A DNA stretch of 64,000 bases. Origin: Candidatus Binatia bacterium. GTDB taxonomy: Bacteria; Desulfobacterota; Binatia; Bin18. The notes beneath the pieces were generated by a model. That model ran no database searches. It was not told the origin of the DNA and saw only the letters and a program-made list of their open reading frames with translations. Position 1 is the stretch's first letter. Each line of letters opens with the position of its first letter. Positions 1-64,000 of this stretch are shown piece by piece. Where the stretch lies: NCBI GenBank assembly GCA_963666315.2, contig CAXXHG010000046.1, forward strand, positions 107,803 to 171,802, in the 5' to 3' direction. Made by a program: the position numbers and the translations under genes.

Positions 1-313
1 GTAAATTGCTGTGTGTCACAGTGTGGGCGGGATACGAAGGAATAGAGCACAACCCGTGCCAACCGCTCAGGAATGAGCACGCTCTTTCTGTATTTCAAGT
101 TATTTCAATATGTTATAGCGTCAAAGCACGGTGAAGGTAGGCAGACGGGTCCCCAGCGGTCTCATCCATCGAGACCGTTCTGATATATCGCTTTGATGAG
201 TTATGGCGAAACGATATGGCCGCTTGAAGTCGCCAATCAGCGCGCCGGTAGGGGTATTTCGATAGTCGTGTGGGGAGCCGGCGGCCTCCACTGCCAAGAC
301 GCCCGAGTCCTCA

Positions 314-943
314 TTGAGGTGCGACTCGCCAAAGTATCTAGAAAAGAAGAAGGCGAAATATCATTTGGACAGACAGTCCCGAAGAGCACAATGTCTCACC
401 GCCGGTTCTAAGAACCAGGAAGTGTGTTTCCGTACTGACAGGTTAGGATTGAACATCAACTGTTCAGGCGTCGGCTATGGGCGGATTTGTAGCCACCTTC
501 CTGGCCTGGACGGCTATCTCCGGGGATTTACCGTCAATGAGAGACGACTCAAGCTGTCGCCCGAGCATCAGGCAATGTGTCGTGGGTGGCTACGGCTCGC
601 AAATGACGAGAACGAGTCGATGCATTGGCTATCGATCTACGACGTGATCATCAAAAAATTGCGCGGTGGAAAGGCGATTCCGGAGCTGGTTTTTTCAATG
701 GCACACTTTCCTGCTCACTGGTCAGCCCGGATTTACGAAGACATTTATCCGGGCCGGAAGGAGAAAAGCGCCGCGGAGAAGAGCGGTATGGGCAGAATGC
801 CACTGTACCTGTGCGCTTTGTGCGACCTAGCTGAGGAGGGTAAGGTGGAAGGGATACTCGATCACGAAGGAGGATACCGTTGGCGCCGCATCTTACAGCG
901 AGACCAAAGGCGACCCGAAGTCGTCAAGGGTGAACTCACCTAG
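314..943 (+). CDS. hypothetical protein
   Basis: 209-codon ORF; no family motif recognised; start uncertain. Confidence 0.3.
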   Translation: MRCDSPKYLEKKKAKYHLDRQSRRAQCLTAGSKNQEVCFRTDRLGLNINCSGVGYGRICSHLPGLDGYLRGFTVNERRLKLSPEHQAMCRGWLRLANDENESMHWLSIYDVIIKKLRGGKAIPELVFSMAHFPAHWSARIYEDIYPGRKEKSAAEKSGMGRMPLYLCALCDLAEEGKVEGILDHEGGYRWRRILQRDQRRPEVVKGELT

Positions 944-1006
944 AAACGTGGGCTTGTTTTGAAGAGCGTAGGTATGGAAGGGAACCGCATGGAAGATCGA
1001 TTGTTC

Positions 1007-1064
1007 CACATCATGCACATCATGCACATCATGCACATCATGCACATCATGCACATCATGCATG
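1007..1064. repeat. 9-bp tandem repeat (CACATCATG x6 plus a partial unit)
   Basis: Six perfect consecutive units read directly; produces the artefactual MMCMMC ORF 940..1161(-). Confidence 0.95.
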
Positions 1065-1215
1065 AAAGAAAGTGAATGGAGGTTAGAGTTTTGACGGTGC
1101 GGATACTCGGAAATATTTGGAAACGAACAATGCCTAACAAGAAGAAAAGAGGAGAGAGCATTATGAAGTGGGAATGGACGCTGAAGTCAGCATGTACATT
1201 CTCGTGTCTGAGTAA

Positions 1216-1392
1216 TCACGCAGCCGACTGACACAGACTATTTTCCAAAATATGGCGGATGGTCGAGGCGTACCATGTTCGCCCGTTCTTCGTCGGCACC
1301 TTGCGGGTGTTGAGTGTCCCAGCAATCTGCCGCAAGGTATGCCCCTCCTGGCGTTGTTGCCGTATCCATTCAACCGTCTTTAGCTGGCCAGC
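1216..1392 (-). pseudogene. C-terminal remnant of a serine-recombinase-type gene
   Basis: EGHTLRQIAGTLNTRKVPTKNGRTWYASTIRHILEN resembles the recombinase-domain segment (IA..LN..G.PT..G..W..ST....IL.N); no catalytic N-terminal domain; the upstream part of the ORF overlaps the Sel1 gene. Confidence 0.4.
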
Positions 1393-1426
1393 ACCAGCCC
1401 TGAATTGACGGTTCGCCTGCAAGGAC

Positions 1427-1999
1427 TCATTGGGTCTTCTGTCGCCATTCCCGTGCCATTTTCTGGGCCTCTGCCACCTGCGCAGGGCGGATCTTTGCTT
1501 CGACAGCAGCCCGACGTTTAACTGCCTGGCTGCGATCATATCCGGTTAAGTGCGCCGCGGCGAGATTATACCACTTGTGTGCCTGCACATAATCCTGCAC
1601 TACGCCCCGGCCGTTGTCGTACATGACTCCGAGGTTGTTCTGCGCCGAGGCCTGTCCTTGATCGGCGGCGAGCCGGTACCACTCCACGGCTGCCTCATAA
1701 TCCTGCACCACGCCCTGGCCGTTGTCGTACATGACTCCGAGGCTGTGCTGCGCCCCGGCCTGTCCTTGATCGGCGGCGAGTCGGAGCCACTTCCCGGCTG
1801 CCTCATAATCCTGCACCACGTCTTGACCGGCGTCGTACATGCCTCCGAGGTTGCTCTGCGCCTCGGAGGCACCTCGGGTGGCTTGCGCTCGAAGCGCGGC
1901 AATGTCATCAGCCTGATCACCGCAGCCCTGCGCCAGCATCAGGCTAAGCAGCAGCAGGAAAACCATACCCATTCGTCCTTGGTTCTGAAGATATTGCAT
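1427..1999 (-). CDS. Sel1-repeat (SLR/TPR-like) protein, probable lipoprotein
   Basis: Signal peptide ending LAQGC; three tandem ~36-aa units of the form AQ.NLG.MYD.G.GVVQDY.EA..WYRLAADQG. Confidence 0.85.
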   Translation of the reverse strand: MQYLQNQGRMGMVFLLLLSLMLAQGCGDQADDIAALRAQATRGASEAQSNLGGMYDAGQDVVQDYEAAGKWLRLAADQGQAGAQHSLGVMYDNGQGVVQDYEAAVEWYRLAADQGQASAQNNLGVMYDNGRGVVQDYVQAHKWYNLAAAHLTGYDRSQAVKRRAAVEAKIRPAQVAEAQKMAREWRQKTQ

Positions 2000-2050
2000 T
2001 TCTTACAGAGGCCTGCTCAAGGATACACAGCAGTCCATGTTGTCAAGCTG

Positions 2051-2404
2051 TTACATACACCGGCCGGTCACAAAATCGACCCCGCGGCCCTGACAGCGCA
2101 TAATCGCTTGCCCCGGGTCCTGGCGGGGGAGCGAAAACGGCGGCGCCACATCATACGGACTCACTTGCCGTCCCTGGGATCCAGAACAATTCCTGGTCGC
2201 AAAATCGACCCCCAGACCGGCCGCACCACAGCTTGCCACCAGATCGCCATCCGTGGGGCTGGCGTGAGCGGGAGACACACCGGCGGGGGCGGAGTGAGCG
2301 GCGGTCCTCAGCGATCCGGTCCACAGTGAAAAATTACAAGACGAGCCCAACAGCAGCACTGGCCCACAAAGGATGGTTCCGAAGATGACACGCCTGCTCA
2401 GCAT
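2051..2404 (-). CDS. small secreted Cys-containing hypothetical protein
   Basis: Start taken at MLSRRVIFGTILCGPVLLLGSSC (signal-peptide-like); two copies of a C-x(8-9)-GVDF-x-T-x-x-C unit; no family recognised. Confidence 0.3.
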   Translation of the reverse strand: MLSRRVIFGTILCGPVLLLGSSCNFSLWTGSLRTAAHSAPAGVSPAHASPTDGDLVASCGAAGLGVDFATRNCSGSQGRQVSPYDVAPPFSLPRQDPGQAIMRCQGRGVDFVTGRCM

Positions 2405-2566
2405 GCCCCTCCGTGCTCCACACTTTTTCCCGCTCACTCCTGACACCGCCGGATACTGGCCTGAGCTTTTATGCGGCCCGGGCGTACTGCCATGTACTCC
2501 TCCATCTACGTGAAACGACGTTCTCTCAGCCTCAACTACTTAACCCGAGGAAATATCGGTCACTGT

Positions 2567-3193
2567 CTACGTCTCAGCGAACTCAATCCTCAACGGCGTG
2601 CATTGCTGACCATTGGGTCTCTGGCCATCGATTTCTATATCATACGGACACGCCGAGACTGCAACTAAGCAGTCCATCAGAGCCCTGAGTGCAATATATT
2701 CACCCGCTTGGGTTGCCGCAGGCCGACCATCAACGGACCCGTCGGCCCGCACGCGGGTATATTGGAACAGGTTAATCGGATCCGGCACATCAAGATAACC
2801 AAGACCGTAAGGCTCCACGGCCAGGGTGAGATTGTCTCGACAATTACGATGGTTGACAGCTCCGGCAGCCACATATAAGGCGCTGCTGCACGGAGCAAAA
2901 AGGGCGTCGTGTACACCGTTCGCCTGATCCTCAACAATCTCGAACATGGGGTGCTGGAGGTTTGAGTAGAATTTACTGTTGACCGTAAAATGCATGGAAC
3001 CACTACCAATCAAAGTATTGAAGTTCACGGTTTCACCCGTAGAGAGTTTTTCTGCCAGGCTATGGAGGTGAAAACATACGAAATCGCAGATCTGCTGGCC
3101 CTCCACGTCGATAATCCGAATCGTTTCACCTTGCCGGACCACACAGGCTCCCCCTTCGGTTGCCGGAATAAGAATGTCTCGTTTGTCTGTCAT
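2567..3193 (-). CDS. DUF1989 (urea-carboxylase-associated, YcgI-like) family protein
   Basis: Overall resemblance to DUF1989 proteins (IRIIDVEGQQICDF.., NCRDNL.., VPDPINLF.., ALMDCLVAVSACP). Confidence 0.6.
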   Translation of the reverse strand: MTDKRDILIPATEGGACVVRQGETIRIIDVEGQQICDFVCFHLHSLAEKLSTGETVNFNTLIGSGSMHFTVNSKFYSNLQHPMFEIVEDQANGVHDALFAPCSSALYVAAGAVNHRNCRDNLTLAVEPYGLGYLDVPDPINLFQYTRVRADGSVDGRPAATQAGEYIALRALMDCLVAVSACPYDIEIDGQRPNGQQCTPLRIEFAET

Positions 3194-3368
3194 GGCTCAA
3201 TCCTCCTGCCCCTTTTATTTTTTGCTGACGGTTCCCGATCACTGTCGAAAAGTTTTCATCTTTACGCAACCCCGGTCTTTTCCTTGACACTCGGCGCAAG
3301 ACAGAGCTAGGGTCCGTCTCAAGGGGAGAGCTCACCTGAGTATCTCGCGAAAGGAGGAGGAGAAGACC

Positions 3369-4586
3369 ATGACTAGGGGAATGACCAAAAGTGGTTTTAT
3401 GGCAGCCCAGCTGCCGTTGTCCCAAGCCTCGACATTACCATCTCACTGTTACACATCACGCGAGTTTTATGAGCGAGAAGTCGAGCACATCTTCTTGAAA
3501 GAGTGGCTGTGCACCGGGCGGGTAGATCAGGTGGAGAAACCTGGAGATTTTTTTACATTGACTCTATTAGGAGAACGACTGATCGTCGTGCGCGATGAGG
3601 AAAATCAGGTCCGGGTATTATCGAATGTCTGCCGCCATCGCGCAACGCAAGTCGTCGAAGGACAGGGGAATCGGCGCACTTTTGAGTGTCCCTACCATGG
3701 TTGGACGTACTCCTTGAAAGGAGAACTCATTGGCGCGCCTGAGATGCAACGGACCGACAACTTTGACAAAAACCAGTGTCAATTAGCCTCGCCCCGGGTC
3801 GAGACGTGGGAGGGGTTCATCTTTGTCAATTTTGATCAGCAGGCACAGCCGCTTGGGCCCAAGCTCACTCCCCTCTCCCAGCGATTGGAGCACTATCATC
3901 TCAGTGAGATGCGGACCGTCAAAACGTTGGTGTATGAGAGCAACTGGAACTGGAAAATTATGGTTGAGAACTATATGGAGGCCTACCACGTTCTTGGCCT
4001 GCATAAGGGACCGCACGACGTGATGCCCGTCCATTCCGTCCATGATGCTTCGCCTCAGGCGTACAATATTACCAACACGGCGTATAACGGCGTGTTTGGG
4101 GTCATCTGGGGGGATTTTGCTACACCGGGCGCAACGTTTTATTCGCCGGGGGTGACGGGAGCCGAGTCCGGTAAGACCGAGTGGTTGCCTTCTCCTTTCC
4201 CGTTGATTGAGAGCTTATCCGCCGAAGAACGCCAGCGCGGCGACTTCGTTAATATCTATCCAACGCATCTCTTTACGCCGCTGCCTGACGGCATGTTTTA
4301 CGGACAGATCTTGCCGCAGGCGGCCGACCGGATTACGTGGAGTCTGACACTGTGCTTTCCTCCGGCAGCCATGGAGATGCCAGACTTTGAGCAACAGCTC
4401 GAACAGGCGGTCGAAGGGCTCGAGTACATAAATAAGCAGGATATGTGGGCGTGTGCGTCGGTCCAGCAGGGGTTAGCTTCGCGCATGGTGCGGTCTGGAC
4501 GCTACTGCCACTTGGAAGAATGCATCCATCAGCTGGCTCAATACGTTATGGGCCGGATGCAAGACGAAGGACGTCTCACCCAATGA
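3369..4586 (+). CDS. Rieske [2Fe-2S] aromatic-ring-hydroxylating oxygenase, alpha subunit
   Basis: Rieske motif CRHR-x17-CPYHGW, followed by a catalytic-domain-sized C-terminal part (NYMEAYH..). Confidence 0.85.
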   Translation: MTRGMTKSGFMAAQLPLSQASTLPSHCYTSREFYEREVEHIFLKEWLCTGRVDQVEKPGDFFTLTLLGERLIVVRDEENQVRVLSNVCRHRATQVVEGQGNRRTFECPYHGWTYSLKGELIGAPEMQRTDNFDKNQCQLASPRVETWEGFIFVNFDQQAQPLGPKLTPLSQRLEHYHLSEMRTVKTLVYESNWNWKIMVENYMEAYHVLGLHKGPHDVMPVHSVHDASPQAYNITNTAYNGVFGVIWGDFATPGATFYSPGVTGAESGKTEWLPSPFPLIESLSAEERQRGDFVNIYPTHLFTPLPDGMFYGQILPQAADRITWSLTLCFPPAAMEMPDFEQQLEQAVEGLEYINKQDMWACASVQQGLASRMVRSGRYCHLEECIHQLAQYVMGRMQDEGRLTQ

Positions 4587-4916
4587 ACCGCACGGCGGGC
4601 AGCACGTGCTTTTACCACTACCTTTTCCGCCTTTTGGAATAATGCTTCACTTTGCTGCCGGCGCGCCAGTTCCTCTTTGATGCTGTCAATATTCTGTCTG
4701 ACAGCACCCGCTAGCGCACGCGGGAGCCGCTTCATTAGCAGGGGGTCCCAATGGCGGAGAAAAGAAAAATCATGAGTAGTCAGAGGGTCAACGCGTCGGC
4801 CCTGTGACTGCCCTTGGTGACTGTGAAGTGGCTGGGTGTGCTTTGCGGCGTTTGGAAATAAGAAAAGGTGGGAATTGATGGCAATTGATTTTTCACAGAC
4901 CCTCCCGTGTCCTCCG

Positions 4917-5348
4917 CTACTCGCACTTTTTCAGTCCCTTCTGAATAAGTCCGGACAAATTCGCCAGGGGTCTTCGTCCAGTTGCCGCAACGGTGCCCGC
5001 GAGTGCCTCGTAACATGTTGCGGTGTGATTTCCACAGGGAGGAATATGGAGCGCGGTAGCGTGTCCTTCGCGTAGGAGAACTTCATTAACAACAGTTGCG
5101 CCGACAATCACATAAGCCAGTGTACGGCCATATCGATCTTTCGCATTCTCCTCACAGTCATCAAGCGTGACGGTCTTTCCTTCAACAAGGGCGACATTAC
5201 GTGCTGTTGCCGCACCGAATCCCTTGTCTCCACGCTCAGGGGTATTGATAACCTGGAATACCGCAGCGCGTTCTCGTAAACTCGACGCCCAAGCACGGTT
5301 TCTGGAAGAGAGAGTACCGGACGTCATTAGCCCTCTAGAAAGTCTCAC
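4917..5348 (-). CDS. thermonuclease (staphylococcal-nuclease-like) family protein
   Basis: ..INTPE..(16).. KDRYGRTLAYVIVGATVVNEVLLREGHA matches the SNase core pattern (DTPE ... D.YGR.LAYV ... N..L...G.A); N-terminal part atypical. Confidence 0.5.
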   Translation of the reverse strand: MRLSRGLMTSGTLSSRNRAWASSLRERAAVFQVINTPERGDKGFGAATARNVALVEGKTVTLDDCEENAKDRYGRTLAYVIVGATVVNEVLLREGHATALHIPPCGNHTATCYEALAGTVAATGRRPLANLSGLIQKGLKKCE

Positions 5349-5671
5349 CGCTGACGTTTGCCGTGTGGCATACCACGCTGCCAGGTATAGGTTTGCCTTT
5401 TGTCAGGTCGAGTCTGCCAGATAAACTTGCGGGGACGAGGAAGCGGCACCTTGAAGCGGAGGGGCTGAGTCAGAATACGCCGGTCACCTCAAGCCTCGCC
5501 AGGAGTCTCCGTTTTACTCTCGCGCCTGTTGTGAAAATTCGCGGGACTTTCACGGGAATTCGGGGGGAATGGAGAGGAATGGGGAGTAGTCACCGTGGCC
5601 CGTAACCCCTGTAGAATTAAAGCTTTTTGCCTCTTTTCGGGGGGTTACGAAACTCACGGTTTGTGTTTCCT

Positions 5672-5995
5672 TCAAACACCAGTGATCTCATTGAGTTCCT
5701 CAGGGGTAGGTGAGTATCCAGAACCCTTAACGTGGGTACGCAGGGGACTGGCAATCTGCCTCATCAGACTGCTATTCTGCAAAACATAGAGCGTTTCTTC
5801 CTCCCGCTCCCAGTCCTCCGCAACCACCACCACAAAATCGTCACCACCACGTCGTGTAACCTTGAGTGGAAGGTGCCGGTCCACTATTTGTTCAACAAAG
5901 GATTTTAAATGTTCTCTAAATTTGTTTACACTGACACTATCTACCTTGGCAGCCTTTTTGATGTACTGAATTTGTGTACATACTAGTCTGAGCAC
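5672..5995 (-). CDS. Phd/YefM-family type II antitoxin (no toxin partner)
   Basis: SVSVNKFREHLKSFVEQIVDRHLPLKVTRRGGDDFVVVVAEDWEREEETLYVLQNSSL is the canonical Phd/YefM fold signature; start may be GTG at 5995 or ATG at 6049. Confidence 0.7.
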   Translation of the reverse strand: MLRLVCTQIQYIKKAAKVDSVSVNKFREHLKSFVEQIVDRHLPLKVTRRGGDDFVVVVAEDWEREEETLYVLQNSSLMRQIASPLRTHVKGSGYSPTPEELNEITGV

Positions 5996-6110
5996 TTGGA
6001 CAAAGCAATGCAACGTACCGGATGTGTCCGCATAGGTCGCACAGGCCACGCGACGATCATCTCATTTCGTCGGCTGTCGAAAAAATGCGGAGATCTTATA
6101 TTCTCAGGAC

Positions 6111-6935
6111 ATGAACGAACTGCAATCGCAATTCCGTAAAGACGGCGTCGTCTTCATTCAAGGCGCGCTCGACCGCAACACGCTGAAACTAGCCGAGGCA
6201 GCCTTTGACTGGACCTTCAATAATCCGGGGCCTGGCGCTGGGGACCTTCTCATCGGCACACCGGGTACGTTTTATCAGGACCAGGCGAACCCGGAGTGTT
6301 TCGATGCCTACCGTGAACTCTTACAGGACACCTGCATCCCTGATCTCGTAGCCGGGCTACAGGCGAGTGATAACGTATGGTTCTTGTATGAGCAGATCTG
6401 GTTTAAGGACGGTGGCAATACACGGCGTACACCCTGGCATCAGGATCTCCCCTATCTCCCCGTCGAGGGCGATGATCTCGGCGTTTTGTGGACGAACTTG
6501 GATCCGGTCACGCAGGATACGTCACTGGAACTCGTCCAAGGCTCGCACCGTGGCCCGCTATTTAATCCCACGGCCTTTAACCCGGACGACGTAAGCGCTG
6601 CTTTGTTCGACGAGGGAGTCCTGCCGCCCTTGCCGGATATCGAGGCGGCACCTCACGAGTGGCCCATCGTCTCGTGGGCGATGCAGCCCGGCGATGTCAT
6701 CATCTTCCATCCCGCCATGCTGCACGGTGGCGCGCCGACCTACGCAGGCCAGCGTCGCCGGACGCTGTCCGTCCGTTTTTTCGGCGATCATACTTTCTGC
6801 TCGGACCTACCCCACAAAGGCTTAGCCGACGTCGACGGACTCAAGCACGGCGGCGACCTGCATCCGCTGAAGAAAATGGCTACCGTTGCGCCAGGGACGC
6901 CGTTTCGTCATCCCGATTTTCCCAAACTCAGATAA
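6111..6935 (+). CDS. phytanoyl-CoA dioxygenase (PhyH) family Fe(II)/2-oxoglutarate oxygenase
   Basis: WHQDLPY (HxD) and distal ..FHPAMLHGG.. His; size typical of the family. Confidence 0.75.
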   Translation: MNELQSQFRKDGVVFIQGALDRNTLKLAEAAFDWTFNNPGPGAGDLLIGTPGTFYQDQANPECFDAYRELLQDTCIPDLVAGLQASDNVWFLYEQIWFKDGGNTRRTPWHQDLPYLPVEGDDLGVLWTNLDPVTQDTSLELVQGSHRGPLFNPTAFNPDDVSAALFDEGVLPPLPDIEAAPHEWPIVSWAMQPGDVIIFHPAMLHGGAPTYAGQRRRTLSVRFFGDHTFCSDLPHKGLADVDGLKHGGDLHPLKKMATVAPGTPFRHPDFPKLR

Positions 6936-6948
6936 TTTGCGCAGGTCC

Positions 6949-7341
6949 CTACTCAATGACAGCGTCGGCCTCAATCTCAATAAGCAAATCCGGATGAGCC
7001 AGGCGACTGACTTCGACTGCAGTTGAAGCCGGACGGATGGTACCGAAGACCTCGGAATGCGCTTTCGCCAGCGCGTCGAGGTGATCCATAATATTCGTGG
7101 AAAAGATGCGGGTACGCACCACGTCTTTCATCGACGCCCCAGCCTGTTGCAAAGCCGCTTCAATCGTCTTAAGCGCCTGGGCTACCTGCGCGTACGGGTC
7201 GCCCACGCCGGCAACGCTGCCGTCGGGTTGAATCGCGGTGGAACCCGAGACGAAAACCATATTCCCGACTCTCACGGCCCGCGAGAAGCCAAAGGTCGGC
7301 TCAAACGGAGAACCAGAAGAAATATTTTTCCGAGTCGCCAT
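6949..7341 (-). CDS. RidA/YjgF/endoribonuclease L-PSP family protein
   Basis: 130 aa; GNMVFVSG.. , DVVRTRIF.. , P..T.VEV..L..PDLLIEIEADA are typical of the family. Confidence 0.85.
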   Translation of the reverse strand: MATRKNISSGSPFEPTFGFSRAVRVGNMVFVSGSTAIQPDGSVAGVGDPYAQVAQALKTIEAALQQAGASMKDVVRTRIFSTNIMDHLDALAKAHSEVFGTIRPASTAVEVSRLAHPDLLIEIEADAVIE

Positions 7342-7426
7342 ACCATACTCCTTTCATCATATTGACTGCGATGCGAAAGCCCACGGAGTCTGCGTTTACC
7401 ACAGCGGCCGTCTCTCCATCAAACAT

Positions 7427-7561
7427 CTATTCAAGGATGTAGCGTCGCAATCCTTCGATTGCCGACACCACCCCGGTATGGCGTCGCTGCCAATGCTCCA
7501 GAAACGCGGCAGATGTCATGCCAGGACGGCGGCGAAAAAACTCGGTGAATTTGATAGCCAA
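7427..7561 (-). pseudogene. EthD-domain fragment (N-terminal ~44 codons only)
   Basis: (L)AIKFTEFFRRRPGMTSAAFLEHWQRRHTGVVSAIEGLRRYILE* parallels the start of each EthD domain in the 39459..40130 protein and then stops. Confidence 0.45.
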
Positions 7562-7675
7562 CGTTTCCCTCCTATTTAGAAAAACCCTATTGCGTAATAC
7601 AAGTAACGTTACCGTGCCCAAACAAATTGTATTATGCAACTCCACTTCTCAAAACCGAAAGGCAGGATTCACACC

Positions 7676-9559
7676 ATGCTGAAGCAGCTGTCAAAAATAC
7701 AGGCCGTACTCCTTCCTCTCTCGTTCTTTCTATTTATAGGCACCGAAACCTGGGCGTCGCGTGATGGCGAAACGATCTACAATGGAGAGTGCGCGACCTG
7801 TCATACGAGTGGCGCGGAGCGGATGCCAACGTTGCAAACTTTGAAAGCTATGCCGACTGAATCCATTGTCCAATCCTTAGAATCCGGCACCATGCGGATC
7901 ATTGGCACCTTTAATCTCAACGGGCCGGAACGTGTTGCCGTTGCTGAGTACATCACTGGCAAAACGTACGATCCTAATTGGAATGCTCAGCAGCAAAATA
8001 CATGTACTGACCAAAGCTGGCCGCGCGCAAAAGCTGAAAACACTTTTATCGAACCACACTGGAACGGCTGGGGCAACGGCCTAGAGAATAGGCGTTTCCA
8101 GAATGCCGAGTCTGCCAAACTCAGCCTCAACGATGTGAAAAAGCTTGAACTGCAATGGGCGTTTGCTTTCCCTGGCGAAACCATTGCCGAATCGCAACCG
8201 ACCGTCGTGGGAGGGCGGATCTTCGTTGGCAGTCGAAGCGGCGTGGTGTATTCACTAGACGCCAAAACCGCGTGCATCCACTGGACCTATCAAGCCGACG
8301 GACCGGTGAAAAATTCAGTCCTTATTGGTGAAGCCACAGTTGGCAGTGCACAGCAGCTGGTCGCCTACTTTGGCGATCTTGGCGGCAACGCCTATGCAGT
8401 CAATGCACAAGACGGACGCCTGCTATGGCGCAAGCGAGTCGACGATCACCCAGCTGCGCGCATTATGGGTAGTTTTCAGTTGATCGGGAATCAGCTTATT
8501 GTCCCGGTGACTTCTCTTGAGTCCACCCTTGTTGCAAAGGTTGCTGCCACTTGCTGTACATTCCGTGGCAGCGTCGTGTCCTATGACGCGAGCAGTGGCG
8601 AACAACGCTGGAAGCGATACACCATCGACCAGGAACCCGCAAAGGTCGGGGAGAATGCCAACGGCGCGGACATCTATGGACCTGCTGGTGCCACGGTGTG
8701 GACGGCACCGACTTTTGATGCCAAGAAGCGCTTGCTGTATATCGGTACGGGCGAGAATTCCGTCAACCCGCCGACAACAACGAGTGACGCTGTGCTTGCC
8801 GTCAACGTTGACACCTCGGATGTCGTGTGGACCTACTAGGGTTTGAGCGGAGATGCCTGGAATATGTCCTGTGGGACGGAGGACAAAGTCAATTGTCCTC
8901 AAGACGCCGGCCCTGACTATGACATGGGCAGTTCGCCGAGCTTATCCACGCTCGCAAATGGGAAGCGCGTGCTGATTGCAACCCAAAAGTCGGGAGTAGT
9001 GCATGCCCTGGACCCCGATGACAATGGGAAACTGCTGTGGCAGCGACAAGTCGCCCAAGGCGGTATTCTGGGCGGGATCGAATGGGGGCCGGCGACTGAT
9101 GGTAAAAACATCTACGTAGCCATTGCCGACATTAGCTGGGACAGTGAAGACCTGCTCGACCCCGCTTTGGCCCTGAACCCCAATGCAGGCGGTGGCCTGG
9201 TAGCGCTCGACCTTGCAGACGGACACGTGGTGTGGGAAGCGCCTGCGATCACCTGTGGGGACCGCCCGCAGTGCAGCCCAGCCCAAACAGCGGCCGTGAC
9301 TGCGATCCCGGGTGTCGTGTTCGCCGGTTCGATCAGTGGTCATTTGCGTGCGTTCGACACGCGGGACGGTAGGGTGCTCTGGACATACGACACCGCGCGC
9401 ACGTACCAAACCGTGAATAAAGCCAAGGGCAAGGGCGGTGCGCTCGATGCCACAGGCCCAGTAGTGGTCGACGGCTGGATGTACGTTGTCTCCGGCTACA
9501 GCAAATGGGGCGGGCTACCAGGCAACGTCCTGCTTGCCTTTGCTCCGGCCAAGGAGTAG
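7676..9559 (+). pseudogene. PQQ-dependent quinohemoprotein dehydrogenase (polyvinyl-alcohol-dehydrogenase-like), interrupted by an in-frame TAG
   Basis: Signal peptide, c-type haem motif CATCH, then PQQ beta-propeller repeats; ORFs 7634..8839 and 8843..9559 share a frame and are separated only by TAG 8837-8839 (VVWTY*GLSGDAWN). Confidence 0.75.
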
Positions 9560-9770
9560 TCAGGACCTTTTCTCTTGAAGGAGAAGGTGTCAGCTCATCT
9601 AGCCTGAGTGCTTCAACGCGATGCGTTGACAGGGCCAATCAGGGTGCTATGGGCAGAAGTAAGAAGCAGTGGGAAAAACCGCTGCACGAGCAGCTGTAGA
9701 GCCGTGCTCTAATACGGTATAGGTCGGTCCGATTCATGTTGGGTCAACGTTCTCCCGACGGAGGAGTCCT

Positions 9771-10910
9771 ATGAAGTTCGGTGTCTTTCTCCCTAACGGC
9801 AGTAATGGCTATATTATGAGCAAGGCGATTACGCCGTATATGCCGACGTGGGAGCTGAACAGAGATATTACCCTTGAAGCGGAGCGCTTCGGGTTTGATT
9901 TCGTCTTATCCATGATAAAATTTCGCGGGTTCGGTGGCGAGACAGGGTATTGGGATGGGTGCCTGGAGTCGTTTTCGCTTACCTCAGCTTTAGCCACAGT
10001 AACGAAGCGGATCGGATTGATTCCGACTGCGCCGCTCCTAGCGCTTCATCCTGCCTATGTGGCTCGGACAATGGCAACGCTGGACGACATTAGCGGTGGT
10101 CGTGTCGCGCTCAATATTGTCACGGGATGGAATAAGCCCGAGTATGCCCAGATGGGTCTGTGGCGCGGTGATGAGTATTACGAGCAACGCTATGCGTATG
10201 CGCTCGACTACGTACACGTACTACGAACCCTCTGGAGAGACGGGACAATGACTCACCACAGTCCGTACTTTGATCTGGACGACTGCCAGTGTTTGCCCAC
10301 GCCCACGCACGAGATTCCCCTCGTTTCCGCGGGGCAGTCGAGTGCTGGCCAAGATTTTGTCTCTCGGATTGGTGGACACAGTTTTGCGATGGTTGCCCCC
10401 GACCGGCTGCATGCTATCGCCTCCGGCCTCAAGCAAGCGGGAGCCAAGTACGGTACGCGGGTGGGCATCTACGGATTGTTTCAAATTGTCGCAGCAGAAA
10501 CCGACGACCAAGCCTGGCAGACGGCCGCAGATATCGTGGCCGGAGGCGATATAGAAGCAATCAAGTCGCTGGTTTATTCCGCAAGTCTGGATACGGTCAA
10601 GGGTGGCACCTCGGGCCAGTTCCGGAATGAAGACGCTGGCGCTGATGAAGACTTGCTGGCCGGGGACATTGAGGCCGGGAATATGGTTTTTATGAATGTG
10701 CCCGTCCTGGTGGGCTCATATGAGACGATCGCCCGAAAGATCGACAATATTTCCAAGGATCAGAACATTGAGGGTATGTTATTCACCTGGCCGGACTGGG
10801 TCGCAGGGATTCAAACTTTTGGCGATCGTATATTACCGCTGCTCAACTGTCGGAAAGATTGGGATGGTGCAACCATGGGAGACCTACGGACACTCCGAGC
10901 CGACTTCTGA
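9771..10910 (+). CDS. LLM-class flavin-dependent monooxygenase, RutA-like
   Basis: MKFGVFLPNGSNGYIMS...PYMPTWELN...FDFVLSMIKFRGFGGETGYW...LESFSL...GGRVALNIVTGWNKPEYAQMGLW tracks E. coli RutA (as recalled) along its whole length. Confidence 0.7.
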   Translation: MKFGVFLPNGSNGYIMSKAITPYMPTWELNRDITLEAERFGFDFVLSMIKFRGFGGETGYWDGCLESFSLTSALATVTKRIGLIPTAPLLALHPAYVARTMATLDDISGGRVALNIVTGWNKPEYAQMGLWRGDEYYEQRYAYALDYVHVLRTLWRDGTMTHHSPYFDLDDCQCLPTPTHEIPLVSAGQSSAGQDFVSRIGGHSFAMVAPDRLHAIASGLKQAGAKYGTRVGIYGLFQIVAAETDDQAWQTAADIVAGGDIEAIKSLVYSASLDTVKGGTSGQFRNEDAGADEDLLAGDIEAGNMVFMNVPVLVGSYETIARKIDNISKDQNIEGMLFTWPDWVAGIQTFGDRILPLLNCRKDWDGATMGDLRTLRADF

Positions 10911-10950
10911 ATCATTCTCCTCTTATCCATCGATTCAAAAGGAAAAAACC

Positions 10951-12553
10951 ATGCAAAAATCGACGCGCGGAGCCCCAGGTATGACGGCGCAGGAAGATCA
11001 TACCGGCAATGGCCAAGCACCACATCAGTCCAAGGATACACAGCCAAGAGTCGTACGCGAGCCGCCAACGGGCAAGGAATTTCTGGAAGGGCTGCGCGAC
11101 GGGCGCGTCATCTATTTTGATGGTGAGTTAGTCAAAGATGTCACCACCCATCCGGCCTTTGCCACCAGCGCCCGTTCGTATGCCCGCATGTACGACACGC
11201 TGCATGACCCAGAGAAGTATGATGTGTTGACCTACGTAACTGAGCGAGGCGCCCGTTCACATAAGTTCTACAAGCTGCCACGTACTCACCAAGACCTCTT
11301 CGAGGCGCGGGATGCGATCGCCGAGTGGGCACGACTACAAGGCCGCGTTAGTCGGGACCCTGGCCTGTGACGTAGACTTCTACGGTGAGTACGCTCCGAA
11401 CGTACAGCGTTGGTATGAAAAGATCGCCGATGAGGTGATGTTCGTCAATCTGAGTCTGGTCAATCCAGCTGGCGACCGTTCAAAGCCACCGGCTGAGCAG
11501 CGCGATGTCTACATGCACGTCGTTAAAGAGCGAGACGATGGCATTGTTGTTCGTGTTGCTCGCATGGTCTCCACTGGGGCCGCCTTCAGCCATGTCGCCT
11601 ATATGAGCCAGTATATCCAGCCGGCGGGACTGGCTGAGAACGAAGAAGACTTCGCGATCGGCTTCTTCGTGCCCTTCAATGTCCCAGGCCTCACGTTCAT
11701 GGGCCGGTACTCCCACGAATATCTGGCTAAAAAGATCGGCTCTCCTTTTGACTACCCGCTCTCCAGCCGGTTTGACGAGTCTGATCTGAGTATCGTGCTC
11801 GACGACGTGTTTATCCCCTGGGAAGATGTGACTGTGTACCGCAACCCTGCGGTTGTGAACGGTCTCTTCCCGCGAGGCTTTGCCCGGCGGTTTGCCTTCC
11901 ACGCTGCTGCACGGACTGCAGTCAAGCTCGATTTTATCTGCGGCCTGTTCCTCCAGGCGACAGAGATGCAGCAGAAGACCGGCTTCCGCGAGGTACAAGC
12001 GGTGATCGGCGAGTTACTCGGCATGCGGCACAATATCTGGGCCCTCTCCACGGCAATGGCCGCCGATGCCGAGCCTGGGCCAGGGGGGTATTTGCTGCCA
12101 AAGACAGAGTACGCACTCCAGTGGCGCAATATTTACGGCGACACCTTTAGCCGGGCTCGGACCATGTTTCACAATCTGCTGTCCGGCAACTTGATCCAGA
12201 TTCCTTCTTCGGCTCAGGACTTCAAGAATCCAGACAGTCGACCATTACTTGACCGTTACTGGAAAGGCGCGACCGCCACGGCGGAGGAACGGGTGAAGCT
12301 GTTGCGCGTGATCTGGGATATGTTTTTGACAGAGTTCGCTGGCCGGACAGAGGCCCACGAACGCAACTTCGCCGGCGGCTACGAAGCGAATCGGGTCGAG
12401 ACATACCAAGCGGCAGAGCATTCGGGCCTGAATTCCAAGATGAAAGCCATGGTCGACGAATGCATGAGTCACTACGATCTCGACGGCTGGACGGATTCTA
12501 CGTGGGCAGACGTGCCCTGGTCGACCTCGGATTCAAAACCAGATTCAGAATAG
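10951..12553 (+). pseudogene. 4-hydroxyphenylacetate 3-monooxygenase oxygenase-component (HpaB) family gene, frameshifted
   Basis: N-terminal part in the frame of ORF 10696..11370 (..GRVIYFDGELVKDVTTHPAF..AIAEWARL) and the rest in ORF 11312..12553 (..DYKAALVGTLACDVDFYG..); the frame change/deletion lies near 11325-11345. Confidence 0.75.
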
Positions 12554-12589
12554 GCAGACTGTCTGGCCAGCAACTAAAGGAACCAGCAT

Positions 12590-13870
12590 TCAGTCAGCTA
12601 CGCCCTCGGCTGGCATACTTTCAGGTTCCCACACAATCGGCCGAATCGGAACGGTCAACAGAATGATCGAACAGACAACGCCGACACCTGCGGAAACAAA
12701 AAACGGCAGTAGCCAATTACCATCACCCGCGAGCATATAGCCCGCGCTCAGCGGTCCCAGAAATCCAGCGAATGTTCCCAAGGTGTTAATAAAGCCAAAT
12801 ATCGCACCAGCCAAATTCGGATTAAATTCCATCGCCACGGTCGAAAAGCCAGACAACGCAGTCGTAAAACAGGTGTAGAAGAGAACCAGGAAGACGACAC
12901 ATACTCCGGCCGATGGAGTCAGCGCAGCAGTTAATAAACAGGGGACTGCGCATGCAACGCCTATCCCCCCTAATCGCAGACGGGCAAACTCAGCGCTCCA
13001 GCCCTTCCGCAACAGATAATCTGCCAGCGCGCCACCGCCAACCAGTCCAATAAACCCGCCCCCATGCACAAAAACACCGAGCGTCCCCATGGCCATGAGT
13101 GTAAAACCTCGTGCTTCTACCAAATAGGTCGGAAACCAAAACAAAAACAGCCAACCAATATAGGCAAAACACATAAAACCAAGCGCAATCACCAGCAGCG
13201 ACCAGTTAGTAAAGAGAAGCCCAAGCGGTAGCGGCACCTTCGGCTTGGGACTGACATGCGCCGCAATATAACTCTGTTCCTCAGCCGTAACGCTGGCATG
13301 GGTTTCAGGAGAATCCGTCGCATACCAGAGCCAGATAAAAATCCACACGATTCCCAGGATGGCATTCACATAAAAAACCATATGCCACGAACTGTGCAGA
13401 ATAATCCAGGTCGTGAGCGGATAGGCCACCATCTGGCCGACTGTAATACCGGAGATGCTGATATTATGAGCCAGGCCAAACTCAGAGCGTGGAATCCAGC
13501 GGGCATTGATCGATGCCATAGCCGGGAATGTCATGGACTCGAACACGCCGACCAAAAAACGATACGCTAACAGCAGAGCAAACGCCCGCTCGGCAAACGG
13601 AGTCAAAAAGGTAAACACTGAAAAGCCCAAAAAAGCGAGGGCCAAAACCTTGCGGCCACTCCAGCGATCCGCCAGCACGCCGCCCGGCAGCTGTCCGCTG
13701 GCATAGCCAATCAAAAAGATTGAAAACACCCAGCCGAAGAGGTCTTTATCCCACCCTGTGGCCGCCATTATGACCGGAGCCGCAACAGAGATATTGACCC
13801 GATCGATGTAATTAATGACCGAGCTGCAAAACAGGAGCCCAATCATGTTGTAGCGAACCGGCCAAGCCAT
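12590..13870 (-). CDS. MFS transporter (anion:cation symporter-like)
   Basis: 12-TM-type hydrophobic profile; INYIDRVNISVAAP.. and G.LADRWSGRK motifs; start taken at MAWPVRY. Confidence 0.85.
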   Translation of the reverse strand: MAWPVRYNMIGLLFCSSVINYIDRVNISVAAPVIMAATGWDKDLFGWVFSIFLIGYASGQLPGGVLADRWSGRKVLALAFLGFSVFTFLTPFAERAFALLLAYRFLVGVFESMTFPAMASINARWIPRSEFGLAHNISISGITVGQMVAYPLTTWIILHSSWHMVFYVNAILGIVWIFIWLWYATDSPETHASVTAEEQSYIAAHVSPKPKVPLPLGLLFTNWSLLVIALGFMCFAYIGWLFLFWFPTYLVEARGFTLMAMGTLGVFVHGGGFIGLVGGGALADYLLRKGWSAEFARLRLGGIGVACAVPCLLTAALTPSAGVCVVFLVLFYTCFTTALSGFSTVAMEFNPNLAGAIFGFINTLGTFAGFLGPLSAGYMLAGDGNWLLPFFVSAGVGVVCSIILLTVPIRPIVWEPESMPAEGVAD

Positions 13871-13916
13871 TATTCTTGCCTGCTTCCTTGAATCCGAGCC
13901 GTGCTCCCACGTGCTC

Positions 13917-15011
13917 TTACCATGTCCCCCTGCGCTGAGAGCCGCCTGGGCCGCTATAGGAGGCAGTATAGCCCGGCTCACGCTGGAACAGATCTTTCGG
14001 AATCGTATCGACCGCTTGTTTCCAGGCTGCGACTAATCGATCCTCGGCTGCATAGTCAAACGGATCTTGCAGCATCGTTTCCTCTCGCCCCCCACGTTCC
14101 AGTGGATTGTCGCGCAGCCACACCGCGGCCTGTTTGATACCTTCAACTGGCAAGACAATATCCCGATAGCCCAGCTCTGATTTTATTTTGGTGAGATCAA
14201 ACACGCGGTGGGTCGTCCAGGGTTGTGTGATTAAGGGCCTGGCGCTTATGGCCAGCTCGTACGGCATCGAAACAATCTCCCACACGTGATCGAGAGCTTC
14301 AGCACACAGTTGCACCACTTGTTTCAGAGTTAAGACATGATCATCCCCACAGTTGTACACCTGTCCGGCTGCAACCTCGGGTTGATCCACGGCCAGCAGC
14401 AAGGCGTGAGCGACGTTAGCAGCCGCCCCAGAGTGGTTCAGCGATAAACCGTCATCGGGAATGATGATGGAAGAACGTTTGTCCACTATACGTCGGACAA
14501 TGGGCCATTCTCGCGGGACGACTTGATACGCTCCATAGATTTGAGGATAGCGAAAATGAGTGGCGCTGGGGTGGTGTTTGAATACCACTTCCTCCGAGCG
14601 ATACACCCGGAAGCCTTTGCCATCTTCGGCTTCGCTCGCAGTCTTGGTCGCATCTTCGGCAGTGGGTACAGGTAGTCCCGGAGGTTGAACCATGTCGGCA
14701 TTCATATAGCCTCGGTAAGCGGGCCCCCCACCAACCGAGATAAACCGCTCAGTCCGACCGACCATAATCTCGACCACCCGACGCAAGCGGCCGTACATGG
14801 CCATGGTCAGATCAAAATGAGAATCGCCAAGGGCATCAATCAATGCCTGGTCATCAAACGGGTTAGTATGAAGGTGGACCACAGATTCAGGAATCTCATC
14901 CACCTCGTGGTTGCCGGTATGCAAAATAGACACATCGAATCCGCGCTCGATCAATCCATTGACGATAAAGTGCCCCGTCGGTCCAGTCCCACCGATGACT
15001 AAGGCCTGCAT
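13917..15011 (-). CDS. NAD-dependent epimerase/dehydratase family (extended SDR) protein
   Basis: N-terminal Rossmann motif VIGGTGPTGHFIV. Confidence 0.8.
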   Translation of the reverse strand: MQALVIGGTGPTGHFIVNGLIERGFDVSILHTGNHEVDEIPESVVHLHTNPFDDQALIDALGDSHFDLTMAMYGRLRRVVEIMVGRTERFISVGGGPAYRGYMNADMVQPPGLPVPTAEDATKTASEAEDGKGFRVYRSEEVVFKHHPSATHFRYPQIYGAYQVVPREWPIVRRIVDKRSSIIIPDDGLSLNHSGAAANVAHALLLAVDQPEVAAGQVYNCGDDHVLTLKQVVQLCAEALDHVWEIVSMPYELAISARPLITQPWTTHRVFDLTKIKSELGYRDIVLPVEGIKQAAVWLRDNPLERGGREETMLQDPFDYAAEDRLVAAWKQAVDTIPKDLFQREPGYTASYSGPGGSQRRGTW

Positions 15012-15110
15012 TGTTGTTTCACTCCAGTATTCTCTTCATTTATTCCCTAGCCTCGGCATCACCTGGCGATGATCGCTAGGAGGGGCCGATCTCGATTATG
15101 TGACGCATTA

Positions 15111-15141
15111 CCCGGATTCCACTCCGTTCCATCCAGGCTAC
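15111..15141 (-). repeat. GTAG-type REP hairpin (GTAGCCTGGATGGAACGGAGTGGAATCCGGG family)
   Basis: Near-identical copies at 46764-46795 and 48402-48433. Confidence 0.8.
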
Positions 15142-15169
15142 GCTATTTGACTTGCTCTCTCCGTTTTCT

Positions 15170-16990
15170 CTACCTGGGAATAATCGGCAGTAGGACATAC
15201 GATGCGCGGTCATCCTGATGGAACACGGTCTGCTGGGCTGACACCCACTGTGTTCCCTCGCCAAACGGCTCGCCCGTATTCAGGTTGCGATCAAACTCGG
15301 GGAAATGGCTGGAGCTGATTTCTAGCCGGATGCGATGGCCCGGCAAGAAGACGTTACTCGTCGCCCATAGATCAATCATAAACTGATACGGCTTGCCCAC
15401 TTCCAGCAATTCAGGCGTGCTCGCCGAGTCCCGATAGCGGGCCCGGATAATGCCATTAAGCAGATTCTGCGCGTAACCGTCTGGATGGACATCAATCAGT
15501 TTGGCCGTGAAGTCAGTATCAACGGCTGAAGAGGATGCCCACAACGTAACCGTTACTGGTCCGGTAATTTCCAACGACTGGGTGAGCGGTTCGGAGGTAT
15601 AGACGAGGACGTCATTGCGTTCTTCGACCGGGCGTTGGTCCTGGACACCCATATCAACCGTAAGATTATTGCCGCCCAGCGACGGAGCAGGATTGTCGGG
15701 GTCATAGACATAGGTGTCTATCTGTTCCTGGCTGGGCGGGACGGTTGAGAGCGTCCCATTGCCGTTCAGTGTGTTCGCCTCGCCGCCACTGTGTAGGAAG
15801 TAACGAACCTGGCGCATATTGGGCGGTGGCCAATTGGACAGATGCTGCCAGCGGTTCTCACCAAGAGTGAAGACGCTGACCGGCGGCTCGTCCATCATGC
15901 CGTTGTCCACATCTTTGAGCCAATAGTCAAACCAGCGCAGCAAGGTTTCATTCAGGTCGATCAAGGCATTCGGACCAAAATCAATATCGCCTGCGCCACG
16001 TGAACTCGGCGTGGTATACGGCAGCAAGTGACCCCATGGTCCGATGATCAGCCGTTGGCCGCCCCTCGCCGCTTCAGACTGGCTTTTGGCGGTGATGCTC
16101 TGATAGGCGGCTGGCCCACCCTCAGCAAACGTATCGTACCATGAGGTAACGTGCAGCATGGGCGTACTGATCGTCTCAGCAAAGTGGTTCACATTGGCCC
16201 GGTACCAGTACTCGCCGTCGTCGGCATGCGCGATATGATCCGCCATATACGGGGCGGTTTCTTTGAGCAGCTCGCCCCAGTCTTTGATTGGCAAGTGCCG
16301 ATACCATTCATCAGTCAGCGGGGTGAACGCGTTTAAGCCCCAGCGGGTCGTCCGTACTCCGGCTAACTCACCGCCTTCAACATACTCCTTCATTTTTTCC
16401 ATCAGATCTCTGCGCCCTTGGCGTTTGAGCGTGTCCAGACCCTTGAATATGGCATACGGCACCATCCAGCCCCACTTCGACACCCCGCCGGTCTGGTAGA
16501 TCCAACTGGCATGGTAGTCAGCCGAGGCCGAGACTGGAGCCATGCACTGCAGGGACGGCGGCATAGGGTCATTACACGCAATCAGATATTGCGTCAGCCC
16601 CAAATAAGATTGGCCCGTCATCCCTACCCGTCCATTTGACCACGGCAACCGGGCTGCCCATTCGACGGCATCGTAGCCGTCGGGCGCTTCTTGAAAGATC
16701 GTGTCGTATTCGCCTTCAGACTCAAAACGGCCGCGACAGTCCTGGGTAATACAGACATAGCCATACTGGGCATACGAGGCATTCAGTCCATTGGGATCGG
16801 CGGAGCCCTTTTTGCCGTACGGGGTGCGGCTTAGCAGGACGGGAAAACGCTCGGCCGAGTCCGGCCGGACCACATCAGCATACAGCGTGAGCCCATCTCG
16901 TGTCTTCATGGGGACATTTTCTTCGGTAGTGACTTTGTATTGTTTGCGCGCTGGGACGATCATACCTGGCTCCTCCTCAGTATGCTTCAT
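15170..16990 (-). CDS. CocE/NonD family hydrolase (S15 X-Pro dipeptidyl-peptidase-like)
   Basis: ~600 aa; LSRTPYGK near the N-terminus; nucleophile elbow GMTGQSYLG; beta-sandwich-sized C-terminal domain. Confidence 0.8.
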   Translation of the reverse strand: MKHTEEEPGMIVPARKQYKVTTEENVPMKTRDGLTLYADVVRPDSAERFPVLLSRTPYGKKGSADPNGLNASYAQYGYVCITQDCRGRFESEGEYDTIFQEAPDGYDAVEWAARLPWSNGRVGMTGQSYLGLTQYLIACNDPMPPSLQCMAPVSASADYHASWIYQTGGVSKWGWMVPYAIFKGLDTLKRQGRRDLMEKMKEYVEGGELAGVRTTRWGLNAFTPLTDEWYRHLPIKDWGELLKETAPYMADHIAHADDGEYWYRANVNHFAETISTPMLHVTSWYDTFAEGGPAAYQSITAKSQSEAARGGQRLIIGPWGHLLPYTTPSSRGAGDIDFGPNALIDLNETLLRWFDYWLKDVDNGMMDEPPVSVFTLGENRWQHLSNWPPPNMRQVRYFLHSGGEANTLNGNGTLSTVPPSQEQIDTYVYDPDNPAPSLGGNNLTVDMGVQDQRPVEERNDVLVYTSEPLTQSLEITGPVTVTLWASSSAVDTDFTAKLIDVHPDGYAQNLLNGIIRARYRDSASTPELLEVGKPYQFMIDLWATSNVFLPGHRIRLEISSSHFPEFDRNLNTGEPFGEGTQWVSAQQTVFHQDDRASYVLLPIIPR

Positions 16991-17076
16991 AGCACGTATG
17001 CGTCATACCACCTCAACAATGCGCGCGATACAATTGATACTGCTTCTTTTTGATGCGTATCCATGTAACCAATCCC

Positions 17077-17106
17077 GTAGGTCGGGTTAGCGTAGCGTAA
17101 CCCGAC
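17077..17106 (+). repeat. GTAG-type REP hairpin (GTAGGTCGGGTTAGCG-N-CGTAACCCGAC family)
   Basis: Palindromic; copies in the opposite orientation at 22952-22981 and 54911-54940, degenerate copy at 57918-57946. Confidence 0.85.
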
Positions 17107-17192
17107 ACATCAGACTCGGTGCGCAGGCCGCACCCTACGGGAAGAGTTGTACTGTGACAGTCGAAGAGATAAATAATCCCAGAGGCTAACCT

Positions 17193-20100
17193 ATGACGTT
17201 CGATGAGGTATTGGATCAGGTCCGCGACTTATTGCAGCAACGCGGGCGGGTGACCTATCGGTCACTCAAGCTGCGCTTTCAGCTGGACGATGAAATGCTC
17301 GCAGGTGTGAGCGAAGAGCTCATCGAAGCCGAGCGGGCGGCACGGGACGATAATGGGAAAGTCCTCGTCTGGACCGGCGGCGATGAAGCAGCCGCTACGC
17401 CAAGTGATACTCCACCCCTTACACCAACTTCCCCGGTGAAATCCTTGAAGCTGGAAGCTGAGCGGCGACAGCTGACGGTCATGTTCTGTGACTTGGTCAG
17501 CTCGACAGCCCTTTCGGAGCAACTCGACCCCGAAGAGCTACGGGAGATAGTGCGCGCCTACCAACAAACCAGTGCAAAAGTCATTGAACGCTACGAGGGT
17601 TATATCGCCCAATATCTGGGCGACGGCATACTTGTGTACTTCGGTTACCCGACTGCTCATGAAGATGATGCCGCGGGAGCCGCACGGGCCGGGTTGGAAA
17701 TTGTTGCTGCATTACAAAAGCGAAACGTAGGGGCGACCGGCCGGTCGCCCCTACAAGTACGTATCGGTATCCATACGGGTCCAGTTGTTGTTGGTGCGAT
17801 GGGTGGAGGCGACAGGCAAGAACAGCTGGCCATAGGTGAAACACCGAACATTGCCGCCCGGGTCCAAGGGCAAGCCGAGCCGGATACGGTCGTCATCAGT
17901 GCAACCACATATCAGCTGATACATGGATCGTTCGCCTGTGAAGACCAGGGACCCCAGACACTAAAAGGAATCAGTACTCCACTGTCGCTCTATCGGGTTA
18001 CGGAAGAGCGGGCCGTCCAAAGCCGCTTTGAGGCGACGGTTCAAAAGGGTGTAGAGGGCTTATCAGCATTGGTCGGCCGCGAGGAGGAGATCCAGTTCCT
18101 ACACGAGCACTGGCAGCGTTCCTGCACAGGGGAAGGTCAGGCCGTGCTGGTAAGTGGGGAGCCCGGCATTGGCAAATCACGGCTCATGCAAGAACTCAAG
18201 GAGAGAGTTGCCAAGGATGCAGGCAGATGTATTGAGTTTCACTGTTCTCCCTATCACACCAACAGCGCCCTGCATCCAGTCATTGAGCATCTGCAACAAC
18301 GACTGCAGTTTGAGCGGGATGACACGGATGAGACCAAGCTGGAAAAACTCTAACACGCGTTCGCCTCTAATCGCTTTGCGAAAACTGATCCCCTGTCTCT
18401 TTCCCTGCTCGCAGCGCTGTTATCACTGCCGCAACCTGAGGACTCTCCTCCACTGGCCTATAGTCCTCAAAAGCAGAAAGAGAAGACTTACGAGACGCTT
18501 GGGCGCTGGCTCGTGGAGGAAGCCGAGGACACTGCCGTATGCTGCCTGTGGGAAGACCTGCACTGGGCCGACCCGTCAACGCTTGAACTGCTGGCCCTCT
18601 ACCTGGACCAAGTTCCGACTGCGCGCATGTTGGCCATGCTCGTCTTCCGTCCGGAATTTACACCCCCGTGGACGATCCGGTCGCACATGACCCAATTCAC
18701 ACTGAGCCGCTTGGGACAGCCGCACGTGGTAGCGATAATTGAACGCGTGACGGGGGGTAAAGCACTGCCAAACGAGGTCGTGCAGCAAATCGCGGCTAAG
18801 ACCGATGGGGTGCCGCTGTTTGTGGAGGAGTTGACCAAGACAGTGCTGGAATCTGACATCGTCCGGGCCGTCAACGGTCACTATGAACTAACAGGTCCGG
18901 TGTCCGCTTTGAGTATTCCCGTCACCTTACAAGACTCGCTCATGGCCCGGTTGGATAGGCTGCCACTGGCCAAAGGGGTGGCGCAATTGGGGGCAACGAT
19001 AGGCCGAGAGTTTAACTATGAACTCCTCCACGCTACAGAGTTACCTGCCGAGGAGGAGCTGCAACAAGGTCTCGAACAATTAGTCCAGGCCGAGTTGGTT
19101 TATCAGCGCGGCTACCTGCCCGATGCTCAGTACACGTTTAAGCATGCGCTGATTCAGGACACAGCGTATCAGTCTTTATTGAAACGCACCCGCCAGCAGT
19201 ACCACCGTCAGATTGCCGAAGTCATGGAGCAGCAGTTTGCCGAGCGGGTAAGCGCGCAGCCGGAGCTGCTAGCGCACCATTACACCGAGGCCCAGCTGAT
19301 TGAGCAGGCGCTGCCGTATTGGCTACAAGCCGGGCAGCAGGCCACGCAGCGGTTTGCCAACACCGAAGCTATCCAGCACTTGGACAAAGGTGTCGCGCTC
19401 CTCCAGACTCTGCCCGACAGCCCTGAGCGGGCGCAGCACGAGCTGCCGTTTCATATGGCGTTACAGGCGTCGCTCTTTACCACGACCGGATGGGCCTCTC
19501 CCGAGCTGGGCCGGAGCATGGAACGGGCGTACACCCTGTCTCAGCAGGTTGGCGAGCCCCGGCAGATTTTTGATGTGTTGATGGGGCTGTGCCCATTTCA
19601 TATGGGCGGTCAATCTGAGCTGCGGACAAGCCTAGAAGTGGCCGAACAGATGCTGCGCCTGGCCCAGGGGCAGGACGACGCCACCCTCATGCAGAGAGCC
19701 CATTTGATGGTGGCGAATACGCTATTCTATATGGGTAACCTCTCCACGACGCAGATACACCTTGCGCAGGGGCTGGCCCTTGGCGACGCCGTGCAGGACG
19801 GTTTTATCAAGCAGCTCGGGGCGGACGCGCGGATGGTTCTGCTATCCTACGTCGCGCTGACCCTCTGGGTACAGGGGTTTCCCGAGCAGGCGTTGCAGCG
19901 GAGTACAGAAGCTATAACCCAGGCGCAGGAACTGGGGCACCCCTTCAACTCGGTGATGGGGCTCGAGCTGGCTACGCTGCTCCATGTATTACGTCGCGAG
20001 GCGCAATCGGCCCAAGAGCGAGCTGAGGCGGCTATGACTCTTGCGACGGAGCACGGGTTCCCAATGTACGTGGCCTGGAGCTCTATCCACCACGGCTGGG

Positions 20101-20669
20101 CCGTCGGAGAGCAGGGAGCCCCTGAGGAAGGGAGCGCACTGTTCAAGGAGGCACTCTCCCTCTACCAGGCTCCAGGGATAAAGGGATGGATACCGTTTTA
20201 TCTGGGACTCTTGGCGCAATTAGACGGGCAGGGGGGGCGCGCCGAGGAGGGCTTGTCCGTGTTGGCCGAGGCTCGCGAGCTCAGCACGCAACGAGGGGAC
20301 TGCTGGAGTGAGGCAGAGTTGTATCGGCTGACCGGCGAGTTGACATTACAAAAGTTCAAAGCCCGTCCTGAGCAAAGTCGAAGGATTCAAAGTTCAGAGC
20401 CTGTCCTGAGCGGAGTCGAAGGGATCAATGGCGAAGAAGAAGCTGAAGGCCATTTTCTCAAGGCCATTGAAATTGCCCAAAAGCAAGAAGCCAAATCCTG
20501 GGAACTGCGCGCCGCCACGAGCCTTGCTCATCTGTGGCAGCAACAAGGCAAGAAGCAAGAAGCCCTCGATTTACTCGCTCCATTCTACAATTGGTTTACC
20601 GAAGGCTTTGACACGCCGGACTTGAAAGACGCCAAAGCGTTGTTGGATGAACTAATGGAGAGGCAGTAA
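17193..20669 (+). pseudogene. class III adenylate/guanylate cyclase - AAA/STAND ATPase - TPR protein with one in-frame TAA
   Basis: Cyclase core ERRQLTVMFCDLVSST..YLGDGILVYFGYP; P-loop GEPGIGKS; EDLHWAD and a TPR-like C-terminal region; ORFs 17193..18353 and 18513..20669 share a frame, and the stretch between them is open apart from TAA 18351-18353. Confidence 0.8.
20355..20423 (+). repeat. two tandem units of a short dispersed repeat inserted in frame in the cyclase/STAND gene
   Basis: TTCAAAG-CCCGTCCTGAGC-AAA-GTCGAAGGA / TTCAAAGTTCAG-AGCCTGTCCTGAGC-GGA-GTCGAAGGG; absent from the paralogue at the equivalent place. Confidence 0.7.
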
Positions 20670-22897
20670 TGGACTTTCCCGAGCTGCTAGACCAAGTCCG
20701 AGAGCTACTCCGCACCAAGGGTCGTGTATCCCCTATCTATTTTCTTTATTAGGGATAGAGGAAGCGAATTCGTCTCTACAGCAGATGGACGCCCAGATTC
20801 GGCGGCAGCGGACGTTTGAGGCGCTGAAGAAACTGTTTTTACGAGAGAGCCTCAATCAGCCATTCCTCTTCATCTTTGAAGACCTACATTGGATTGACAG
20901 TGAGACACAAGGTTTTCTAGATGCGCTGAGTGAGAGCATCGCGTTGGCCAACCTACTCTTGTTAGTGAACTACCGGCCTGAGTATCGCCACGAGTGGGGC
21001 CAGAAGACCTATTGCACCCAACTGCGGCTTGCTCCACTGGGCAAAGACGAAGCGGAGGAGCTGCTGACCTCCCTCCTGGGAAGAGATGCTAGCCTCAAGG
21101 CATTGAAAGGGCTGATCCTAGAGCGCACTGATGGCACGCCCTTCTTCATGGAAGAGGTGGTGCAGACTTTGACGGAGGAAGGTGCGTTAAGCGGTGAGCG
21201 TAGCAACTACCGACTGGAAGCGACCCCGACCGAGCTCCATATTTCTCCGACCGTCCAAGGCGTGTTAGCCGCCCGCATAGATCGACTCACCGCAGAAGAA
21301 AAAGAATTCCTTCAGCAGCTCTCCGTAATCGGTCGCCAGTTTCCGGTCAGTCTGGTCAAGCAAGTTGTTCCTCAATCCGAGGCAGACCTGTATCGCATCT
21401 TAGCGTCTCTGCAGGCCAAAGAATTTCTGTACGAACAGCCCGCCTTTCCCGAGGTCGAATACCTCTTTAAGCACGCACTCACCCAAGACGTGGCCTATGG
21501 GACCGTGCTCCAGGAACGGCGCAAGGCGCTGCACGAGCGGACGGGGCAAGCGATAGAATCGCTGTATAAAGACAAGCGCGAAGACCATTACACTGAACTC
21601 GCCCATCACTACAGTCTGAGTGACAACACCGAGAAGGCTCTCGAATATCTCTATCTGGCCGGGCAGCGGGCTATACAAAGGTCCGCCAATGCCGAAGCAA
21701 TTAAGCACTTGAACCAAGGAATCGCGCTCCTCCAGACACTACCCGACAGCTCAGAGCGGACACAACACGAACTCCAATTCCATGTAGCGTTGAATGCGCC
21801 GCTGTATGCCACCAGCGGATTTGCCTCACCTGAGCTGGGACAGACCATGGAGCAGGCGTACGCGCTGTGCCAACGGTTAGGGGAGCCCCCGGAGCTCTTC
21901 AGCGTGTTGACGGGGTTGTGGATGTTTCACACCGGCGGCCAGTCCGCATTGGAGACGGGCCGTGCGTTAGCCGAGCAGATGCTGCGTTTGGCCCAGCAGC
22001 AGGACGATGCCACTCTCGTACAGAGAGCCCACGCATGGATGGCGAACACTCTCTTTTATCTGAGCGACCTATCCGCGACGCGCAAGCACCTTGAGCAAGC
22101 GATCGCGCTCGACGACATCGTACCGGATGGGATCATTGATCAAATGGGACTCGATCAAAAGGGAGTGCTACATCTCATTGCCGCACTGACCCTCTGGGTG
22201 CAGGGGTATCCAGAGCAGGCATCACAGCAGAACACTGAAGTTCTGACCCGGGCGCAGGTGCTCACCTTGGCCGCGCTGTTCCATGTCTTGCGTCGCGAGG
22301 TGCAGCCGACCTTGGAGAATACCGAAGCAGCCAGAATACTTGCGATAGAGCGCGGGCTTCCATTTTACTTAGCTTGGGGCTCTATCCACCAGGGCTGGGC
22401 CGTCGCAGACCAAGGAGACCCTGAGCAAGGGGTCTCACTACTTGAGCAAGGACTCTCCCACTACCGAGCGACAGGGCAAGGGGGCTGGGTACCATTTTAT
22501 CTCGGTCTCCTGGCGCAGGTGCAGGGGCAGGCTGGACACATGGAAGAAGGTTTGTCGATATTGGCCAAGGCGCGGGAGATGAGCACGCAGCGGGGAGAGG
22601 TCTGGAGTGAGGCGGAATTGTATAGGCTGACCGGGGAGCTGACGCTACAAGAATGGAAGGTCAAAGGTCACAAGTCAAAAGTCGAAGAAGAAGCGGAAGG
22701 CCATTGAGATTGCCCAGAAGCAAGAGGCTAAGTCCTGGGAACTGCGTGCCGCCACGAGTCTGGCTCGTCTATGGCAACAGCAGGGCAAGAAGCAAGAAGC
22801 CCTCGATCTCCTCGCTCCCGTCTACAATTGGTTCACCGAAGGCTTTGACACGGCAGACTTGAAGGAGGCTAAGATGCTGATAGATCAGTTGTCTTGA
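20670..22897 (+). pseudogene. decayed paralogue of the cyclase/STAND/TPR gene
   Basis: Starts MDFPELLDQVRELLRTKGRV (cf. MTFDEVLDQVRDLLQQRGRV) and then jumps to the post-P-loop region, so the cyclase domain and P-loop are missing; 14-nt deletion at 22705/22706 shifts the frame; the C-terminal helix is still recognisable to TGA 22895-22897. Confidence 0.8.
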
Positions 22898-22920
22898 TCC
22901 GTCCCTTTATGAGTATGACT

Positions 22921-22981
22921 GTAGGGGCGAGGTTACCTCGCCCAATAAGGTGTCGGGTTACGCTCCGCTAACCCGACCTAC
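22921..22981. repeat. two adjacent REP hairpins (GTAGGGGCGAGGTTACCTCGCCC, then the GTCGGGTTACGC..ACCCGACCTAC type)
   Basis: Read directly; lies between convergent genes. Confidence 0.8.
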
Positions 22982-23003
22982 GGCTCGCGCATAGATATCA
23001 ACG

Positions 23004-24383
23004 TCAGTTTAGTGTGGTATCCGTCTGAGCGCGTTCAGAATCTGCCCCAAAGACAATCTGCCCAGCCGCGTCTTGCGCTCGAATACGCGCTTCGATTGTA
23101 GGTGAGATCTGCAAGTTACGCTCTGTGGGGAATTTGTCCTTGTATAAATGCGGGCGCAGGAAGAACTCTTCGGGAGTCCGGATCACCGCTTGGGTTTTTA
23201 AAGGCGCGGGGAACCAACCGCGACGCATGAAGTCTGGAGAGAAGAACACGTCCTTGTCTTGCTGTGACCAATCTTTGACCTGCATAGCATCATGCAGCGT
23301 GTAGCCATAATAGTCTGCCTGGGCGTCCCACCAGACCGCAATCAGGTTGTGATAGCCGCGCTCCCCGAGGTTCGGATTCATCATTTTGGTAATCCGCGTC
23401 TCAAGAAAGATGAGCTCATCCTGCTGGCCGTACACCTCCATCCGGAGCGGATAGAAATAGTGTTGATCCAGCCAATACACCACCTTGCTGGCATAATAAC
23501 CCGGCAGCCATTCCGGCTTTGGACGGGATTCAACGACGTAGAAGCTCACGCTCCCATCTGGCTGATAATGTGGATATTCGTCTCCCATTATTTTCAGGTC
23601 TTGGACGGGAACGTCGGTGAAGGATCCATCTGCTGTTGCCAGGGTGATAATCGGTCGCGTTTTTGGGAAGCGGACCGTCTCGGTCAAAGTATCGGTTCCC
23701 AATATCCGCCACGAAAACTCCCAAGCGTCGCGACCCAGCGAGTCATCAAACGTCATCGGCCACGTAGCCAGCTTGTCTTCTCGTTGGGGTTGCGGGAAGC
23801 GGCGGACCCGACGGATTGCGGGCGAATAGCCAAACAGGTCGGCCTTGATGCGCTTCTCCTTATCCGTCCGGTAGGTCATAAAGAGCAGTTGATTGCCGTA
23901 ATTTTCAGGCGGAGATAAATCCTGAGTCAACCAGTGAGCCAACAGTTCCCCCGGTTGCGCAGTCAGGTGTCCAATCAACCCCTCGGGTTTCCGATAATGA
24001 ACGAGGACGAGAATTTGCGAACTGGACAGATAGCCGCTCGGTGTCAATATCCCTGCGTCTTCGATCTGAACACAGCTCCAACGCGGCATGTGAGGGAATT
24101 CCATGCCGCGAAAGCCCATTTCCTCGGCGGTGTATGGGGTTTTGAATGGATAAGCTTCAGCCGGTAGATACGGGGTGTTCGCATCGCGTGGCGTATCCTT
24201 CGCCATATCGATACCAATCCGTTCGTCTTCAGAAAGCTCAGAAAGTGCCTTCCATGTTCTCCCCGGTGCCTCAGTCTGCTCCCCTGCAGCCCAGAGAGGC
24301 TGCAAACAAAAAACGAGGCTCAAGCCAATGAGGATAAAAAATCTTAAGCTTCGGCCGAAAAGGTGTCTCACGTCGCCGCGCAT
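23004..24383 (-). CDS. secreted protein, possibly DUF1329 / LolA-like lipoprotein-sorting family
   Basis: Long clean ORF with an N-terminal signal peptide; size and general composition recall DUF1329, but the assignment is tentative. Confidence 0.4.
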   Translation of the reverse strand: MRGDVRHLFGRSLRFFILIGLSLVFCLQPLWAAGEQTEAPGRTWKALSELSEDERIGIDMAKDTPRDANTPYLPAEAYPFKTPYTAEEMGFRGMEFPHMPRWSCVQIEDAGILTPSGYLSSSQILVLVHYRKPEGLIGHLTAQPGELLAHWLTQDLSPPENYGNQLLFMTYRTDKEKRIKADLFGYSPAIRRVRRFPQPQREDKLATWPMTFDDSLGRDAWEFSWRILGTDTLTETVRFPKTRPIITLATADGSFTDVPVQDLKIMGDEYPHYQPDGSVSFYVVESRPKPEWLPGYYASKVVYWLDQHYFYPLRMEVYGQQDELIFLETRITKMMNPNLGERGYHNLIAVWWDAQADYYGYTLHDAMQVKDWSQQDKDVFFSPDFMRRGWFPAPLKTQAVIRTPEEFFLRPHLYKDKFPTERNLQISPTIEARIRAQDAAGQIVFGADSERAQTDTTLN

Positions 24384-24530
24384 TCAGGCCCTCCTTTCGC
24401 TTTCGTACCATACCGAAGACAACCCATCGGATGCAAGTGATCCGTCGCGGCGTACAGCACAGCGAGAAGCCTTGGCCTTTATCCTCCAACCGATTAGGAT
24501 ACGCTTAGCATCCGTATCTGGATAATCAAG

Positions 24531-24896
24531 ATGAAGAAATCACTCAGCCGGGCATATTTCTTATTTGCTTTGAGCCTTTTTGGCCTTGCTGGCCTGCATA
24601 CGATTTACTTAGGAAAACCGATTAAGGGGGTCCTTTTTCTGATTGCGACCTGGGCAGGCCTCTTCGCTCTCACAACGGTACTCATCCTGCCTTCTCCGAG
24701 TATCCCTCTGGTGATTGGGCTGGCGCTACCCAGGATATGGCAGACTTTCGTGCTCACCATCCCCTCCCCCAGTACTCTCCTTGTGGTTGGGCTGCTCGCG
24801 CTGCCTGTTATTGGGGTATGGTGGTTCGTTGATTTGTTCTCTCTTCCGAGGCAGGTACGGAAGGCAAACACGATGAGAGAGCATGTCAAAACGTAA
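24531..24896 (+). CDS. TM2-domain membrane protein
   Basis: GLAGLHTIYLGKPIKGVLFLIATW matches the TM2 signature (G.H.FYLG....G...L); further TM segments follow. Confidence 0.6.
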   Translation: MKKSLSRAYFLFALSLFGLAGLHTIYLGKPIKGVLFLIATWAGLFALTTVLILPSPSIPLVIGLALPRIWQTFVLTIPSPSTLLVVGLLALPVIGVWWFVDLFSLPRQVRKANTMREHVKT

Positions 24897-25024
24897 GGAA
24901 ACATGCCCAGCCGTGCACCGCTGATGACAACACCGGTCTGATCCCTCGCTCCCATAGAGTTTGAGAAGCACGCCTGATCTTGTTATCACTTGGCTGCCAG
25001 AAACATCAGACACAGGAGAACATC

Positions 25025-25906
25025 ATGACCATACCCTCAGCCCCAGCAGTTCAATCATTTACCATCGGTAATATCAGCGTCTCAAAAGTGTTGGACTGCA
25101 TCGAGCCAACGAGTCCGCGCTTTCTCTATGTTGATAAGAGCAAGGAAGACTTTCAGCCGTATTTGGACTGGCTCCAACCACACTTTCTTGACGCAGGCAG
25201 ACGGATGCTGCTCAGCATCCATACCTTTCTCATTCAAACCGCTCACAACACCATCCTCGTCGATACTTGTGTCGGCAACGACAAACAGGGCCTCGCCTTT
25301 CCGCAATGGAACGAACGCCAAGAAGACGTCTACTTACGGGACCTTGCTGCAGTGGGCTACTCTCCACAAGACGTAGACTATGTGTTCTGCACCCACATGC
25401 ATCTCGATCACACGGGTTGGAATACCCGTTTGCAAGACGGCCGTTGGACGCCCACATTTCCAAACGCCACCTACCTGTTTAACAAACAGGAGTGGGAACA
25501 CTGGAAAGACGAACCCAACCCAGAGGATCAAGCCGTTGTTGAGCAGAATATAACGCCAATCATTGAAGCTGCGCTGGTAGAATGGGTGGACAACGCGTGG
25601 GGCATTGATGATGAAGTCAGCCTGGTGCCAACGCCTGGTCATACACCGGGGCATTGTAGCGTCCAGCTCGGCTCCAACGGTCAGCAGGCCATTATTACTG
25701 GCGATATAATGGTCAACCCGGTTCAGGTTGCCGAACCGCACTGGAGTCAAATCGCGGATACGGACAAAGCTCTCGCCATTGAGACCCGGACTCAATTTAT
25801 CGACCAGCACTGTGATACCGACACAATGATTCTAGGGACGCACTTCAACACACCAACCGGTGTCTATATTGTCAGTCAGGGTGAACAGAAACGGATCAGA
25901 TGGTAA
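25025..25906 (+). CDS. MBL-fold metallo-hydrolase (lactonase-like)
   Basis: HxHxDH motif THMHLDHTGW; later TPGHTPGH. Confidence 0.8.
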   Translation: MTIPSAPAVQSFTIGNISVSKVLDCIEPTSPRFLYVDKSKEDFQPYLDWLQPHFLDAGRRMLLSIHTFLIQTAHNTILVDTCVGNDKQGLAFPQWNERQEDVYLRDLAAVGYSPQDVDYVFCTHMHLDHTGWNTRLQDGRWTPTFPNATYLFNKQEWEHWKDEPNPEDQAVVEQNITPIIEAALVEWVDNAWGIDDEVSLVPTPGHTPGHCSVQLGSNGQQAIITGDIMVNPVQVAEPHWSQIADTDKALAIETRTQFIDQHCDTDTMILGTHFNTPTGVYIVSQGEQKRIRW

Positions 25907-25916
25907 AGGACACCGC

Positions 25917-26969
25917 ATGAAATTTGGATTGCACTTTCAGCTTCCCCAGTCTCCCCATCAATCGGACGTGGCGCTCTACCGCGACTCTTTGGATCAAGCT
26001 GCTCACGCAGAGACGTTAGGTTTTGAGTCAGTCTGGCCGGTCGAGCAACATTTTAATGCAGCATTCTCCTTGCTGCCTTCGCCTCTGCTGTGGCTGGCTG
26101 CTCTGGCGGAACGCACGCACACCATGCGTCTCGGCATTGGCATTATCTTATTGCCTCTTTCACACCCAGTGCGGGTGGCAGAGGAAATCGCAACCCTGGA
26201 TGTCTTGAGCAATGGACGGGTCGAGTTCGGTATTGGTCGAGGGGTGTTTCCCGCTCACTTTGCGGGTTTTGGTATCGACCAGGCAGAGAGCCGGGAGCGT
26301 TTACTGGAAGGCTTAGAGATCATTCTCAAGGCATGGACCGAAGAACGTTTTTCGTTCCACGGCAAGTTTTTTAACGTAGAGAACTTGTGTGTTGTTCCAA
26401 AACCGATCCAACAGCCGCACCCGCCTGTGCGCGTGGCCTCGAATACGGTTGAGACCTTCGAGCTGATGGGAAAACTCGGATACTCAATCCTGTCCGCCTC
26501 TCAGGTGAATACGTTTCCCAAACTGCGCGAGCTGATTCCGCTCTATTACCAAGCTCGTCAAGCAGCCGGACATACAAATGGAGACGCTGACACACTCAGC
26601 CTGCTCTCCCCCGTCTATGTTGGGGACACCGCAGACCAGGTCCGATCCGAGTCTGCGCCGAGCATGAGTCGATTTATTCAATCGCTGCTTGAGGCTTTTC
26701 CAGCAATCACTAATGACGGTTCGGAAAAAAGCAAATTGCTCCAGGAAGCCGCAGATCGTCTCCGTGACACCACATATGAGCAGGTGTGTGAAACAATGGC
26801 CATCTATGAGACGCCGGAAGTGTGCGTTGAACGGCTTCAGCAATTGCAGGCAGAGTTTGGCATGGGCCGCATGATCTGCTGGTTTAATGCGGGCGGACTC
26901 GTTCCGCATGAAAACGTTATGCGCAGTATGGAACTCTTTGCCGACAAAGTCATGCCGAATTTTGGGTGA
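25917..26969 (+). CDS. LLM-class flavin-dependent oxidoreductase
   Basis: MKFGLHFQLP.., FESVWPVEQHF.., LDVLSNGRVEFGIGRG are typical luciferase-like monooxygenase motifs. Confidence 0.8.
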   Translation: MKFGLHFQLPQSPHQSDVALYRDSLDQAAHAETLGFESVWPVEQHFNAAFSLLPSPLLWLAALAERTHTMRLGIGIILLPLSHPVRVAEEIATLDVLSNGRVEFGIGRGVFPAHFAGFGIDQAESRERLLEGLEIILKAWTEERFSFHGKFFNVENLCVVPKPIQQPHPPVRVASNTVETFELMGKLGYSILSASQVNTFPKLRELIPLYYQARQAAGHTNGDADTLSLLSPVYVGDTADQVRSESAPSMSRFIQSLLEAFPAITNDGSEKSKLLQEAADRLRDTTYEQVCETMAIYETPEVCVERLQQLQAEFGMGRMICWFNAGGLVPHENVMRSMELFADKVMPNFG

Positions 26970-27049
26970 GCAATACACACAACCAGTTCTGCGTGATTAT
27001 AGCCCCCCGTTATCAATCCGGACTGCAGGACTATGGGAAGTGCCGTGCG

Positions 27050-28207
27050 CTATGCTGGAGCGTCATGCATCCGCCACGACTTGTTCCCTGCCGGCAAATT
27101 GAAAAGCTGGGCTGCATTCTCACGCATGATGTTTTGGCGCTGCTGCTCTGTCAGGTCGGCCGTGTGTTCGGCCAACAATTGTTGAGAGCGCGGCCAGGTT
27201 GAATCGGTATGAGGAAAATCACTCGCCCATAGCAGTTGGTGGTGAGACATCAGGTGTAGGGATTTGAACGCGGTCAGGTCGTCTTGGAAGGTCATCCACA
27301 CGTTGCTCTGTATATATTCGCTGGGCAGTTTGGACAGGCCGTCGAGAATGCCGCCCTCAACGTTGAACTTAGCGGCGTGATCCATACGGTACATATAATG
27401 TGGCATCCAGCCGGCATCGCCCTCGGCACACACGAGTTTCAATTTCGGATGACGCTCGAAGACACCCCCCAGGACCAGGAGGCCCACCACATCTTGGACA
27501 GCCCGGATGATGCCGAGAAAATTGTTCATGGCGTGTCCACGATGAGGCATATTCAGGCTGCCGTCGCGTGAGGTCAAAATATGAAAACAGATGGGCAGAC
27601 CGAGATCCGTGGCACACTCCCACAGGGCGTCGTAGTCGGCGTGATCATAGTCCTCGTAGATAGGACGACCGGGCATCATCATGCCGACCATATCCATCTC
27701 CTTGGCGCGTCGAAAATCAGCAATGGCACTATCAACGCTTAAGACCGCCGTCTGTGCCAGCCCCAGAATGCGGTTCGGAGCCTCGCTGCACATAGACTGT
27801 AGCCACAGGTTATAGGCCTGCATACAGGCGTTTTTATAGTCCGGATCGCGGTGCATGCACAGACCCATACCAATCGAGGCGTAGATGACTTCGGCTGCAA
27901 TCCCGTCCTGGTCCATGTACGGAAGGCGCGCATGACCGCCATACGCGCCCTCGCGGATATCGGAAAACTTCGCTCTCTTTGCGCGCTCGTTGCGTTCTGT
28001 GACGCCGAAGCCGGCACCATCAATAAATCCCAGCGGAATCGGACGCTTCATCCCATGCACGACAAAGGCGTCTGTGCCGTCAGGTTGTTCAACGATGCGC
28101 GGTGCGACGTCGCGATATTTCGGATCAATATAGTCAATATAACAATTGGGCGGCTCACACACGTGGCCATCAGCTGAAATTATCCCGACTGGTATCTCTG
28201 GCATCAT
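27050..28207 (-). CDS. amidohydrolase-2 (ACMSD-like) family protein
   Basis: ISADGHVCEP.. N-terminal metal-ligand motif and FHIL.., W.SDFPH.. near the C-terminus; start taken at MMPEIPVG. Confidence 0.7.
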   Translation of the reverse strand: MMPEIPVGIISADGHVCEPPNCYIDYIDPKYRDVAPRIVEQPDGTDAFVVHGMKRPIPLGFIDGAGFGVTERNERAKRAKFSDIREGAYGGHARLPYMDQDGIAAEVIYASIGMGLCMHRDPDYKNACMQAYNLWLQSMCSEAPNRILGLAQTAVLSVDSAIADFRRAKEMDMVGMMMPGRPIYEDYDHADYDALWECATDLGLPICFHILTSRDGSLNMPHRGHAMNNFLGIIRAVQDVVGLLVLGGVFERHPKLKLVCAEGDAGWMPHYMYRMDHAAKFNVEGGILDGLSKLPSEYIQSNVWMTFQDDLTAFKSLHLMSHHQLLWASDFPHTDSTWPRSQQLLAEHTADLTEQQRQNIMRENAAQLFNLPAGNKSWRMHDAPA

Positions 28208-28428
28208 ATTATTTACTCTCCGTTTGCCGTTACATATTGAGCCTGACACTCCGAAGCTCGGCGATAACGAGAACACTGACAATCATAAGAACACTACCGT
28301 GGCCTAGAGTACGCAAACATCCGGATCTTTTCAAGGAAGAAGGGGAGAACTGCTATTCTGCTCAAGGAGAAGAGGCCGGACAGGCTACACGCCTTGAGTG
28401 CCACCCCAGGCTGGGCTAACGTATCCGC

Positions 28429-30048
28429 ATGAATGCCGTACAAGAATTCCAGACATCAGAAGCATTAACATTCGACAATCGATTCACCCGCGAACTGCCG
28501 GTCGATCCTGAAACCGAAAACTATCGCCGGCAGGTCACGCAAGCGTGTTACTCGCGTGTACAGCCCAGGAAAGTCACTCAGCCCCGGCTGGTCGCTTACG
28601 CGTGGGATGTTGCCCAGGAACTGAATCTTACGCCGGCGTTTTGCGAATCAGACGATTTCCCACACATCTTTTCGGGCAACCGTTTGCTGGCAGGTATGGA
28701 TCCCTACGCCACCTGTTACGGCGGCCACCAGTTCGGCAACTGGGCCGGGCAGCTCGGAGACGGCCGGGCCATCAACCTGGGCGAGATAGTCAATCGGGAC
28801 GGCAAGCGGTGGGCATTGCAACTCAAAGGCGCCGGCCCTACGCCGTATTCACGAACGGCCGACGGTTTGGCCGTCCTCCGCTCGTCGCTGCGCGAGTTCT
28901 TGTGTAGCGAGGCCATGCATCATCTCGGTGTCCCTACTACACGCGCGTTAAGCCTGGTGTCGACGGGCGAGCAGGTCGTCCGGGATATGTTTTACAATGG
29001 CAACCCCAAGCCTGAGCCAGGAGCTATTGTGTGTCGGGTCGCGCCATCATTTACACGCTTCGGGAATTTTCAGCTATTTGCTGCGCGCGGAGAGATCGAC
29101 GTGTTGAAACAACTGGTCGATTATACCATACGCACCGACTTCTCCCATTTGGGCGAACCATCGCGCGACACTTACCCGGTCTGGTTCGAGGAAGTCTGCC
29201 GCACAACGGCACAGATGATCGTACACTGGCTGCGCGTCGGCTTCGTCCACGGTGTGATGAACACGGACAATATGTCTATCCTCGGCCTCACCATAGACTA
29301 CGGCCCGTATGGTTGGCTGGAAAATTACGATACCAACTGGACGCCGAACACCACCGACGCGGCCGGCCACCGGTATGCCTTCGGCAAGCAGCCACACATC
29401 GCGCATTGGAATCTCGTCCAGCTTGCCAATGCCATCTATCCACTGATTGAACAGACTGAACCGTTGGAAGAAGTGTTGAACAGCTATGCAAAAGAATTTG
29501 AGCACGGCTGGCAATCCATGATGGCCCAAAAACTGGGGCTGCGAGCCTTCAAGCCTGACCTGGACGATACCCTATTCTCGGGCCTACTTGAGATTCTACA
29601 ATTGGCCGAGACAGATATGACTATCTTCTATCGGCGGCTGGCTACAATTGATGTCAACGTCGAATCTCAGGACAAAACAGACGCTACCGCTCTCATAGAA
29701 CCTGTGTTGGACGCCTACTACGTCCCGGAGCAATTAACGCAAGACACAACGATGCGCGTCACTAATTGGCTGCGCCGCTACCAAGAACGCGTGAGAGAAG
29801 ATGGCACGGATAACGAGACGAGACGCAAACGAATGAACGCGGTCAACCCGAAATATGTACTGCGCAACTATCTGGCCCAGCTTGCCATCGACAAGGCCGA
29901 ACAGGACGACAATTCGATGCTGAACGAATTACTGGAACTCCTCCGCCATCCATATGATGAACAACCTGACAAAGAAGAATATGCGAAAAAACGTCCCGAC
30001 TGGGCGCGCCAACGTGCGGGCTGTTCGATGCTGTCGTGTAGTTCGTGA
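28429..30048 (+). CDS. selO: protein adenylyltransferase SelO (YdiU/UPF0061)
   Basis: CYGGHQFGNWAGQLGDGRAI..LKGAGPTPYSR..DG.AVLRSS.REFLCSEAM..LGVPTTRAL; ends ..MLSCSS. Confidence 0.9.
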   Translation: MNAVQEFQTSEALTFDNRFTRELPVDPETENYRRQVTQACYSRVQPRKVTQPRLVAYAWDVAQELNLTPAFCESDDFPHIFSGNRLLAGMDPYATCYGGHQFGNWAGQLGDGRAINLGEIVNRDGKRWALQLKGAGPTPYSRTADGLAVLRSSLREFLCSEAMHHLGVPTTRALSLVSTGEQVVRDMFYNGNPKPEPGAIVCRVAPSFTRFGNFQLFAARGEIDVLKQLVDYTIRTDFSHLGEPSRDTYPVWFEEVCRTTAQMIVHWLRVGFVHGVMNTDNMSILGLTIDYGPYGWLENYDTNWTPNTTDAAGHRYAFGKQPHIAHWNLVQLANAIYPLIEQTEPLEEVLNSYAKEFEHGWQSMMAQKLGLRAFKPDLDDTLFSGLLEILQLAETDMTIFYRRLATIDVNVESQDKTDATALIEPVLDAYYVPEQLTQDTTMRVTNWLRRYQERVREDGTDNETRRKRMNAVNPKYVLRNYLAQLAIDKAEQDDNSMLNELLELLRHPYDEQPDKEEYAKKRPDWARQRAGCSMLSCSS

Positions 30049-30134
30049 TGATCGGCAAAGCTCGACCACCCAAGGTAAATAAACATACCTCATAAAAAGT
30101 TGCATTGGCCTTGCGGGATTGATGCGAAGAAAAA

Positions 30135-31090
30135 ATGATGATGGATCGTAACTTCGAAATGATTAAAACAAACGGTGTCACGCTGCGCACAGTGGCGGAA
30201 GGAGATGGACCGCTGGTTATACTGCTGCACGGCTGGCCGCAGTGTTGGTATTTGTGGCAGCATCAGATCGATCCCATCGTCGCGGCGGGTTATCGCGTCG
30301 CTGTTCCTGATCAACGTGGCTACGGCGGCAGCTAGTGCCCCCCCGCAGTCTCCGATTACAATATTCGGACTCTTGCCGCCGACGTTGCCGGCATTGCACT
30401 AGCCCTAGGCTACGATGAATTCAATCTGATCGGCCACGACTGGGGCTGCGTTGTGGCCTGGAATACCGCCCTACTCCATGAGGACACGTGTAAAGCGATA
30501 ATGGGACTGTCCGTACCATTTTGGCGCATGGGGGATGCCGCTATTAATCCCTCCGGGATGGACGATCAGTTTTGGTATTTCCGCTACTTCCAAGAAGAAG
30601 GCATCGTCGAAGCCGAGCTTGAAAAAGATTTGGAACGCAGCCTCCGGATACTCTACTACGGCCTCTGTGCCGACTCGCCTGCACAGAGTTGGATGAAGCA
30701 ATTGGAGCATCCAAAGTCGAGCGGCCTGCTGGATGTACTGCCTGAGCCAGAGCAGCTGCCGACCTGGCTTACCCAAGCGGATCTGGATTATTATGTCGAG
30801 CAGTACCGGACGAGCGGTTTCGGAGGGCCGGTTAATTGGCACCGCAATATTCCGACCAATAATGGCATCACACCGGAACTCGAAGGCAAAAAGTTTTCCC
30901 AGCCTGCGGCATTCGTTGCGGGTGCTGAGGATAACGTACTGCTCTACGATCCCGACTGGCGGAACACGTTTCCGGCTGCTTTCGATGATCTACGCTTCCT
31001 CGAAATAATCGCAGGCGCAGGCCATGGGTCCAGGCCGAAAAACCACAAGAAACGAACGAGCTGATCCTGTGTTTTTTGCGGGAACTGTGA
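30135..31090 (+). pseudogene. epoxide-hydrolase-like alpha/beta hydrolase with an in-frame TAG and a C-terminal 1-nt deletion
   Basis: LLHGWPQCWYLW..DQRGYGGS*..LIGHDWG; TAG 30333-30335 joins same-frame ORFs 30135..30335 and 30453..31064; near 31025 the expected GHWVQAEKPQETNELILCFLREL* is reached only after a -1 shift. Confidence 0.8.
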
Positions 31091-31143
31091 GTTAGATACG
31101 GTGGGTCGCTCAGACCCACCCGGTTCAGACACGAACCCCTTGG

Positions 31144-31758
31144 CTACTTCCCAATCGCCTTGGCCCGGTCGAGCGAAGGCCGAGCATAACAGGCGTCGGT
31201 CCAGCGCTTCACATTGGTGTAGGCTGCGCTATCGAATTTCACCATCGATAAAAGCAACATAACCCCAGACACGTTCAGATCAGCGATACTGAAGGCGCCA
31301 CCAACCAGCCAGTCTTTATTGGCCAGCGTATTATCAAGCACCTTCAAGGGCCGAGCCAGTGTTTTCTCAGCAGCAGCAATAGCATCCGCACTGCGCTTTT
31401 CCTCAGGTGTAAAAAACTTTTGGACGACGATGTCCATCTGTGGCGGCTCGATCTCGGTCATGACCCACACACTCCATTGCCAGGCCAGAGCTTCATTGGC
31501 AGGATCGCGCGGATACAGATCACCACCGTAGGTCTTGGCCAGGTAGAGATTAATCGCCATGGACTCAAAGAGGGTAAGGTCGCCATCTTGTAAGGCGGGA
31601 ATACGACCATTCGGATTCACCGCGAGATACTCCGACTTTTTCGACTCCTCCATGAAATTGACCGAGACATGCTCATACTCAATCCCGACTTCCTCAATAG
31701 CCCACATCGAACGTATCGCGCGCGAGCCGGAAATACCGTACAGCTTTGGTTTTGCCAT
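31144..31758 (-). CDS. glutathione S-transferase
   Basis: N-terminal thioredoxin-like domain (KLYGISGSRA..NPNGRIPALQDGDLTLFESMAINLYL) plus a helical C-terminal domain. Confidence 0.85.
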   Translation of the reverse strand: MAKPKLYGISGSRAIRSMWAIEEVGIEYEHVSVNFMEESKKSEYLAVNPNGRIPALQDGDLTLFESMAINLYLAKTYGGDLYPRDPANEALAWQWSVWVMTEIEPPQMDIVVQKFFTPEEKRSADAIAAAEKTLARPLKVLDNTLANKDWLVGGAFSIADLNVSGVMLLLSMVKFDSAAYTNVKRWTDACYARPSLDRAKAIGK

Positions 31759-31971
31759 GTTTGCATTCCTTTCTGTTTCTTTACGTCATGGAGTATCATC
31801 TTGGGTGGCAGACGTCTGCACGCTACCCACGGATTGAGCATCTCGCGTATCAAGCATTGATTGTGACTCGACGCAACTCGCGAGATAAGGTAGAAATCGA
31901 GCCTTACATTGACCATCTGATAAGCTCTTCGGCGTTCATAACATCCCCGGACGGGGAGAAAGGGTGTCAGG

Positions 31972-33132
31972 ATGAACAGTGCCGCCACAGCAATTTCCGC
32001 AGATTACGGCTCGGAGGAAACGGCGATGCAAGCCTATCTCGCTGAGGGCGGGCGCAAGGCATTCTCCCTCCAGAACCGTGGGCCTATCCGCTACACGCCG
32101 GACGGCAAGATCGACCCCGCCATCCTCGACGCCTATTGGCACTATGGGTTCTACGTGTTTGAAGGGGTACTCGGTGCGGAAGAGCTCGCTGACATCGAGG
32201 TGGACTTTCAGGAGATCCTGGGGCGCCTTCCCAGCGAAAAGGGATCGCCGGTTGATGCTACGGGGCGTCCCGCTCTCGCCCACGGCTGCCAGGCGCACAC
32301 GTTATTTTGGTCGAACCCCCTGGGAGATCCCTTTGGCGGAACGAAGTTCGGCAACGGTCGTCATCCGGTCAAAATGGTCGAGCCCACTCCAGCGGACGAC
32401 GCGCCAGAAGAGATCGTCTATCTGATCCTGGGCTCGCTTCAATTCTCGGATGCGTGCCTACGCACTTATGGACATCCTGATCTCTTAGCAGTAGCCGCGG
32501 CCGTGAACGGCGAGGACTTCGTGCCGTACACCGATGCGCTGTTTATCAAAGCGCCGGGTCTCGGCGCCTCTGTCGCGTGGCATCAGGACGGTATCACTCA
32601 CTGGGAGAGCGCCGATTGGGATCAGGGCTCGCACGGCTTCAACTTTATGGGCCAGCTCTATGGTTGCACACCCGCCAACGGGGTTTGGGTGGTGCCTGGA
32701 TCCCACAAAGTGGGCCGGATCGATATTAAGGCGAAGGTGGCCGAAGCGGGGACCGAACGGCTTCCCGACGCGGTGCCTATGGTCTGTCAGCCCGGCGACG
32801 TCGTAATCAGCAACCGTCAGCTCCTACACGGCTCGTTCGCGAATACAAGCAAAGATTGGCGGGTCACCGTCAATATGGGGTTCCACCGCCGTGCGTCGGT
32901 GCTCGGAGTGCAAGGCGGCGGCCTGCTCGGCAAGGATACCGTCTACGATGCAGACCATATCAGACAACGCTCGCGGACTATCGGTTACGCCATCGACGCG
33001 CGACACCAGCGCTTCCCCGAAGAAACCCCTTTCGTCTATCGACCCTTCGCCAATGCCGGGGAGACCTACGAGTGGAACGCCGCGGCCAAGGCCAGCCTCT
33101 CGGACTATAATCTGCTCGACATAGGCGTGTAG
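31972..33132 (+). CDS. phytanoyl-CoA dioxygenase (PhyH) family protein
   Basis: VAWHQDG (HxD) ... VVPGSH ... LLHGS; start may be the internal ATG at 32026. Confidence 0.7.
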   Translation: MNSAATAISADYGSEETAMQAYLAEGGRKAFSLQNRGPIRYTPDGKIDPAILDAYWHYGFYVFEGVLGAEELADIEVDFQEILGRLPSEKGSPVDATGRPALAHGCQAHTLFWSNPLGDPFGGTKFGNGRHPVKMVEPTPADDAPEEIVYLILGSLQFSDACLRTYGHPDLLAVAAAVNGEDFVPYTDALFIKAPGLGASVAWHQDGITHWESADWDQGSHGFNFMGQLYGCTPANGVWVVPGSHKVGRIDIKAKVAEAGTERLPDAVPMVCQPGDVVISNRQLLHGSFANTSKDWRVTVNMGFHRRASVLGVQGGGLLGKDTVYDADHIRQRSRTIGYAIDARHQRFPEETPFVYRPFANAGETYEWNAAAKASLSDYNLLDIGV

Positions 33133-33175
33133 GAGAACCCATGCCGCGGAGGATGCGGAATACGGAGGAATCAGT

Positions 33176-33418
33176 ATGACGGACAAAATGAATGTGGGCA
33201 TCTATCTGTTCGAAAATATGACCATGCTCGATGGCTTTGCGCCGCTGCAAATCCTGGCATACGTTGAACAGTTCAATACGTTCACATTTTCGCCAAACAA
33301 GGGACCGCTACAGTCCGATAGTGGCGCAGTCCTCACTCCGGATTATGATTTCGCATCGTGTCCACCACTCGATATTCTTGTCATGCCCGTGGAAACGGGA
33401 CCGTGGATTCACATTTGA
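33176..33418 (+). pseudogene. DJ-1/PfpI-family gene truncated by an IS insertion
   Basis: VGIYLFENMTMLDGFAPLQIL...DILVMP, then PGGNGT only after a 1-nt shift; the sequence then runs into the IS30 left end at 33406. Confidence 0.6.
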
Positions 33419-34414
33419 AGTGCAACAGTTGCTGTAAAAGAACCTCTGCAGGAGTGTGGTAGGCAAGACATTTTCGGGGTGTGTTGTTGTAGGCACGGAT
33501 GAGGGCATTAAAGCGGTTTGTGCGCAGGCTGGCGAGGGCGGTGTTGCGCGGGATGGTTCGCCGCATGCGACCAAGGGCATTTTCAATGCCGCCCTTCTGC
33601 CACGGCTTATGGGGGTCGCAAAAGAAGGTCTGAATGGCCAGGGGATGCAATTGGTAGTGCTGGACGAACTCGGTGCCATTATCGAAGGTCAGGGTTTGGC
33701 GCAAGCTTGGGGCAAGGGTTTGAGGAGCTGGACCATCAGCCGGGCCATGGGCTGAGCCGCCTTGCTGGGCGGTCGGGCCGCGAGGAGGACCGGGGAGTGG
33801 CGTTCATGCATGGTCAGGATGGCCGGTCCGTAGTGGGCGAATACCATCAGAGCGGCTTCCCAGTGGCCGGGGACCTGGCGGTCGGTGGCGCAGGCCGGGC
33901 GGTCCGAGAGGGGCCGGCGGGCTTTCGAAGAAGCGGACCGGAGAGCCGCGCTTCTTGCCGCGCCCGCCGCGTTTGGATTTGGCGCGGGGCAGATAGAGCC
34001 GCCAGCGGTCATCCTTGGTGCGCGCCAGTTGTGCATAGAGAAACCGGTAGATGCTCTCGTGGCTGATCACCTGGCTGCCGGGCTCAACCGCCAGCCGGCC
34101 GGCCACCTGCTCCGGCGCCCAGGGCCTTGACGCGCAGCTCCTTCTTGCGTTCCAGCTTCGAGCCGTTCCACCTCCGGGCGCAAGCCTGCTGATCGGCATA
34201 GGCCGGGGTGTAGGCCCCCTGGGTGCCCTGGTTCCGCTTTATCTCGCGAGCAATGGTCGATGGCGCGCGATCCACAGCTGCTGCAACTTGCCGGAGCGAG
34301 CTCCCCGCGCCTTGAAGACCGGCAATCTTCCACCGCTCCTCAACTGAAAGTTGTCTGTATCTCTTGTCCATGACAACACCTTATCCAGCTCGTGTTGCAC
34401 TTGGTTTGTGAATC
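33406..34414 (-). mobile_element. IS30-family insertion sequence with a decayed transposase
   Basis: Terminal inverted repeats GATTCACATTTGAAGTGCAACA (33406-) and TGTTGCACTTGGTTTGTGAATC (-34414); transposase split over four minus-strand ORFs (HTH ..STIAREIKRN; WAPEQVAGRL; GHWEAALM; TFDNGTEF; PWQKGGIEN). Confidence 0.8.
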
Positions 34415-34479
34415 TAGAGAATCCAGAGAAGCGGGGTTACACTCCGATGACTGGCTTCAGCCCGTTTCGTTAGGCGCTC

Positions 34480-35703
34480 TTAGGACGTTGGGATGCGGAG
34501 TACTTTCCCAGCCTGAATGCGACGGCTGCGGAGCCTGTTGACCCGCATCAACGTAGAAATCTTTGTGTGGTATCGACGCGCGATACCACCTAAGGTATCC
34601 CCCCATCGGACGCGATACCGTGTAGTTCCTCCCCGGCCTGAGGCTGGAATGCGTAAAGTCGAGCCGGCATTAATACGCGTACTGCGCAGCCCGTTCGCAA
34701 CCCTGAGGGCGGTAACGGTCGTACGGTGACGCCGCGCAATTTTTTCAAGCGAATCTCCCCAGCGCACGGTGTATGTGCGGTATTTTCGAACGCTTGCTCG
34801 CCGTGCTGTCTCCCCCCGGGAGGAAGACCGAGTACGCATTGTCGCTGCCCCGTCAGACACCCCGCGCGTACCGGGCTTAGCCACAAGGGTGGTTGAGACC
34901 GAGACCTGCTTTCCCACTGGCAGAGGATGGAAGTGCCACAAATCGTTATTTTGGTGAAAGGTATGAGGGTCGATCCGAAAGACGCCGGCCAGGACGTCGG
35001 GCGCATCTCCAATACGAGTCGTGTAGACAAGATTGTTTGTAGCCAGTTTCGTCAGGTACTCCGGCCCCGTGGCGGGATAGGCGACCAGCATGCCAGCCCG
35101 CAGTGATCGTGTTGCCAGCATAGGATTGTAGAAGCGCAGGACAGCGGGCGGCAGTTCTACCGCGCGCGCCAGCGATTCCCACGACTCTTTATCCTGGACT
35201 GTGCGGAGCTTCAGCCGTTCGGCCTGTCTGCGCACCTCGGCTTCGTACTCGCGCAATACGGATTTATAATGTCCTACCCCAACGATATAGCGTAGGGTTG
35301 TGAATCGGAGCGGCTGATCTTCCTCGACCCGGTCAGGCCCCACGGTATAGGCCGCCAGCACATAATCTTCACGCACAAACTGGTTTTGCAACTGCGCAAT
35401 ATATTTCATTCCGGCATCGATGTTGGCCTCAACGCCCAGAAGCCGAACGAGGCCAGGTGAGAGCTGGAAATAGCCGACGTCGCCGTCGGAAGAAACCCAG
35501 CCGGCGTTGCCACCTGATTCCTGCAGAATAACAGCCCGTGCCAGGCGATGATCCACCCCGTAGCGAGCCGCGTAGGTGAAGAGTTCGCTGTCAATCTCAA
35601 TCGTCTTGCGGTACATGCCTAAGAGCGCAGGAGAGATCTCTACTGCAGCCCAGGCCGACTGGCCCCAAAGCAGACCGCTCAGAAACACCAACCACCACAA
35701 CAT
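34480..35703 (-). CDS. lytic transglycosylase (SLT domain) with C-terminal LysM repeats
   Basis: Signal peptide; SLT motif AVILQESGGN...GYFQL; two clear LysM units (YTVRWGDSLEKIARRH.. and YRVRWGDTLGGIARRY..). Confidence 0.85.
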   Translation of the reverse strand: MLWWLVFLSGLLWGQSAWAAVEISPALLGMYRKTIEIDSELFTYAARYGVDHRLARAVILQESGGNAGWVSSDGDVGYFQLSPGLVRLLGVEANIDAGMKYIAQLQNQFVREDYVLAAYTVGPDRVEEDQPLRFTTLRYIVGVGHYKSVLREYEAEVRRQAERLKLRTVQDKESWESLARAVELPPAVLRFYNPMLATRSLRAGMLVAYPATGPEYLTKLATNNLVYTTRIGDAPDVLAGVFRIDPHTFHQNNDLWHFHPLPVGKQVSVSTTLVAKPGTRGVSDGAATMRTRSSSRGETARRASVRKYRTYTVRWGDSLEKIARRHRTTVTALRVANGLRSTRINAGSTLRIPASGRGGTTRYRVRWGDTLGGIARRYHTKISTLMRVNRLRSRRIQAGKVLRIPTS

Positions 35704-36087
35704 CCTTCATCCTCCAGTGTTACTGAGTTAAACGATCACTATAGCAAGGATCATGTCTCAGAGACAAGGATTCCTGTCATAATTCTCGACAATCTCGATA
35801 ATTTCCTCCCGGGACTTGATCCTTGTATAATGATGTATGCATTCTTTCGGAACTGCTCACGCCGATTTTCTGCTGACGAGCCGGGCAAAACATTTGCCAA
35901 AACACCGGCATACAAAGACACTTCTGAATCATGCGCCAGCCACTTGCAGAGCAGAACCAAAAACTCTTGTAAACGCGGGCCAAGAAGTCCGAGCGAGGCA
36001 GGACGTAAGCCGCATTGAGTCGGAACCAAGTTTTCCGTATGGTGGGAAACCAACAGCACACGGTGATAGATAGTTGGAGGAAAGAAA

Positions 36088-36186
36088 ATGGAAAATCAGG
36101 GACAAGGGCCAGCCTGGATTGTTTTTTTCGTATGGATGCTCGTACCGCTGCTGCTCTTCTTTCTTGTTCTCACGTTCACCGGGTAG
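36088..36186 (+). CDS. 32-aa single-TM peptide (MENQGQGPAWIVFFVWMLVPLLLFFLVLTFTG)
   Basis: ATG preceded by GGAGGAAAGAAA; one hydrophobic helix; 55 nt upstream of the DsbA-like gene; not in the supplied ORF track because it is under 60 aa. Confidence 0.4.
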   Translation: MENQGQGPAWIVFFVWMLVPLLLFFLVLTFTG

Positions 36187-36240
36187 AAGAGGCCAAGAGT
36201 AGGCTAGGTAGGCAACACAGGAAGAGGGGAACCCCAAAGC

Positions 36241-37281
36241 ATGAAAGGAAGTATTGTGACACGGTCAGCATGGACGAAAAACGTCGGTCTCGCTTTCACC
36301 TTTCTGGCGGGGATTGCGGTCGCGCCCAGCATACTCCAGGCAGAGGCTACAAGCGCCGTCCTGGCAACGGTCGGCGAGAAGAGCATCAGCGAAGCCGACA
36401 TCGCCAAGCAGATAAAAGGTCAGATGCTACGGCTGGACAACCAGATCTATGCGCTGAAAAAGAAAGCCATCGATACCATTATCAATAATCATCTCATGGC
36501 TGGGGAGGCCAAGAAGCGAGGTATCACGCGCCAACAGCTTACCAAACAGGAGGTGACGGACAAGGTCGCAGCCGTGACAGACGCAGAGGTCACTGCCTAT
36601 TATACTAAGAACAAAGCGCGGCTGCGTGGAAAAAAACTGGAAGAAGCCCGAGATCAGATCAAACAAACACTCCAAAGCCAAAAGCAGCAACAACGGCAGC
36701 GAGCATTTACGGCCGAGCTACGCAAGACGGCCGCAATCGACATGAAGATCAGCCCTCCGGTTGTTGAGGTACCGATTGCCGGCGCACCGACCAAAGGTCC
36801 GGAGAACGCACCGATTACGCTCGTTGAGTTTTCCGACTTTCAATGACCTTACTGCGCCCGAGTGCAGTCTGCACTCACCCAAATTCAAGAGAACTATAAA
36901 GATCAGGTCAAAATCGTTTTCAAAGATTTTCCCTTAACCCGCATTCACGCTCAGGCGTATAAAGCCGCAGAGGCCGCCCGTTGCGCCGGCGATCAGGACA
37001 AGTATTGGGAATATCACGATATCCTGTTTGCCAATGCCCGCGCGCTCCAACCCGATAAGCTCAAGCAGTACGCTGCAGACCTCAAACTCGACACCGCCCA
37101 GTTTGACGCTTGCTTAGACAACAATGCCTATACCGGAGCGGTCAGCAAAGATTTGGCGCTGGGCACCCGGCTCGGGGTAACCGGTACGCCGGCTTTCTTT
37201 GTGAACGGGCGTTTTCTATCCGGAGCCCAGCCCTATTCGGCTTTTGCCGAATTGATCGACGAAGCGCTGGCAGCGCAGTAA
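36241..37281 (+). CDS. DsbA-family thiol:disulfide oxidoreductase, candidate selenoprotein (UxxC; TGA 36844-36846 read as Sec)
   Basis: ORFs 36241..36846 and 36862..37281 share a frame; the junction reads VEFSDFQ-TGA-PYC, i.e. the canonical FSDFQCPYC active site; a hairpin follows; the signal-anchor N-terminus and DsbA C-terminal part (GVTGTPAFFVNG) are intact. Confidence 0.65.
36860..36876 (+). promoter_or_regulatory. candidate bacterial SECIS hairpin
   Basis: GAGTGCA-GTC-TGCACTC, perfect 7-bp stem starting 13 nt after the TGA; apex UGCAGUCUGCA resembles the E. coli fdhF SECIS apex (recalled as GGUUGCAGGUCUGCACC). Confidence 0.55.
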
Positions 37282-37294
37282 TCTTGCTTTATAG

Positions 37295-37314
37295 GGGCGA
37301 CCGACCGGTCGCCC
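37295..37314. terminator. GC-rich hairpin between convergent genes (REP-like, ATAGGGGCGACCG..CGGTCGCCC)
   Basis: GGGCGACCG-AC-CGGTCGCCC lies between stop codons 37279-37281 (+) and 37315-37317 (-). Confidence 0.5.
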
Positions 37315-37569
37315 TTAGGTTTCCTCCCCTATTTTCTGGGGCATACGTCGTGGCAGCCCCCCACAACGTTGGAGGGCTAAGGCGTCAAGCCGTTCTTGGA
37401 ATGTTCTTTTTTCAGCCGGGGTCCGGCAGGGCAAGGCACCCAGCTCTTGGCGTTCTTCAACCCTCAATGCTTGCCATTCTTTTAAGTGCAGTTTGATGCC
37501 AGCCTGATCAAGCTTGTCGCGGACAGAGCGAGGGATCCAGTCGAGATCAGCTTTCTCCATAGCCGTCAC
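37315..37569 (-). CDS. nitrate-reductase-associated protein family (TIGR02664-like) small protein
   Basis: IPRSVRDKLDQAGIKLHLKEWQALRVEERQEL..LPCRTPAE follows the pattern I recall for this family (IP..VR.KLD..GIKL.L..W......ER..L...PC.T..E). Confidence 0.5.
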   Translation of the reverse strand: MTAMEKADLDWIPRSVRDKLDQAGIKLHLKEWQALRVEERQELGALPCRTPAEKRTFQERLDALALQRCGGLPRRMPQKIGEET

Positions 37570-37717
37570 CTTTCAGAATACTGTCAGCATACTGATATTT
37601 TTGGCCCTACCCGCTTTCTTGAAACAGCGCAAGCCAGTCTCTCTACCCATCCGTTTTTTTACCCTTGCGTCTACCCCTCTTGGCGATACAGAAAAGGGTA
37701 TGGTAAGGCTTCAGTCC

Positions 37718-38941
37718 ATGTCAGCAAAAAAGGCAAAAGCAGAACGTCGAAAGGCGACGCAACAAGACGGCGCCCACCAAGCACCAACGCGAGTCCCGAG
37801 CTGGCCTTTACTCGCGATTCGCATTCTTGGGGCGCTGGGACTCGGTATCGGCATATATCTCTCGCTCCTCCACTATCAGGCCGGAGCAGAGGGAGGCATT
37901 GATTCAGCTTTTTGCGGTACGGGGACAACGGTCAACTGTAGTCTGGTCTTGGGCAGTGCCTATGCCCAGTTGTTCGGAGTCCCGGTAGCACTGTGGGCGA
38001 CCGCAGCCTACGCCGCTCTGCTCGCCACTACGTTGCTCTCCTCGACCGGGCTGAGCCTCTTTTTGTGCGGCTGGATATTCGTCTTCTCGGCGTATATGGC
38101 CGGACTTTCATTCATCAAAATCGGGGCGACCTGCCCTCTGTGTATGAGCCTGTATCTGATCAATATTGGGCTCTTGATAAGTACCTTTGTTTTAGGACGT
38201 GCAAACGGGGTACTCACCACAACTCGCCTTGCTTATACCTTAACCGCGTTCGCCGTCGTCCTGCTTGGGATAGGACTCACGCAAACCAAGGAGGCGGCAA
38301 CCGTAGTAACGCCACAAGAATTTATTGCGCCGGCGCCGGCTGACATGGACATGAGTTTCGTTCGCTATTATCATGCACAACCTGCCGTCGTCCTACGGGG
38401 TGCCGAGCGTCATGTCGAAGGGCCGTCTGACGCCGTGCTGACCATTCACGAGTTCGTGGACTTTCGCTGTCCTCAGTGTGCCCGAGCACGGAGCGTGCTC
38501 TCACGATTCCAGCATGCCAACCCCAACGACGTCCGTATTGTGTTTCGCCATTATCCATTAGATCAGCAGTGTAATACGGCGATGAAAGACCAGGTTCATC
38601 CCGGTGCGTGCACGGCGGCTATTGCGGCTGAATGCGCAGGAGAACAAGGGAAATTCTGGGAGTATGCGGATTTATTGTTCGCGGACCAAAAGAAATACAA
38701 ACGAGCAGATTTTGAAGAACATGCCAGAACCGCCGGGCTGGATTCTGAGCCGTTTTCCACGTGTTTGGACGAACGACGGACTGAAAGCCTGGTCAAGAAC
38801 GACATACAAGAAGCCCGCCGCATTGAGATCAAAGCCACACCAACCCTGGTCATCAACGGTCGCGTGATCTCGGGTATCCCGCCGATTAAGAAGCTGGCAA
38901 GTCTTGTGACGTTTCAGAACAAGCAATCGGCAACGCAGTAA
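37718..38941 (+). CDS. VKOR (vitamin K epoxide reductase family) - DsbA/thioredoxin fusion protein
   Basis: VKOR loop cysteines FCGTGTTVNC and TM CxxC (CPLC); C-terminal DsbA-like domain with FVDFRCPQC; start could also be ATG 37700. Confidence 0.8.
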   Translation: MSAKKAKAERRKATQQDGAHQAPTRVPSWPLLAIRILGALGLGIGIYLSLLHYQAGAEGGIDSAFCGTGTTVNCSLVLGSAYAQLFGVPVALWATAAYAALLATTLLSSTGLSLFLCGWIFVFSAYMAGLSFIKIGATCPLCMSLYLINIGLLISTFVLGRANGVLTTTRLAYTLTAFAVVLLGIGLTQTKEAATVVTPQEFIAPAPADMDMSFVRYYHAQPAVVLRGAERHVEGPSDAVLTIHEFVDFRCPQCARARSVLSRFQHANPNDVRIVFRHYPLDQQCNTAMKDQVHPGACTAAIAAECAGEQGKFWEYADLLFADQKKYKRADFEEHARTAGLDSEPFSTCLDERRTESLVKNDIQEARRIEIKATPTLVINGRVISGIPPIKKLASLVTFQNKQSATQ

Positions 38942-39048
38942 GCGCGGTGTTGCGAGAACGCTACGGAGTATTCGCGCTACACAGCGTTCGCGCTAAGAGC
39001 GCTTGACGATACTGCTCAGGAGCGCGGGCGAGGTGCACGTCCAGCTGG

Positions 39049-39273
39049 CTAGACCTTTTGATCGTGCCGACCCAGGCATTCCATGGCCGAGTTCCACCGG
39101 CGCACAAGGCGGTCATCCGGTCCGGAGGCGGCAAGCGTAGCGACGACCGTTGCCCGCGCCACTTGCTTCGCACTCTCCGTCACCGCCTTGTGTGGGATAT
39201 CGCGGCGTATGACCATGTCAGAGTCTTCTTGGACTTCTCTCCACGTCCCATCAGGGTTTGGATAAAAAGGCAT
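39049..39273 (-). CDS. hypothetical small protein
   Basis: 74 codons; ATG preceded by a strong AAGGAGG; no family recognised. Confidence 0.4.
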   Translation of the reverse strand: MPFYPNPDGTWREVQEDSDMVIRRDIPHKAVTESAKQVARATVVATLAASGPDDRLVRRWNSAMECLGRHDQKV

Positions 39274-39458
39274 TTTCGCCTCCTTTCTGAGCGCTGCCGA
39301 TACGAGCAGAAAATGTCCCCAATATGTCCTCTTGTGTCCGCCTACTCGCTCTTCTTGCTCCTCTTTGCCCCTCTTGCCCCAGCTGCCTTAATCCCGCCAT
39401 ATGCCTGTCTCTTATAAGAAGTCAAGGCATGGCTTCGGTCGAATATGCTCGCCGCTTT

Positions 39459-40130
39459 TTAATCCACAATGATGTGTTCTGTGGTGATAATAAATGGGAG
39501 TTTCGTGCCATCGATAAAATTCGCCTCATCCGCACGCGTCGTCTCGTATTCCGCTAAAGTGGCTGAGGTGCGCATGGCCTGCGTGTCGTCAAACCAGGTA
39601 ATAGCAATGCCGTCGTAGACCGGAGTTTTTCCTGCTTTGTACACAGACAGCCGGGTATGGCTTTGAACATAGCGTTGGACCACAGGAATCGCCGCACCAA
39701 GCGGACCGTGGATATCGCGCCAGTGCTTTTGAAACGTCTCGATCGGCATATCCGGTTTATGGGTGACAAATTCCATGTTCTTGACCGCATTGAGCGAAAT
39801 CTCACCGTCCTTGATGACATGCTCTTCCGTAATAATGGAGCCCATGGTTGAGACATCCATAAAATTCGGCTCATCGGCCCGTACGGCGGCGTATTCCGGC
39901 GTGCCGGCTTGGGTACGCATCACTTGGGTGTCGTCAACCCACACCTCAGCCACCCCGTCGTACACGGGCTCGCCTTTGCGGTAGCCGGACAGCAGGGTGT
40001 GCGACTGCACATAGCGTCGAATACCCGCCAGCTTCACAACCTCCTCAGCATGTTTCGTCCGCCAATATGCCTGGAATGCGTCAACTGACATTCCCTGTTT
40101 CCGCTTGAAAAACGACATGAGTTTGACCAT
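39459..40130 (-). CDS. tandem EthD-domain protein
   Basis: Two EthD units (MVKLMSFFKRKQGMSVDAFQAYWRTKHAE..RRYVQSH.. and MEFVTHKPDMPIETFQKHWRDIHGP..QRYVQSH..). Confidence 0.75.
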   Translation of the reverse strand: MVKLMSFFKRKQGMSVDAFQAYWRTKHAEEVVKLAGIRRYVQSHTLLSGYRKGEPVYDGVAEVWVDDTQVMRTQAGTPEYAAVRADEPNFMDVSTMGSIITEEHVIKDGEISLNAVKNMEFVTHKPDMPIETFQKHWRDIHGPLGAAIPVVQRYVQSHTRLSVYKAGKTPVYDGIAITWFDDTQAMRTSATLAEYETTRADEANFIDGTKLPFIITTEHIIVD

Positions 40131-40149
40131 GATCTGTCTCCTTTCTACA

Positions 40150-40194
40150 GTAGGGGCGAAGCGTTCATTCTATTTGATGAATGCTTCACCCTAC
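40150..40194. repeat. inverted pair of GTAG REP arms
   Basis: GTAGGGGCGAAGCGTTCATTC ... GAATGCTTCACCCTAC (imperfect inverted repeat). Confidence 0.7.
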
Positions 40195-40272
40195 ATTCCC
40201 ACATTGAGGCCCGAAAGCCAAACGCGTATAAAAGTCTAACGGCATGGCGGACAGCAACACAAAGGAGGACCT

Positions 40273-41316
40273 ATGATTTCGGTTGGTTACCTTCCTGACA
40301 CCCATGGAGGGCCCTATCAACAGCCGGAACCGAGCCCCCAGCGCTCGGCCGATTTTGCTACCCAACTGCTTAAAGAAGCCGAACAAGCGGAAAAGTCCGG
40401 CTTTGACGCTCTCTTTGTTCCGGAACGACATGCCCGCACGGAATGCATGTTTCCTTCGACGCTGACACTGATGACCGCTTTTGCGACTCGCACCGAGCGG
40501 GTCAAAATCGGCTCCTACATCATTATGCCCCCGCTCTATAACCCAGTCCATTTAGCCGAACAGGCCGCCATGATTGACGTCCTCTCACGAGGCCGGCTGA
40601 TTATGGGCGTGGGTGTAGGCTATCACGCTGACTACTTCAACCACTTCGGCGTACCCATTAAGGAGCGCGAAGGCCGCTTCGAAGAATGTCTCGAAATCAT
40701 GAACAAGGCCTGGACAGCCGAGGGGCCGACCGAACACCACGGCAGGTATTACGACTATGATGCCATCCACGTCACGCCCAAGCCGTATCAAAAACCCCGT
40801 CCCCCCATCTGGATCGGCGCCTTTGGCCCCAAGTCGATAGCACGTGCCGGTCGGCTCGGCGATGTGTGGTGTATGGCTCCATTTTTCGACAGCTTTGATA
40901 CCCTCAAAGCCCAGCTTGAGATATATCAGGAGGCAGCCATCAAGGCGGGCAAAAAACCGTGTATTGCATTGCTGCGCGACGGTTGGCTGGCGTCCAGCAT
41001 GGAAGAAGCCGAAGAGACGTTTGGCCGCCTGTGGGTTGAGGAGTGTAAGTTTTATCTGCGGATGGGCATGCTCACACCAAGCAAAGATTTTCAGTCTGAG
41101 TCGGACTTCACCCTAGACAAAGTACGCAAATATATGGTGATAGGCACCAAAGACGACTGGCTCGAACACCTCGGTCTATGGCAGAAAGAACTCAGCGTTG
41201 AGCACTTTGTTCTCCGCTGCCGGGTGCCGCTTGGGCCTCAGCCGGAGCAGGCGCTGGAATGTATCCAGCGGCTGGGGGAAGAGGTCGTGCCGCACATCAA
41301 GACACTGGCAAGTTAA
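40273..41316 (+). CDS. LLM-class flavin-dependent oxidoreductase
   Basis: ..SGFDALFVPERH.., IDVLSRGRLIMGVGVGY are luciferase-like monooxygenase motifs. Confidence 0.8.
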   Translation: MISVGYLPDTHGGPYQQPEPSPQRSADFATQLLKEAEQAEKSGFDALFVPERHARTECMFPSTLTLMTAFATRTERVKIGSYIIMPPLYNPVHLAEQAAMIDVLSRGRLIMGVGVGYHADYFNHFGVPIKEREGRFEECLEIMNKAWTAEGPTEHHGRYYDYDAIHVTPKPYQKPRPPIWIGAFGPKSIARAGRLGDVWCMAPFFDSFDTLKAQLEIYQEAAIKAGKKPCIALLRDGWLASSMEEAEETFGRLWVEECKFYLRMGMLTPSKDFQSESDFTLDKVRKYMVIGTKDDWLEHLGLWQKELSVEHFVLRCRVPLGPQPEQALECIQRLGEEVVPHIKTLAS

Positions 41317-49991: not shown

Positions 49992-51560
49992 TTAGGAGTC
50001 CGCTTCTCTCTCAGAGATATGGAAGAAAACGAGTAGCGCAGCACTCAGCCCGTACATCAGCGCAAAGTCTGGAGCAGCAGCAAAACCAAAGGAATTTTGC
50101 ACTCCTGCTGGTGTCAGTTCATACGCGTGAATGACACCGAAAAACGAGAGGACCGCCGCCACCATAGTCCACGTAGCGGCTCTGAGGAATTGGCGCTCAA
50201 TTATAAAAACGACCATTGCGGCCAAGACCATAGCGCTCAGAAGAAAGCCCTGACTCAGCGCAATCACCCCGTGAATATACAGATCAGTGCCGAACTTGGG
50301 AGCTATTTCAAATAAGGAAGTCCCGGCTTTGCGCAGACTGGTGTCAATCAACTGCAGAGCCCAGGCCGCGAGTGCGGGAATGAGTCCAAAGGCAACCGCC
50401 AGCGCATGTGGCTTGGGCACCTCTTGAAACGCCTGAGCGGTCATGATGATGCCGATCCACAGCAGTATGCCCAGCGTGGCCTCCAATGGGAGCACCTGGA
50501 GTATCAGCGTCATGCCACCCACAAGACACAACAAAGCAACGACCAGCCCGTTCACGACCGAATAGCCCACGCGCGCACCCATGGCCTTCCAGGCCGGGTG
50601 GCCAATATAGATGGTGGTGGGAAATACACTCCCAAAAAGGGCCGCCACCAGCGTGCCGACGCCGTTTGCCAACAACGAGGGCTTGGTTTCGTACCGATCC
50701 CCCGCCGCTTCGGCGCTCTCTAAATTTTGCAGCGAGCCAATGATATTAAACAGGCCCATAGGAAAAATGACGGCCAGATACTGCCAGCCACGTCCGCTGG
50801 TCAGCAAGGCAAAGAGGTCCTGGGGGACCGGCACGGGCAGATGCAATCCCCATCGGTACTGCTCCGCCACCGGCTCAAACACCGGCATGCCTAAAGCACG
50901 CAGGCCCCAGGCCAGAGCGACACCAGTCAGGACTGCGACTAATCCACCCGGCAGACCGCCCGGAAAAGTCTGCCGGGACGCATAGGTTATAAGGATCATC
51001 ATCATCGGCAAGAGAGCAATCATCGGACTGGCGAAAATCTGAAAGATAAATCCCATGGCAATAAATGTAATCGCCACGCCCGCCAGAGCAGTCAGCAGAG
51101 CCGCCCGCGGGGTATGCCGACGCAGCCAGTCGCCCACAAACGCCCCGCCCGTTTCCATGATCCCACTCAGCAAACAGGCAAACAGTCCAACTTGCCAGGC
51201 TAAGGTTGGATCGTGTGTCTCCCGATAAATGGGCCCCATAATGAGAAAAATATAGGCAAACAGGCTGGGCGTATTGATGCCGTACGGCAGCGCGGTGATG
51301 TCGCTGCGTCCCGTCTGTTGCATCAAACGCCACGCCTGCCAAGCGTAAAAGGCATTGCCGAGCAGTATGGAAATCGCAGCACCCGGCAGGATACGACCGA
51401 TCACCAACTCTTGCGGAAACCCACACACCAACGGACACAGGACGGCGATCAGCATGAGTTGCAGCAAATTATCGATAAACAGGCCGAAAAACCCATCAAC
51501 ATCTCCCCTCACAAACCAGCCAAACCAGGGACGAGGATCGTTCGCTCCGTCTGATTGCAT
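49992..51560 (-). CDS. NCS2/AzgA-like (xanthine/uracil/vitamin C permease superfamily) transporter
   Basis: Polytopic membrane protein; FVRGDVDGFFGLFIDNLLQL.. N-terminus as in this permease group; substrate unknown. Confidence 0.55.
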   Translation of the reverse strand: MQSDGANDPRPWFGWFVRGDVDGFFGLFIDNLLQLMLIAVLCPLVCGFPQELVIGRILPGAAISILLGNAFYAWQAWRLMQQTGRSDITALPYGINTPSLFAYIFLIMGPIYRETHDPTLAWQVGLFACLLSGIMETGGAFVGDWLRRHTPRAALLTALAGVAITFIAMGFIFQIFASPMIALLPMMMILITYASRQTFPGGLPGGLVAVLTGVALAWGLRALGMPVFEPVAEQYRWGLHLPVPVPQDLFALLTSGRGWQYLAVIFPMGLFNIIGSLQNLESAEAAGDRYETKPSLLANGVGTLVAALFGSVFPTTIYIGHPAWKAMGARVGYSVVNGLVVALLCLVGGMTLILQVLPLEATLGILLWIGIIMTAQAFQEVPKPHALAVAFGLIPALAAWALQLIDTSLRKAGTSLFEIAPKFGTDLYIHGVIALSQGFLLSAMVLAAMVVFIIERQFLRAATWTMVAAVLSFFGVIHAYELTPAGVQNSFGFAAAPDFALMYGLSAALLVFFHISEREADS

Positions 51561-51690
51561 AGGGCGGCATCCTAACGTTCGCACCGACAGACGTCGAGCA
51601 GAGTCGGTATGGAGTTGAGTCGCCCTTCAATTTTGATTATCTCTAGTCTTGCGCAGATATTAAGCAGACGGGGCCACACAAGGAGACGGT

Positions 51691-52509
51691 ATGAAAACAA
51701 TACTACGGTGCACGGGACTGACCGTGCTGATCGGCAGCCTCATTTTCTTCTTCCAGCCGTTGGTGCAGGCACAAGAAGAGGCCGATACCATTCAGGCAGA
51801 GGCTGAGAACGGCGATCCCAAGGCGCAGAACAATCTTGGCGTCCTATACGTCAAGGGCGAAGGCGTTAAACGCAGTGCCAAGAAGGCGGTCGGATGGTTC
51901 CGCAGAGCGGCCAAGCAAGGCCATATCGGAGCGCAATTCAACCTGGGCATGCTGTATTTCGCGGGTAAAAAAGACGACACCGGGAGGAAAGAAGCCGCCA
52001 AGTGGTTTCAGAAAGCTGCAGAGAGCGGCCACACCAAAGCCCAGTACCGTTTGGGCATGATGTACGTCAAAGGCCAAGGCGTGGAGAAGGATTACGCCAT
52101 GGCGGCCATTTGGTTTCGGAACGCAGCCGATCAAGCCTCCGCTAATGCGCAATACAATCTCGGCGTGCTGTACGATAACGGCTATGGCATTGAGCAGGAT
52201 TTCTCGAAAGCGCGCGGCTGGTATCTCCAGGCGGCCGATCAGTCCCACTCCGGAGCTCAGTTCAACCTCGGGACCATGTACTTCATGGGCCGAGGCACGG
52301 ATCAGGATGATGCCGAGGCGGCGGTATGGTTTCGGGAAGCAGCCAAGCGTGGACATTCGGGCGCGCAATTCAATCTCGGGGCCATGTATTTGGAAGGGCG
52401 CGGGGTTGCAAAAGATATGGATGCAGGTCTCGAGTTGATGCACAAGGCGGCGGATCAGGGCCATGCCAACGCCCAGAAAATGATTGATCAGATTAGTGCG
52501 GGGAGCTAA
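51691..52509 (+). CDS. Sel1-repeat protein, secreted
   Basis: Signal peptide followed by six to seven AQ.NLG.MY..G.GV..D...A..W...AA..G Sel1 units. Confidence 0.85.
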   Translation: MKTILRCTGLTVLIGSLIFFFQPLVQAQEEADTIQAEAENGDPKAQNNLGVLYVKGEGVKRSAKKAVGWFRRAAKQGHIGAQFNLGMLYFAGKKDDTGRKEAAKWFQKAAESGHTKAQYRLGMMYVKGQGVEKDYAMAAIWFRNAADQASANAQYNLGVLYDNGYGIEQDFSKARGWYLQAADQSHSGAQFNLGTMYFMGRGTDQDDAEAAVWFREAAKRGHSGAQFNLGAMYLEGRGVAKDMDAGLELMHKAADQGHANAQKMIDQISAGS

Positions 52510-52526
52510 CCGAATAGGGAGAAGAG

Positions 52527-53465
52527 ATGGCTGTGACCAAAAAAAACCTGCTGCTCGCAACCTTTTCCGTCCTGCTAGTCGGACTGGCCGTCGTATATTT
52601 CCTCTTCCCTGGTGTTCTCCTTACACTCGCAACCCAGGCAGAGCGCCGGGCCGCCGATTTTGAGCAGCGAGAGGTCGATATTGTGGGCCATCGTATCGCC
52701 TACCTGATTGGTGGGGAAGGCGATGTCCTGGTGTTGCTGCACGGCTTTGGAGCGGACAAAGACAATTGGACCCGCGTAGCGAAATATCTGACGCCCCATT
52801 TCCATGTGATCGCACCCGACCTGCCGGGCTTTGGTGACAGCAGCCGTGAGCCCAAGGCGCGCTATGCCCTGGACGATCAGGTCGACAATGTCGACGCGTT
52901 CGTCCAGGCATTGGATCTGAGCGCTTTTCATATTGGCGGGAATTCTATGGGTGGGGCCATCGCCGGGCTGTATGCCGCCCGCCACCCTGACATGGTCAAA
53001 AGCGTTTGGCTGCTAGCTCCCGGAGGCGTGGATACAGCCGAACCGAGCGAGCTTGACGGCCTGCTCGGACAAGGAGACAACCCCCTCCTTATCCATACTG
53101 CCGCAGATTTTGAACGCTTGCTCGACTTCGTGTTTGTCGAAATCCCAGCTATTCCAGATCCCATTGTGGGGTATTTGACCGAGCAAGCCATAGCCCAGCG
53201 TCGGTTCAACGAGAAAATCATCCAGGACTTTATCGCCAATCCGGCGTCTCTGGAATCCGAAGCACAGAAAATTCAGGCGCCGACCCTGATTACGTGGGGA
53301 GATCAGGATCGCCTGCTGCATGTGTCCGGTGCCGCCATACTCGATGCGCTCATTCCCGATAGCCACGTGGTCATTATGAAAAATATCGGCCATATTCCGA
53401 TGATCGAACGGCCATACGAATCGGCCCAACAGTTCCTGCGCTTGCACGGCCTGGTGTCCGAATAA
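52527..53465 (+). CDS. alpha/beta hydrolase
   Basis: HGFGADKDNW, nucleophile elbow GGNSMGG, C-terminal GHIPMIE. Confidence 0.8.
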   Translation: MAVTKKNLLLATFSVLLVGLAVVYFLFPGVLLTLATQAERRAADFEQREVDIVGHRIAYLIGGEGDVLVLLHGFGADKDNWTRVAKYLTPHFHVIAPDLPGFGDSSREPKARYALDDQVDNVDAFVQALDLSAFHIGGNSMGGAIAGLYAARHPDMVKSVWLLAPGGVDTAEPSELDGLLGQGDNPLLIHTAADFERLLDFVFVEIPAIPDPIVGYLTEQAIAQRRFNEKIIQDFIANPASLESEAQKIQAPTLITWGDQDRLLHVSGAAILDALIPDSHVVIMKNIGHIPMIERPYESAQQFLRLHGLVSE

Positions 53466-53485
53466 AACAGTTCACCGGATCCCGG

Positions 53486-54004
53486 ATGACCACAGTCACC
53501 AAACGCGCGCGGCTCCTGCTTGCCCTCTGCATCCTGATATCAGGCGTCGGCTGCGATCAGGTCACGAAGCAGATCGCGACTCAGCAGTTACGTGGCTCGC
53601 CGCCGCTGTCCTTCTTGGGCGATACCGTACGCTTACACTACACAGAGAATCGCGGCGCTTTTCTGGGGCTGGGCAATACGCTGACTCCTCAGCTGCGGTT
53701 TTGGATACTCACCGTTGCAACCGCGGTCCTGCTGGTCGGGTTATCTGTATTCCTCATGCTGCAATGGAATATCGCCTCGGCATCCTTTATTGCGCTCTCC
53801 TTCGTCTTAGCCGGAGGAATCGGGAATATGCTGGACCGGGTCTTTCACGATGGCAGAGTGATTGATTTTTTGAACCTGGGTCTTGGGCCGCTGCGGACCG
53901 GCGTTTTTAACGTTGCAGATGTGGCGATTACGGGCGGCATAGTCGTGCTCTGGGTCGCGAGTTTTCGGACGCGGGCCGAATCAAAAGAACAGGCTTCTTC
54001 ATAG
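53486..54004 (+). CDS. lspA: lipoprotein signal peptidase (signal peptidase II)
   Basis: DQVTKQ.., GGIGNMLDR, FNVADVAITGG motifs; four TM segments. Confidence 0.85.
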   Translation: MTTVTKRARLLLALCILISGVGCDQVTKQIATQQLRGSPPLSFLGDTVRLHYTENRGAFLGLGNTLTPQLRFWILTVATAVLLVGLSVFLMLQWNIASASFIALSFVLAGGIGNMLDRVFHDGRVIDFLNLGLGPLRTGVFNVADVAITGGIVVLWVASFRTRAESKEQASS

Positions 54005-54007
54005 AAT

Positions 54008-54800
54008 TTACCTACAGCCCGGCTTCTTGCCTGCGAGACACGCCTTCTCATACAGCGGGAGAGCCGTAGACATGCGTTTACGCAGGTCCTCAATACGCGT
54101 CTGGGGCGAAGGATGAGTAGAGAGAAACTCCGGCGGTCGAGGGCCGCCGGCTTCATCCATGCGCTTCCATAATTGAATACTCTGACGCGGATTAAAGCCT
54201 GCGCGCGCCATGAGATCGATCCAGATAATGTCGGCTTCACTTTCCTGGGTCCGACCAAAAGGTAAAGCCACGCCGAACTGGGCGGCAACCCAAGCACGGC
54301 CAAGGCGCGCTCTTGGGTTGCCGCTGACGCACCACTAAAGATCTTGGCCATCTGCTGCACTCCCGCCCGGGTGGCATACGCGGTCGAGACACGCTCATTA
54401 GAATGGTTGACAAGCACATGCCCCAGTACGGTTGCCAGCTGATGCTGATTCTGGGCGACCTTGAGTAAGCCGGTATGCACGCCGATTTTTCCTCCTGGCA
54501 GGGCAAACGCATTCACCGCGTCATCTTGAAAGACGACGACCTCCCACGAACCTGGTCCACCTTTGCCCGGCAGTGCCGCCGTAATCCCATGGGCGACACG
54601 GCGCACATAGCGGTTTACTTTCCCGCTTTTCGCTGCAGGAGTTTATTTTTTGAGTTTTGCAAACGCGGCCACGCCCATGGCGTTCACTTCCGACGCCGGG
54701 GAGAGGCGCAACTGACTTCGGCCCAAAGGCGACGTAGCACAGGCAGACGAAAAAGCCAGTACGATCAGAGTGACACTTACATACTTACATATTTCAGCAT
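54008..54800 (-). pseudogene. M48-family metallopeptidase lipoprotein, heavily decayed
   Basis: 8-bp tandem duplication (ACTTACAT x2, 54775-54790) breaks the signal peptide MLKYVSVTLIVLAFSSAC; in-frame TAA 54643-54645; LGHVLVNH where the family has GHExGHV (HExxH missing, ~54415-54423); frameshift ~54285-54295 before ..LPFGRTQESEADIIWIDLMARAGFNP..FLSTHPS. Confidence 0.7.
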
Positions 54801-54910
54801 TGTTTTCCTTCTCCACTCAAATGGTGTCCTGTAGATATAGCGGAAAAGAACACGCGTGAGGAATTCCCCCCTACACACTGAACAACATGTCAGCCAGTCA
54901 GCCATGTGGT

Positions 54911-54940
54911 GTCGGGTTACGCTCCGCTAACCCGACCTAC
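54911..54940 (-). repeat. GTAG REP hairpin (GTAGGTCGGGTTAGCGGAGCGTAACCCGAC)
   Basis: Same family as 17077-17106 and 22952-22981. Confidence 0.85.
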
Positions 54941-55028
54941 GGGATTGGCTTGCGAGCGGCTTTGCCAAAGTGTTACAGTTCAGCCTGGTTCTCAACCCTA
55001 CGAGTCAAACACAAGCAAAGGAGACACT

Positions 55029-55418
55029 ATGGCCAAAGACGTTGTTATCCCAAAGGGCATGGAAGCGTATTATAATGACTACCACTTTGCCCCGGCAGTC
55101 AAAGACGGAGATCGTCTGTTCTGTTCCGGACAACTTGGAAGTGGCGCAGAGAATAAGATCTCAGACGATGCAGAAACACAGTTCACCCAAGCGTTTGAGA
55201 ATGTAATGACCACGCTGGAAGCAGCCGGGTCGTCCTTCGATGATGTCGTCGAGATGACGACCTTCCACGTTGACCTGCAAAAAAATCTCGCTGCTTTTAT
55301 GAAGGTCAAAGACCGGTACATGAAAGACCCCTTCCCGGCGTGGACGGCGATTGGGATAACAGAACTGGCTTTTCCCGGCGCCTGGGTCGAAATTAAAGTC
55401 ATAGCCCGGTTGAAATAG
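55029..55418 (+). CDS. RidA/YjgF family protein
   Basis: 129 aa from MAKDVV; ..LFCSGQLG.., DVVEMTTFHVD.., P..TAIG...L..PGAWVEIKV. Confidence 0.75.
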   Translation: MAKDVVIPKGMEAYYNDYHFAPAVKDGDRLFCSGQLGSGAENKISDDAETQFTQAFENVMTTLEAAGSSFDDVVEMTTFHVDLQKNLAAFMKVKDRYMKDPFPAWTAIGITELAFPGAWVEIKVIARLK

Positions 55419-55463
55419 TTGAAATAATCGTTTCTTCAACACGTACAGATCGAGTGAGGAAGC

Positions 55464-55919
55464 ATGGCAACCGAGTCGCAGCCTTTTTGGAAAACAAAAT
55501 CGTTGTCCGAAATGAGCACAGAAGAATGGGAGTCGTTGTGTGACGGCTGTGGACGCTGCTGCCTGAATAAGCTGGAAGATATAGATACCGGCAGGATCCA
55601 TTACACCAACGTGGCCTGCCACCTGCTGGATCTGCAGCGCTGTCGTTGCAGCCGGTATACACAGCGCACAGAACTTGTCCCCGACTGTGTCAGCCTGTCA
55701 CCCAAAAACATTCATACCAACCCCTGGCTTCCGCATACATGCGCGTATCGCCGCCTGGCTGAAGGGAAAGACCTGGCCTGGTGGCATCCCTTGGTCTCAC
55801 ATAGTCACAAGACCGTCCATCAGGCCGGTATTTCGGTGCGCGGCAAAGTCATTTCTGAAGGCACGATTCCGCCACAAGAATTTGAAGAACGGGTTATTGA
55901 TTGGATTAAGCACGACTGA
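55464..55919 (+). CDS. ycgN: YcgN (UPF0260) cysteine-cluster protein
   Basis: [42 protein letters not shown]...VPDC..L.. tracks E. coli YcgN as recalled. Confidence 0.8.
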
Positions 55920-55986
55920 CACTATTTTGTACTATCCTGCATTATCCTGCACTATCTTGAAGAAAGAGAAAAAAGACAGCCTGAAA

Positions 55987-56997
55987 ATGCTGCAGCACCA
56001 ATCCATCACACCCTGCAAATCCATCGCGTTTATGGGCATACTGCTGCTCGGACTGAGCGGCTTTTCCCCAGGCCCGGCAGCCAGCGCTGACCTCACCCTG
56101 GTGATGAAGACGATGGACGTGGCTCCAGAGGCCTATCCCGATCGAAAACAGCTCATGGCCGACCTGCTAGCAGGCTGGAAAAACGTCAGAGGGGTGCAAG
56201 AAAAACAGGAAATTCTCTTTCAAGCCAAGGGTGACAATATCAAGATCAGTGGGTTTGAGCAGGGAGATGGTCGCGGCGGCTATATGCTCATCGAAGGCGA
56301 CACGTATCACTTTGTCCAGCCCGCAAAGAAAGAAGTGATTACCTTCAGTCGGCAAGGCGTAGCCAAAACAGCCACAGCCGCACAATCCGCCCAGTTCGAC
56401 ATGCAGGCTCTCATCCAAAAACAGATGCAACAGCGACTTGCCAACGCCGAGAACCCCGCAGAACGACAACGTATGCTACAAAGCATGCAAGCGCTCAAGC
56501 AATTCAACCCCGGCCTGGCCAACATGCTGGGCATGGGAGCCGCAGGGCCATCCGCACCACCTACGGTCAAAAAGCTGGCAACAGAATCGATCGGAATCAA
56601 AGGGCAAGGCACCATCCGGTGCGACGTGTACCGCGCCGTTCAAGCACAGAAGAAAGCGCTAGGCTGTGTCACCCGGAAATTTTCGAAGATAAAGGCCATG
56701 ATGGAAAAATTTAATGACAGACGAAAAGGTGCCCTGGGCGGGCTGGGCCAGAAAAAACAAAAAGGTCCAAGAGACGCCATCCAGGAGCAGGGGTTTCCGC
56801 TGGCCGGATATCGGATCAAAACGAAGAATTCCCAGACTTCCGACGAGGCGAACATCGACGCGTTCCGGGTTCTTCGTATCACTGAGGCGTCCATTCCGAA
56901 CCGTGTCTTCACCTTTGATCCAACCGATACGGAAACGAGAATGGATCAGAAGCTCCAAGAGCAGCGCCAAAAAATGCAGCAGTATATGAACCGCTAA
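55987..56997 (+). CDS. secreted hypothetical protein (Gln/Met/Lys-rich)
   Basis: Signal peptide MLQHQSITPCKSIAFMGILLLGLSGFSPGPAASA; the ORF upstream of this ATG overlaps ycgN. Confidence 0.5.
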   Translation: MLQHQSITPCKSIAFMGILLLGLSGFSPGPAASADLTLVMKTMDVAPEAYPDRKQLMADLLAGWKNVRGVQEKQEILFQAKGDNIKISGFEQGDGRGGYMLIEGDTYHFVQPAKKEVITFSRQGVAKTATAAQSAQFDMQALIQKQMQQRLANAENPAERQRMLQSMQALKQFNPGLANMLGMGAAGPSAPPTVKKLATESIGIKGQGTIRCDVYRAVQAQKKALGCVTRKFSKIKAMMEKFNDRRKGALGGLGQKKQKGPRDAIQEQGFPLAGYRIKTKNSQTSDEANIDAFRVLRITEASIPNRVFTFDPTDTETRMDQKLQEQRQKMQQYMNR

Positions 56998-57045
56998 TTG
57001 GACAGCCGCTCACATTGGGTACTCTCTCACAAGGGACAGCAATTC

Positions 57046-57780
57046 ATGCGTGCGCTTGATATTGCGACTTCGGCCCTGTCTACTGTTGCCCGCTTGGGCT
57101 ATGCCGAGCGTATTGGGGCACTCGGGCCACGCCCCAAGCAAGCGCTTGAGCTGTACGACTTCGAAGGCTGACCGTTTTGTCGCAAGGTCCGTGAGGCCTG
57201 CACCGTTTTGGACTTAGACGTCAAGATCTATCCCTGCCCCAAGAGCGGCCCGCGCTATCGTGTAGCCATCAAGCAGCGCGGTGGGAAATACCAATTCCCA
57301 TATCTTATTGATCCCAATACCGGAGCCGAAATGTACGAATCCGACGCCATTAATGACTATCTGTTTGAGCACTATGGCAGCGGCACGGTTCCCGTCATGC
57401 TGTCCTCGGGTCTGCTGACCACGCTGGCCGTTTCTTTAGCTTCACTGGCCCGTCCCGGACGCGGGTCATTCTACCGCCGCGCTACACCGCCGCAAGAATG
57501 GCTTGAGCTGTACAGTTATGAAGGTTCACCGTTTTGTCGCCTGGTGCGTGAGACCTTGTCCGAGCTTGAAATTCCCTATTTGCTCCATAATGTTGCCCAG
57601 GGCAGTCCGCGCCGCGCAGCATTCGTCGCCCTCTCCGGCAAAATGCAGGTGCCGTATTTGATTGATCCGAATACACACACGGCCATGTTCGAGTCGGCCG
57701 ATATTGTGGCGTATCTGAAACGGACCTATGCACTAGGGCGAGCGGGCTCCTCTTTCCTCGCCCCTCAGGGGAGAGGATGA
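57046..57780 (+). CDS. two-domain glutaredoxin-like / GST-N-terminal-domain protein, candidate selenoprotein (UPFC; TGA 57169-57171 read as Sec)
   Basis: ATG 57046 is in frame with ORF 57208..57780; the junction reads LELYDFEG-TGA-PFCRKVREA..VKIYPCPK..FPYLIDPNTG..MYES. The family consensus as recalled is FE.CPFCR.VRE, and the second domain of the same protein has YEGSPFCRLVRE. Confidence 0.6.
57182..57201 (+). promoter_or_regulatory. candidate bacterial SECIS hairpin
   Basis: GCA-A-GGUC / CGUGA loop / GGCC-UGC: 7 pairs (one G-U) with a bulged A, starting 10 nt after the TGA; GU in the apical loop. Confidence 0.45.
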
Positions 57781-57794
57781 AGGTGAGGGGAATC
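57757..57794 (+). repeat. 38-bp dispersed repeat (second copy)
   Basis: Exact reverse complement of 48563-48600; supplies the last codons and the stop of the 57046..57780 gene. Confidence 0.9.
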
Positions 57795-57917
57795 AGCATT
57801 GTAGACAGTCACCTCTGACGATAATTTCACTTCTCCCCGCATTCCAACCATCCCTCATCCGGGCTACATTTTTCTTGGAGAGAAATCCCGGGGAAATCCG
57901 AAGGAGGAGCTTGAGAT

Positions 57918-57988
57918 GTCGGATTACGCTCCGCTCATCCGACCTATGGGATTGTCATACCTGCGAAGGCAGGTATCCAGGTCTACGG
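57918..57988. repeat. degenerate GTCGG.TTACGC REP followed by a CATACCTGCGAAGGCAGGTATCCAGGTCTACGG hairpin repeat
   Basis: The second element recurs at 61494-61528 (palindrome ACCTGC-N4-GCAGGT; the reverse strand starts CCGTAGACCTGG). Confidence 0.75.
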
Positions 57989-57998
57989 GAGATCTCTT

Positions 57999-58445
57999 AT
58001 GAAAGTCTTTGTCACAGGCAGTACAGGTTTAGTTGGCAACAATTTAGTCCGCGCACTCGAAGCCCAAGGTTTTGACGTGGTTGGCCTGGTGCGTTCGGAG
58101 GAAAAGGGCAAACGCCTACTGGGCGATACCAACGCGACGCTGGTCAAAGGCGATATGCTGGACGTGCCAGGCTGTGCCGACGCGCTGGACGGTTGCGAAG
58201 CCGTGTTTCACACTGCGGCCTATTTCCGCGAATACTTCCAGCTCGGCGATCATGCCCAGGCTTTGGAAGACGTCAACATCACAGGTAGCTAAACCTAATG
58301 ACCCAGGCTGACAAACGCGGCGTGCGCCGGTTTGTGCATGTCAGCTCGAGCGGTACGATCGGCATGAAACCCGACGGCTCGCCAGGCGATGAGGACACGC
58401 CGACGCAGGCCTCACAATTGGAGAATCTCTACTTCAAGAGCAAAG
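57999..58445 (+). pseudogene. NAD-dependent epimerase/dehydratase (dihydroflavonol-reductase-like SDR) fragment
   Basis: MKVFVTGSTGLVGNNLV..; frameshift near 58285-58295, then ..RRFVHVSSSGTIG..ENLYFKSK, after which homology ends. Confidence 0.65.
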
Positions 58446-60617
58446 TTTGTCGACGAAGCCCTGCGCTTCTTTGGCGATGAAGACCCAACTGTTGGTTCAC
58501 CCTGGGATAAAGGCGAAAGGCTAGCACAGCTGGTACGCGAGTCTCGAACCTTACTCGTCCTCGATGGCCTTGAACCACTCCAACACCTGCCAACATCCGG
58601 CGATGCAGGTCGGATCAAAGATCCTGCCCTCCAGGCATTGGTCCGCGAATTGGCAGCATCGAATCCAGGCATGTGCGTTATCAGCACGCGCCAGACTGTG
58701 GCGGACATCTCCGGTACGCTTACCATCGATCTGGAGCACCTCTCGGACAAAGCTGGCGCAGCACTCCTCAAGGCGCTGGGTGTCAAAGGTTTGCAGGAAG
58801 AATTGAAACACGCTTCTCAAGACGTGAATGGTCACGGGCTCGCGCTGACATTATTAGGCACTTATCTGAGTAAGGCGTATGACGGTGATGTACGTCGGAT
58901 TGGTGAAGTTGAACTACTCAAAGCGGATGATCGTCGAGGCGCGCACGCGCGTAAACTTATGGAGAAATACGAGCACTGGCTCGGCAATGGCTCAGAACTG
59001 TCGATCTTACGGCTCTTGGGACTGTTTGACCGCCCAGCAGAGGCTGGCTCGATTCAGGCCTTACGAACAGTACCGGCTATCTCTGGCCTAACCGATTCTT
59101 TAGTAAATTTAAGCCAAGAGGATTGGTCCTATGCCGTTTCAAATCTTCGAGATTGCGGTCTCGTCTCTCCAACAAGTTCTGGAGATTCTGATTCACAATC
59201 GTTAGACGCCCACCCCCTGGTCCGTGAGCATTTTGCTGAGCAGCTTACCGAACGCTTTCCAGACGCAGCCAAGGAAGCACACCGCCGCCTGTACGAGCAT
59301 CTCAAACAGTCCGCACCTGAACTCCCCGACACCCTCCAAGCCATGATGCCGTTGTACCATGCCGTGGCGCATGGGTGTAAGGCGGAGTTGTGGCAGGAGG
59401 CGTTGGACGACGTGTACCTTGAACGAATAGTTCGGCGTCAGGAGTGTTTCAGCATCAAAAAGCTCGGAGCATTCGGTACCGATTTGTCCGCAGTCTCTTG
59501 TTTCTTCGAAGAACTGTGGCAACGTCCGACTACGAACATAACTGAGGCTGACCGAGCATGAATACTGAACCAAGCAGGATTCCACTTACGCGCTCTTGGA
59601 CGACTGCAAGAAGCCACTGAACCTCTTAGGGCCAGTTTTGAAGCGACAATAGCGCAGCAGGAATGGCACCGAGGCGCCATATCCGCCTCCAATCTCAGCG
59701 AACTGCATCTGACGCTAGGCAACGTATCTGCCTCTGTGCGTGCCGCCGAACAGAATGTGGAGCTGGCCGACCGTAGCGGGGATGCCGCTGAGAGAACGGA
59801 AGATCGGGTGATAGTGGCTTATGCTCTGCACCAGGCTGCTCGCAACGCCGAAACCCTGGCAGCCTTTCGAAAGGCAGAGGTCTTGCAAAAAGAGAGGCAG
59901 CCAGACTACCCTCTGCTCTAGTCGGTGTGGGGCTTCTATTACTGCGATTTGCTGCTGGATGAGTCCTCAGCCCTCAGCTCTCAGAACTGAATGTAAAACC
60001 CAAAGACGTTGACACCACCCAATCCGCAATCGAGACTTGTCGCGAAGTACGAGAACGTGCTCGGGGTACGTTGAAGACTGCCGAAGATAGCGGATTATCT
60101 CTCCTCACCTTCGCCCTTGACCACCTAACGCTGGGACGGACACATCTTTTGGAGGCCCTACTTCAATCCGCAAGCCCAAATTCGCAATGGAGCAGGCAGA
60201 ACAACAGCTAAACGAGAGCGTCTCCCTCCTACGTCAGGCTGGGCAGCAAAATCACTTACCTCTTGGCCTGTTGGTCCGCGCGGCACTCCGTCGGGTGCAA
60301 GAACGGTTTACGACGGAGAATGTGATCTTGCCGAAGCCGAGTCCATCGCCAAGCGTGGCTCGATGCTGATCTTCCAGATTGATGCGGCGATTGAGCGATG
60401 TCGATTGCATTTGGCTATGGGGAAGCATGGCGCTGCGCGGGAAAGTCTTGAGCTGGCGAAGGAGTTGGTCAAGAAAACTGAGATGCCGTATGAGCCGCAA
60501 ATTCCCGATTGGGACGAGTGGGAGCCGCCGAGTTATGTGGGTGTTTTCCAGGAGGGCGAGATTGTTGGCTATCATCGGCGGAATCCTGAGATTGCGGTGT
60601 TGGAGGGGAAGGCGTAG
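58446..60617 (+). pseudogene. NB-ARC/STAND NTPase - TPR gene remnant lacking its P-loop, with multiple stops and frameshifts
   Basis: RTLLVLDGLE (Walker B), CVISTRQ, GHGLALTLLG (GLPL-like); in-frame TGA 59559-59561 and TAG 59919-59921, then at least 3 frame changes up to the conserved tail ..GSMLIFQIDAAIERCRLHLAMG..(60617). Confidence 0.6.
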
Positions 60618-60717
60618 GCATTCCGAGCCCCACCCGGTGGGTGCCCACGACGGGCTCCGACTGGCGATGAAACTTCATGTCCGGGCGGTAGGGGATGACG
60701 GACCACCGTTCGCTTCC

Positions 60718-60836
60718 CCCTTCGACTAGCTCAGGACAGGCTTCGACTGGCTGCTCATGAACGCAACCGTCGTCCGCAACGGAAAGGAAACCATTTTGAT
60801 TCCCCTCAACCCGTCGAAATGCTCAGGACAGGCTTA
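60718..60836 (-). repeat. two copies of the ..CCTGTCCTGAGC.. short repeat in non-coding DNA
   Basis: 60718-60747 and 60810-60836 contain GCTCAGGACAGGCTT, the reverse complement of the core seen inside the CDS at 20355-20423. Confidence 0.7.
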
Positions 60837-60870
60837 GTGCTCTCCCCAAAGGGACGAGGAAATTAAAGGC

Positions 60871-61401
60871 ATGAACACACAGCCTCACATCCAAACCGAA
60901 CGCCTTACCATACGTCCTCCAATCCTGAACGACCTCGACGACCTCCATCGTCTGTGGACTGATCCGGATGTCCGACGCTACTTGTGGGACGATCAGATCA
61001 TTCCAAAAGAACGCACAACACAAGAGCTGCATAAAACGATCGACTGCTTTGCTACACGCAGCTTTGGACTATGGGCCGTGTGTTTGAAAGGCCACACACA
61101 GCTTATTGGGATCTGTAGCTTTTTGCCTGAAGACAATCCTTGCGAAGCCGAACGCCTGTACGCCATTGCCCCGGCCTATTGGAAGCAAGGTTTGATCACC
61201 GAATCAGCCAAGGCAGTATTGTAATATGGATTTGAAAGCCTGGGCTTCTAGCGAATTATTGCCAGTGCGGATGTGCCCAATGTCGGCTCTATTCGGGTGA
61301 TGGAAAAGATTGGAATGTGTTTTGAGAAACAAGAGCCGGTCGATGGATTGGAACTGGTTTTTATTCGATTGGGCGGGAGGGCTCATGCTACAAAGCCCTA
61401 A
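60871..61401 (+). pseudogene. GNAT N-acetyltransferase with two in-frame stops
   Basis: TERLTIRPPILNDLDDLHRLWTDPDV..; TAA 61222-61224 (AKAVL*YGFE) and TAG 61249-61251 (LGF*RIIASADVPNVGSIRVMEKIGM); all in one frame to TAA 61399-61401. Confidence 0.7.
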
Positions 61402-61493
61402 AGGGCTCATGACAAAACTGCATGCCACGTTGTCAGTGCCTCGGCTCCTCCCCCCTGGATTCCCGTTTCCACGAGAATGCCTGTCCTTTTTGT

Positions 61494-61528
61494 GTCATAC
61501 CTGCGCAAGCAGGTATCCAGGCTTACGG
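61494..61528. repeat. hairpin repeat GTCATACCTGCGCAAGCAGGTATCCAGGCTTACGG
   Basis: Second copy of the element at 57957-57988. Confidence 0.8.
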
Positions 61529-61626
61529 AACAAGACGGAGTTTTGTTAGTAGCTCTGAGCCCGCTTGTCGTGCATTCAGCCCGAGTGGTAGAGTCTAGAT
61601 TCAGTTGCGCACCAGGGAATACTCAC

Positions 61627-61848
61627 ATGCTTAAGAGGGTTGAAGCGGTCATCGATAAAAATGGGAATGTTCGACTCCTTGAACCGATCCAACTTCCTAC
61701 CCCTCGCCGCGCTCTGGTTACGATTCTCGAAGACGCCTCTGAGAAAGGGGAACACGAAACTGCGCTACTCAGTGAGCCTGCTTTGGCAGAGGATTGGAAT
61801 CGACCTGAGGAGGATGCGGCATGGTCTCACCTTCAGCGGGAGCCGTAG
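61627..61848 (+). CDS. antitoxin-like small protein, no toxin partner
   Basis: MLKRVEAVIDKNGNVRLLEPIQLPTPRRALVTILED...LSEPALAEDWNRPEEDAAWSHL follows the pattern of small antitoxins that usually precede MazF/PemK-type toxins (from memory). Confidence 0.45.
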   Translation: MLKRVEAVIDKNGNVRLLEPIQLPTPRRALVTILEDASEKGEHETALLSEPALAEDWNRPEEDAAWSHLQREP

Positions 61849-61894
61849 TGGTCATTCCTTCCCTTAATCCTCATAACACAATTGGAGATACTAC

Positions 61895-62902
61895 ATGGGT
61901 CAAAAACGCTGGTCTCTTTCTGTTCCAATGGATGAAATTAGTCTGACCGAACATATTGAAATCGTCCGTGAGGCCGAGCAGTCGGGTTATACCGATGCGT
62001 GGTCGATGGAAGTCGATGGGATTGATTGTTTCGCCCCACTGGCGGCCATTGCCCAGGCGACCAAGCTGCGGGTAGGCACAGCCATAGCCAACGTCTATAC
62101 ACGTGGGCCGGCAACGCTGGCCATGAGTGCCGCCGGACTGGCCGAACTCGCACCCGGCCGCTTCTGTTTGGGCATAGGCGCGGGCTCGGCACCGATTGTT
62201 GAATTCTGGAATGGCGGCAAGTTTACCCGGCCTACCACCCGCGTGCGGGAGACGCTGGCGTTTTTACGACTGGCGTTCACGGGCGAACGGGTGACTTTTG
62301 AGGGCGAAACTTTTACGGTCAAAGGCTTTCGCCTCAGCCGCGTGCCCAAGCAATCCATTCCGATTCACGTTGGCGCCTTGCGGCCGATGATGCTGCGTAT
62401 TGCCGGCAAGTATGCGGATGGCGCGATTGTGAACTGGCTCGCGGTGGACGATGTCAAAAAATCGGTCGCCGTCGTGCGTGAAGCCGCCCAAGAGGCCGGC
62501 CGCAATCCTGATGATGTTGAAATCACCGCGCGTCTGTTTATCAGCGTTGACCCTCCTGGCCCTGCCGTCGATACCGGCATCCGGCGGCATATCAACACGT
62601 ATTTAAATGTCCCGGTATACAAAGCCTTCCACGAATGGCTGGGCCGCAGTGCGTCGCTTGGTCCAATGTGGGATGCCTGGGCTAGCGGAGACCGTAAGGC
62701 TGCGGTAGCTGCCGTACCGCAAGAGGTCATGAATGATTTGATAGTCCAGGGATCACCCGACGAGATGAAAGCCCAGGTTCAGCGCTATTTAGACGCTGGC
62801 GTGGATACCGCCTTTCTTCAAATGCAGTCGTTTGAAACCGACCCCGCGAAGAAACGCGAAAACATTCTGAACGCAGTACGGAATTTAGCGCCACAATCGT
62901 AG
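61895..62902 (+). CDS. LLM-class (probably F420-dependent) oxidoreductase
   Basis: ..GYTDAWSMEV.., RVGTAIANVYTRGPA.., RFCLGIGAGS are luciferase-like motifs; the cofactor class is inferred only. Confidence 0.75.
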   Translation: MGQKRWSLSVPMDEISLTEHIEIVREAEQSGYTDAWSMEVDGIDCFAPLAAIAQATKLRVGTAIANVYTRGPATLAMSAAGLAELAPGRFCLGIGAGSAPIVEFWNGGKFTRPTTRVRETLAFLRLAFTGERVTFEGETFTVKGFRLSRVPKQSIPIHVGALRPMMLRIAGKYADGAIVNWLAVDDVKKSVAVVREAAQEAGRNPDDVEITARLFISVDPPGPAVDTGIRRHINTYLNVPVYKAFHEWLGRSASLGPMWDAWASGDRKAAVAAVPQEVMNDLIVQGSPDEMKAQVQRYLDAGVDTAFLQMQSFETDPAKKRENILNAVRNLAPQS

Positions 62903-62922
62903 GGGTGCAATATGCTGCACGC

Positions 62923-63420
62923 TTATCTGCGCTCGAACGCCGAGAGCAGAAGATAGCCGACGCCCATCCCTAGATTGGCTTTCACAAGCTGGGTGTAGCG
63001 CTGGTGGAGCCGGGCGAATTCGTCCCGAAAGATCTGCTTCGTTGTATCAAAATTATCGAAGTCTTGGATCTCAACCGTCCGCAGATATTCCAGCCGGTCA
63101 CCCACCACGAGCGCATAATAGATCAGGGTGACCACCATGCTGACGACGAGCACGGTTTTCACAAAGCGCAGCATCGACCACCACTCCGAACGCAAGAGAA
63201 AATAAATTGCAGACACCGCCATGCAAACGGCAGCAATGAATTCGAGGCTATTTAGCTTCGATAGCACGGCGGCATTCACACTGCCGGCCAGATTGATGGT
63301 GGGAATTTCGCGAAAGACGGTTCCTGCCACAGCGAAGCCGAAGCCGACCAGAGCGCCCACCCATACGCCAGCACCGAGGTTCTCTAAAAAAAGAAAGATA
63401 CTGTCAAAGAAACGTTTCAT
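62923..63420 (-). CDS. DUF4149-like four-TM membrane protein
   Basis: 165 aa, four hydrophobic helices; N-terminus LENLGAGVWVGALVGFGF recalls DUF4149/TMEM205-like proteins. Confidence 0.45.
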   Translation of the reverse strand: MKRFFDSIFLFLENLGAGVWVGALVGFGFAVAGTVFREIPTINLAGSVNAAVLSKLNSLEFIAAVCMAVSAIYFLLRSEWWSMLRFVKTVLVVSMVVTLIYYALVVGDRLEYLRTVEIQDFDNFDTTKQIFRDEFARLHQRYTQLVKANLGMGVGYLLLSAFERR

Positions 63421-63606
63421 ACGTGCTCATTTCCGTTTGGCTACAATAAGAGGGTACATGGGGCATCAGTCACAACTTAAGGCTTAGTCCGGCTACTCGG
63501 TGTTCTATCCCCTCCAAGAGGGGAGGAGCTCGCTGGCGCTTCCAGTCCGTTCCTCCGCAGACAGCTCATTCCTCTTAAGTTGGGAGCAGTACACATGGGG
63601 CCGCCC

Positions 63607-64000
63607 CTACGACATTCCTAATCCGTGCCGCAAGATGCTTTCAAGAGTGGGAGAACGAAACGTATAACCACTAGCCAGCAGTTTGCGTGCTTCGACGCGC
63701 GCGCTGGACAGCAGCAGTTCATCCGCCATTTCTCCAAACGCCAAACGCGCGGCAAAAGCAGGCAGGGGAAAAATTGTTGGACGGCCAAGGACTCTGCCCA
63801 GGGTCTGAGTGTATTCCCGATTCGTGACCGCCTGCGGGCTCACCACATTGACCGGGCCGCTGAGTGAGTCCGTGACGATGGCATGATGAATCGCACCAAC
63901 AGCGTCATCCAACCCTATGCAGCTCATATACTGCTTGCCGTCGCCCGCGACGCCACCCAAGCCAAGCTTAAACGAAAGCAGCATCCTTTTGAGCGCTCCG
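63607..64000 (-). CDS. TIGR01777/YfcH-type epimerase-family protein (C-terminal DUF1731 part; the 5' end lies beyond the window)
   Basis: ..GDGKQYMSCIGLDDAVGAIHHAI......GPVNVVSPQAVTNREYTQTLGRVLGRPT..P.PAFAARLAFGEMADELLLSS.RV.P.KLL.SGY.F. Confidence 0.75.
   Translation of the reverse strand, partial: GALKRMLLSFKLGLGGVAGDGKQYMSCIGLDDAVGAIHHAIVTDSLSGPVNVVSPQAVTNREYTQTLGRVLGRPTIFPLPAFAARLAFGEMADELLLSSARVEARKLLASGYTFRSPTLESILRHGLGMS

Follow-up and report, generated by a model that had tools for sequence, protein, structure and literature searches.

Dense and continuing gene inactivation along 64 kb of chromosome in an uncultured marine population of Candidatus Binatia

Introduction

Mycobacterium leprae, Sodalis glossinidius and 'Nostoc azollae' have pseudogene-rich genomes that represent early reductive evolution. 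Among free-living marine bacteria, Trichodesmium erythraeum combines low coding density with many pseudogenes, a load that is genome-wide and conserved in natural populations. The main genomics paper on the Binatota does not mention pseudogenes, and a literature search for Binatota together with pseudogenes, or together with the Canada Basin, found nothing.

The DNA analysed here (64 kb, hereafter the window, plus ∼20 kb of flanks) comes from the chromosome of a marine population of Candidatus Binatia, as yet uncultured. Its TrpE(G) is 82–96 per cent identical to that of Binatia metagenome-assembled genomes, and JGI Ga0310122 and SRR9039930 contain contigs that match the window at 99.95–99.97 per cent identity. 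The Ga0310122 sample is Canada Basin CB6 bottom water, from a study in which seawater was filtered sequentially through 3 μm and then 0.22 μm. A first-pass annotation made from the sequence alone had reported an exceptional density of broken genes, at least 15 loci, and had judged the stops compatible with C>T or G>A transitions and the indels to be of slipped-strand type. Comparison with intact orthologues bears out the density and raises the count, to ∼20 of ∼63 loci with at least 40 lesions between them, and leads to a partly different view of the mutations involved.

Results

The affected genes are accessory ones: catabolic paralogues, GNAT acetyltransferases, STAND/defence-like NTPases and genes of mobile elements, besides one toxin and one peptidase. 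All 11 in-frame stop codons listed by the first-pass annotation were recovered, in position and in strand, and the genes that hold stops or frameshifts are incomplete by Pfam profile coverage. Interruption relative to full-length orthologues was shown by tblastn or DNA alignment for the PQQ dehydrogenase, HpaB, acyl-CoA dehydrogenase (ACAD), RAYT, M48, SDR, the TIR-STAND and cyclase-STAND genes and three GNATs. The housekeeping-type genes that had been named as spared (selO, trpE(G), lspA and others) are indeed intact by profile coverage.

Towards the left end, a 73-aa stop-to-stop stretch on the minus strand (7430..7648), reading FTEFFRRRPGMTSAAFLEHWQRRH, is an EthD remnant that adds to the lesions first listed; in L082, a 99 per cent relative, the EthD gene found here is 212 aa long, and homology with L082 begins at 7440. 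The PQQ-dependent dehydrogenase (7634..9559, plus strand) is interrupted by TAG at 8837–8839, with Pfam coverage of positions 1–284 on one side and 497–577 on the other; L082 and L169, in which the gene is an intact 627 aa, read CAG (Gln) there. The HpaB-family monooxygenase (10951..12553, plus strand) has its frame broken at ∼11337 and lacks the first 100 positions of the HpaB_N profile, and orthologues of 533–540 aa fall in the same cluster at ≥90 per cent identity. This break had been taken for a 1-nt indel; the residues SWGTLSRGP are absent from the protein alignment, and the lesion, common to L082 and L169, is thus more probably a deletion of ∼32 nt between GACT repeats.

Two STAND genes follow on the plus strand. 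The first (17193..20669), of adenylate cyclase-AAA_16-TPR architecture, has a TAA stop at 18351–18353 that cuts it after AAA_16 position 81, compared with 1100–1140 aa in full-length homologues, and its 386-aa truncated product is found in ENA, JGI, Logan and NCBI assemblies. The paralogous STAND2 (20656..22894) is 5′-truncated, beginning at AAA_16 profile position 103; relative to L082 it has lost 30 nt between GCGCAGG repeats at 22258, a lesion not listed before, and its 640-aa product is also present in one JGI assembly. At 22705 the junction reads GAAGGCCATTGAG, where the paralogue reads EGHFLKAIEIAQ. The 14-nt deletion between GGCCATT repeats proposed at this point is supported to the extent that the junction and the change of frame are seen and that the paralogue comparison fits, a comparison that falls short of base-by-base alignment.

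The epoxide-hydrolase-like alpha/beta hydrolase (30135..31087, plus strand) combines a TAG stop at 30333, where its closest homologues have Ser, with a 1-nt deletion near 31025, the frame changing at GGCCAT-GGGTCCAG; the abhydrolase match begins only at position 48, and both lesions are identical in L081. A DJ-1/PfpI N-terminal remnant (33176..33418, plus strand; profile positions 2–76 of 165) is followed ∼270 nt downstream by a dispersed repeat of 732 bp (33692..34423), which carries an IS30-like HTH_38 fragment on the minus strand (34087–34380) and has a second, 100 per cent identical copy in L168 ∼6 kb past the right end of the window. The ACAD gene (41401..42591, plus strand) has a TAG stop at 41560–41562, and its ACAD_N match begins at position 40. 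Intact 396-aa orthologues belong to the same cluster at ≥90 per cent identity (87 per cent to the aligned one, P0099) and have Ser or Thr at the stop; over all orthologues the position is a Ser, Thr or Ala codon.

In the RAYT-like Y1 transposase (42627..43146, minus strand) the frame breaks at ∼43022 and an intact 173-aa orthologue (P0162) aligns across two frames; what had been called a single-nucleotide indel at ∼43018 is a complex change of net +1. The first GNAT gene (43303..43779, minus strand) has a TGA stop at 43516, where three relatives with an intact gene (L001, L007 and L002) have TGG, together with three indels that had escaped notice: deletions of 124 and 3 nt and an insertion of 1 nt. 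So had the lesions of the second GNAT remnant (43920..44174, minus strand), which lacks ∼310 nt of its 5′ end and has another deletion, of 2 nt; the same three relatives have an unbroken frame of 189–201 codons. A C-terminal remnant of a sigma-70-family factor (46881..47323, plus strand), with a weak SnoaL_2 match, contains an 11-bp tandem duplication, and the longer, duplication-free gene of L001 reveals a 5′ truncation beyond those reported. In the PEMT/ICMT-type methyltransferase (47626..48094, plus strand), which has a frameshift near 47850, the joined frames cover positions 4–104 of 105 in PF04191. VapC, a PIN-domain protein (49149..49640, plus strand), has a frameshift near 49520 as well as a TGA at 49311, and its joined frames cover PIN positions 1–111 of 120.

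The M48 metallopeptidase (54011..54810, minus strand; profile positions 3–106 of 186) was compared with an intact 265-aa protein of 90 per cent identity (P0201) and with the DNA of L167. Its four lesions are a GAA to TAA change at 54643 and three that are absent from both relatives: an 8-bp duplication, a 1-nt deletion near 54289 and a 12-nt deletion between GCAT repeats. As first proposed, this last deletion falls in the HExxH motif, taking out H-E-V-A of HEVAH. Two losses nearby were new, namely the deletion of a GFA gene at 57909 and the 3′ truncation at 58446 of an SDR/NmrA-type reductase (57999..58446, plus strand), which also has a 1-nt deletion at ∼58288 and matches only the first ∼80 profile positions; L167 has an intact 334-aa SDR gene, with homology stopping at 58446.

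At that same coordinate begins a gene (58446..60617, plus strand) first labelled NB-ARC/TPR. Alignment with P0321 (988 aa, 80 per cent identity) and P0322 identifies it as a 5′-truncated TIR-AAA_16-TPR STAND gene without its first 253 residues, TIR domain and P-loop included; TGA 59559 and TAG 59919 replace Trp and Tyr, and there are three frameshifts (∼59975, 60185 and 60310) and a 12-nt deletion. The third GNAT (60871..61401, plus strand; profile positions 1–107 of 138) has TAA at 61222 and TAG at 61249, for which L167 has CAA and GAG, and the 177-aa P0114 has Gln and Glu.

The indels permit a division by kind. The perfect tandem duplications of 8 bp (54775–54790) and 11 bp (47100–47121) were confirmed and are absent from the relatives L167 and L001, respectively, and deletions of 12, ∼14, 30 and ∼32 nt are flanked by direct repeats of 4–7 nt (GCAT, GGCCATT, GCGCAGG and GACT). 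These duplications and repeat-bounded deletions resemble the products of replication slippage, so the slipped-strand reading stands for this part of the lesions; several others are of different kinds. In contrast to reversible phase-variation tracts, these slippage-type indels are one-off and inactivating and involve no long homopolymer or microsatellite.

The claim that each stop lies a single C>T or G>A change away from a codon for Gln, Trp or Arg is uninformative before polarisation, since any stop codon, whether TAA, TAG or TGA, satisfies it by construction. Eight of the 11 stops could be polarised, with 18351, 41560 and 49311 outside this set; the first of these is ambiguous, its position being Glu in 10 of 14 homologues and Gln in the homologue closest to the query segment. 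Four are transitions (8837 CAG>TAG, a C>T change; 43516 TGG>TGA; 61222 CAA>TAA; 59559 Trp>TGA), which upholds the claim in part. Three are firm transversions (54643 GAA>TAA, 61249 GAG>TAG and 59919 Tyr>TAG), a fourth, Ser>TAG at 30333, is probably one, and for at least three stops the ancestral codon was none of CAG, CAA, TGG or CGA, contrary to the transition reading. A transition bias, arising for instance from cytosine deamination, from a deaminase toxin or from lost uracil or mismatch repair, has a second point in its favour, in that all eight polarised changes would start at G or C if the Ser codon was TCG and the Tyr codon TAC; the shift towards A/T is forced, however, because stop codons are themselves AT-rich. 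From the codon usage of 30 intact genes of the window and a kappa of ∼3.3, transitions should make up ∼0.55 of nonsense mutations (range 0.43–0.67). The observed share, 4 of 7–8, matches this null, and therefore indicates no special mutational signature. Differences between the window and L082 likewise comprise 75 transitions and 45 transversions, with G/C in the window and A/T in L082 at 56 sites and the reverse at 45, no marked asymmetry, and we regard a transition-biased origin of the nonsense codons as very unlikely.

There is reason to ask whether stops and indels in such number are assembly or consensus errors, of the kind that long-read sequencing can introduce. The 'ctg' names of the source contig and of the near-identical assemblies hint at a long-read assembler, so far as names can tell. 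Contigs from two other 'ctg' assemblies (L081, L085, L086, L168 and L169) are 99.94–99.98 per cent identical to the window and both assemblies contain all lesions that lie between 9.6 and 63.5 kb; only the stop at 8837 is private to the source assembly. Between 24 and 64 kb this replication comes only from 'ctg'-named assemblies, where a shared systematic error is conceivable for 1-nt indels, and the Illumina contigs L167 and L001, from more distant relatives, give just the intact state. Between 7.4 and 24 kb, by contrast, all lesions except 8837 recur in Illumina assemblies (MEGAHIT, JGI and Logan). The MEGAHIT (k141) contig L082, at 99.07 per cent identity, has the HpaB, cyclase and 22705 lesions, and the 386-aa and 640-aa products are repeated among JGI and Logan proteins. 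Moreover, sequencing errors do not produce nonsense substitutions, duplications of 8 and 11 bp or deletions as long as 12, 30, 124 and ∼310 nt, and the 1-nt indels lie outside long homopolymers. Recurrence across overlapping assemblies shows that the lesions are real and not assembly artefacts, and a general origin in sequencing error is scarcely credible. The lesions are also specific to the present lineage, as is shown by the intact orthologues of the PQQ dehydrogenase, HpaB, ACAD, RAYT, M48, SDR, GNAT3, the TIR-STAND gene and both GNATs upstream of trpE.

Nor do the stops look recoded, by selenocysteine, readthrough or an altered code, in genes that still function. Two other in-frame TGAs do sit at the first Cys of a CxxC motif (36844, DsbA-like; 57169, glutaredoxin-like), and conservation of their split products in relatives makes selenocysteine use plausible in this organism. 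The 11 listed stops, however, include all three stop codons, replace Gln, Trp, Glu, Tyr and Ser but never Cys, and are absent from orthologues; not one of the 11 is a TGA that relatives retain at a conserved redox Cys. They are accompanied by frameshifts, truncations and the loss of HExxH from M48, and the probability of recoding is negligible.

Both the age and the continuation of the decay can be read from relatives. dN/dS is 0.06 for ACAD and 0.20–0.26 for M48, GNAT3 and the N-terminal part of the SDR, so that the pseudogenes as a set (0.06–0.26) lie just modestly above the intact genes (0.06–0.21), a weak signal of relaxed constraint. These values are consistent with recent inactivation, very recent in the case of ACAD given its 0.06. 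Relative to L082, pseudogenes have accumulated 4.73 substitutions per kb and intact neighbours 1.67 (2.8-fold, p = 0.002), and the extra indels of L082 are confined to HpaB and a STAND gene. The additional changes of L085 and L086, one extra A and an insertion of 10 nt, both fall within pseudogenes. Gene decay is therefore continuing, as these strain-specific indels and the private 8837 stop attest.

Discussion

A large share of the accessory genes in this window have, in all probability, recently become pseudogenes that are still decaying by ordinary spontaneous mutation. Nonsense substitutions arose by transitions and transversions alike, and with them came slippage-type duplications, deletions between short direct repeats and indels of 1–2 nt. 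Deletions of hundreds of bases have truncated or fused genes, and a dispersed repeat with its insertion-sequence fragment adjoins the DJ-1/PfpI remnant. Once dead, genes would drift neutrally and gather further lesions while purifying selection kept their housekeeping-type neighbours. We infer that the cause is relaxed selection plus drift and not a special mutagenic process.

How far this decay extends is a separate matter. It may be limited to a dispensable accessory region beside a mobile element and not be a property of the genome, a reading that we consider plausible, if short of likely. Fragments of a recombinase and of an integrase lie in the left flank, along with many hypothetical genes; the window itself is strewn with REP/MITE-like repeats and with remnants of IS30 and RAYT; synteny with relatives is patchy; and the 10 kb to the right of the window consist mostly of intact genes, which may point to an accessory region decaying locally and not to erosion of the whole genome. 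Against such confinement, the broken genes alternate with conserved, intact selO, trpE(G) and lspA over 54 kb, the same gene neighbourhoods are intact in relatives, and related lineages have scattered pseudogenes too.

The broader alternative, that a planktonic deep-ocean Candidatus Binatia lineage is in early, active genome erosion with about a third of its loci recently inactivated, is offered tentatively, as a rather unlikely reading. If true, it would be rare for a free-living pelagic bacterium, with no case found in the literature searched for the phylum of Binatia, and it might stem from a recent change of niche, from a small effective population or from the loss of a repair function. 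Should the density hold genome-wide, the population would offer a natural example of a free-living deep-sea bacterium that is still losing genes. Variants at 99 and 99.96 per cent identity with different extra lesions amount to strain-level snapshots, which could serve to measure rates of pseudogene birth and decay in the wild. In more practical terms, automated annotation of the source genome will overcount short 'genes', and metabolic reconstructions should not count its copies of the PQQ dehydrogenase, HpaB, ACAD, epoxide hydrolase, M48 and SDR as functional.

In M. leprae, Sodalis and 'Nostoc azollae', as here, genes intact in close relatives bear independent inactivating lesions, several of them multiply hit, and lesions of mixed type occur with mobile-element remnants while core genes are spared. 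Unlike those genomes, the present one shows no large insertion-sequence expansion within the 64-kb window, its pseudogene load is known for those 64 kb, and a near-identical population lives as plankton in deep Arctic water; the recovery of that contig from filtered bottom water argues weakly against host restriction. Trichodesmium erythraeum belongs to another phylum than Binatia, for which the load is read from a single 64-kb window, and is nonetheless similar in being a pelagic marine bacterium heavily laden with repeats and with remnants of genes that no longer function.

Extent of gene disruption

By our tally, about 20 of the roughly 63 loci in the window are disrupted, a density that the first-pass annotation had put at no fewer than 15 broken loci, and the lesions number at least 40, with four in the M48 gene and seven in the remnant of a TIR-STAND gene. 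To locate truncations, the window was split into stop-to-stop segments that were then searched with Pfam profiles. The PQQ dehydrogenase is cut at its stop (profile positions 1–284 on one side, 497–577 on the other), positions 1–100 of HpaB_N are absent, and the AAA_16 match in the Guanylate_cyc plus AAA_16 gene stops at position 81. The abhydrolase and ACAD_N matches begin at positions 48 and 40, and the M48, SDR and GNAT matches cover positions 3–106 of 186, the first ∼80 positions only, and 1–107 of 138. All 11 in-frame stops listed in the earlier reading proved right in position and strand, the frames of the frameshifted genes once joined match DJ-1, PEMT, PIN and Y1_Tnp as it had proposed, and direct reading of the sequence shows the two tandem duplications (8 and 11 bp) as well as the 22705 junction in STAND2, a STAND paralogue at 20656–22894. 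By profile coverage, SelO, TrpE(G) and LspA are full-length, as are the MFS transporter and the luciferase-like monooxygenases (LLM), in line with the earlier reading. Long-ORF coverage of the window against its relatives differs in the expected direction, though the comparison did not discriminate, and Rfam and tRNA scans across the 64 kb gave no matches. The Nitr_red_assoc ORF at 37318–37572 was rejected as a gene fragment; its ∼85 aa are kept in all relatives.

Orthologues from relatives at 80–99 per cent identity are intact at the genes broken here, including HpaB (533–540 aa), the acyl-CoA dehydrogenase ACAD (396 aa), the Y1-transposase-like gene RAYT (173 aa) and M48 (265 aa), as is a homologue of the TIR-STAND gene (988 aa). 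SDR (334 aa) and GNAT3 (60871–61401, plus strand; 179 aa) are intact in the more distant relative L167, and the two GNAT genes upstream of trpE (GNAT1, 43303–43779, and GNAT2, 43920–44174, both minus strand) are intact in L001, L007 and L002. A metagenome contig search with the intact abhydrolase returned a single close match, the short locus L087 (87 per cent, 1.2 kb), and no syntenic relative.

The earlier list of lesions was incomplete, and comparison with orthologues adds two deletions (124 and 3 nt) and a 1-nt insertion in GNAT1, the loss of ∼310 nt and a further 2-nt deletion in GNAT2, a 30-nt deletion bounded by GCGCAGG repeats in STAND2, a 5′-truncated sigma factor and the deletion of a GFA gene. 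At 58446 the truncated SDR is fused to a TIR-STAND gene without its first 253 residues, and this remnant carries three frameshifts and a 12-nt deletion. The gene at 58446–60617, first described as NB-ARC/TPR, is what remains of a TIR-AAA_16-TPR STAND protein of defence-like architecture (∼950–990 aa in homologues), and it lies between SDR and GNAT genes that adjoin in L167.

Related Binatia lineages have pseudogenes of their own, fewer than the window. In L167 (10001–10796, 7629–8491) two genes are split, M48 (203 + 50 aa) and a hypothetical gene of 321 aa, a sigma factor in L001 (13737–14717) has an in-frame stop, and orthologues of the epoxide-hydrolase-like gene at 30135–31087 (P0090, P0095, P0096) are truncated or fused to a proton pyrophosphatase. 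An ACAD orthologue on a 5.17-Mb contig of another Binatia genome (P0112, 342 aa) is called from the same MYD(S/G)GW start, which hints that the gene was independently disrupted there, or else that an alternative start lies at this position.

Reproducibility across assemblies

One rival reading of the stops and indels is that they are errors of assembly or consensus. Five loci from two near-identical 'ctg' assemblies (L081, L085, L086, L168 and L169) together carry every lesion between 9.6 and 63.5 kb; all but L086 lie on ctg44287 and differ from the window by 6–8 substitutions per 13–21 kb, and L086 (ERZ28669063) is about as close. L082, an Illumina MEGAHIT contig from a third project with 99.07 per cent identity over 7440–24216, matches the window in its HpaB lesion, in the TAA of the cyclase gene (18351) and in the frame break at 22705. 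Illumina assemblies from JGI and Logan give identical truncated products of 386 and 640 aa, and none of the 1-nt indels lies within a long homopolymer. The sole lesion not replicated is the TAG at 8837, where L082 and L169 each read CAG in an unbroken gene of 627 aa; this TAG represents a variant of very recent origin or an error of the consensus.

TrpE(G) is 96 and 93 per cent identical in amino acids to the Candidatus Binatia MAG loci L007 and L001, and ∼82 per cent to complete Binatia chromosomes. The window's proteins occur in a public collection on a 177,782-bp contig with the window's own variants and on ctg44287 of ENA ERZ28763718 (221,674 bp), and a contig 99.97 per cent identical to the window occurs in JGI Ga0310122, a metagenome tied to sample 'CB6_Bottom'. 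According to a preprint, that series of samples is Canada Basin water from 10–100 m above the bottom (bottom water ∼3800 m), filtered sequentially at 3 µm and then 0.22 µm (bioRxiv 10.1101/2022.08.13.503825).

In-frame TGA codons at CxxC motifs

Two further TGA codons are probably selenocysteine codons rather than lesions. One (36844–36846) replaces the first Cys of CxxC in a DsbA-like gene (FQ-TGA-PYC), whose split products of 201 + 139 aa are kept in relatives, and the other (57169–57171) replaces the first Cys of CxxC in a glutaredoxin/GST_N-like gene (EG-TGA-PFC), for which relatives have conserved 177-aa calls starting just past the TGA.

Spectrum of nonsense mutations

The stops had been read as compatible with C>T or G>A changes from CAG, CAA, TGG or CGA. 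Compatibility with such changes is uninformative before polarisation, because every nonsense transition must be C>T or G>A, since A>G or T>C never turns a sense codon into a stop. When ancestral codons were inferred from orthologues, the transition origin held for 8837 (CAG>TAG) and 61222 (CAA>TAA) from DNA, 43516 (TGG>TGA) from the DNA of three relatives, and 59559 (Trp>TGA) from two homologues. It failed for 61249 (GAG>TAG) and 54643 (GAA>TAA; Glu in all aligned M48 homologues as well) from DNA, for 59919 (Tyr>TAG) from two homologues, and probably for 30333 (Ser>TAG in the three closest homologues). Three stops stand outside the count. At 41560 orthologues have ACC, ACA, AGC or GCC, and 18351 is ambiguous, with Glu in 10 of 14 homologues and Gln in the homologue closest to the query segment; protein searches for this gene used its 386-aa N-terminal product. 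For the third, 49311, a PDB search with VapC gave no structure usable for polarisation.

The polarised stops thus comprise four transitions and three or four transversions, against an expected transition share of ∼0.55 (range 0.43–0.67) calculated from codon usage in 30 intact genes and a transition/transversion rate ratio of ∼3.3, the latter taken from the 75:45 transitions to transversions between the window and L082. The ancestral Glu, Tyr and probable Ser codons, and a share close to expectation, speak against the proposed transition bias, and the stop spectrum matches ordinary mutation.

Timing and selection

The dN/dS check suggested for relaxed selection, made against ∼90 per cent relatives, gave 0.06–0.26 for pseudogenes (M48, GNAT3 and the SDR N-terminus 0.20–0.26; ACAD 0.06) against 0.06–0.21 for intact genes. 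Such low values in pseudogenes imply that most of the divergence passed under purifying selection and that inactivation is recent. Against L082, pseudogenes have 34 substitutions in 7.19 kb and intact neighbours nine in 5.38 kb (2.8-fold, p = 0.002), and three of the four within-gene indels fall in pseudogenes. L082 has additional indels of its own in HpaB and the STAND gene, and L085 and L086 have an additional A and a 10-nt insertion, both within pseudogenes. The denser substitutions and new indels in pseudogenes therefore indicate, from these alignments, that decay is still ongoing.

Repeats and flanking regions

Several families of short REP/MITE-like repeats occur in the window. A direct pair of ∼130 nt (48643–48770 and 49717–49848) brackets the VapBC cassette, one family (22946, 54905, 57912) is found in the spacers immediately beyond STAND2 and M48 as well as at the junction left by the loss of GFA (57909), and others lie at 46745 and 48383 and at 48563 and 57747. 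Downstream of the DJ-1 remnant, at a distance of ∼270 nt, lies a 732-bp repeat with an IS30-like HTH_38 fragment (33692–34423), and its second, 100 per cent identical copy (L168, 2388–3119) lies ∼6 kb past the right end of the window. Several other long contigs carry a 99-aa ORF that overlaps the left edge of the repeat. Tandem repeats include a perfect, length-polymorphic 9-nt array at 1007–1062 (CACATCATG, 6.2 copies; two more units in L170) and imperfect A/T-rich 18- and 27-nt repeats at 41308–41379, in the spacer between an LLM gene and the ACAD pseudogene.

The left end (1–2500) contains a serine-recombinase fragment (1219–1545) and a Sel1-repeat gene whose repeats are 108 nt long, and beyond it lie ∼10 kb of short hypothetical genes (L169, 10627–20627) and an integrase fragment (L170, 7627–7896); the left flank may be an integrated mobile element. 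Left of 7440 the window and L082 are non-homologous, L082 having EthD and hydantoinase genes there, and dense substitution clusters at 7440–7800 and 23238–23400 against the otherwise 99 per cent identical L082 may be recombination tracts or rearrangement edges. The 10 kb to the right of the window are mostly intact, and the decay may be either genome-wide or restricted to this accessory region.

Conclusions

The window contains a real, unusually dense and recent cluster of pseudogenes in a deep-ocean Binatia population, for which ordinary mutation under relaxed selection is the likely cause. Neither an artefact nor recoding accounts for the cluster, and it shows no transition-specific mutational signature. 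The literature searches made on Binatota with pseudogenes, and on the sample accessions, found no report. The interest of the cluster would be greater only if decay extends genome-wide. As a pseudogene cluster, it is a further case of a well-known phenomenon.

What the first reader, a model, noticed from the sequence alone, without database searches (positions are those of the whole stretch)
36241..37281. DsbA-family oxidoreductase with TGA at the first Cys of CxxC plus a fdhF-like hairpin: candidate UxxC selenoprotein
ORFs 36241..36846 and 36862..37281 are in the same frame and are separated only by TGA 36844-36846. Read through, the junction is ...APITLVEFSDFQ-[TGA]-PYCARVQ.... The stop therefore sits exactly where DsbA proteins carry the nucleophilic Cys of FSDFQCPYC; the VKOR-DsbA gene 0.5 kb downstream has FVDFRCPQC at the equivalent site. 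Thirteen nt after the TGA there is a perfect hairpin GAGTGCA-GTC-TGCACTC (36860-36876). Its apex UGCAGUCUGCA is nearly the same as the apex of the E. coli fdhF SECIS as I remember it (GGUUGCAGGUCUGCACC, 11 nt after the UGA). Cys (TGC/TGT) to TGA needs a transversion, whereas the other nonsense codons in this window look like transitions at Gln/Trp/Arg codons. Both halves of the gene are otherwise intact. DsbA-like Sec proteins have been predicted computationally, but they are rare and poorly characterised.
Basis: partly seen in the sequence, partly recalled or inferred. Interest (0 to 1): 0.85.

Follow-up and report, generated by a model that had tools for sequence, protein, structure and literature searches.

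The report
Selenocysteine DsbA-like periplasmic oxidoreductase gene
The apparent stop codon splitting this disulfide-bond enzyme gene is almost certainly a conserved selenocysteine codon with its own RNA signal, so this is one intact gene belonging to an already catalogued but biochemically unstudied selenoprotein family that gene callers routinely cut in two.

Summary

- ORF 36241..37281 is a single 346-codon gene. It has a signal peptide, a helical N-domain and a DsbA/BdbD-type thioredoxin domain. TGA 36844-46 sits at the nucleophilic position of the CxxC motif, giving U-P-Y-C.
- The TGA is kept in all 6 distinct orthologous sequences (86-94% aa identity). The downstream half is under purifying selection (dN/dS 0.03-0.37).
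- The codons between the TGA and the spurious GTG start, which include the second active-site Cys, vary only synonymously.
- The hairpin at 36860-36876 meets every criterion of the published bacterial SECIS consensus and shows compensatory changes in relatives.
- Sec forms with this motif occur in at least 120 species genomes. Their downstream hairpins are far stronger than those of Cys forms (median -11.4 vs -6.2 kcal/mol, P = 7e-20).
- The nearest Cys orthologue keeps a remnant SECIS-like hairpin.

UxxC "DsbA-like" and "DsbG-like" selenoproteins have been catalogued since 2004-2005. This is therefore a new member, perhaps a sub-family, of a known kind and not a new kind.

Sec-decoding genes could not be checked in this genome. 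No selenium incorporation has been shown.

The parts
36241..37281 (+). Complete selenoprotein gene: 346 codons plus stop, with TGA at codon 202 read as Sec. Public gene calls split it into 201-aa and 139-aa products.
   Evidence: Orthologues have the same layout.
36241..36345 (+). Predicted Sec-pathway signal peptide (MKGSIVTRSAWTKNVGLAFTFLAGIAVAPSILQA|EA). There is no lipobox Cys.
   Evidence: Read from the sequence: basic n-region, hydrophobic core, LQA cleavage-type motif. This is inference. The N-terminal ~30 residues of the orthologue model have low confidence.
36346..36780 (+). Helical N-terminal domain. It gives weak or faint SurA_N-type Pfam hits in the relatives' precomputed tables, which suggests a chaperone-like or scaffold module.
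   Evidence: Precomputed PF13624/PF13623 on homologues. The AF2 model of orthologue P0002 has long helices at 46-87 and 128-159, pLDDT about 90. My Pfam scan of the window protein gave no SurA_N hit at E<=0.001.
36790..37278 (+). DsbA/BdbD-type thioredoxin-fold domain containing the U-P-Y-C redox motif.
   Evidence: Pfam PF13462 and PF01323. PDB sequence hits 4pwo, 3gyk, 3eu3. Foldseek TM 0.86-0.88 normalised to 3gyk and 3eu3.
36844..36846 (+). In-frame TGA, the inferred selenocysteine codon, at the N-terminal nucleophilic position of the CxxC motif.
   Evidence: Conserved as TGA in all orthologues. It aligns with an invariant Cys in 57 Cys-form homologues. It sits at the N-terminus of helix alpha1 in the model of the Cys orthologue.
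36853..36855 (+). TGC, the resolving Cys of the UxxC motif. It lies between the TGA and the spurious GTG start of the called 139-aa ORF.
   Evidence: It varies synonymously (TGC/TGT) among orthologues. It would be in neither product if the two ORFs were separate genes.
36860..36876 (+). bSECIS hairpin: 7-bp stem GAGUGCA/UGCACUC with a 3-nt apical loop GUC. There are 20 nt between the UGA and the loop.
   Evidence: (-9.9 kcal/mol). Criteria taken from PMC13188914. Comparison with fdhF.
36219..36232 (+). Purine-rich Shine-Dalgarno-like stretch (AGGAAGAGGGGAAC) upstream of ATG 36241. No such element precedes GTG 36862.
37514..38941 (+). VKOR-DsbA fusion gene (CPQC motif), a DsbB-analogue quinone reductase. 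It is the likely re-oxidation partner and is syntenic in both Sec and Cys lineages. The true start is probably internal, because relatives are 403-413 aa.
   Evidence: translation. Pfam PF07884 + PF13462 in relatives.

Best explanation
36241..37281 is one gene for an exported (periplasmic) thiol:disulfide oxidoreductase. The first, nucleophilic residue of its DsbA-type CxxC motif is selenocysteine (U-P-Y-C).

During translation, the hairpin 13 nt downstream (stem GAGUGCA/UGCACUC, loop GUC) acts as a bacterial SECIS. It recruits SelB-GTP-Sec-tRNA(Sec) to the ribosome when UGA 36844-46 is in the A site, so Sec is inserted instead of the chain terminating.

The mature protein has a helical N-domain plus a DsbA/BdbD fold. 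It would cycle between a selenenylsulfide (Se-S) form and a selenol/thiol form while exchanging disulfides with substrate proteins. The membrane VKOR-DsbA fusion encoded 0.5 kb downstream, a DsbB analogue, is the probable redox partner.

Shown here: the gene structure, conservation of the TGA, purifying selection across and after the TGA, conservation and covariation of the hairpin, its fit to the bSECIS consensus, the Sec/Cys orthologue pair, the fold, and the synteny.

Inferred: actual Sec insertion, SelB dependence, export, the direction of the redox reaction (oxidase vs isomerase/reductase), and the partnership with VKOR.
For: 1. TGA at the same codon in 6 distinct orthologous sequences (86-94% aa identity, dS 0.14-0.63), several from independent assemblies. 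All sit in the same gene neighbourhood.
2. The downstream 144 codons have no stop and give dN/dS 0.03-0.37; the upstream part gives 0.11-0.28.
3. The five codons between the TGA and the called GTG start (P-Y-C-A-R) show three synonymous and no non-synonymous differences. They contain the conserved second Cys. There is no SD before that GTG.
4. The hairpin meets all bSECIS criteria: 3-nt loop, 7-bp stem, G then U at the start of the loop, 20 nt from the UGA, -9.9 kcal/mol.
5. Covariation. In the window-type hairpin 98.4% of cells pair, and pair 21-29 occurs as G-C, U-A and A-U. In the sister RVGP type 95.5% pair, with two compensatory pairs. Registers slid by 1-3 nt drop to 13-64%.
6. With sequences selected by peptide only, 31 of 31 Sec forms have a 5-10 bp stem with a GUC-type loop at +21 to +23. 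Three of 4 Cys forms with matching peptides do not.
7. Comparing 73 Sec with 123 Cys sequences that share the motif, the best local hairpin has a median of -11.4 vs -6.2 kcal/mol (Mann-Whitney P = 7e-20) at equal GC.
8. The aligned residue is an invariant Cys in 57 homologues. Syntenic Cys orthologues exist, and one keeps a remnant SECIS-like hairpin, as described for Sec-to-Cys conversions in PMC1794560.
9. TGA is an ordinary stop in this genome, closing 10 of 31 long frames.
10. UxxC DsbA-like and DsbG-like selenoproteins are established predicted families.
Against: - No selA, selB, selC or selD was seen, but only 64 kb of this genome and about 20-kb flanks of relatives could be read. The decoding machinery is therefore assumed.
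- No Rfam family matches the hairpin.
- The whole-region MFE fold of the window sequence slightly prefers an alternative pairing (-10.0 vs -9.9 kcal/mol).
- In one orthologous lineage (L007-9) the closing A-U pair is lost, leaving a 6-bp stem and a 5-nt loop AGUCG.
- The hairpin differs from the fdhF SECIS: a 3-nt rather than a 4-nt loop, and no bulged U.
- The same contig carries three genuine nonsense-interrupted genes, so broken genes do occur here.
- There is no experimental evidence of selenium incorporation for any member of this sub-family.
Confidence: 0.88

Rival explanations
1. Pseudogene: a nonsense mutation (TGY to TGA) inactivated a Cys-type DsbA gene, and the hairpin is coincidental.
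For: The same contig has three real in-frame nonsense codons inside conserved domains: TAG 8837 in a PQQ dehydrogenase, TAA 18351 in a cyclase/AAA_16 protein, and TAG 41560 in an acyl-CoA dehydrogenase. There is also a degraded IS element and a DedA remnant next to the gene.
Against: The TGA is shared by 6 distinct orthologous sequences, and the downstream half is under purifying selection (dN/dS 0.03-0.37) with no further stops or frameshifts. By contrast, the acyl-CoA dehydrogenase TAG is absent from orthologues. The other nonsense codons are TAG or TAA, not TGA. The same TGA position, with an intact continuation, occurs in at least 120 species.
Confidence: 0.02
2. Two separate genes, as in the public gene calls: a 201-aa exported helical protein ending at TGA, and a 139-aa DsbA-fragment protein starting at GTG 36862, possibly made by termination-reinitiation.
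For: Every public gene call for this locus and its relatives lists the two ORFs separately. GTG is a legal start codon.
Against: - The 139-aa product would begin inside the thioredoxin fold and would lack both redox residues.
- The conserved second Cys (36853-55) would lie in neither product, yet it changes only synonymously.
- No Shine-Dalgarno precedes the GTG.
- All Cys-form orthologues are single fused proteins of 317-347 aa.
- The GTG is simply the Val codon of the conserved ARVQ peptide and forms part of the hairpin stem.
Confidence: 0.03
3. The UGA is recoded, but not as Sec. Either Cys is inserted by a SelB-dependent tRNA-Cys with a UCA anticodon (a case I recall from the literature but did not check here), or near-cognate read-through inserts Cys or Trp in the leaky UGA-C context. 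The product would then be an ordinary CxxC or WxxC protein.
For: Nothing here tests the identity of the inserted residue. The UGA is followed by C, which from general knowledge is a leaky context. No Sec machinery could be observed.
Against: A conserved, covarying SECIS-type hairpin that meets the SelB-type consensus is what canonical Sec insertion predicts. Sec/Cys pairs at exactly this catalytic position define many accepted selenoprotein families. Simple read-through would not need the hairpin and would be too inefficient for an essential catalytic residue.
Confidence: 0.05
4. Sequencing or assembly error at 36844-46. The contig name suggests a long-read assembly.
For: The contig is named ctgNNNN and carries several nonsense-interrupted genes.
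Against: The same TGA appears in independent assemblies from different studies, samples and assemblers: ENA scaffolds, NCBI MAGs and a Logan assembly.
Confidence: 0.01

Closest known systems
"DsbA-like protein form 1" selenoprotein family (PF01323, UxxC), predicted in the Sargasso Sea selenoproteome by Zhang, Fomenko & Gladyshev 2005 and listed in the 2026 review (PMC1088965, PMC1794560, PMC13188914)
   Same: DSBA-type thioredoxin fold. Sec replaces the first Cys of CxxC (UxxC). The UGA is followed by a stem-loop with G in the apical loop. Cys homologues are widespread. Everything is known only from bioinformatics.
   Different: The 2005 family was defined by COG2761 (FrnE-type DsbA). The window protein is Thioredoxin_4/BdbD-type (PF13462 scores higher than PF01323). 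It also carries a roughly 150-residue helical N-terminal domain and a signal peptide. I did not compare it directly with the review's reference sequence NIP15863.1, which was not available here.
"DsbG-like" selenoprotein, equal to NCBIfam NF041057 "Rcas_1661 family thioredoxin-like (seleno)lipoprotein" (cited in the 2026 review as its reference 12; COG1651)
   Same: It is the best NCBIfam hit (E 1.1e-36 over residues 141-341). It has a UxxC motif, is exported, and is COG1651/BdbD-like.
   Different: The score of 126.7 bits is below the curated cutoff of 190. The window protein has no lipobox Cys, so it is not a lipoprotein. Its N-terminal domain is different.
E. coli fdhF SECIS, the experimentally characterised SelB-binding hairpin
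   Same: A stem-loop directly downstream of the UGA inside the coding region. Shared core UGCA-G(G)UC-UGCAC. G then U in the apical loop. The loop starts 21 nt (fdhF) or 23 nt (window) from the U of UGA.
   Different: 3-nt loop GUC rather than 4-nt GGUC. No bulged U in the upper stem. A perfect 7-bp stem. No extended lower helix reaching back to the UGA. SelB binding is untested.
DsbA-VKOR disulfide-forming systems, and BdbD/BdbC of Bacillus
   Same: A Thioredoxin_4-type DsbA encoded near a VKOR homologue. Closest solved structures are C. diphtheriae DsbA/TsdA, Silicibacter 3GYK and B. subtilis BdbD.
   Different: Those proteins use Cys-x-x-Cys. Here the nucleophile is inferred to be Sec, and the VKOR is itself fused to a second (Cys) DsbA domain. 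No paper in the searchable library mentions selenocysteine together with DsbA and VKOR.

Membership tests
Bacterial selenoprotein gene (generic definition) | An in-frame UGA aligned with a conserved Cys of homologues (a Sec/Cys pair) | tested here: met
   TGA 36844-46 aligns with an invariant Cys in 57 homologues. Syntenic Cys orthologues are L132 and L134.
Bacterial selenoprotein gene (generic definition) | TGA-containing homologues in other organisms, with the coding region conserved on both sides of the TGA | tested here: met
   Six distinct orthologous sequences, with dN/dS 0.03-0.37 downstream. At least 120 species carry the motif with a 140-160-codon continuation.
Bacterial selenoprotein gene (generic definition) | A bSECIS element: 3-9 nt apical loop, 4-16 bp stem, G in the first two loop positions, 16-37 nt from the UGA to the loop, MFE <= -7.5 kcal/mol (PMC13188914) | tested here: met
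   Loop GUC (3 nt), 7-bp stem, 20 nt spacing, -9.9 kcal/mol. Covariation. Sec-vs-Cys control. bSECISearch itself was not available.
Bacterial selenoprotein gene (generic definition) | The genome encodes SelA, SelB, SelD and tRNA-Sec | not testable with these tools
   None were found in the 64-kb window or in about 1.86 Mb of fetched loci. The rest of the genome could not be read.
Bacterial selenoprotein gene (generic definition) | Selenium is actually incorporated at the UGA | not testable with these tools
   This needs 75Se labelling or mass spectrometry.
DsbA-like protein form 1 selenoprotein (PF01323, UxxC) | A PF01323 DSBA domain above Pfam's gathering score | tested here: met
   93.0 bits against a cutoff of 25.6, residues 193-339.
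DsbA-like protein form 1 selenoprotein (PF01323, UxxC) | Redox motif UxxC, with Sec at the first position | tested here: met
   U-P-Y-C at codons 202-205.
DsbA-like protein form 1 selenoprotein (PF01323, UxxC) | Orthology to the family's reference sequences (COG2761/FrnE-type; NIP15863.1) | not tested
The window protein looks BdbD/COG1651-type instead: PF13462 is the stronger Pfam hit, and FrnE structures rank low.
NF041057 Rcas_1661 family thioredoxin-like (seleno)lipoprotein ("DsbG-like" selenoprotein) | A score at or above the curated equivalog cutoff (190 bits) | tested here: not met
   126.7 bits.
NF041057 Rcas_1661 family thioredoxin-like (seleno)lipoprotein ("DsbG-like" selenoprotein) | A lipoprotein signal peptide with a lipobox Cys | tested here: not met
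   There is no Cys in the first 200 residues. The signal peptide ends ...SILQA|EA.
E. coli-type (fdhF) SECIS | A GGUC-type apical loop with G and U exposed, plus a bulged U in the upper stem (from established knowledge of the fdhF element) | tested here: inconclusive
   G-U is present in the loop and the core UGCA..UGCAC is shared, but the loop is 3 nt and there is no bulged U.

The most novel reading that the evidence does not exclude
In this uncultured, probably Binatia-related lineage, and more widely in at least 120 species across many phyla, oxidative protein folding in the cell envelope runs through a selenenylsulfide relay. A Sec-containing DsbA with a chaperone-like N-domain would be re-oxidised by a VKOR-DsbA fusion. 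Envelope disulfide formation would then depend on selenium, and would differ kinetically from the classical Cys-only DsbA/DsbB or DsbA/VKOR pathways. A still more unusual variant is that the UGA/SECIS pair is used to insert Cys rather than Sec.
Probability: 0.15. Interest if true: 0.6.

Novelty: new member of a known kind. Interest (0 to 1): 0.3.

Why it matters
1. Annotation. Every public gene call for this locus and its relatives splits the gene into a 201-aa protein with no strong Pfam match and a 139-aa "DSBA" fragment, so the active site is lost from the databases. The same error probably affects the UxxC DsbA-like genes found in at least 120 species genomes.
2. Biology. It places a selenoprotein in the envelope disulfide-bond machinery next to a VKOR-type re-oxidase. 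That combination is not discussed in the searchable literature. It gives a clean natural Sec/Cys orthologue pair in the same synteny, including one Cys form with a remnant SECIS-like hairpin. Such a pair could be used to ask what Sec buys a DsbA-type enzyme.
3. It is not a new principle. UxxC thioredoxin-fold selenoproteins, bSECIS hairpins and Sec/Cys interconversion are all established.

Tried and rejected
- Rfam, at gathering thresholds on the whole window and in permissive mode on 36780-36960, found no SECIS or other relevant family. The only hit was a meaningless snoRNA match at E = 4.9.
- ARAGORN on the window and 11 related loci found no tRNA, so no tRNA-Sec.
- tblastn with E. coli SelA, SelB and SelD against all 1.86 Mb of held DNA gave only two weak, non-specific hits in unrelated loci. 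Pfam on 30 window ORFs found no sel genes. SelO at 28429-30048 is not Sec machinery.
- Organism identification was only approximate. Cluster look-ups gave no names. The nearest named relatives of a 751-aa anthranilate/aminodeoxychorismate synthase-like protein are Binatia, Tectomicrobia and 'Deltaproteobacteria' MAGs at about 74% identity. A literature search for Binatota plus selenocysteine returned one paper, which I did not open.
It was rerun with F fixed.
The Cys orthologue P0002 was modelled instead. Foldseek hits covered only the DsbA domain, so the N-domain assignment stays tentative.
- I considered a single covariation test across both hairpin types. I rejected it because the two types are one nucleotide out of register in the coding alignment, and tested them separately instead.
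- Genetic-code reassignment of UGA is rejected: TGA closes 10 of 31 long frames.
Full report
**Observation**

ORF 36241..36846 ends at TGA 36844-46. The same frame stays open for 144 more codons to TAA 37279-81. The junction reads ...APITLVEFSDFQ-TGA-PYCARVQSAL.... A perfect hairpin GAGTGCA-GTC-TGCACTC lies at 36860-36876, 13 nt after the TGA.

With the TGA read through, the 346-residue product matches Pfam Thioredoxin_4 (E 1.3e-32) and DSBA (E 2.7e-26) over residues 184-341, so the domain spans the TGA. The VKOR-DsbA gene downstream does carry FVDFRCPQC.

A hairpin of this quality is not expected by chance. The window has 33 perfect 7-bp hairpins with a G-leading 3-5 nt loop on both strands. 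That gives about 0.006 expected in the zone where a SECIS must start. This is the only in-frame TGA in the window flanked on both sides by recognisable homologous coding sequence.

**Orthologues**

A protein search returned full-length (306-347 aa) Cys-containing homologues at no more than 63% identity. All closer relatives (81-93% identity over the aligned N-terminal part) are about 201 aa and end at ...FSDFQ.

I fetched their DNA. This gave six distinct orthologous sequences, counting the window; several come from independent studies and assemblers. All share one neighbourhood: SLT/LysM, this gene, a Nitr_red_assoc gene, VKOR-DsbA, EthD, and a luciferase-like gene.

- Every one has TGA at the same codon and an intact 144-codon continuation.
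- Pairwise dS between them is 0.14-0.63.
- dN/dS is 0.03-0.37 downstream of the TGA and 0.11-0.28 upstream.
- The five codons between the TGA and the GTG that gene callers use as a start (P-Y-C-A-R) show only synonymous differences: CCT/CCG, TAC/TAT, TGC/TGT.
- Those codons include the second active-site Cys, which would belong to neither product if the ORFs were separate genes.
- No Shine-Dalgarno precedes that GTG, whereas ATG 36241 has GGAAGAGGGG upstream.

These results exclude a pseudogene, a sequencing error and a two-gene arrangement.

**The hairpin as a SECIS**

The published bacterial SECIS consensus (PMC13188914) sets four requirements. The window hairpin meets all of them.

| Criterion | Required | Window hairpin |
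|---|---|---|
| Apical loop | 3-9 nt | 3 nt (GUC) |
| Upper stem | 4-16 bp | 7 bp |
| UGA to loop | 16-37 nt | 20 nt |
| MFE | <= -7.5 kcal/mol | -9.9 kcal/mol |

GGUUGCAGGUCUGCACC starts 11 nt after the fdhF UGA. The two elements share the core UGCA-G(G)UC-UGCAC. The window element has a 3-nt instead of a 4-nt loop and no bulged U.

**Wider family and controls**

The hits come from Chloroflexota, Desulfobacterota, Acidobacteriota, Nitrospirota, Myxococcota, Rokubacteria, Binatia, Planctomycetota and other groups. Nearly all have 140-160 open codons after the TGA.

Sub-groups carry different hairpins, each with G/U in the loop: GUC at +22/23, GGUC at +25, CGUGA at +24, AGGU at +37.

I then selected sequences by peptide only (P[YF]C..V[QG][SP]). 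All 31 distinct Sec forms have a 5-10 bp stem and a GUC-type loop at +21 to +23. Three of four Cys forms with matching peptides have nothing comparable.

Formal pair counts:

- Window-type hairpin: 98.4% of cells pair, and pair 21-29 occurs as G-C, U-A and A-U. Here a synonymous change in the Val codon compensates an Ala/Glu/Val replacement.
- Sister RVGP-type hairpin: 95.5% pair, with two compensatory pairs.
- Sliding the register by 1-3 nt drops pairing to 13-64% in both.

As a negative control I ran the same motif with TGY instead of TGA. The best local hairpin had a median of -11.4 kcal/mol in 73 Sec sequences and -6.2 in 123 Cys sequences (Mann-Whitney P = 7e-20). GC content was equal, 0.559 vs 0.555.

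Positional Cys orthologues exist (L132, L134). L134 and the non-syntenic L133 lack the hairpin. L132, the closest Cys form, keeps CGAGUUCA-GUC-UGAACUCG after its TGC. That is a remnant SECIS-like structure of the kind reported for Sec-to-Cys conversions (PMC1794560).

**The protein**

- The N-terminus looks like a Sec-type signal peptide without a lipobox. This is an inference from the sequence.
- An AlphaFold model of the 59%-identical Cys orthologue P0002 has pLDDT 89.4 and pTM 0.78. It shows a helical N-domain with long helices at 46-87 and 128-159, followed by a thioredoxin/DsbA fold. The active-site Cys sits at the N-terminus of helix 198-213.
- The DsbA domain superposes on Silicibacter 3GYK, B. 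subtilis BdbD and C. diphtheriae DsbA/TsdA (TM 0.59-0.88 normalised to the target, RMSD about 2-3 Å).
- The adjacent VKOR-DsbA fusion, a DsbB analogue, is syntenic in both Sec and Cys lineages. It is the likely redox partner, but this is inferred.
- TGA is a normal stop here, closing 10 of 31 long frames, so there is no genome-wide reassignment.

**What could not be shown**

Neither the window nor any fetched DNA contains selA, selB, selD or tRNA-Sec.

The organism is an uncultured bacterium. Its closest named relatives, at about 74% identity for a 751-aa protein, are Binatia, Tectomicrobia and 'Deltaproteobacteria' MAGs. Orthologues lie on contigs of 632 kb and 7.09 Mb.

Incorporation of selenium, the direction of the redox reaction and the VKOR partnership are all untested.

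**Comparison with what is known**

UxxC "DsbA-like" (PF01323; 9 Sargasso Sea sequences in 2005) and "DsbG-like" (COG1651, NCBIfam NF041057) selenoproteins are standard entries in prokaryotic selenoprotein catalogues. They remain functionally uncharacterised (PMC1088965, PMC1794560, PMC13188914).

The window protein passes the Pfam DSBA threshold and has the UxxC motif. However, it scores only 126.7 bits against NF041057's cutoff of 190, it is not a lipoprotein, and it carries a distinct helical N-domain. I therefore file it as a new member, possibly a sub-family, of a known kind.

No paper in the searchable library combines selenocysteine, DsbA and VKOR.

**Verdict**

The remaining doubt is about the decoding machinery and the identity of the inserted residue. 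It is not novel in kind.

Its value lies in three things:

- It corrects a systematic split-gene annotation.
- It documents a widespread envelope selenoprotein next to VKOR.
- It offers a natural Sec/Cys orthologue pair, including a remnant SECIS-like hairpin, for experiments.

Interest is 0.3.

Noticed in passing
window 7634-9559 (+), stop at 8837-8839: A PQQ-dependent dehydrogenase with an N-terminal cytochrome c domain is interrupted by an in-frame TAG (..VVWTY-TAG-GLSGD..). The Pfam PQQ beta-propeller domain runs straight across the stop. It is a pseudogene or an assembly error, and it is not TGA.
   Followed up: partly
window 17193-20669 (+), stop at 18351-18353: A large adenylate/guanylate cyclase + AAA_16 + TPR protein of about 1158 codons is interrupted by an in-frame TAA inside the AAA_16 domain.
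   Followed up: partly
window 41401-42591 (+), stop at 41560-41562: An acyl-CoA dehydrogenase carries an in-frame TAG where orthologue L136 has AAG (Lys). Orthologues in L005 and L136 are intact at 396 aa. That makes three nonsense-interrupted genes in 64 kb, all TAG or TAA. This suggests either ongoing gene decay or systematic substitution errors in this assembly.
   Followed up: partly
window about 33300-34400 (-): Fragmented ORFs of what looks like an IS30-family transposase (the HTH_38 piece is called at 34084-34371), broken into several frames. Relatives have other genes at this position (ApbA, dCMP deaminase), so a decayed IS insertion seems likely.
   Followed up: no
window 35918-36007 (+): Only a 30-residue remnant (50% identity) survives of the DedA/VTT-domain gene that sits between the SLT/LysM gene and the DsbA gene in relative L001.
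   Followed up: partly
L132 3001-3954 (JGI 3300010938 Ga0137716_10000629): This is the closest Cys-form orthologue (63% identity, same synteny). It has TGC at the Sec position but keeps a perfect 8-bp hairpin with the same GUC loop at the same distance. That is a remnant SECIS-like hairpin and implies a recent Sec-to-Cys conversion.
   Followed up: partly
L074 (2961 and 3531, +) and L086 (1336 and 2014, -): Two genomes, a Nitrospirota MAG and a Myxococcales MAG, carry two tandem UxxC DsbA-like genes, each with its own TGA and hairpin.
   Followed up: no
window 10696-12553 (+): The HpaB-like 4-hydroxyphenylacetate 3-hydroxylase ORF (11312-12553) matches the HpaB_N profile only from position 102. 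An overlapping ORF (10696-11370) in another frame may hold the missing N-terminus, so a frameshift is possible.
   Followed up: no
window 28429-30048 (+): A SelO (PF02696) gene lies 6 kb upstream. Despite the name, from general knowledge bacterial SelO is a pseudokinase-fold AMPylase and is not part of the Sec-insertion machinery. It should not be counted as evidence.
   Followed up: no
L007 6274-7316: In relative L007 the luciferase-like monooxygenase, which is 347 aa in the window at 40273-41316, is called as two pieces of 142 and 205 aa. Split genes therefore also occur in sister assemblies.
   Followed up: no
window 37514-38941 (+): The VKOR-DsbA ORF is 475 aa from its first TTG, but relatives are called at 403-413 aa, so the real start is probably internal. 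The small Nitr_red_assoc gene (37315-37569, -) overlaps the 5' extension.
   Followed up: no
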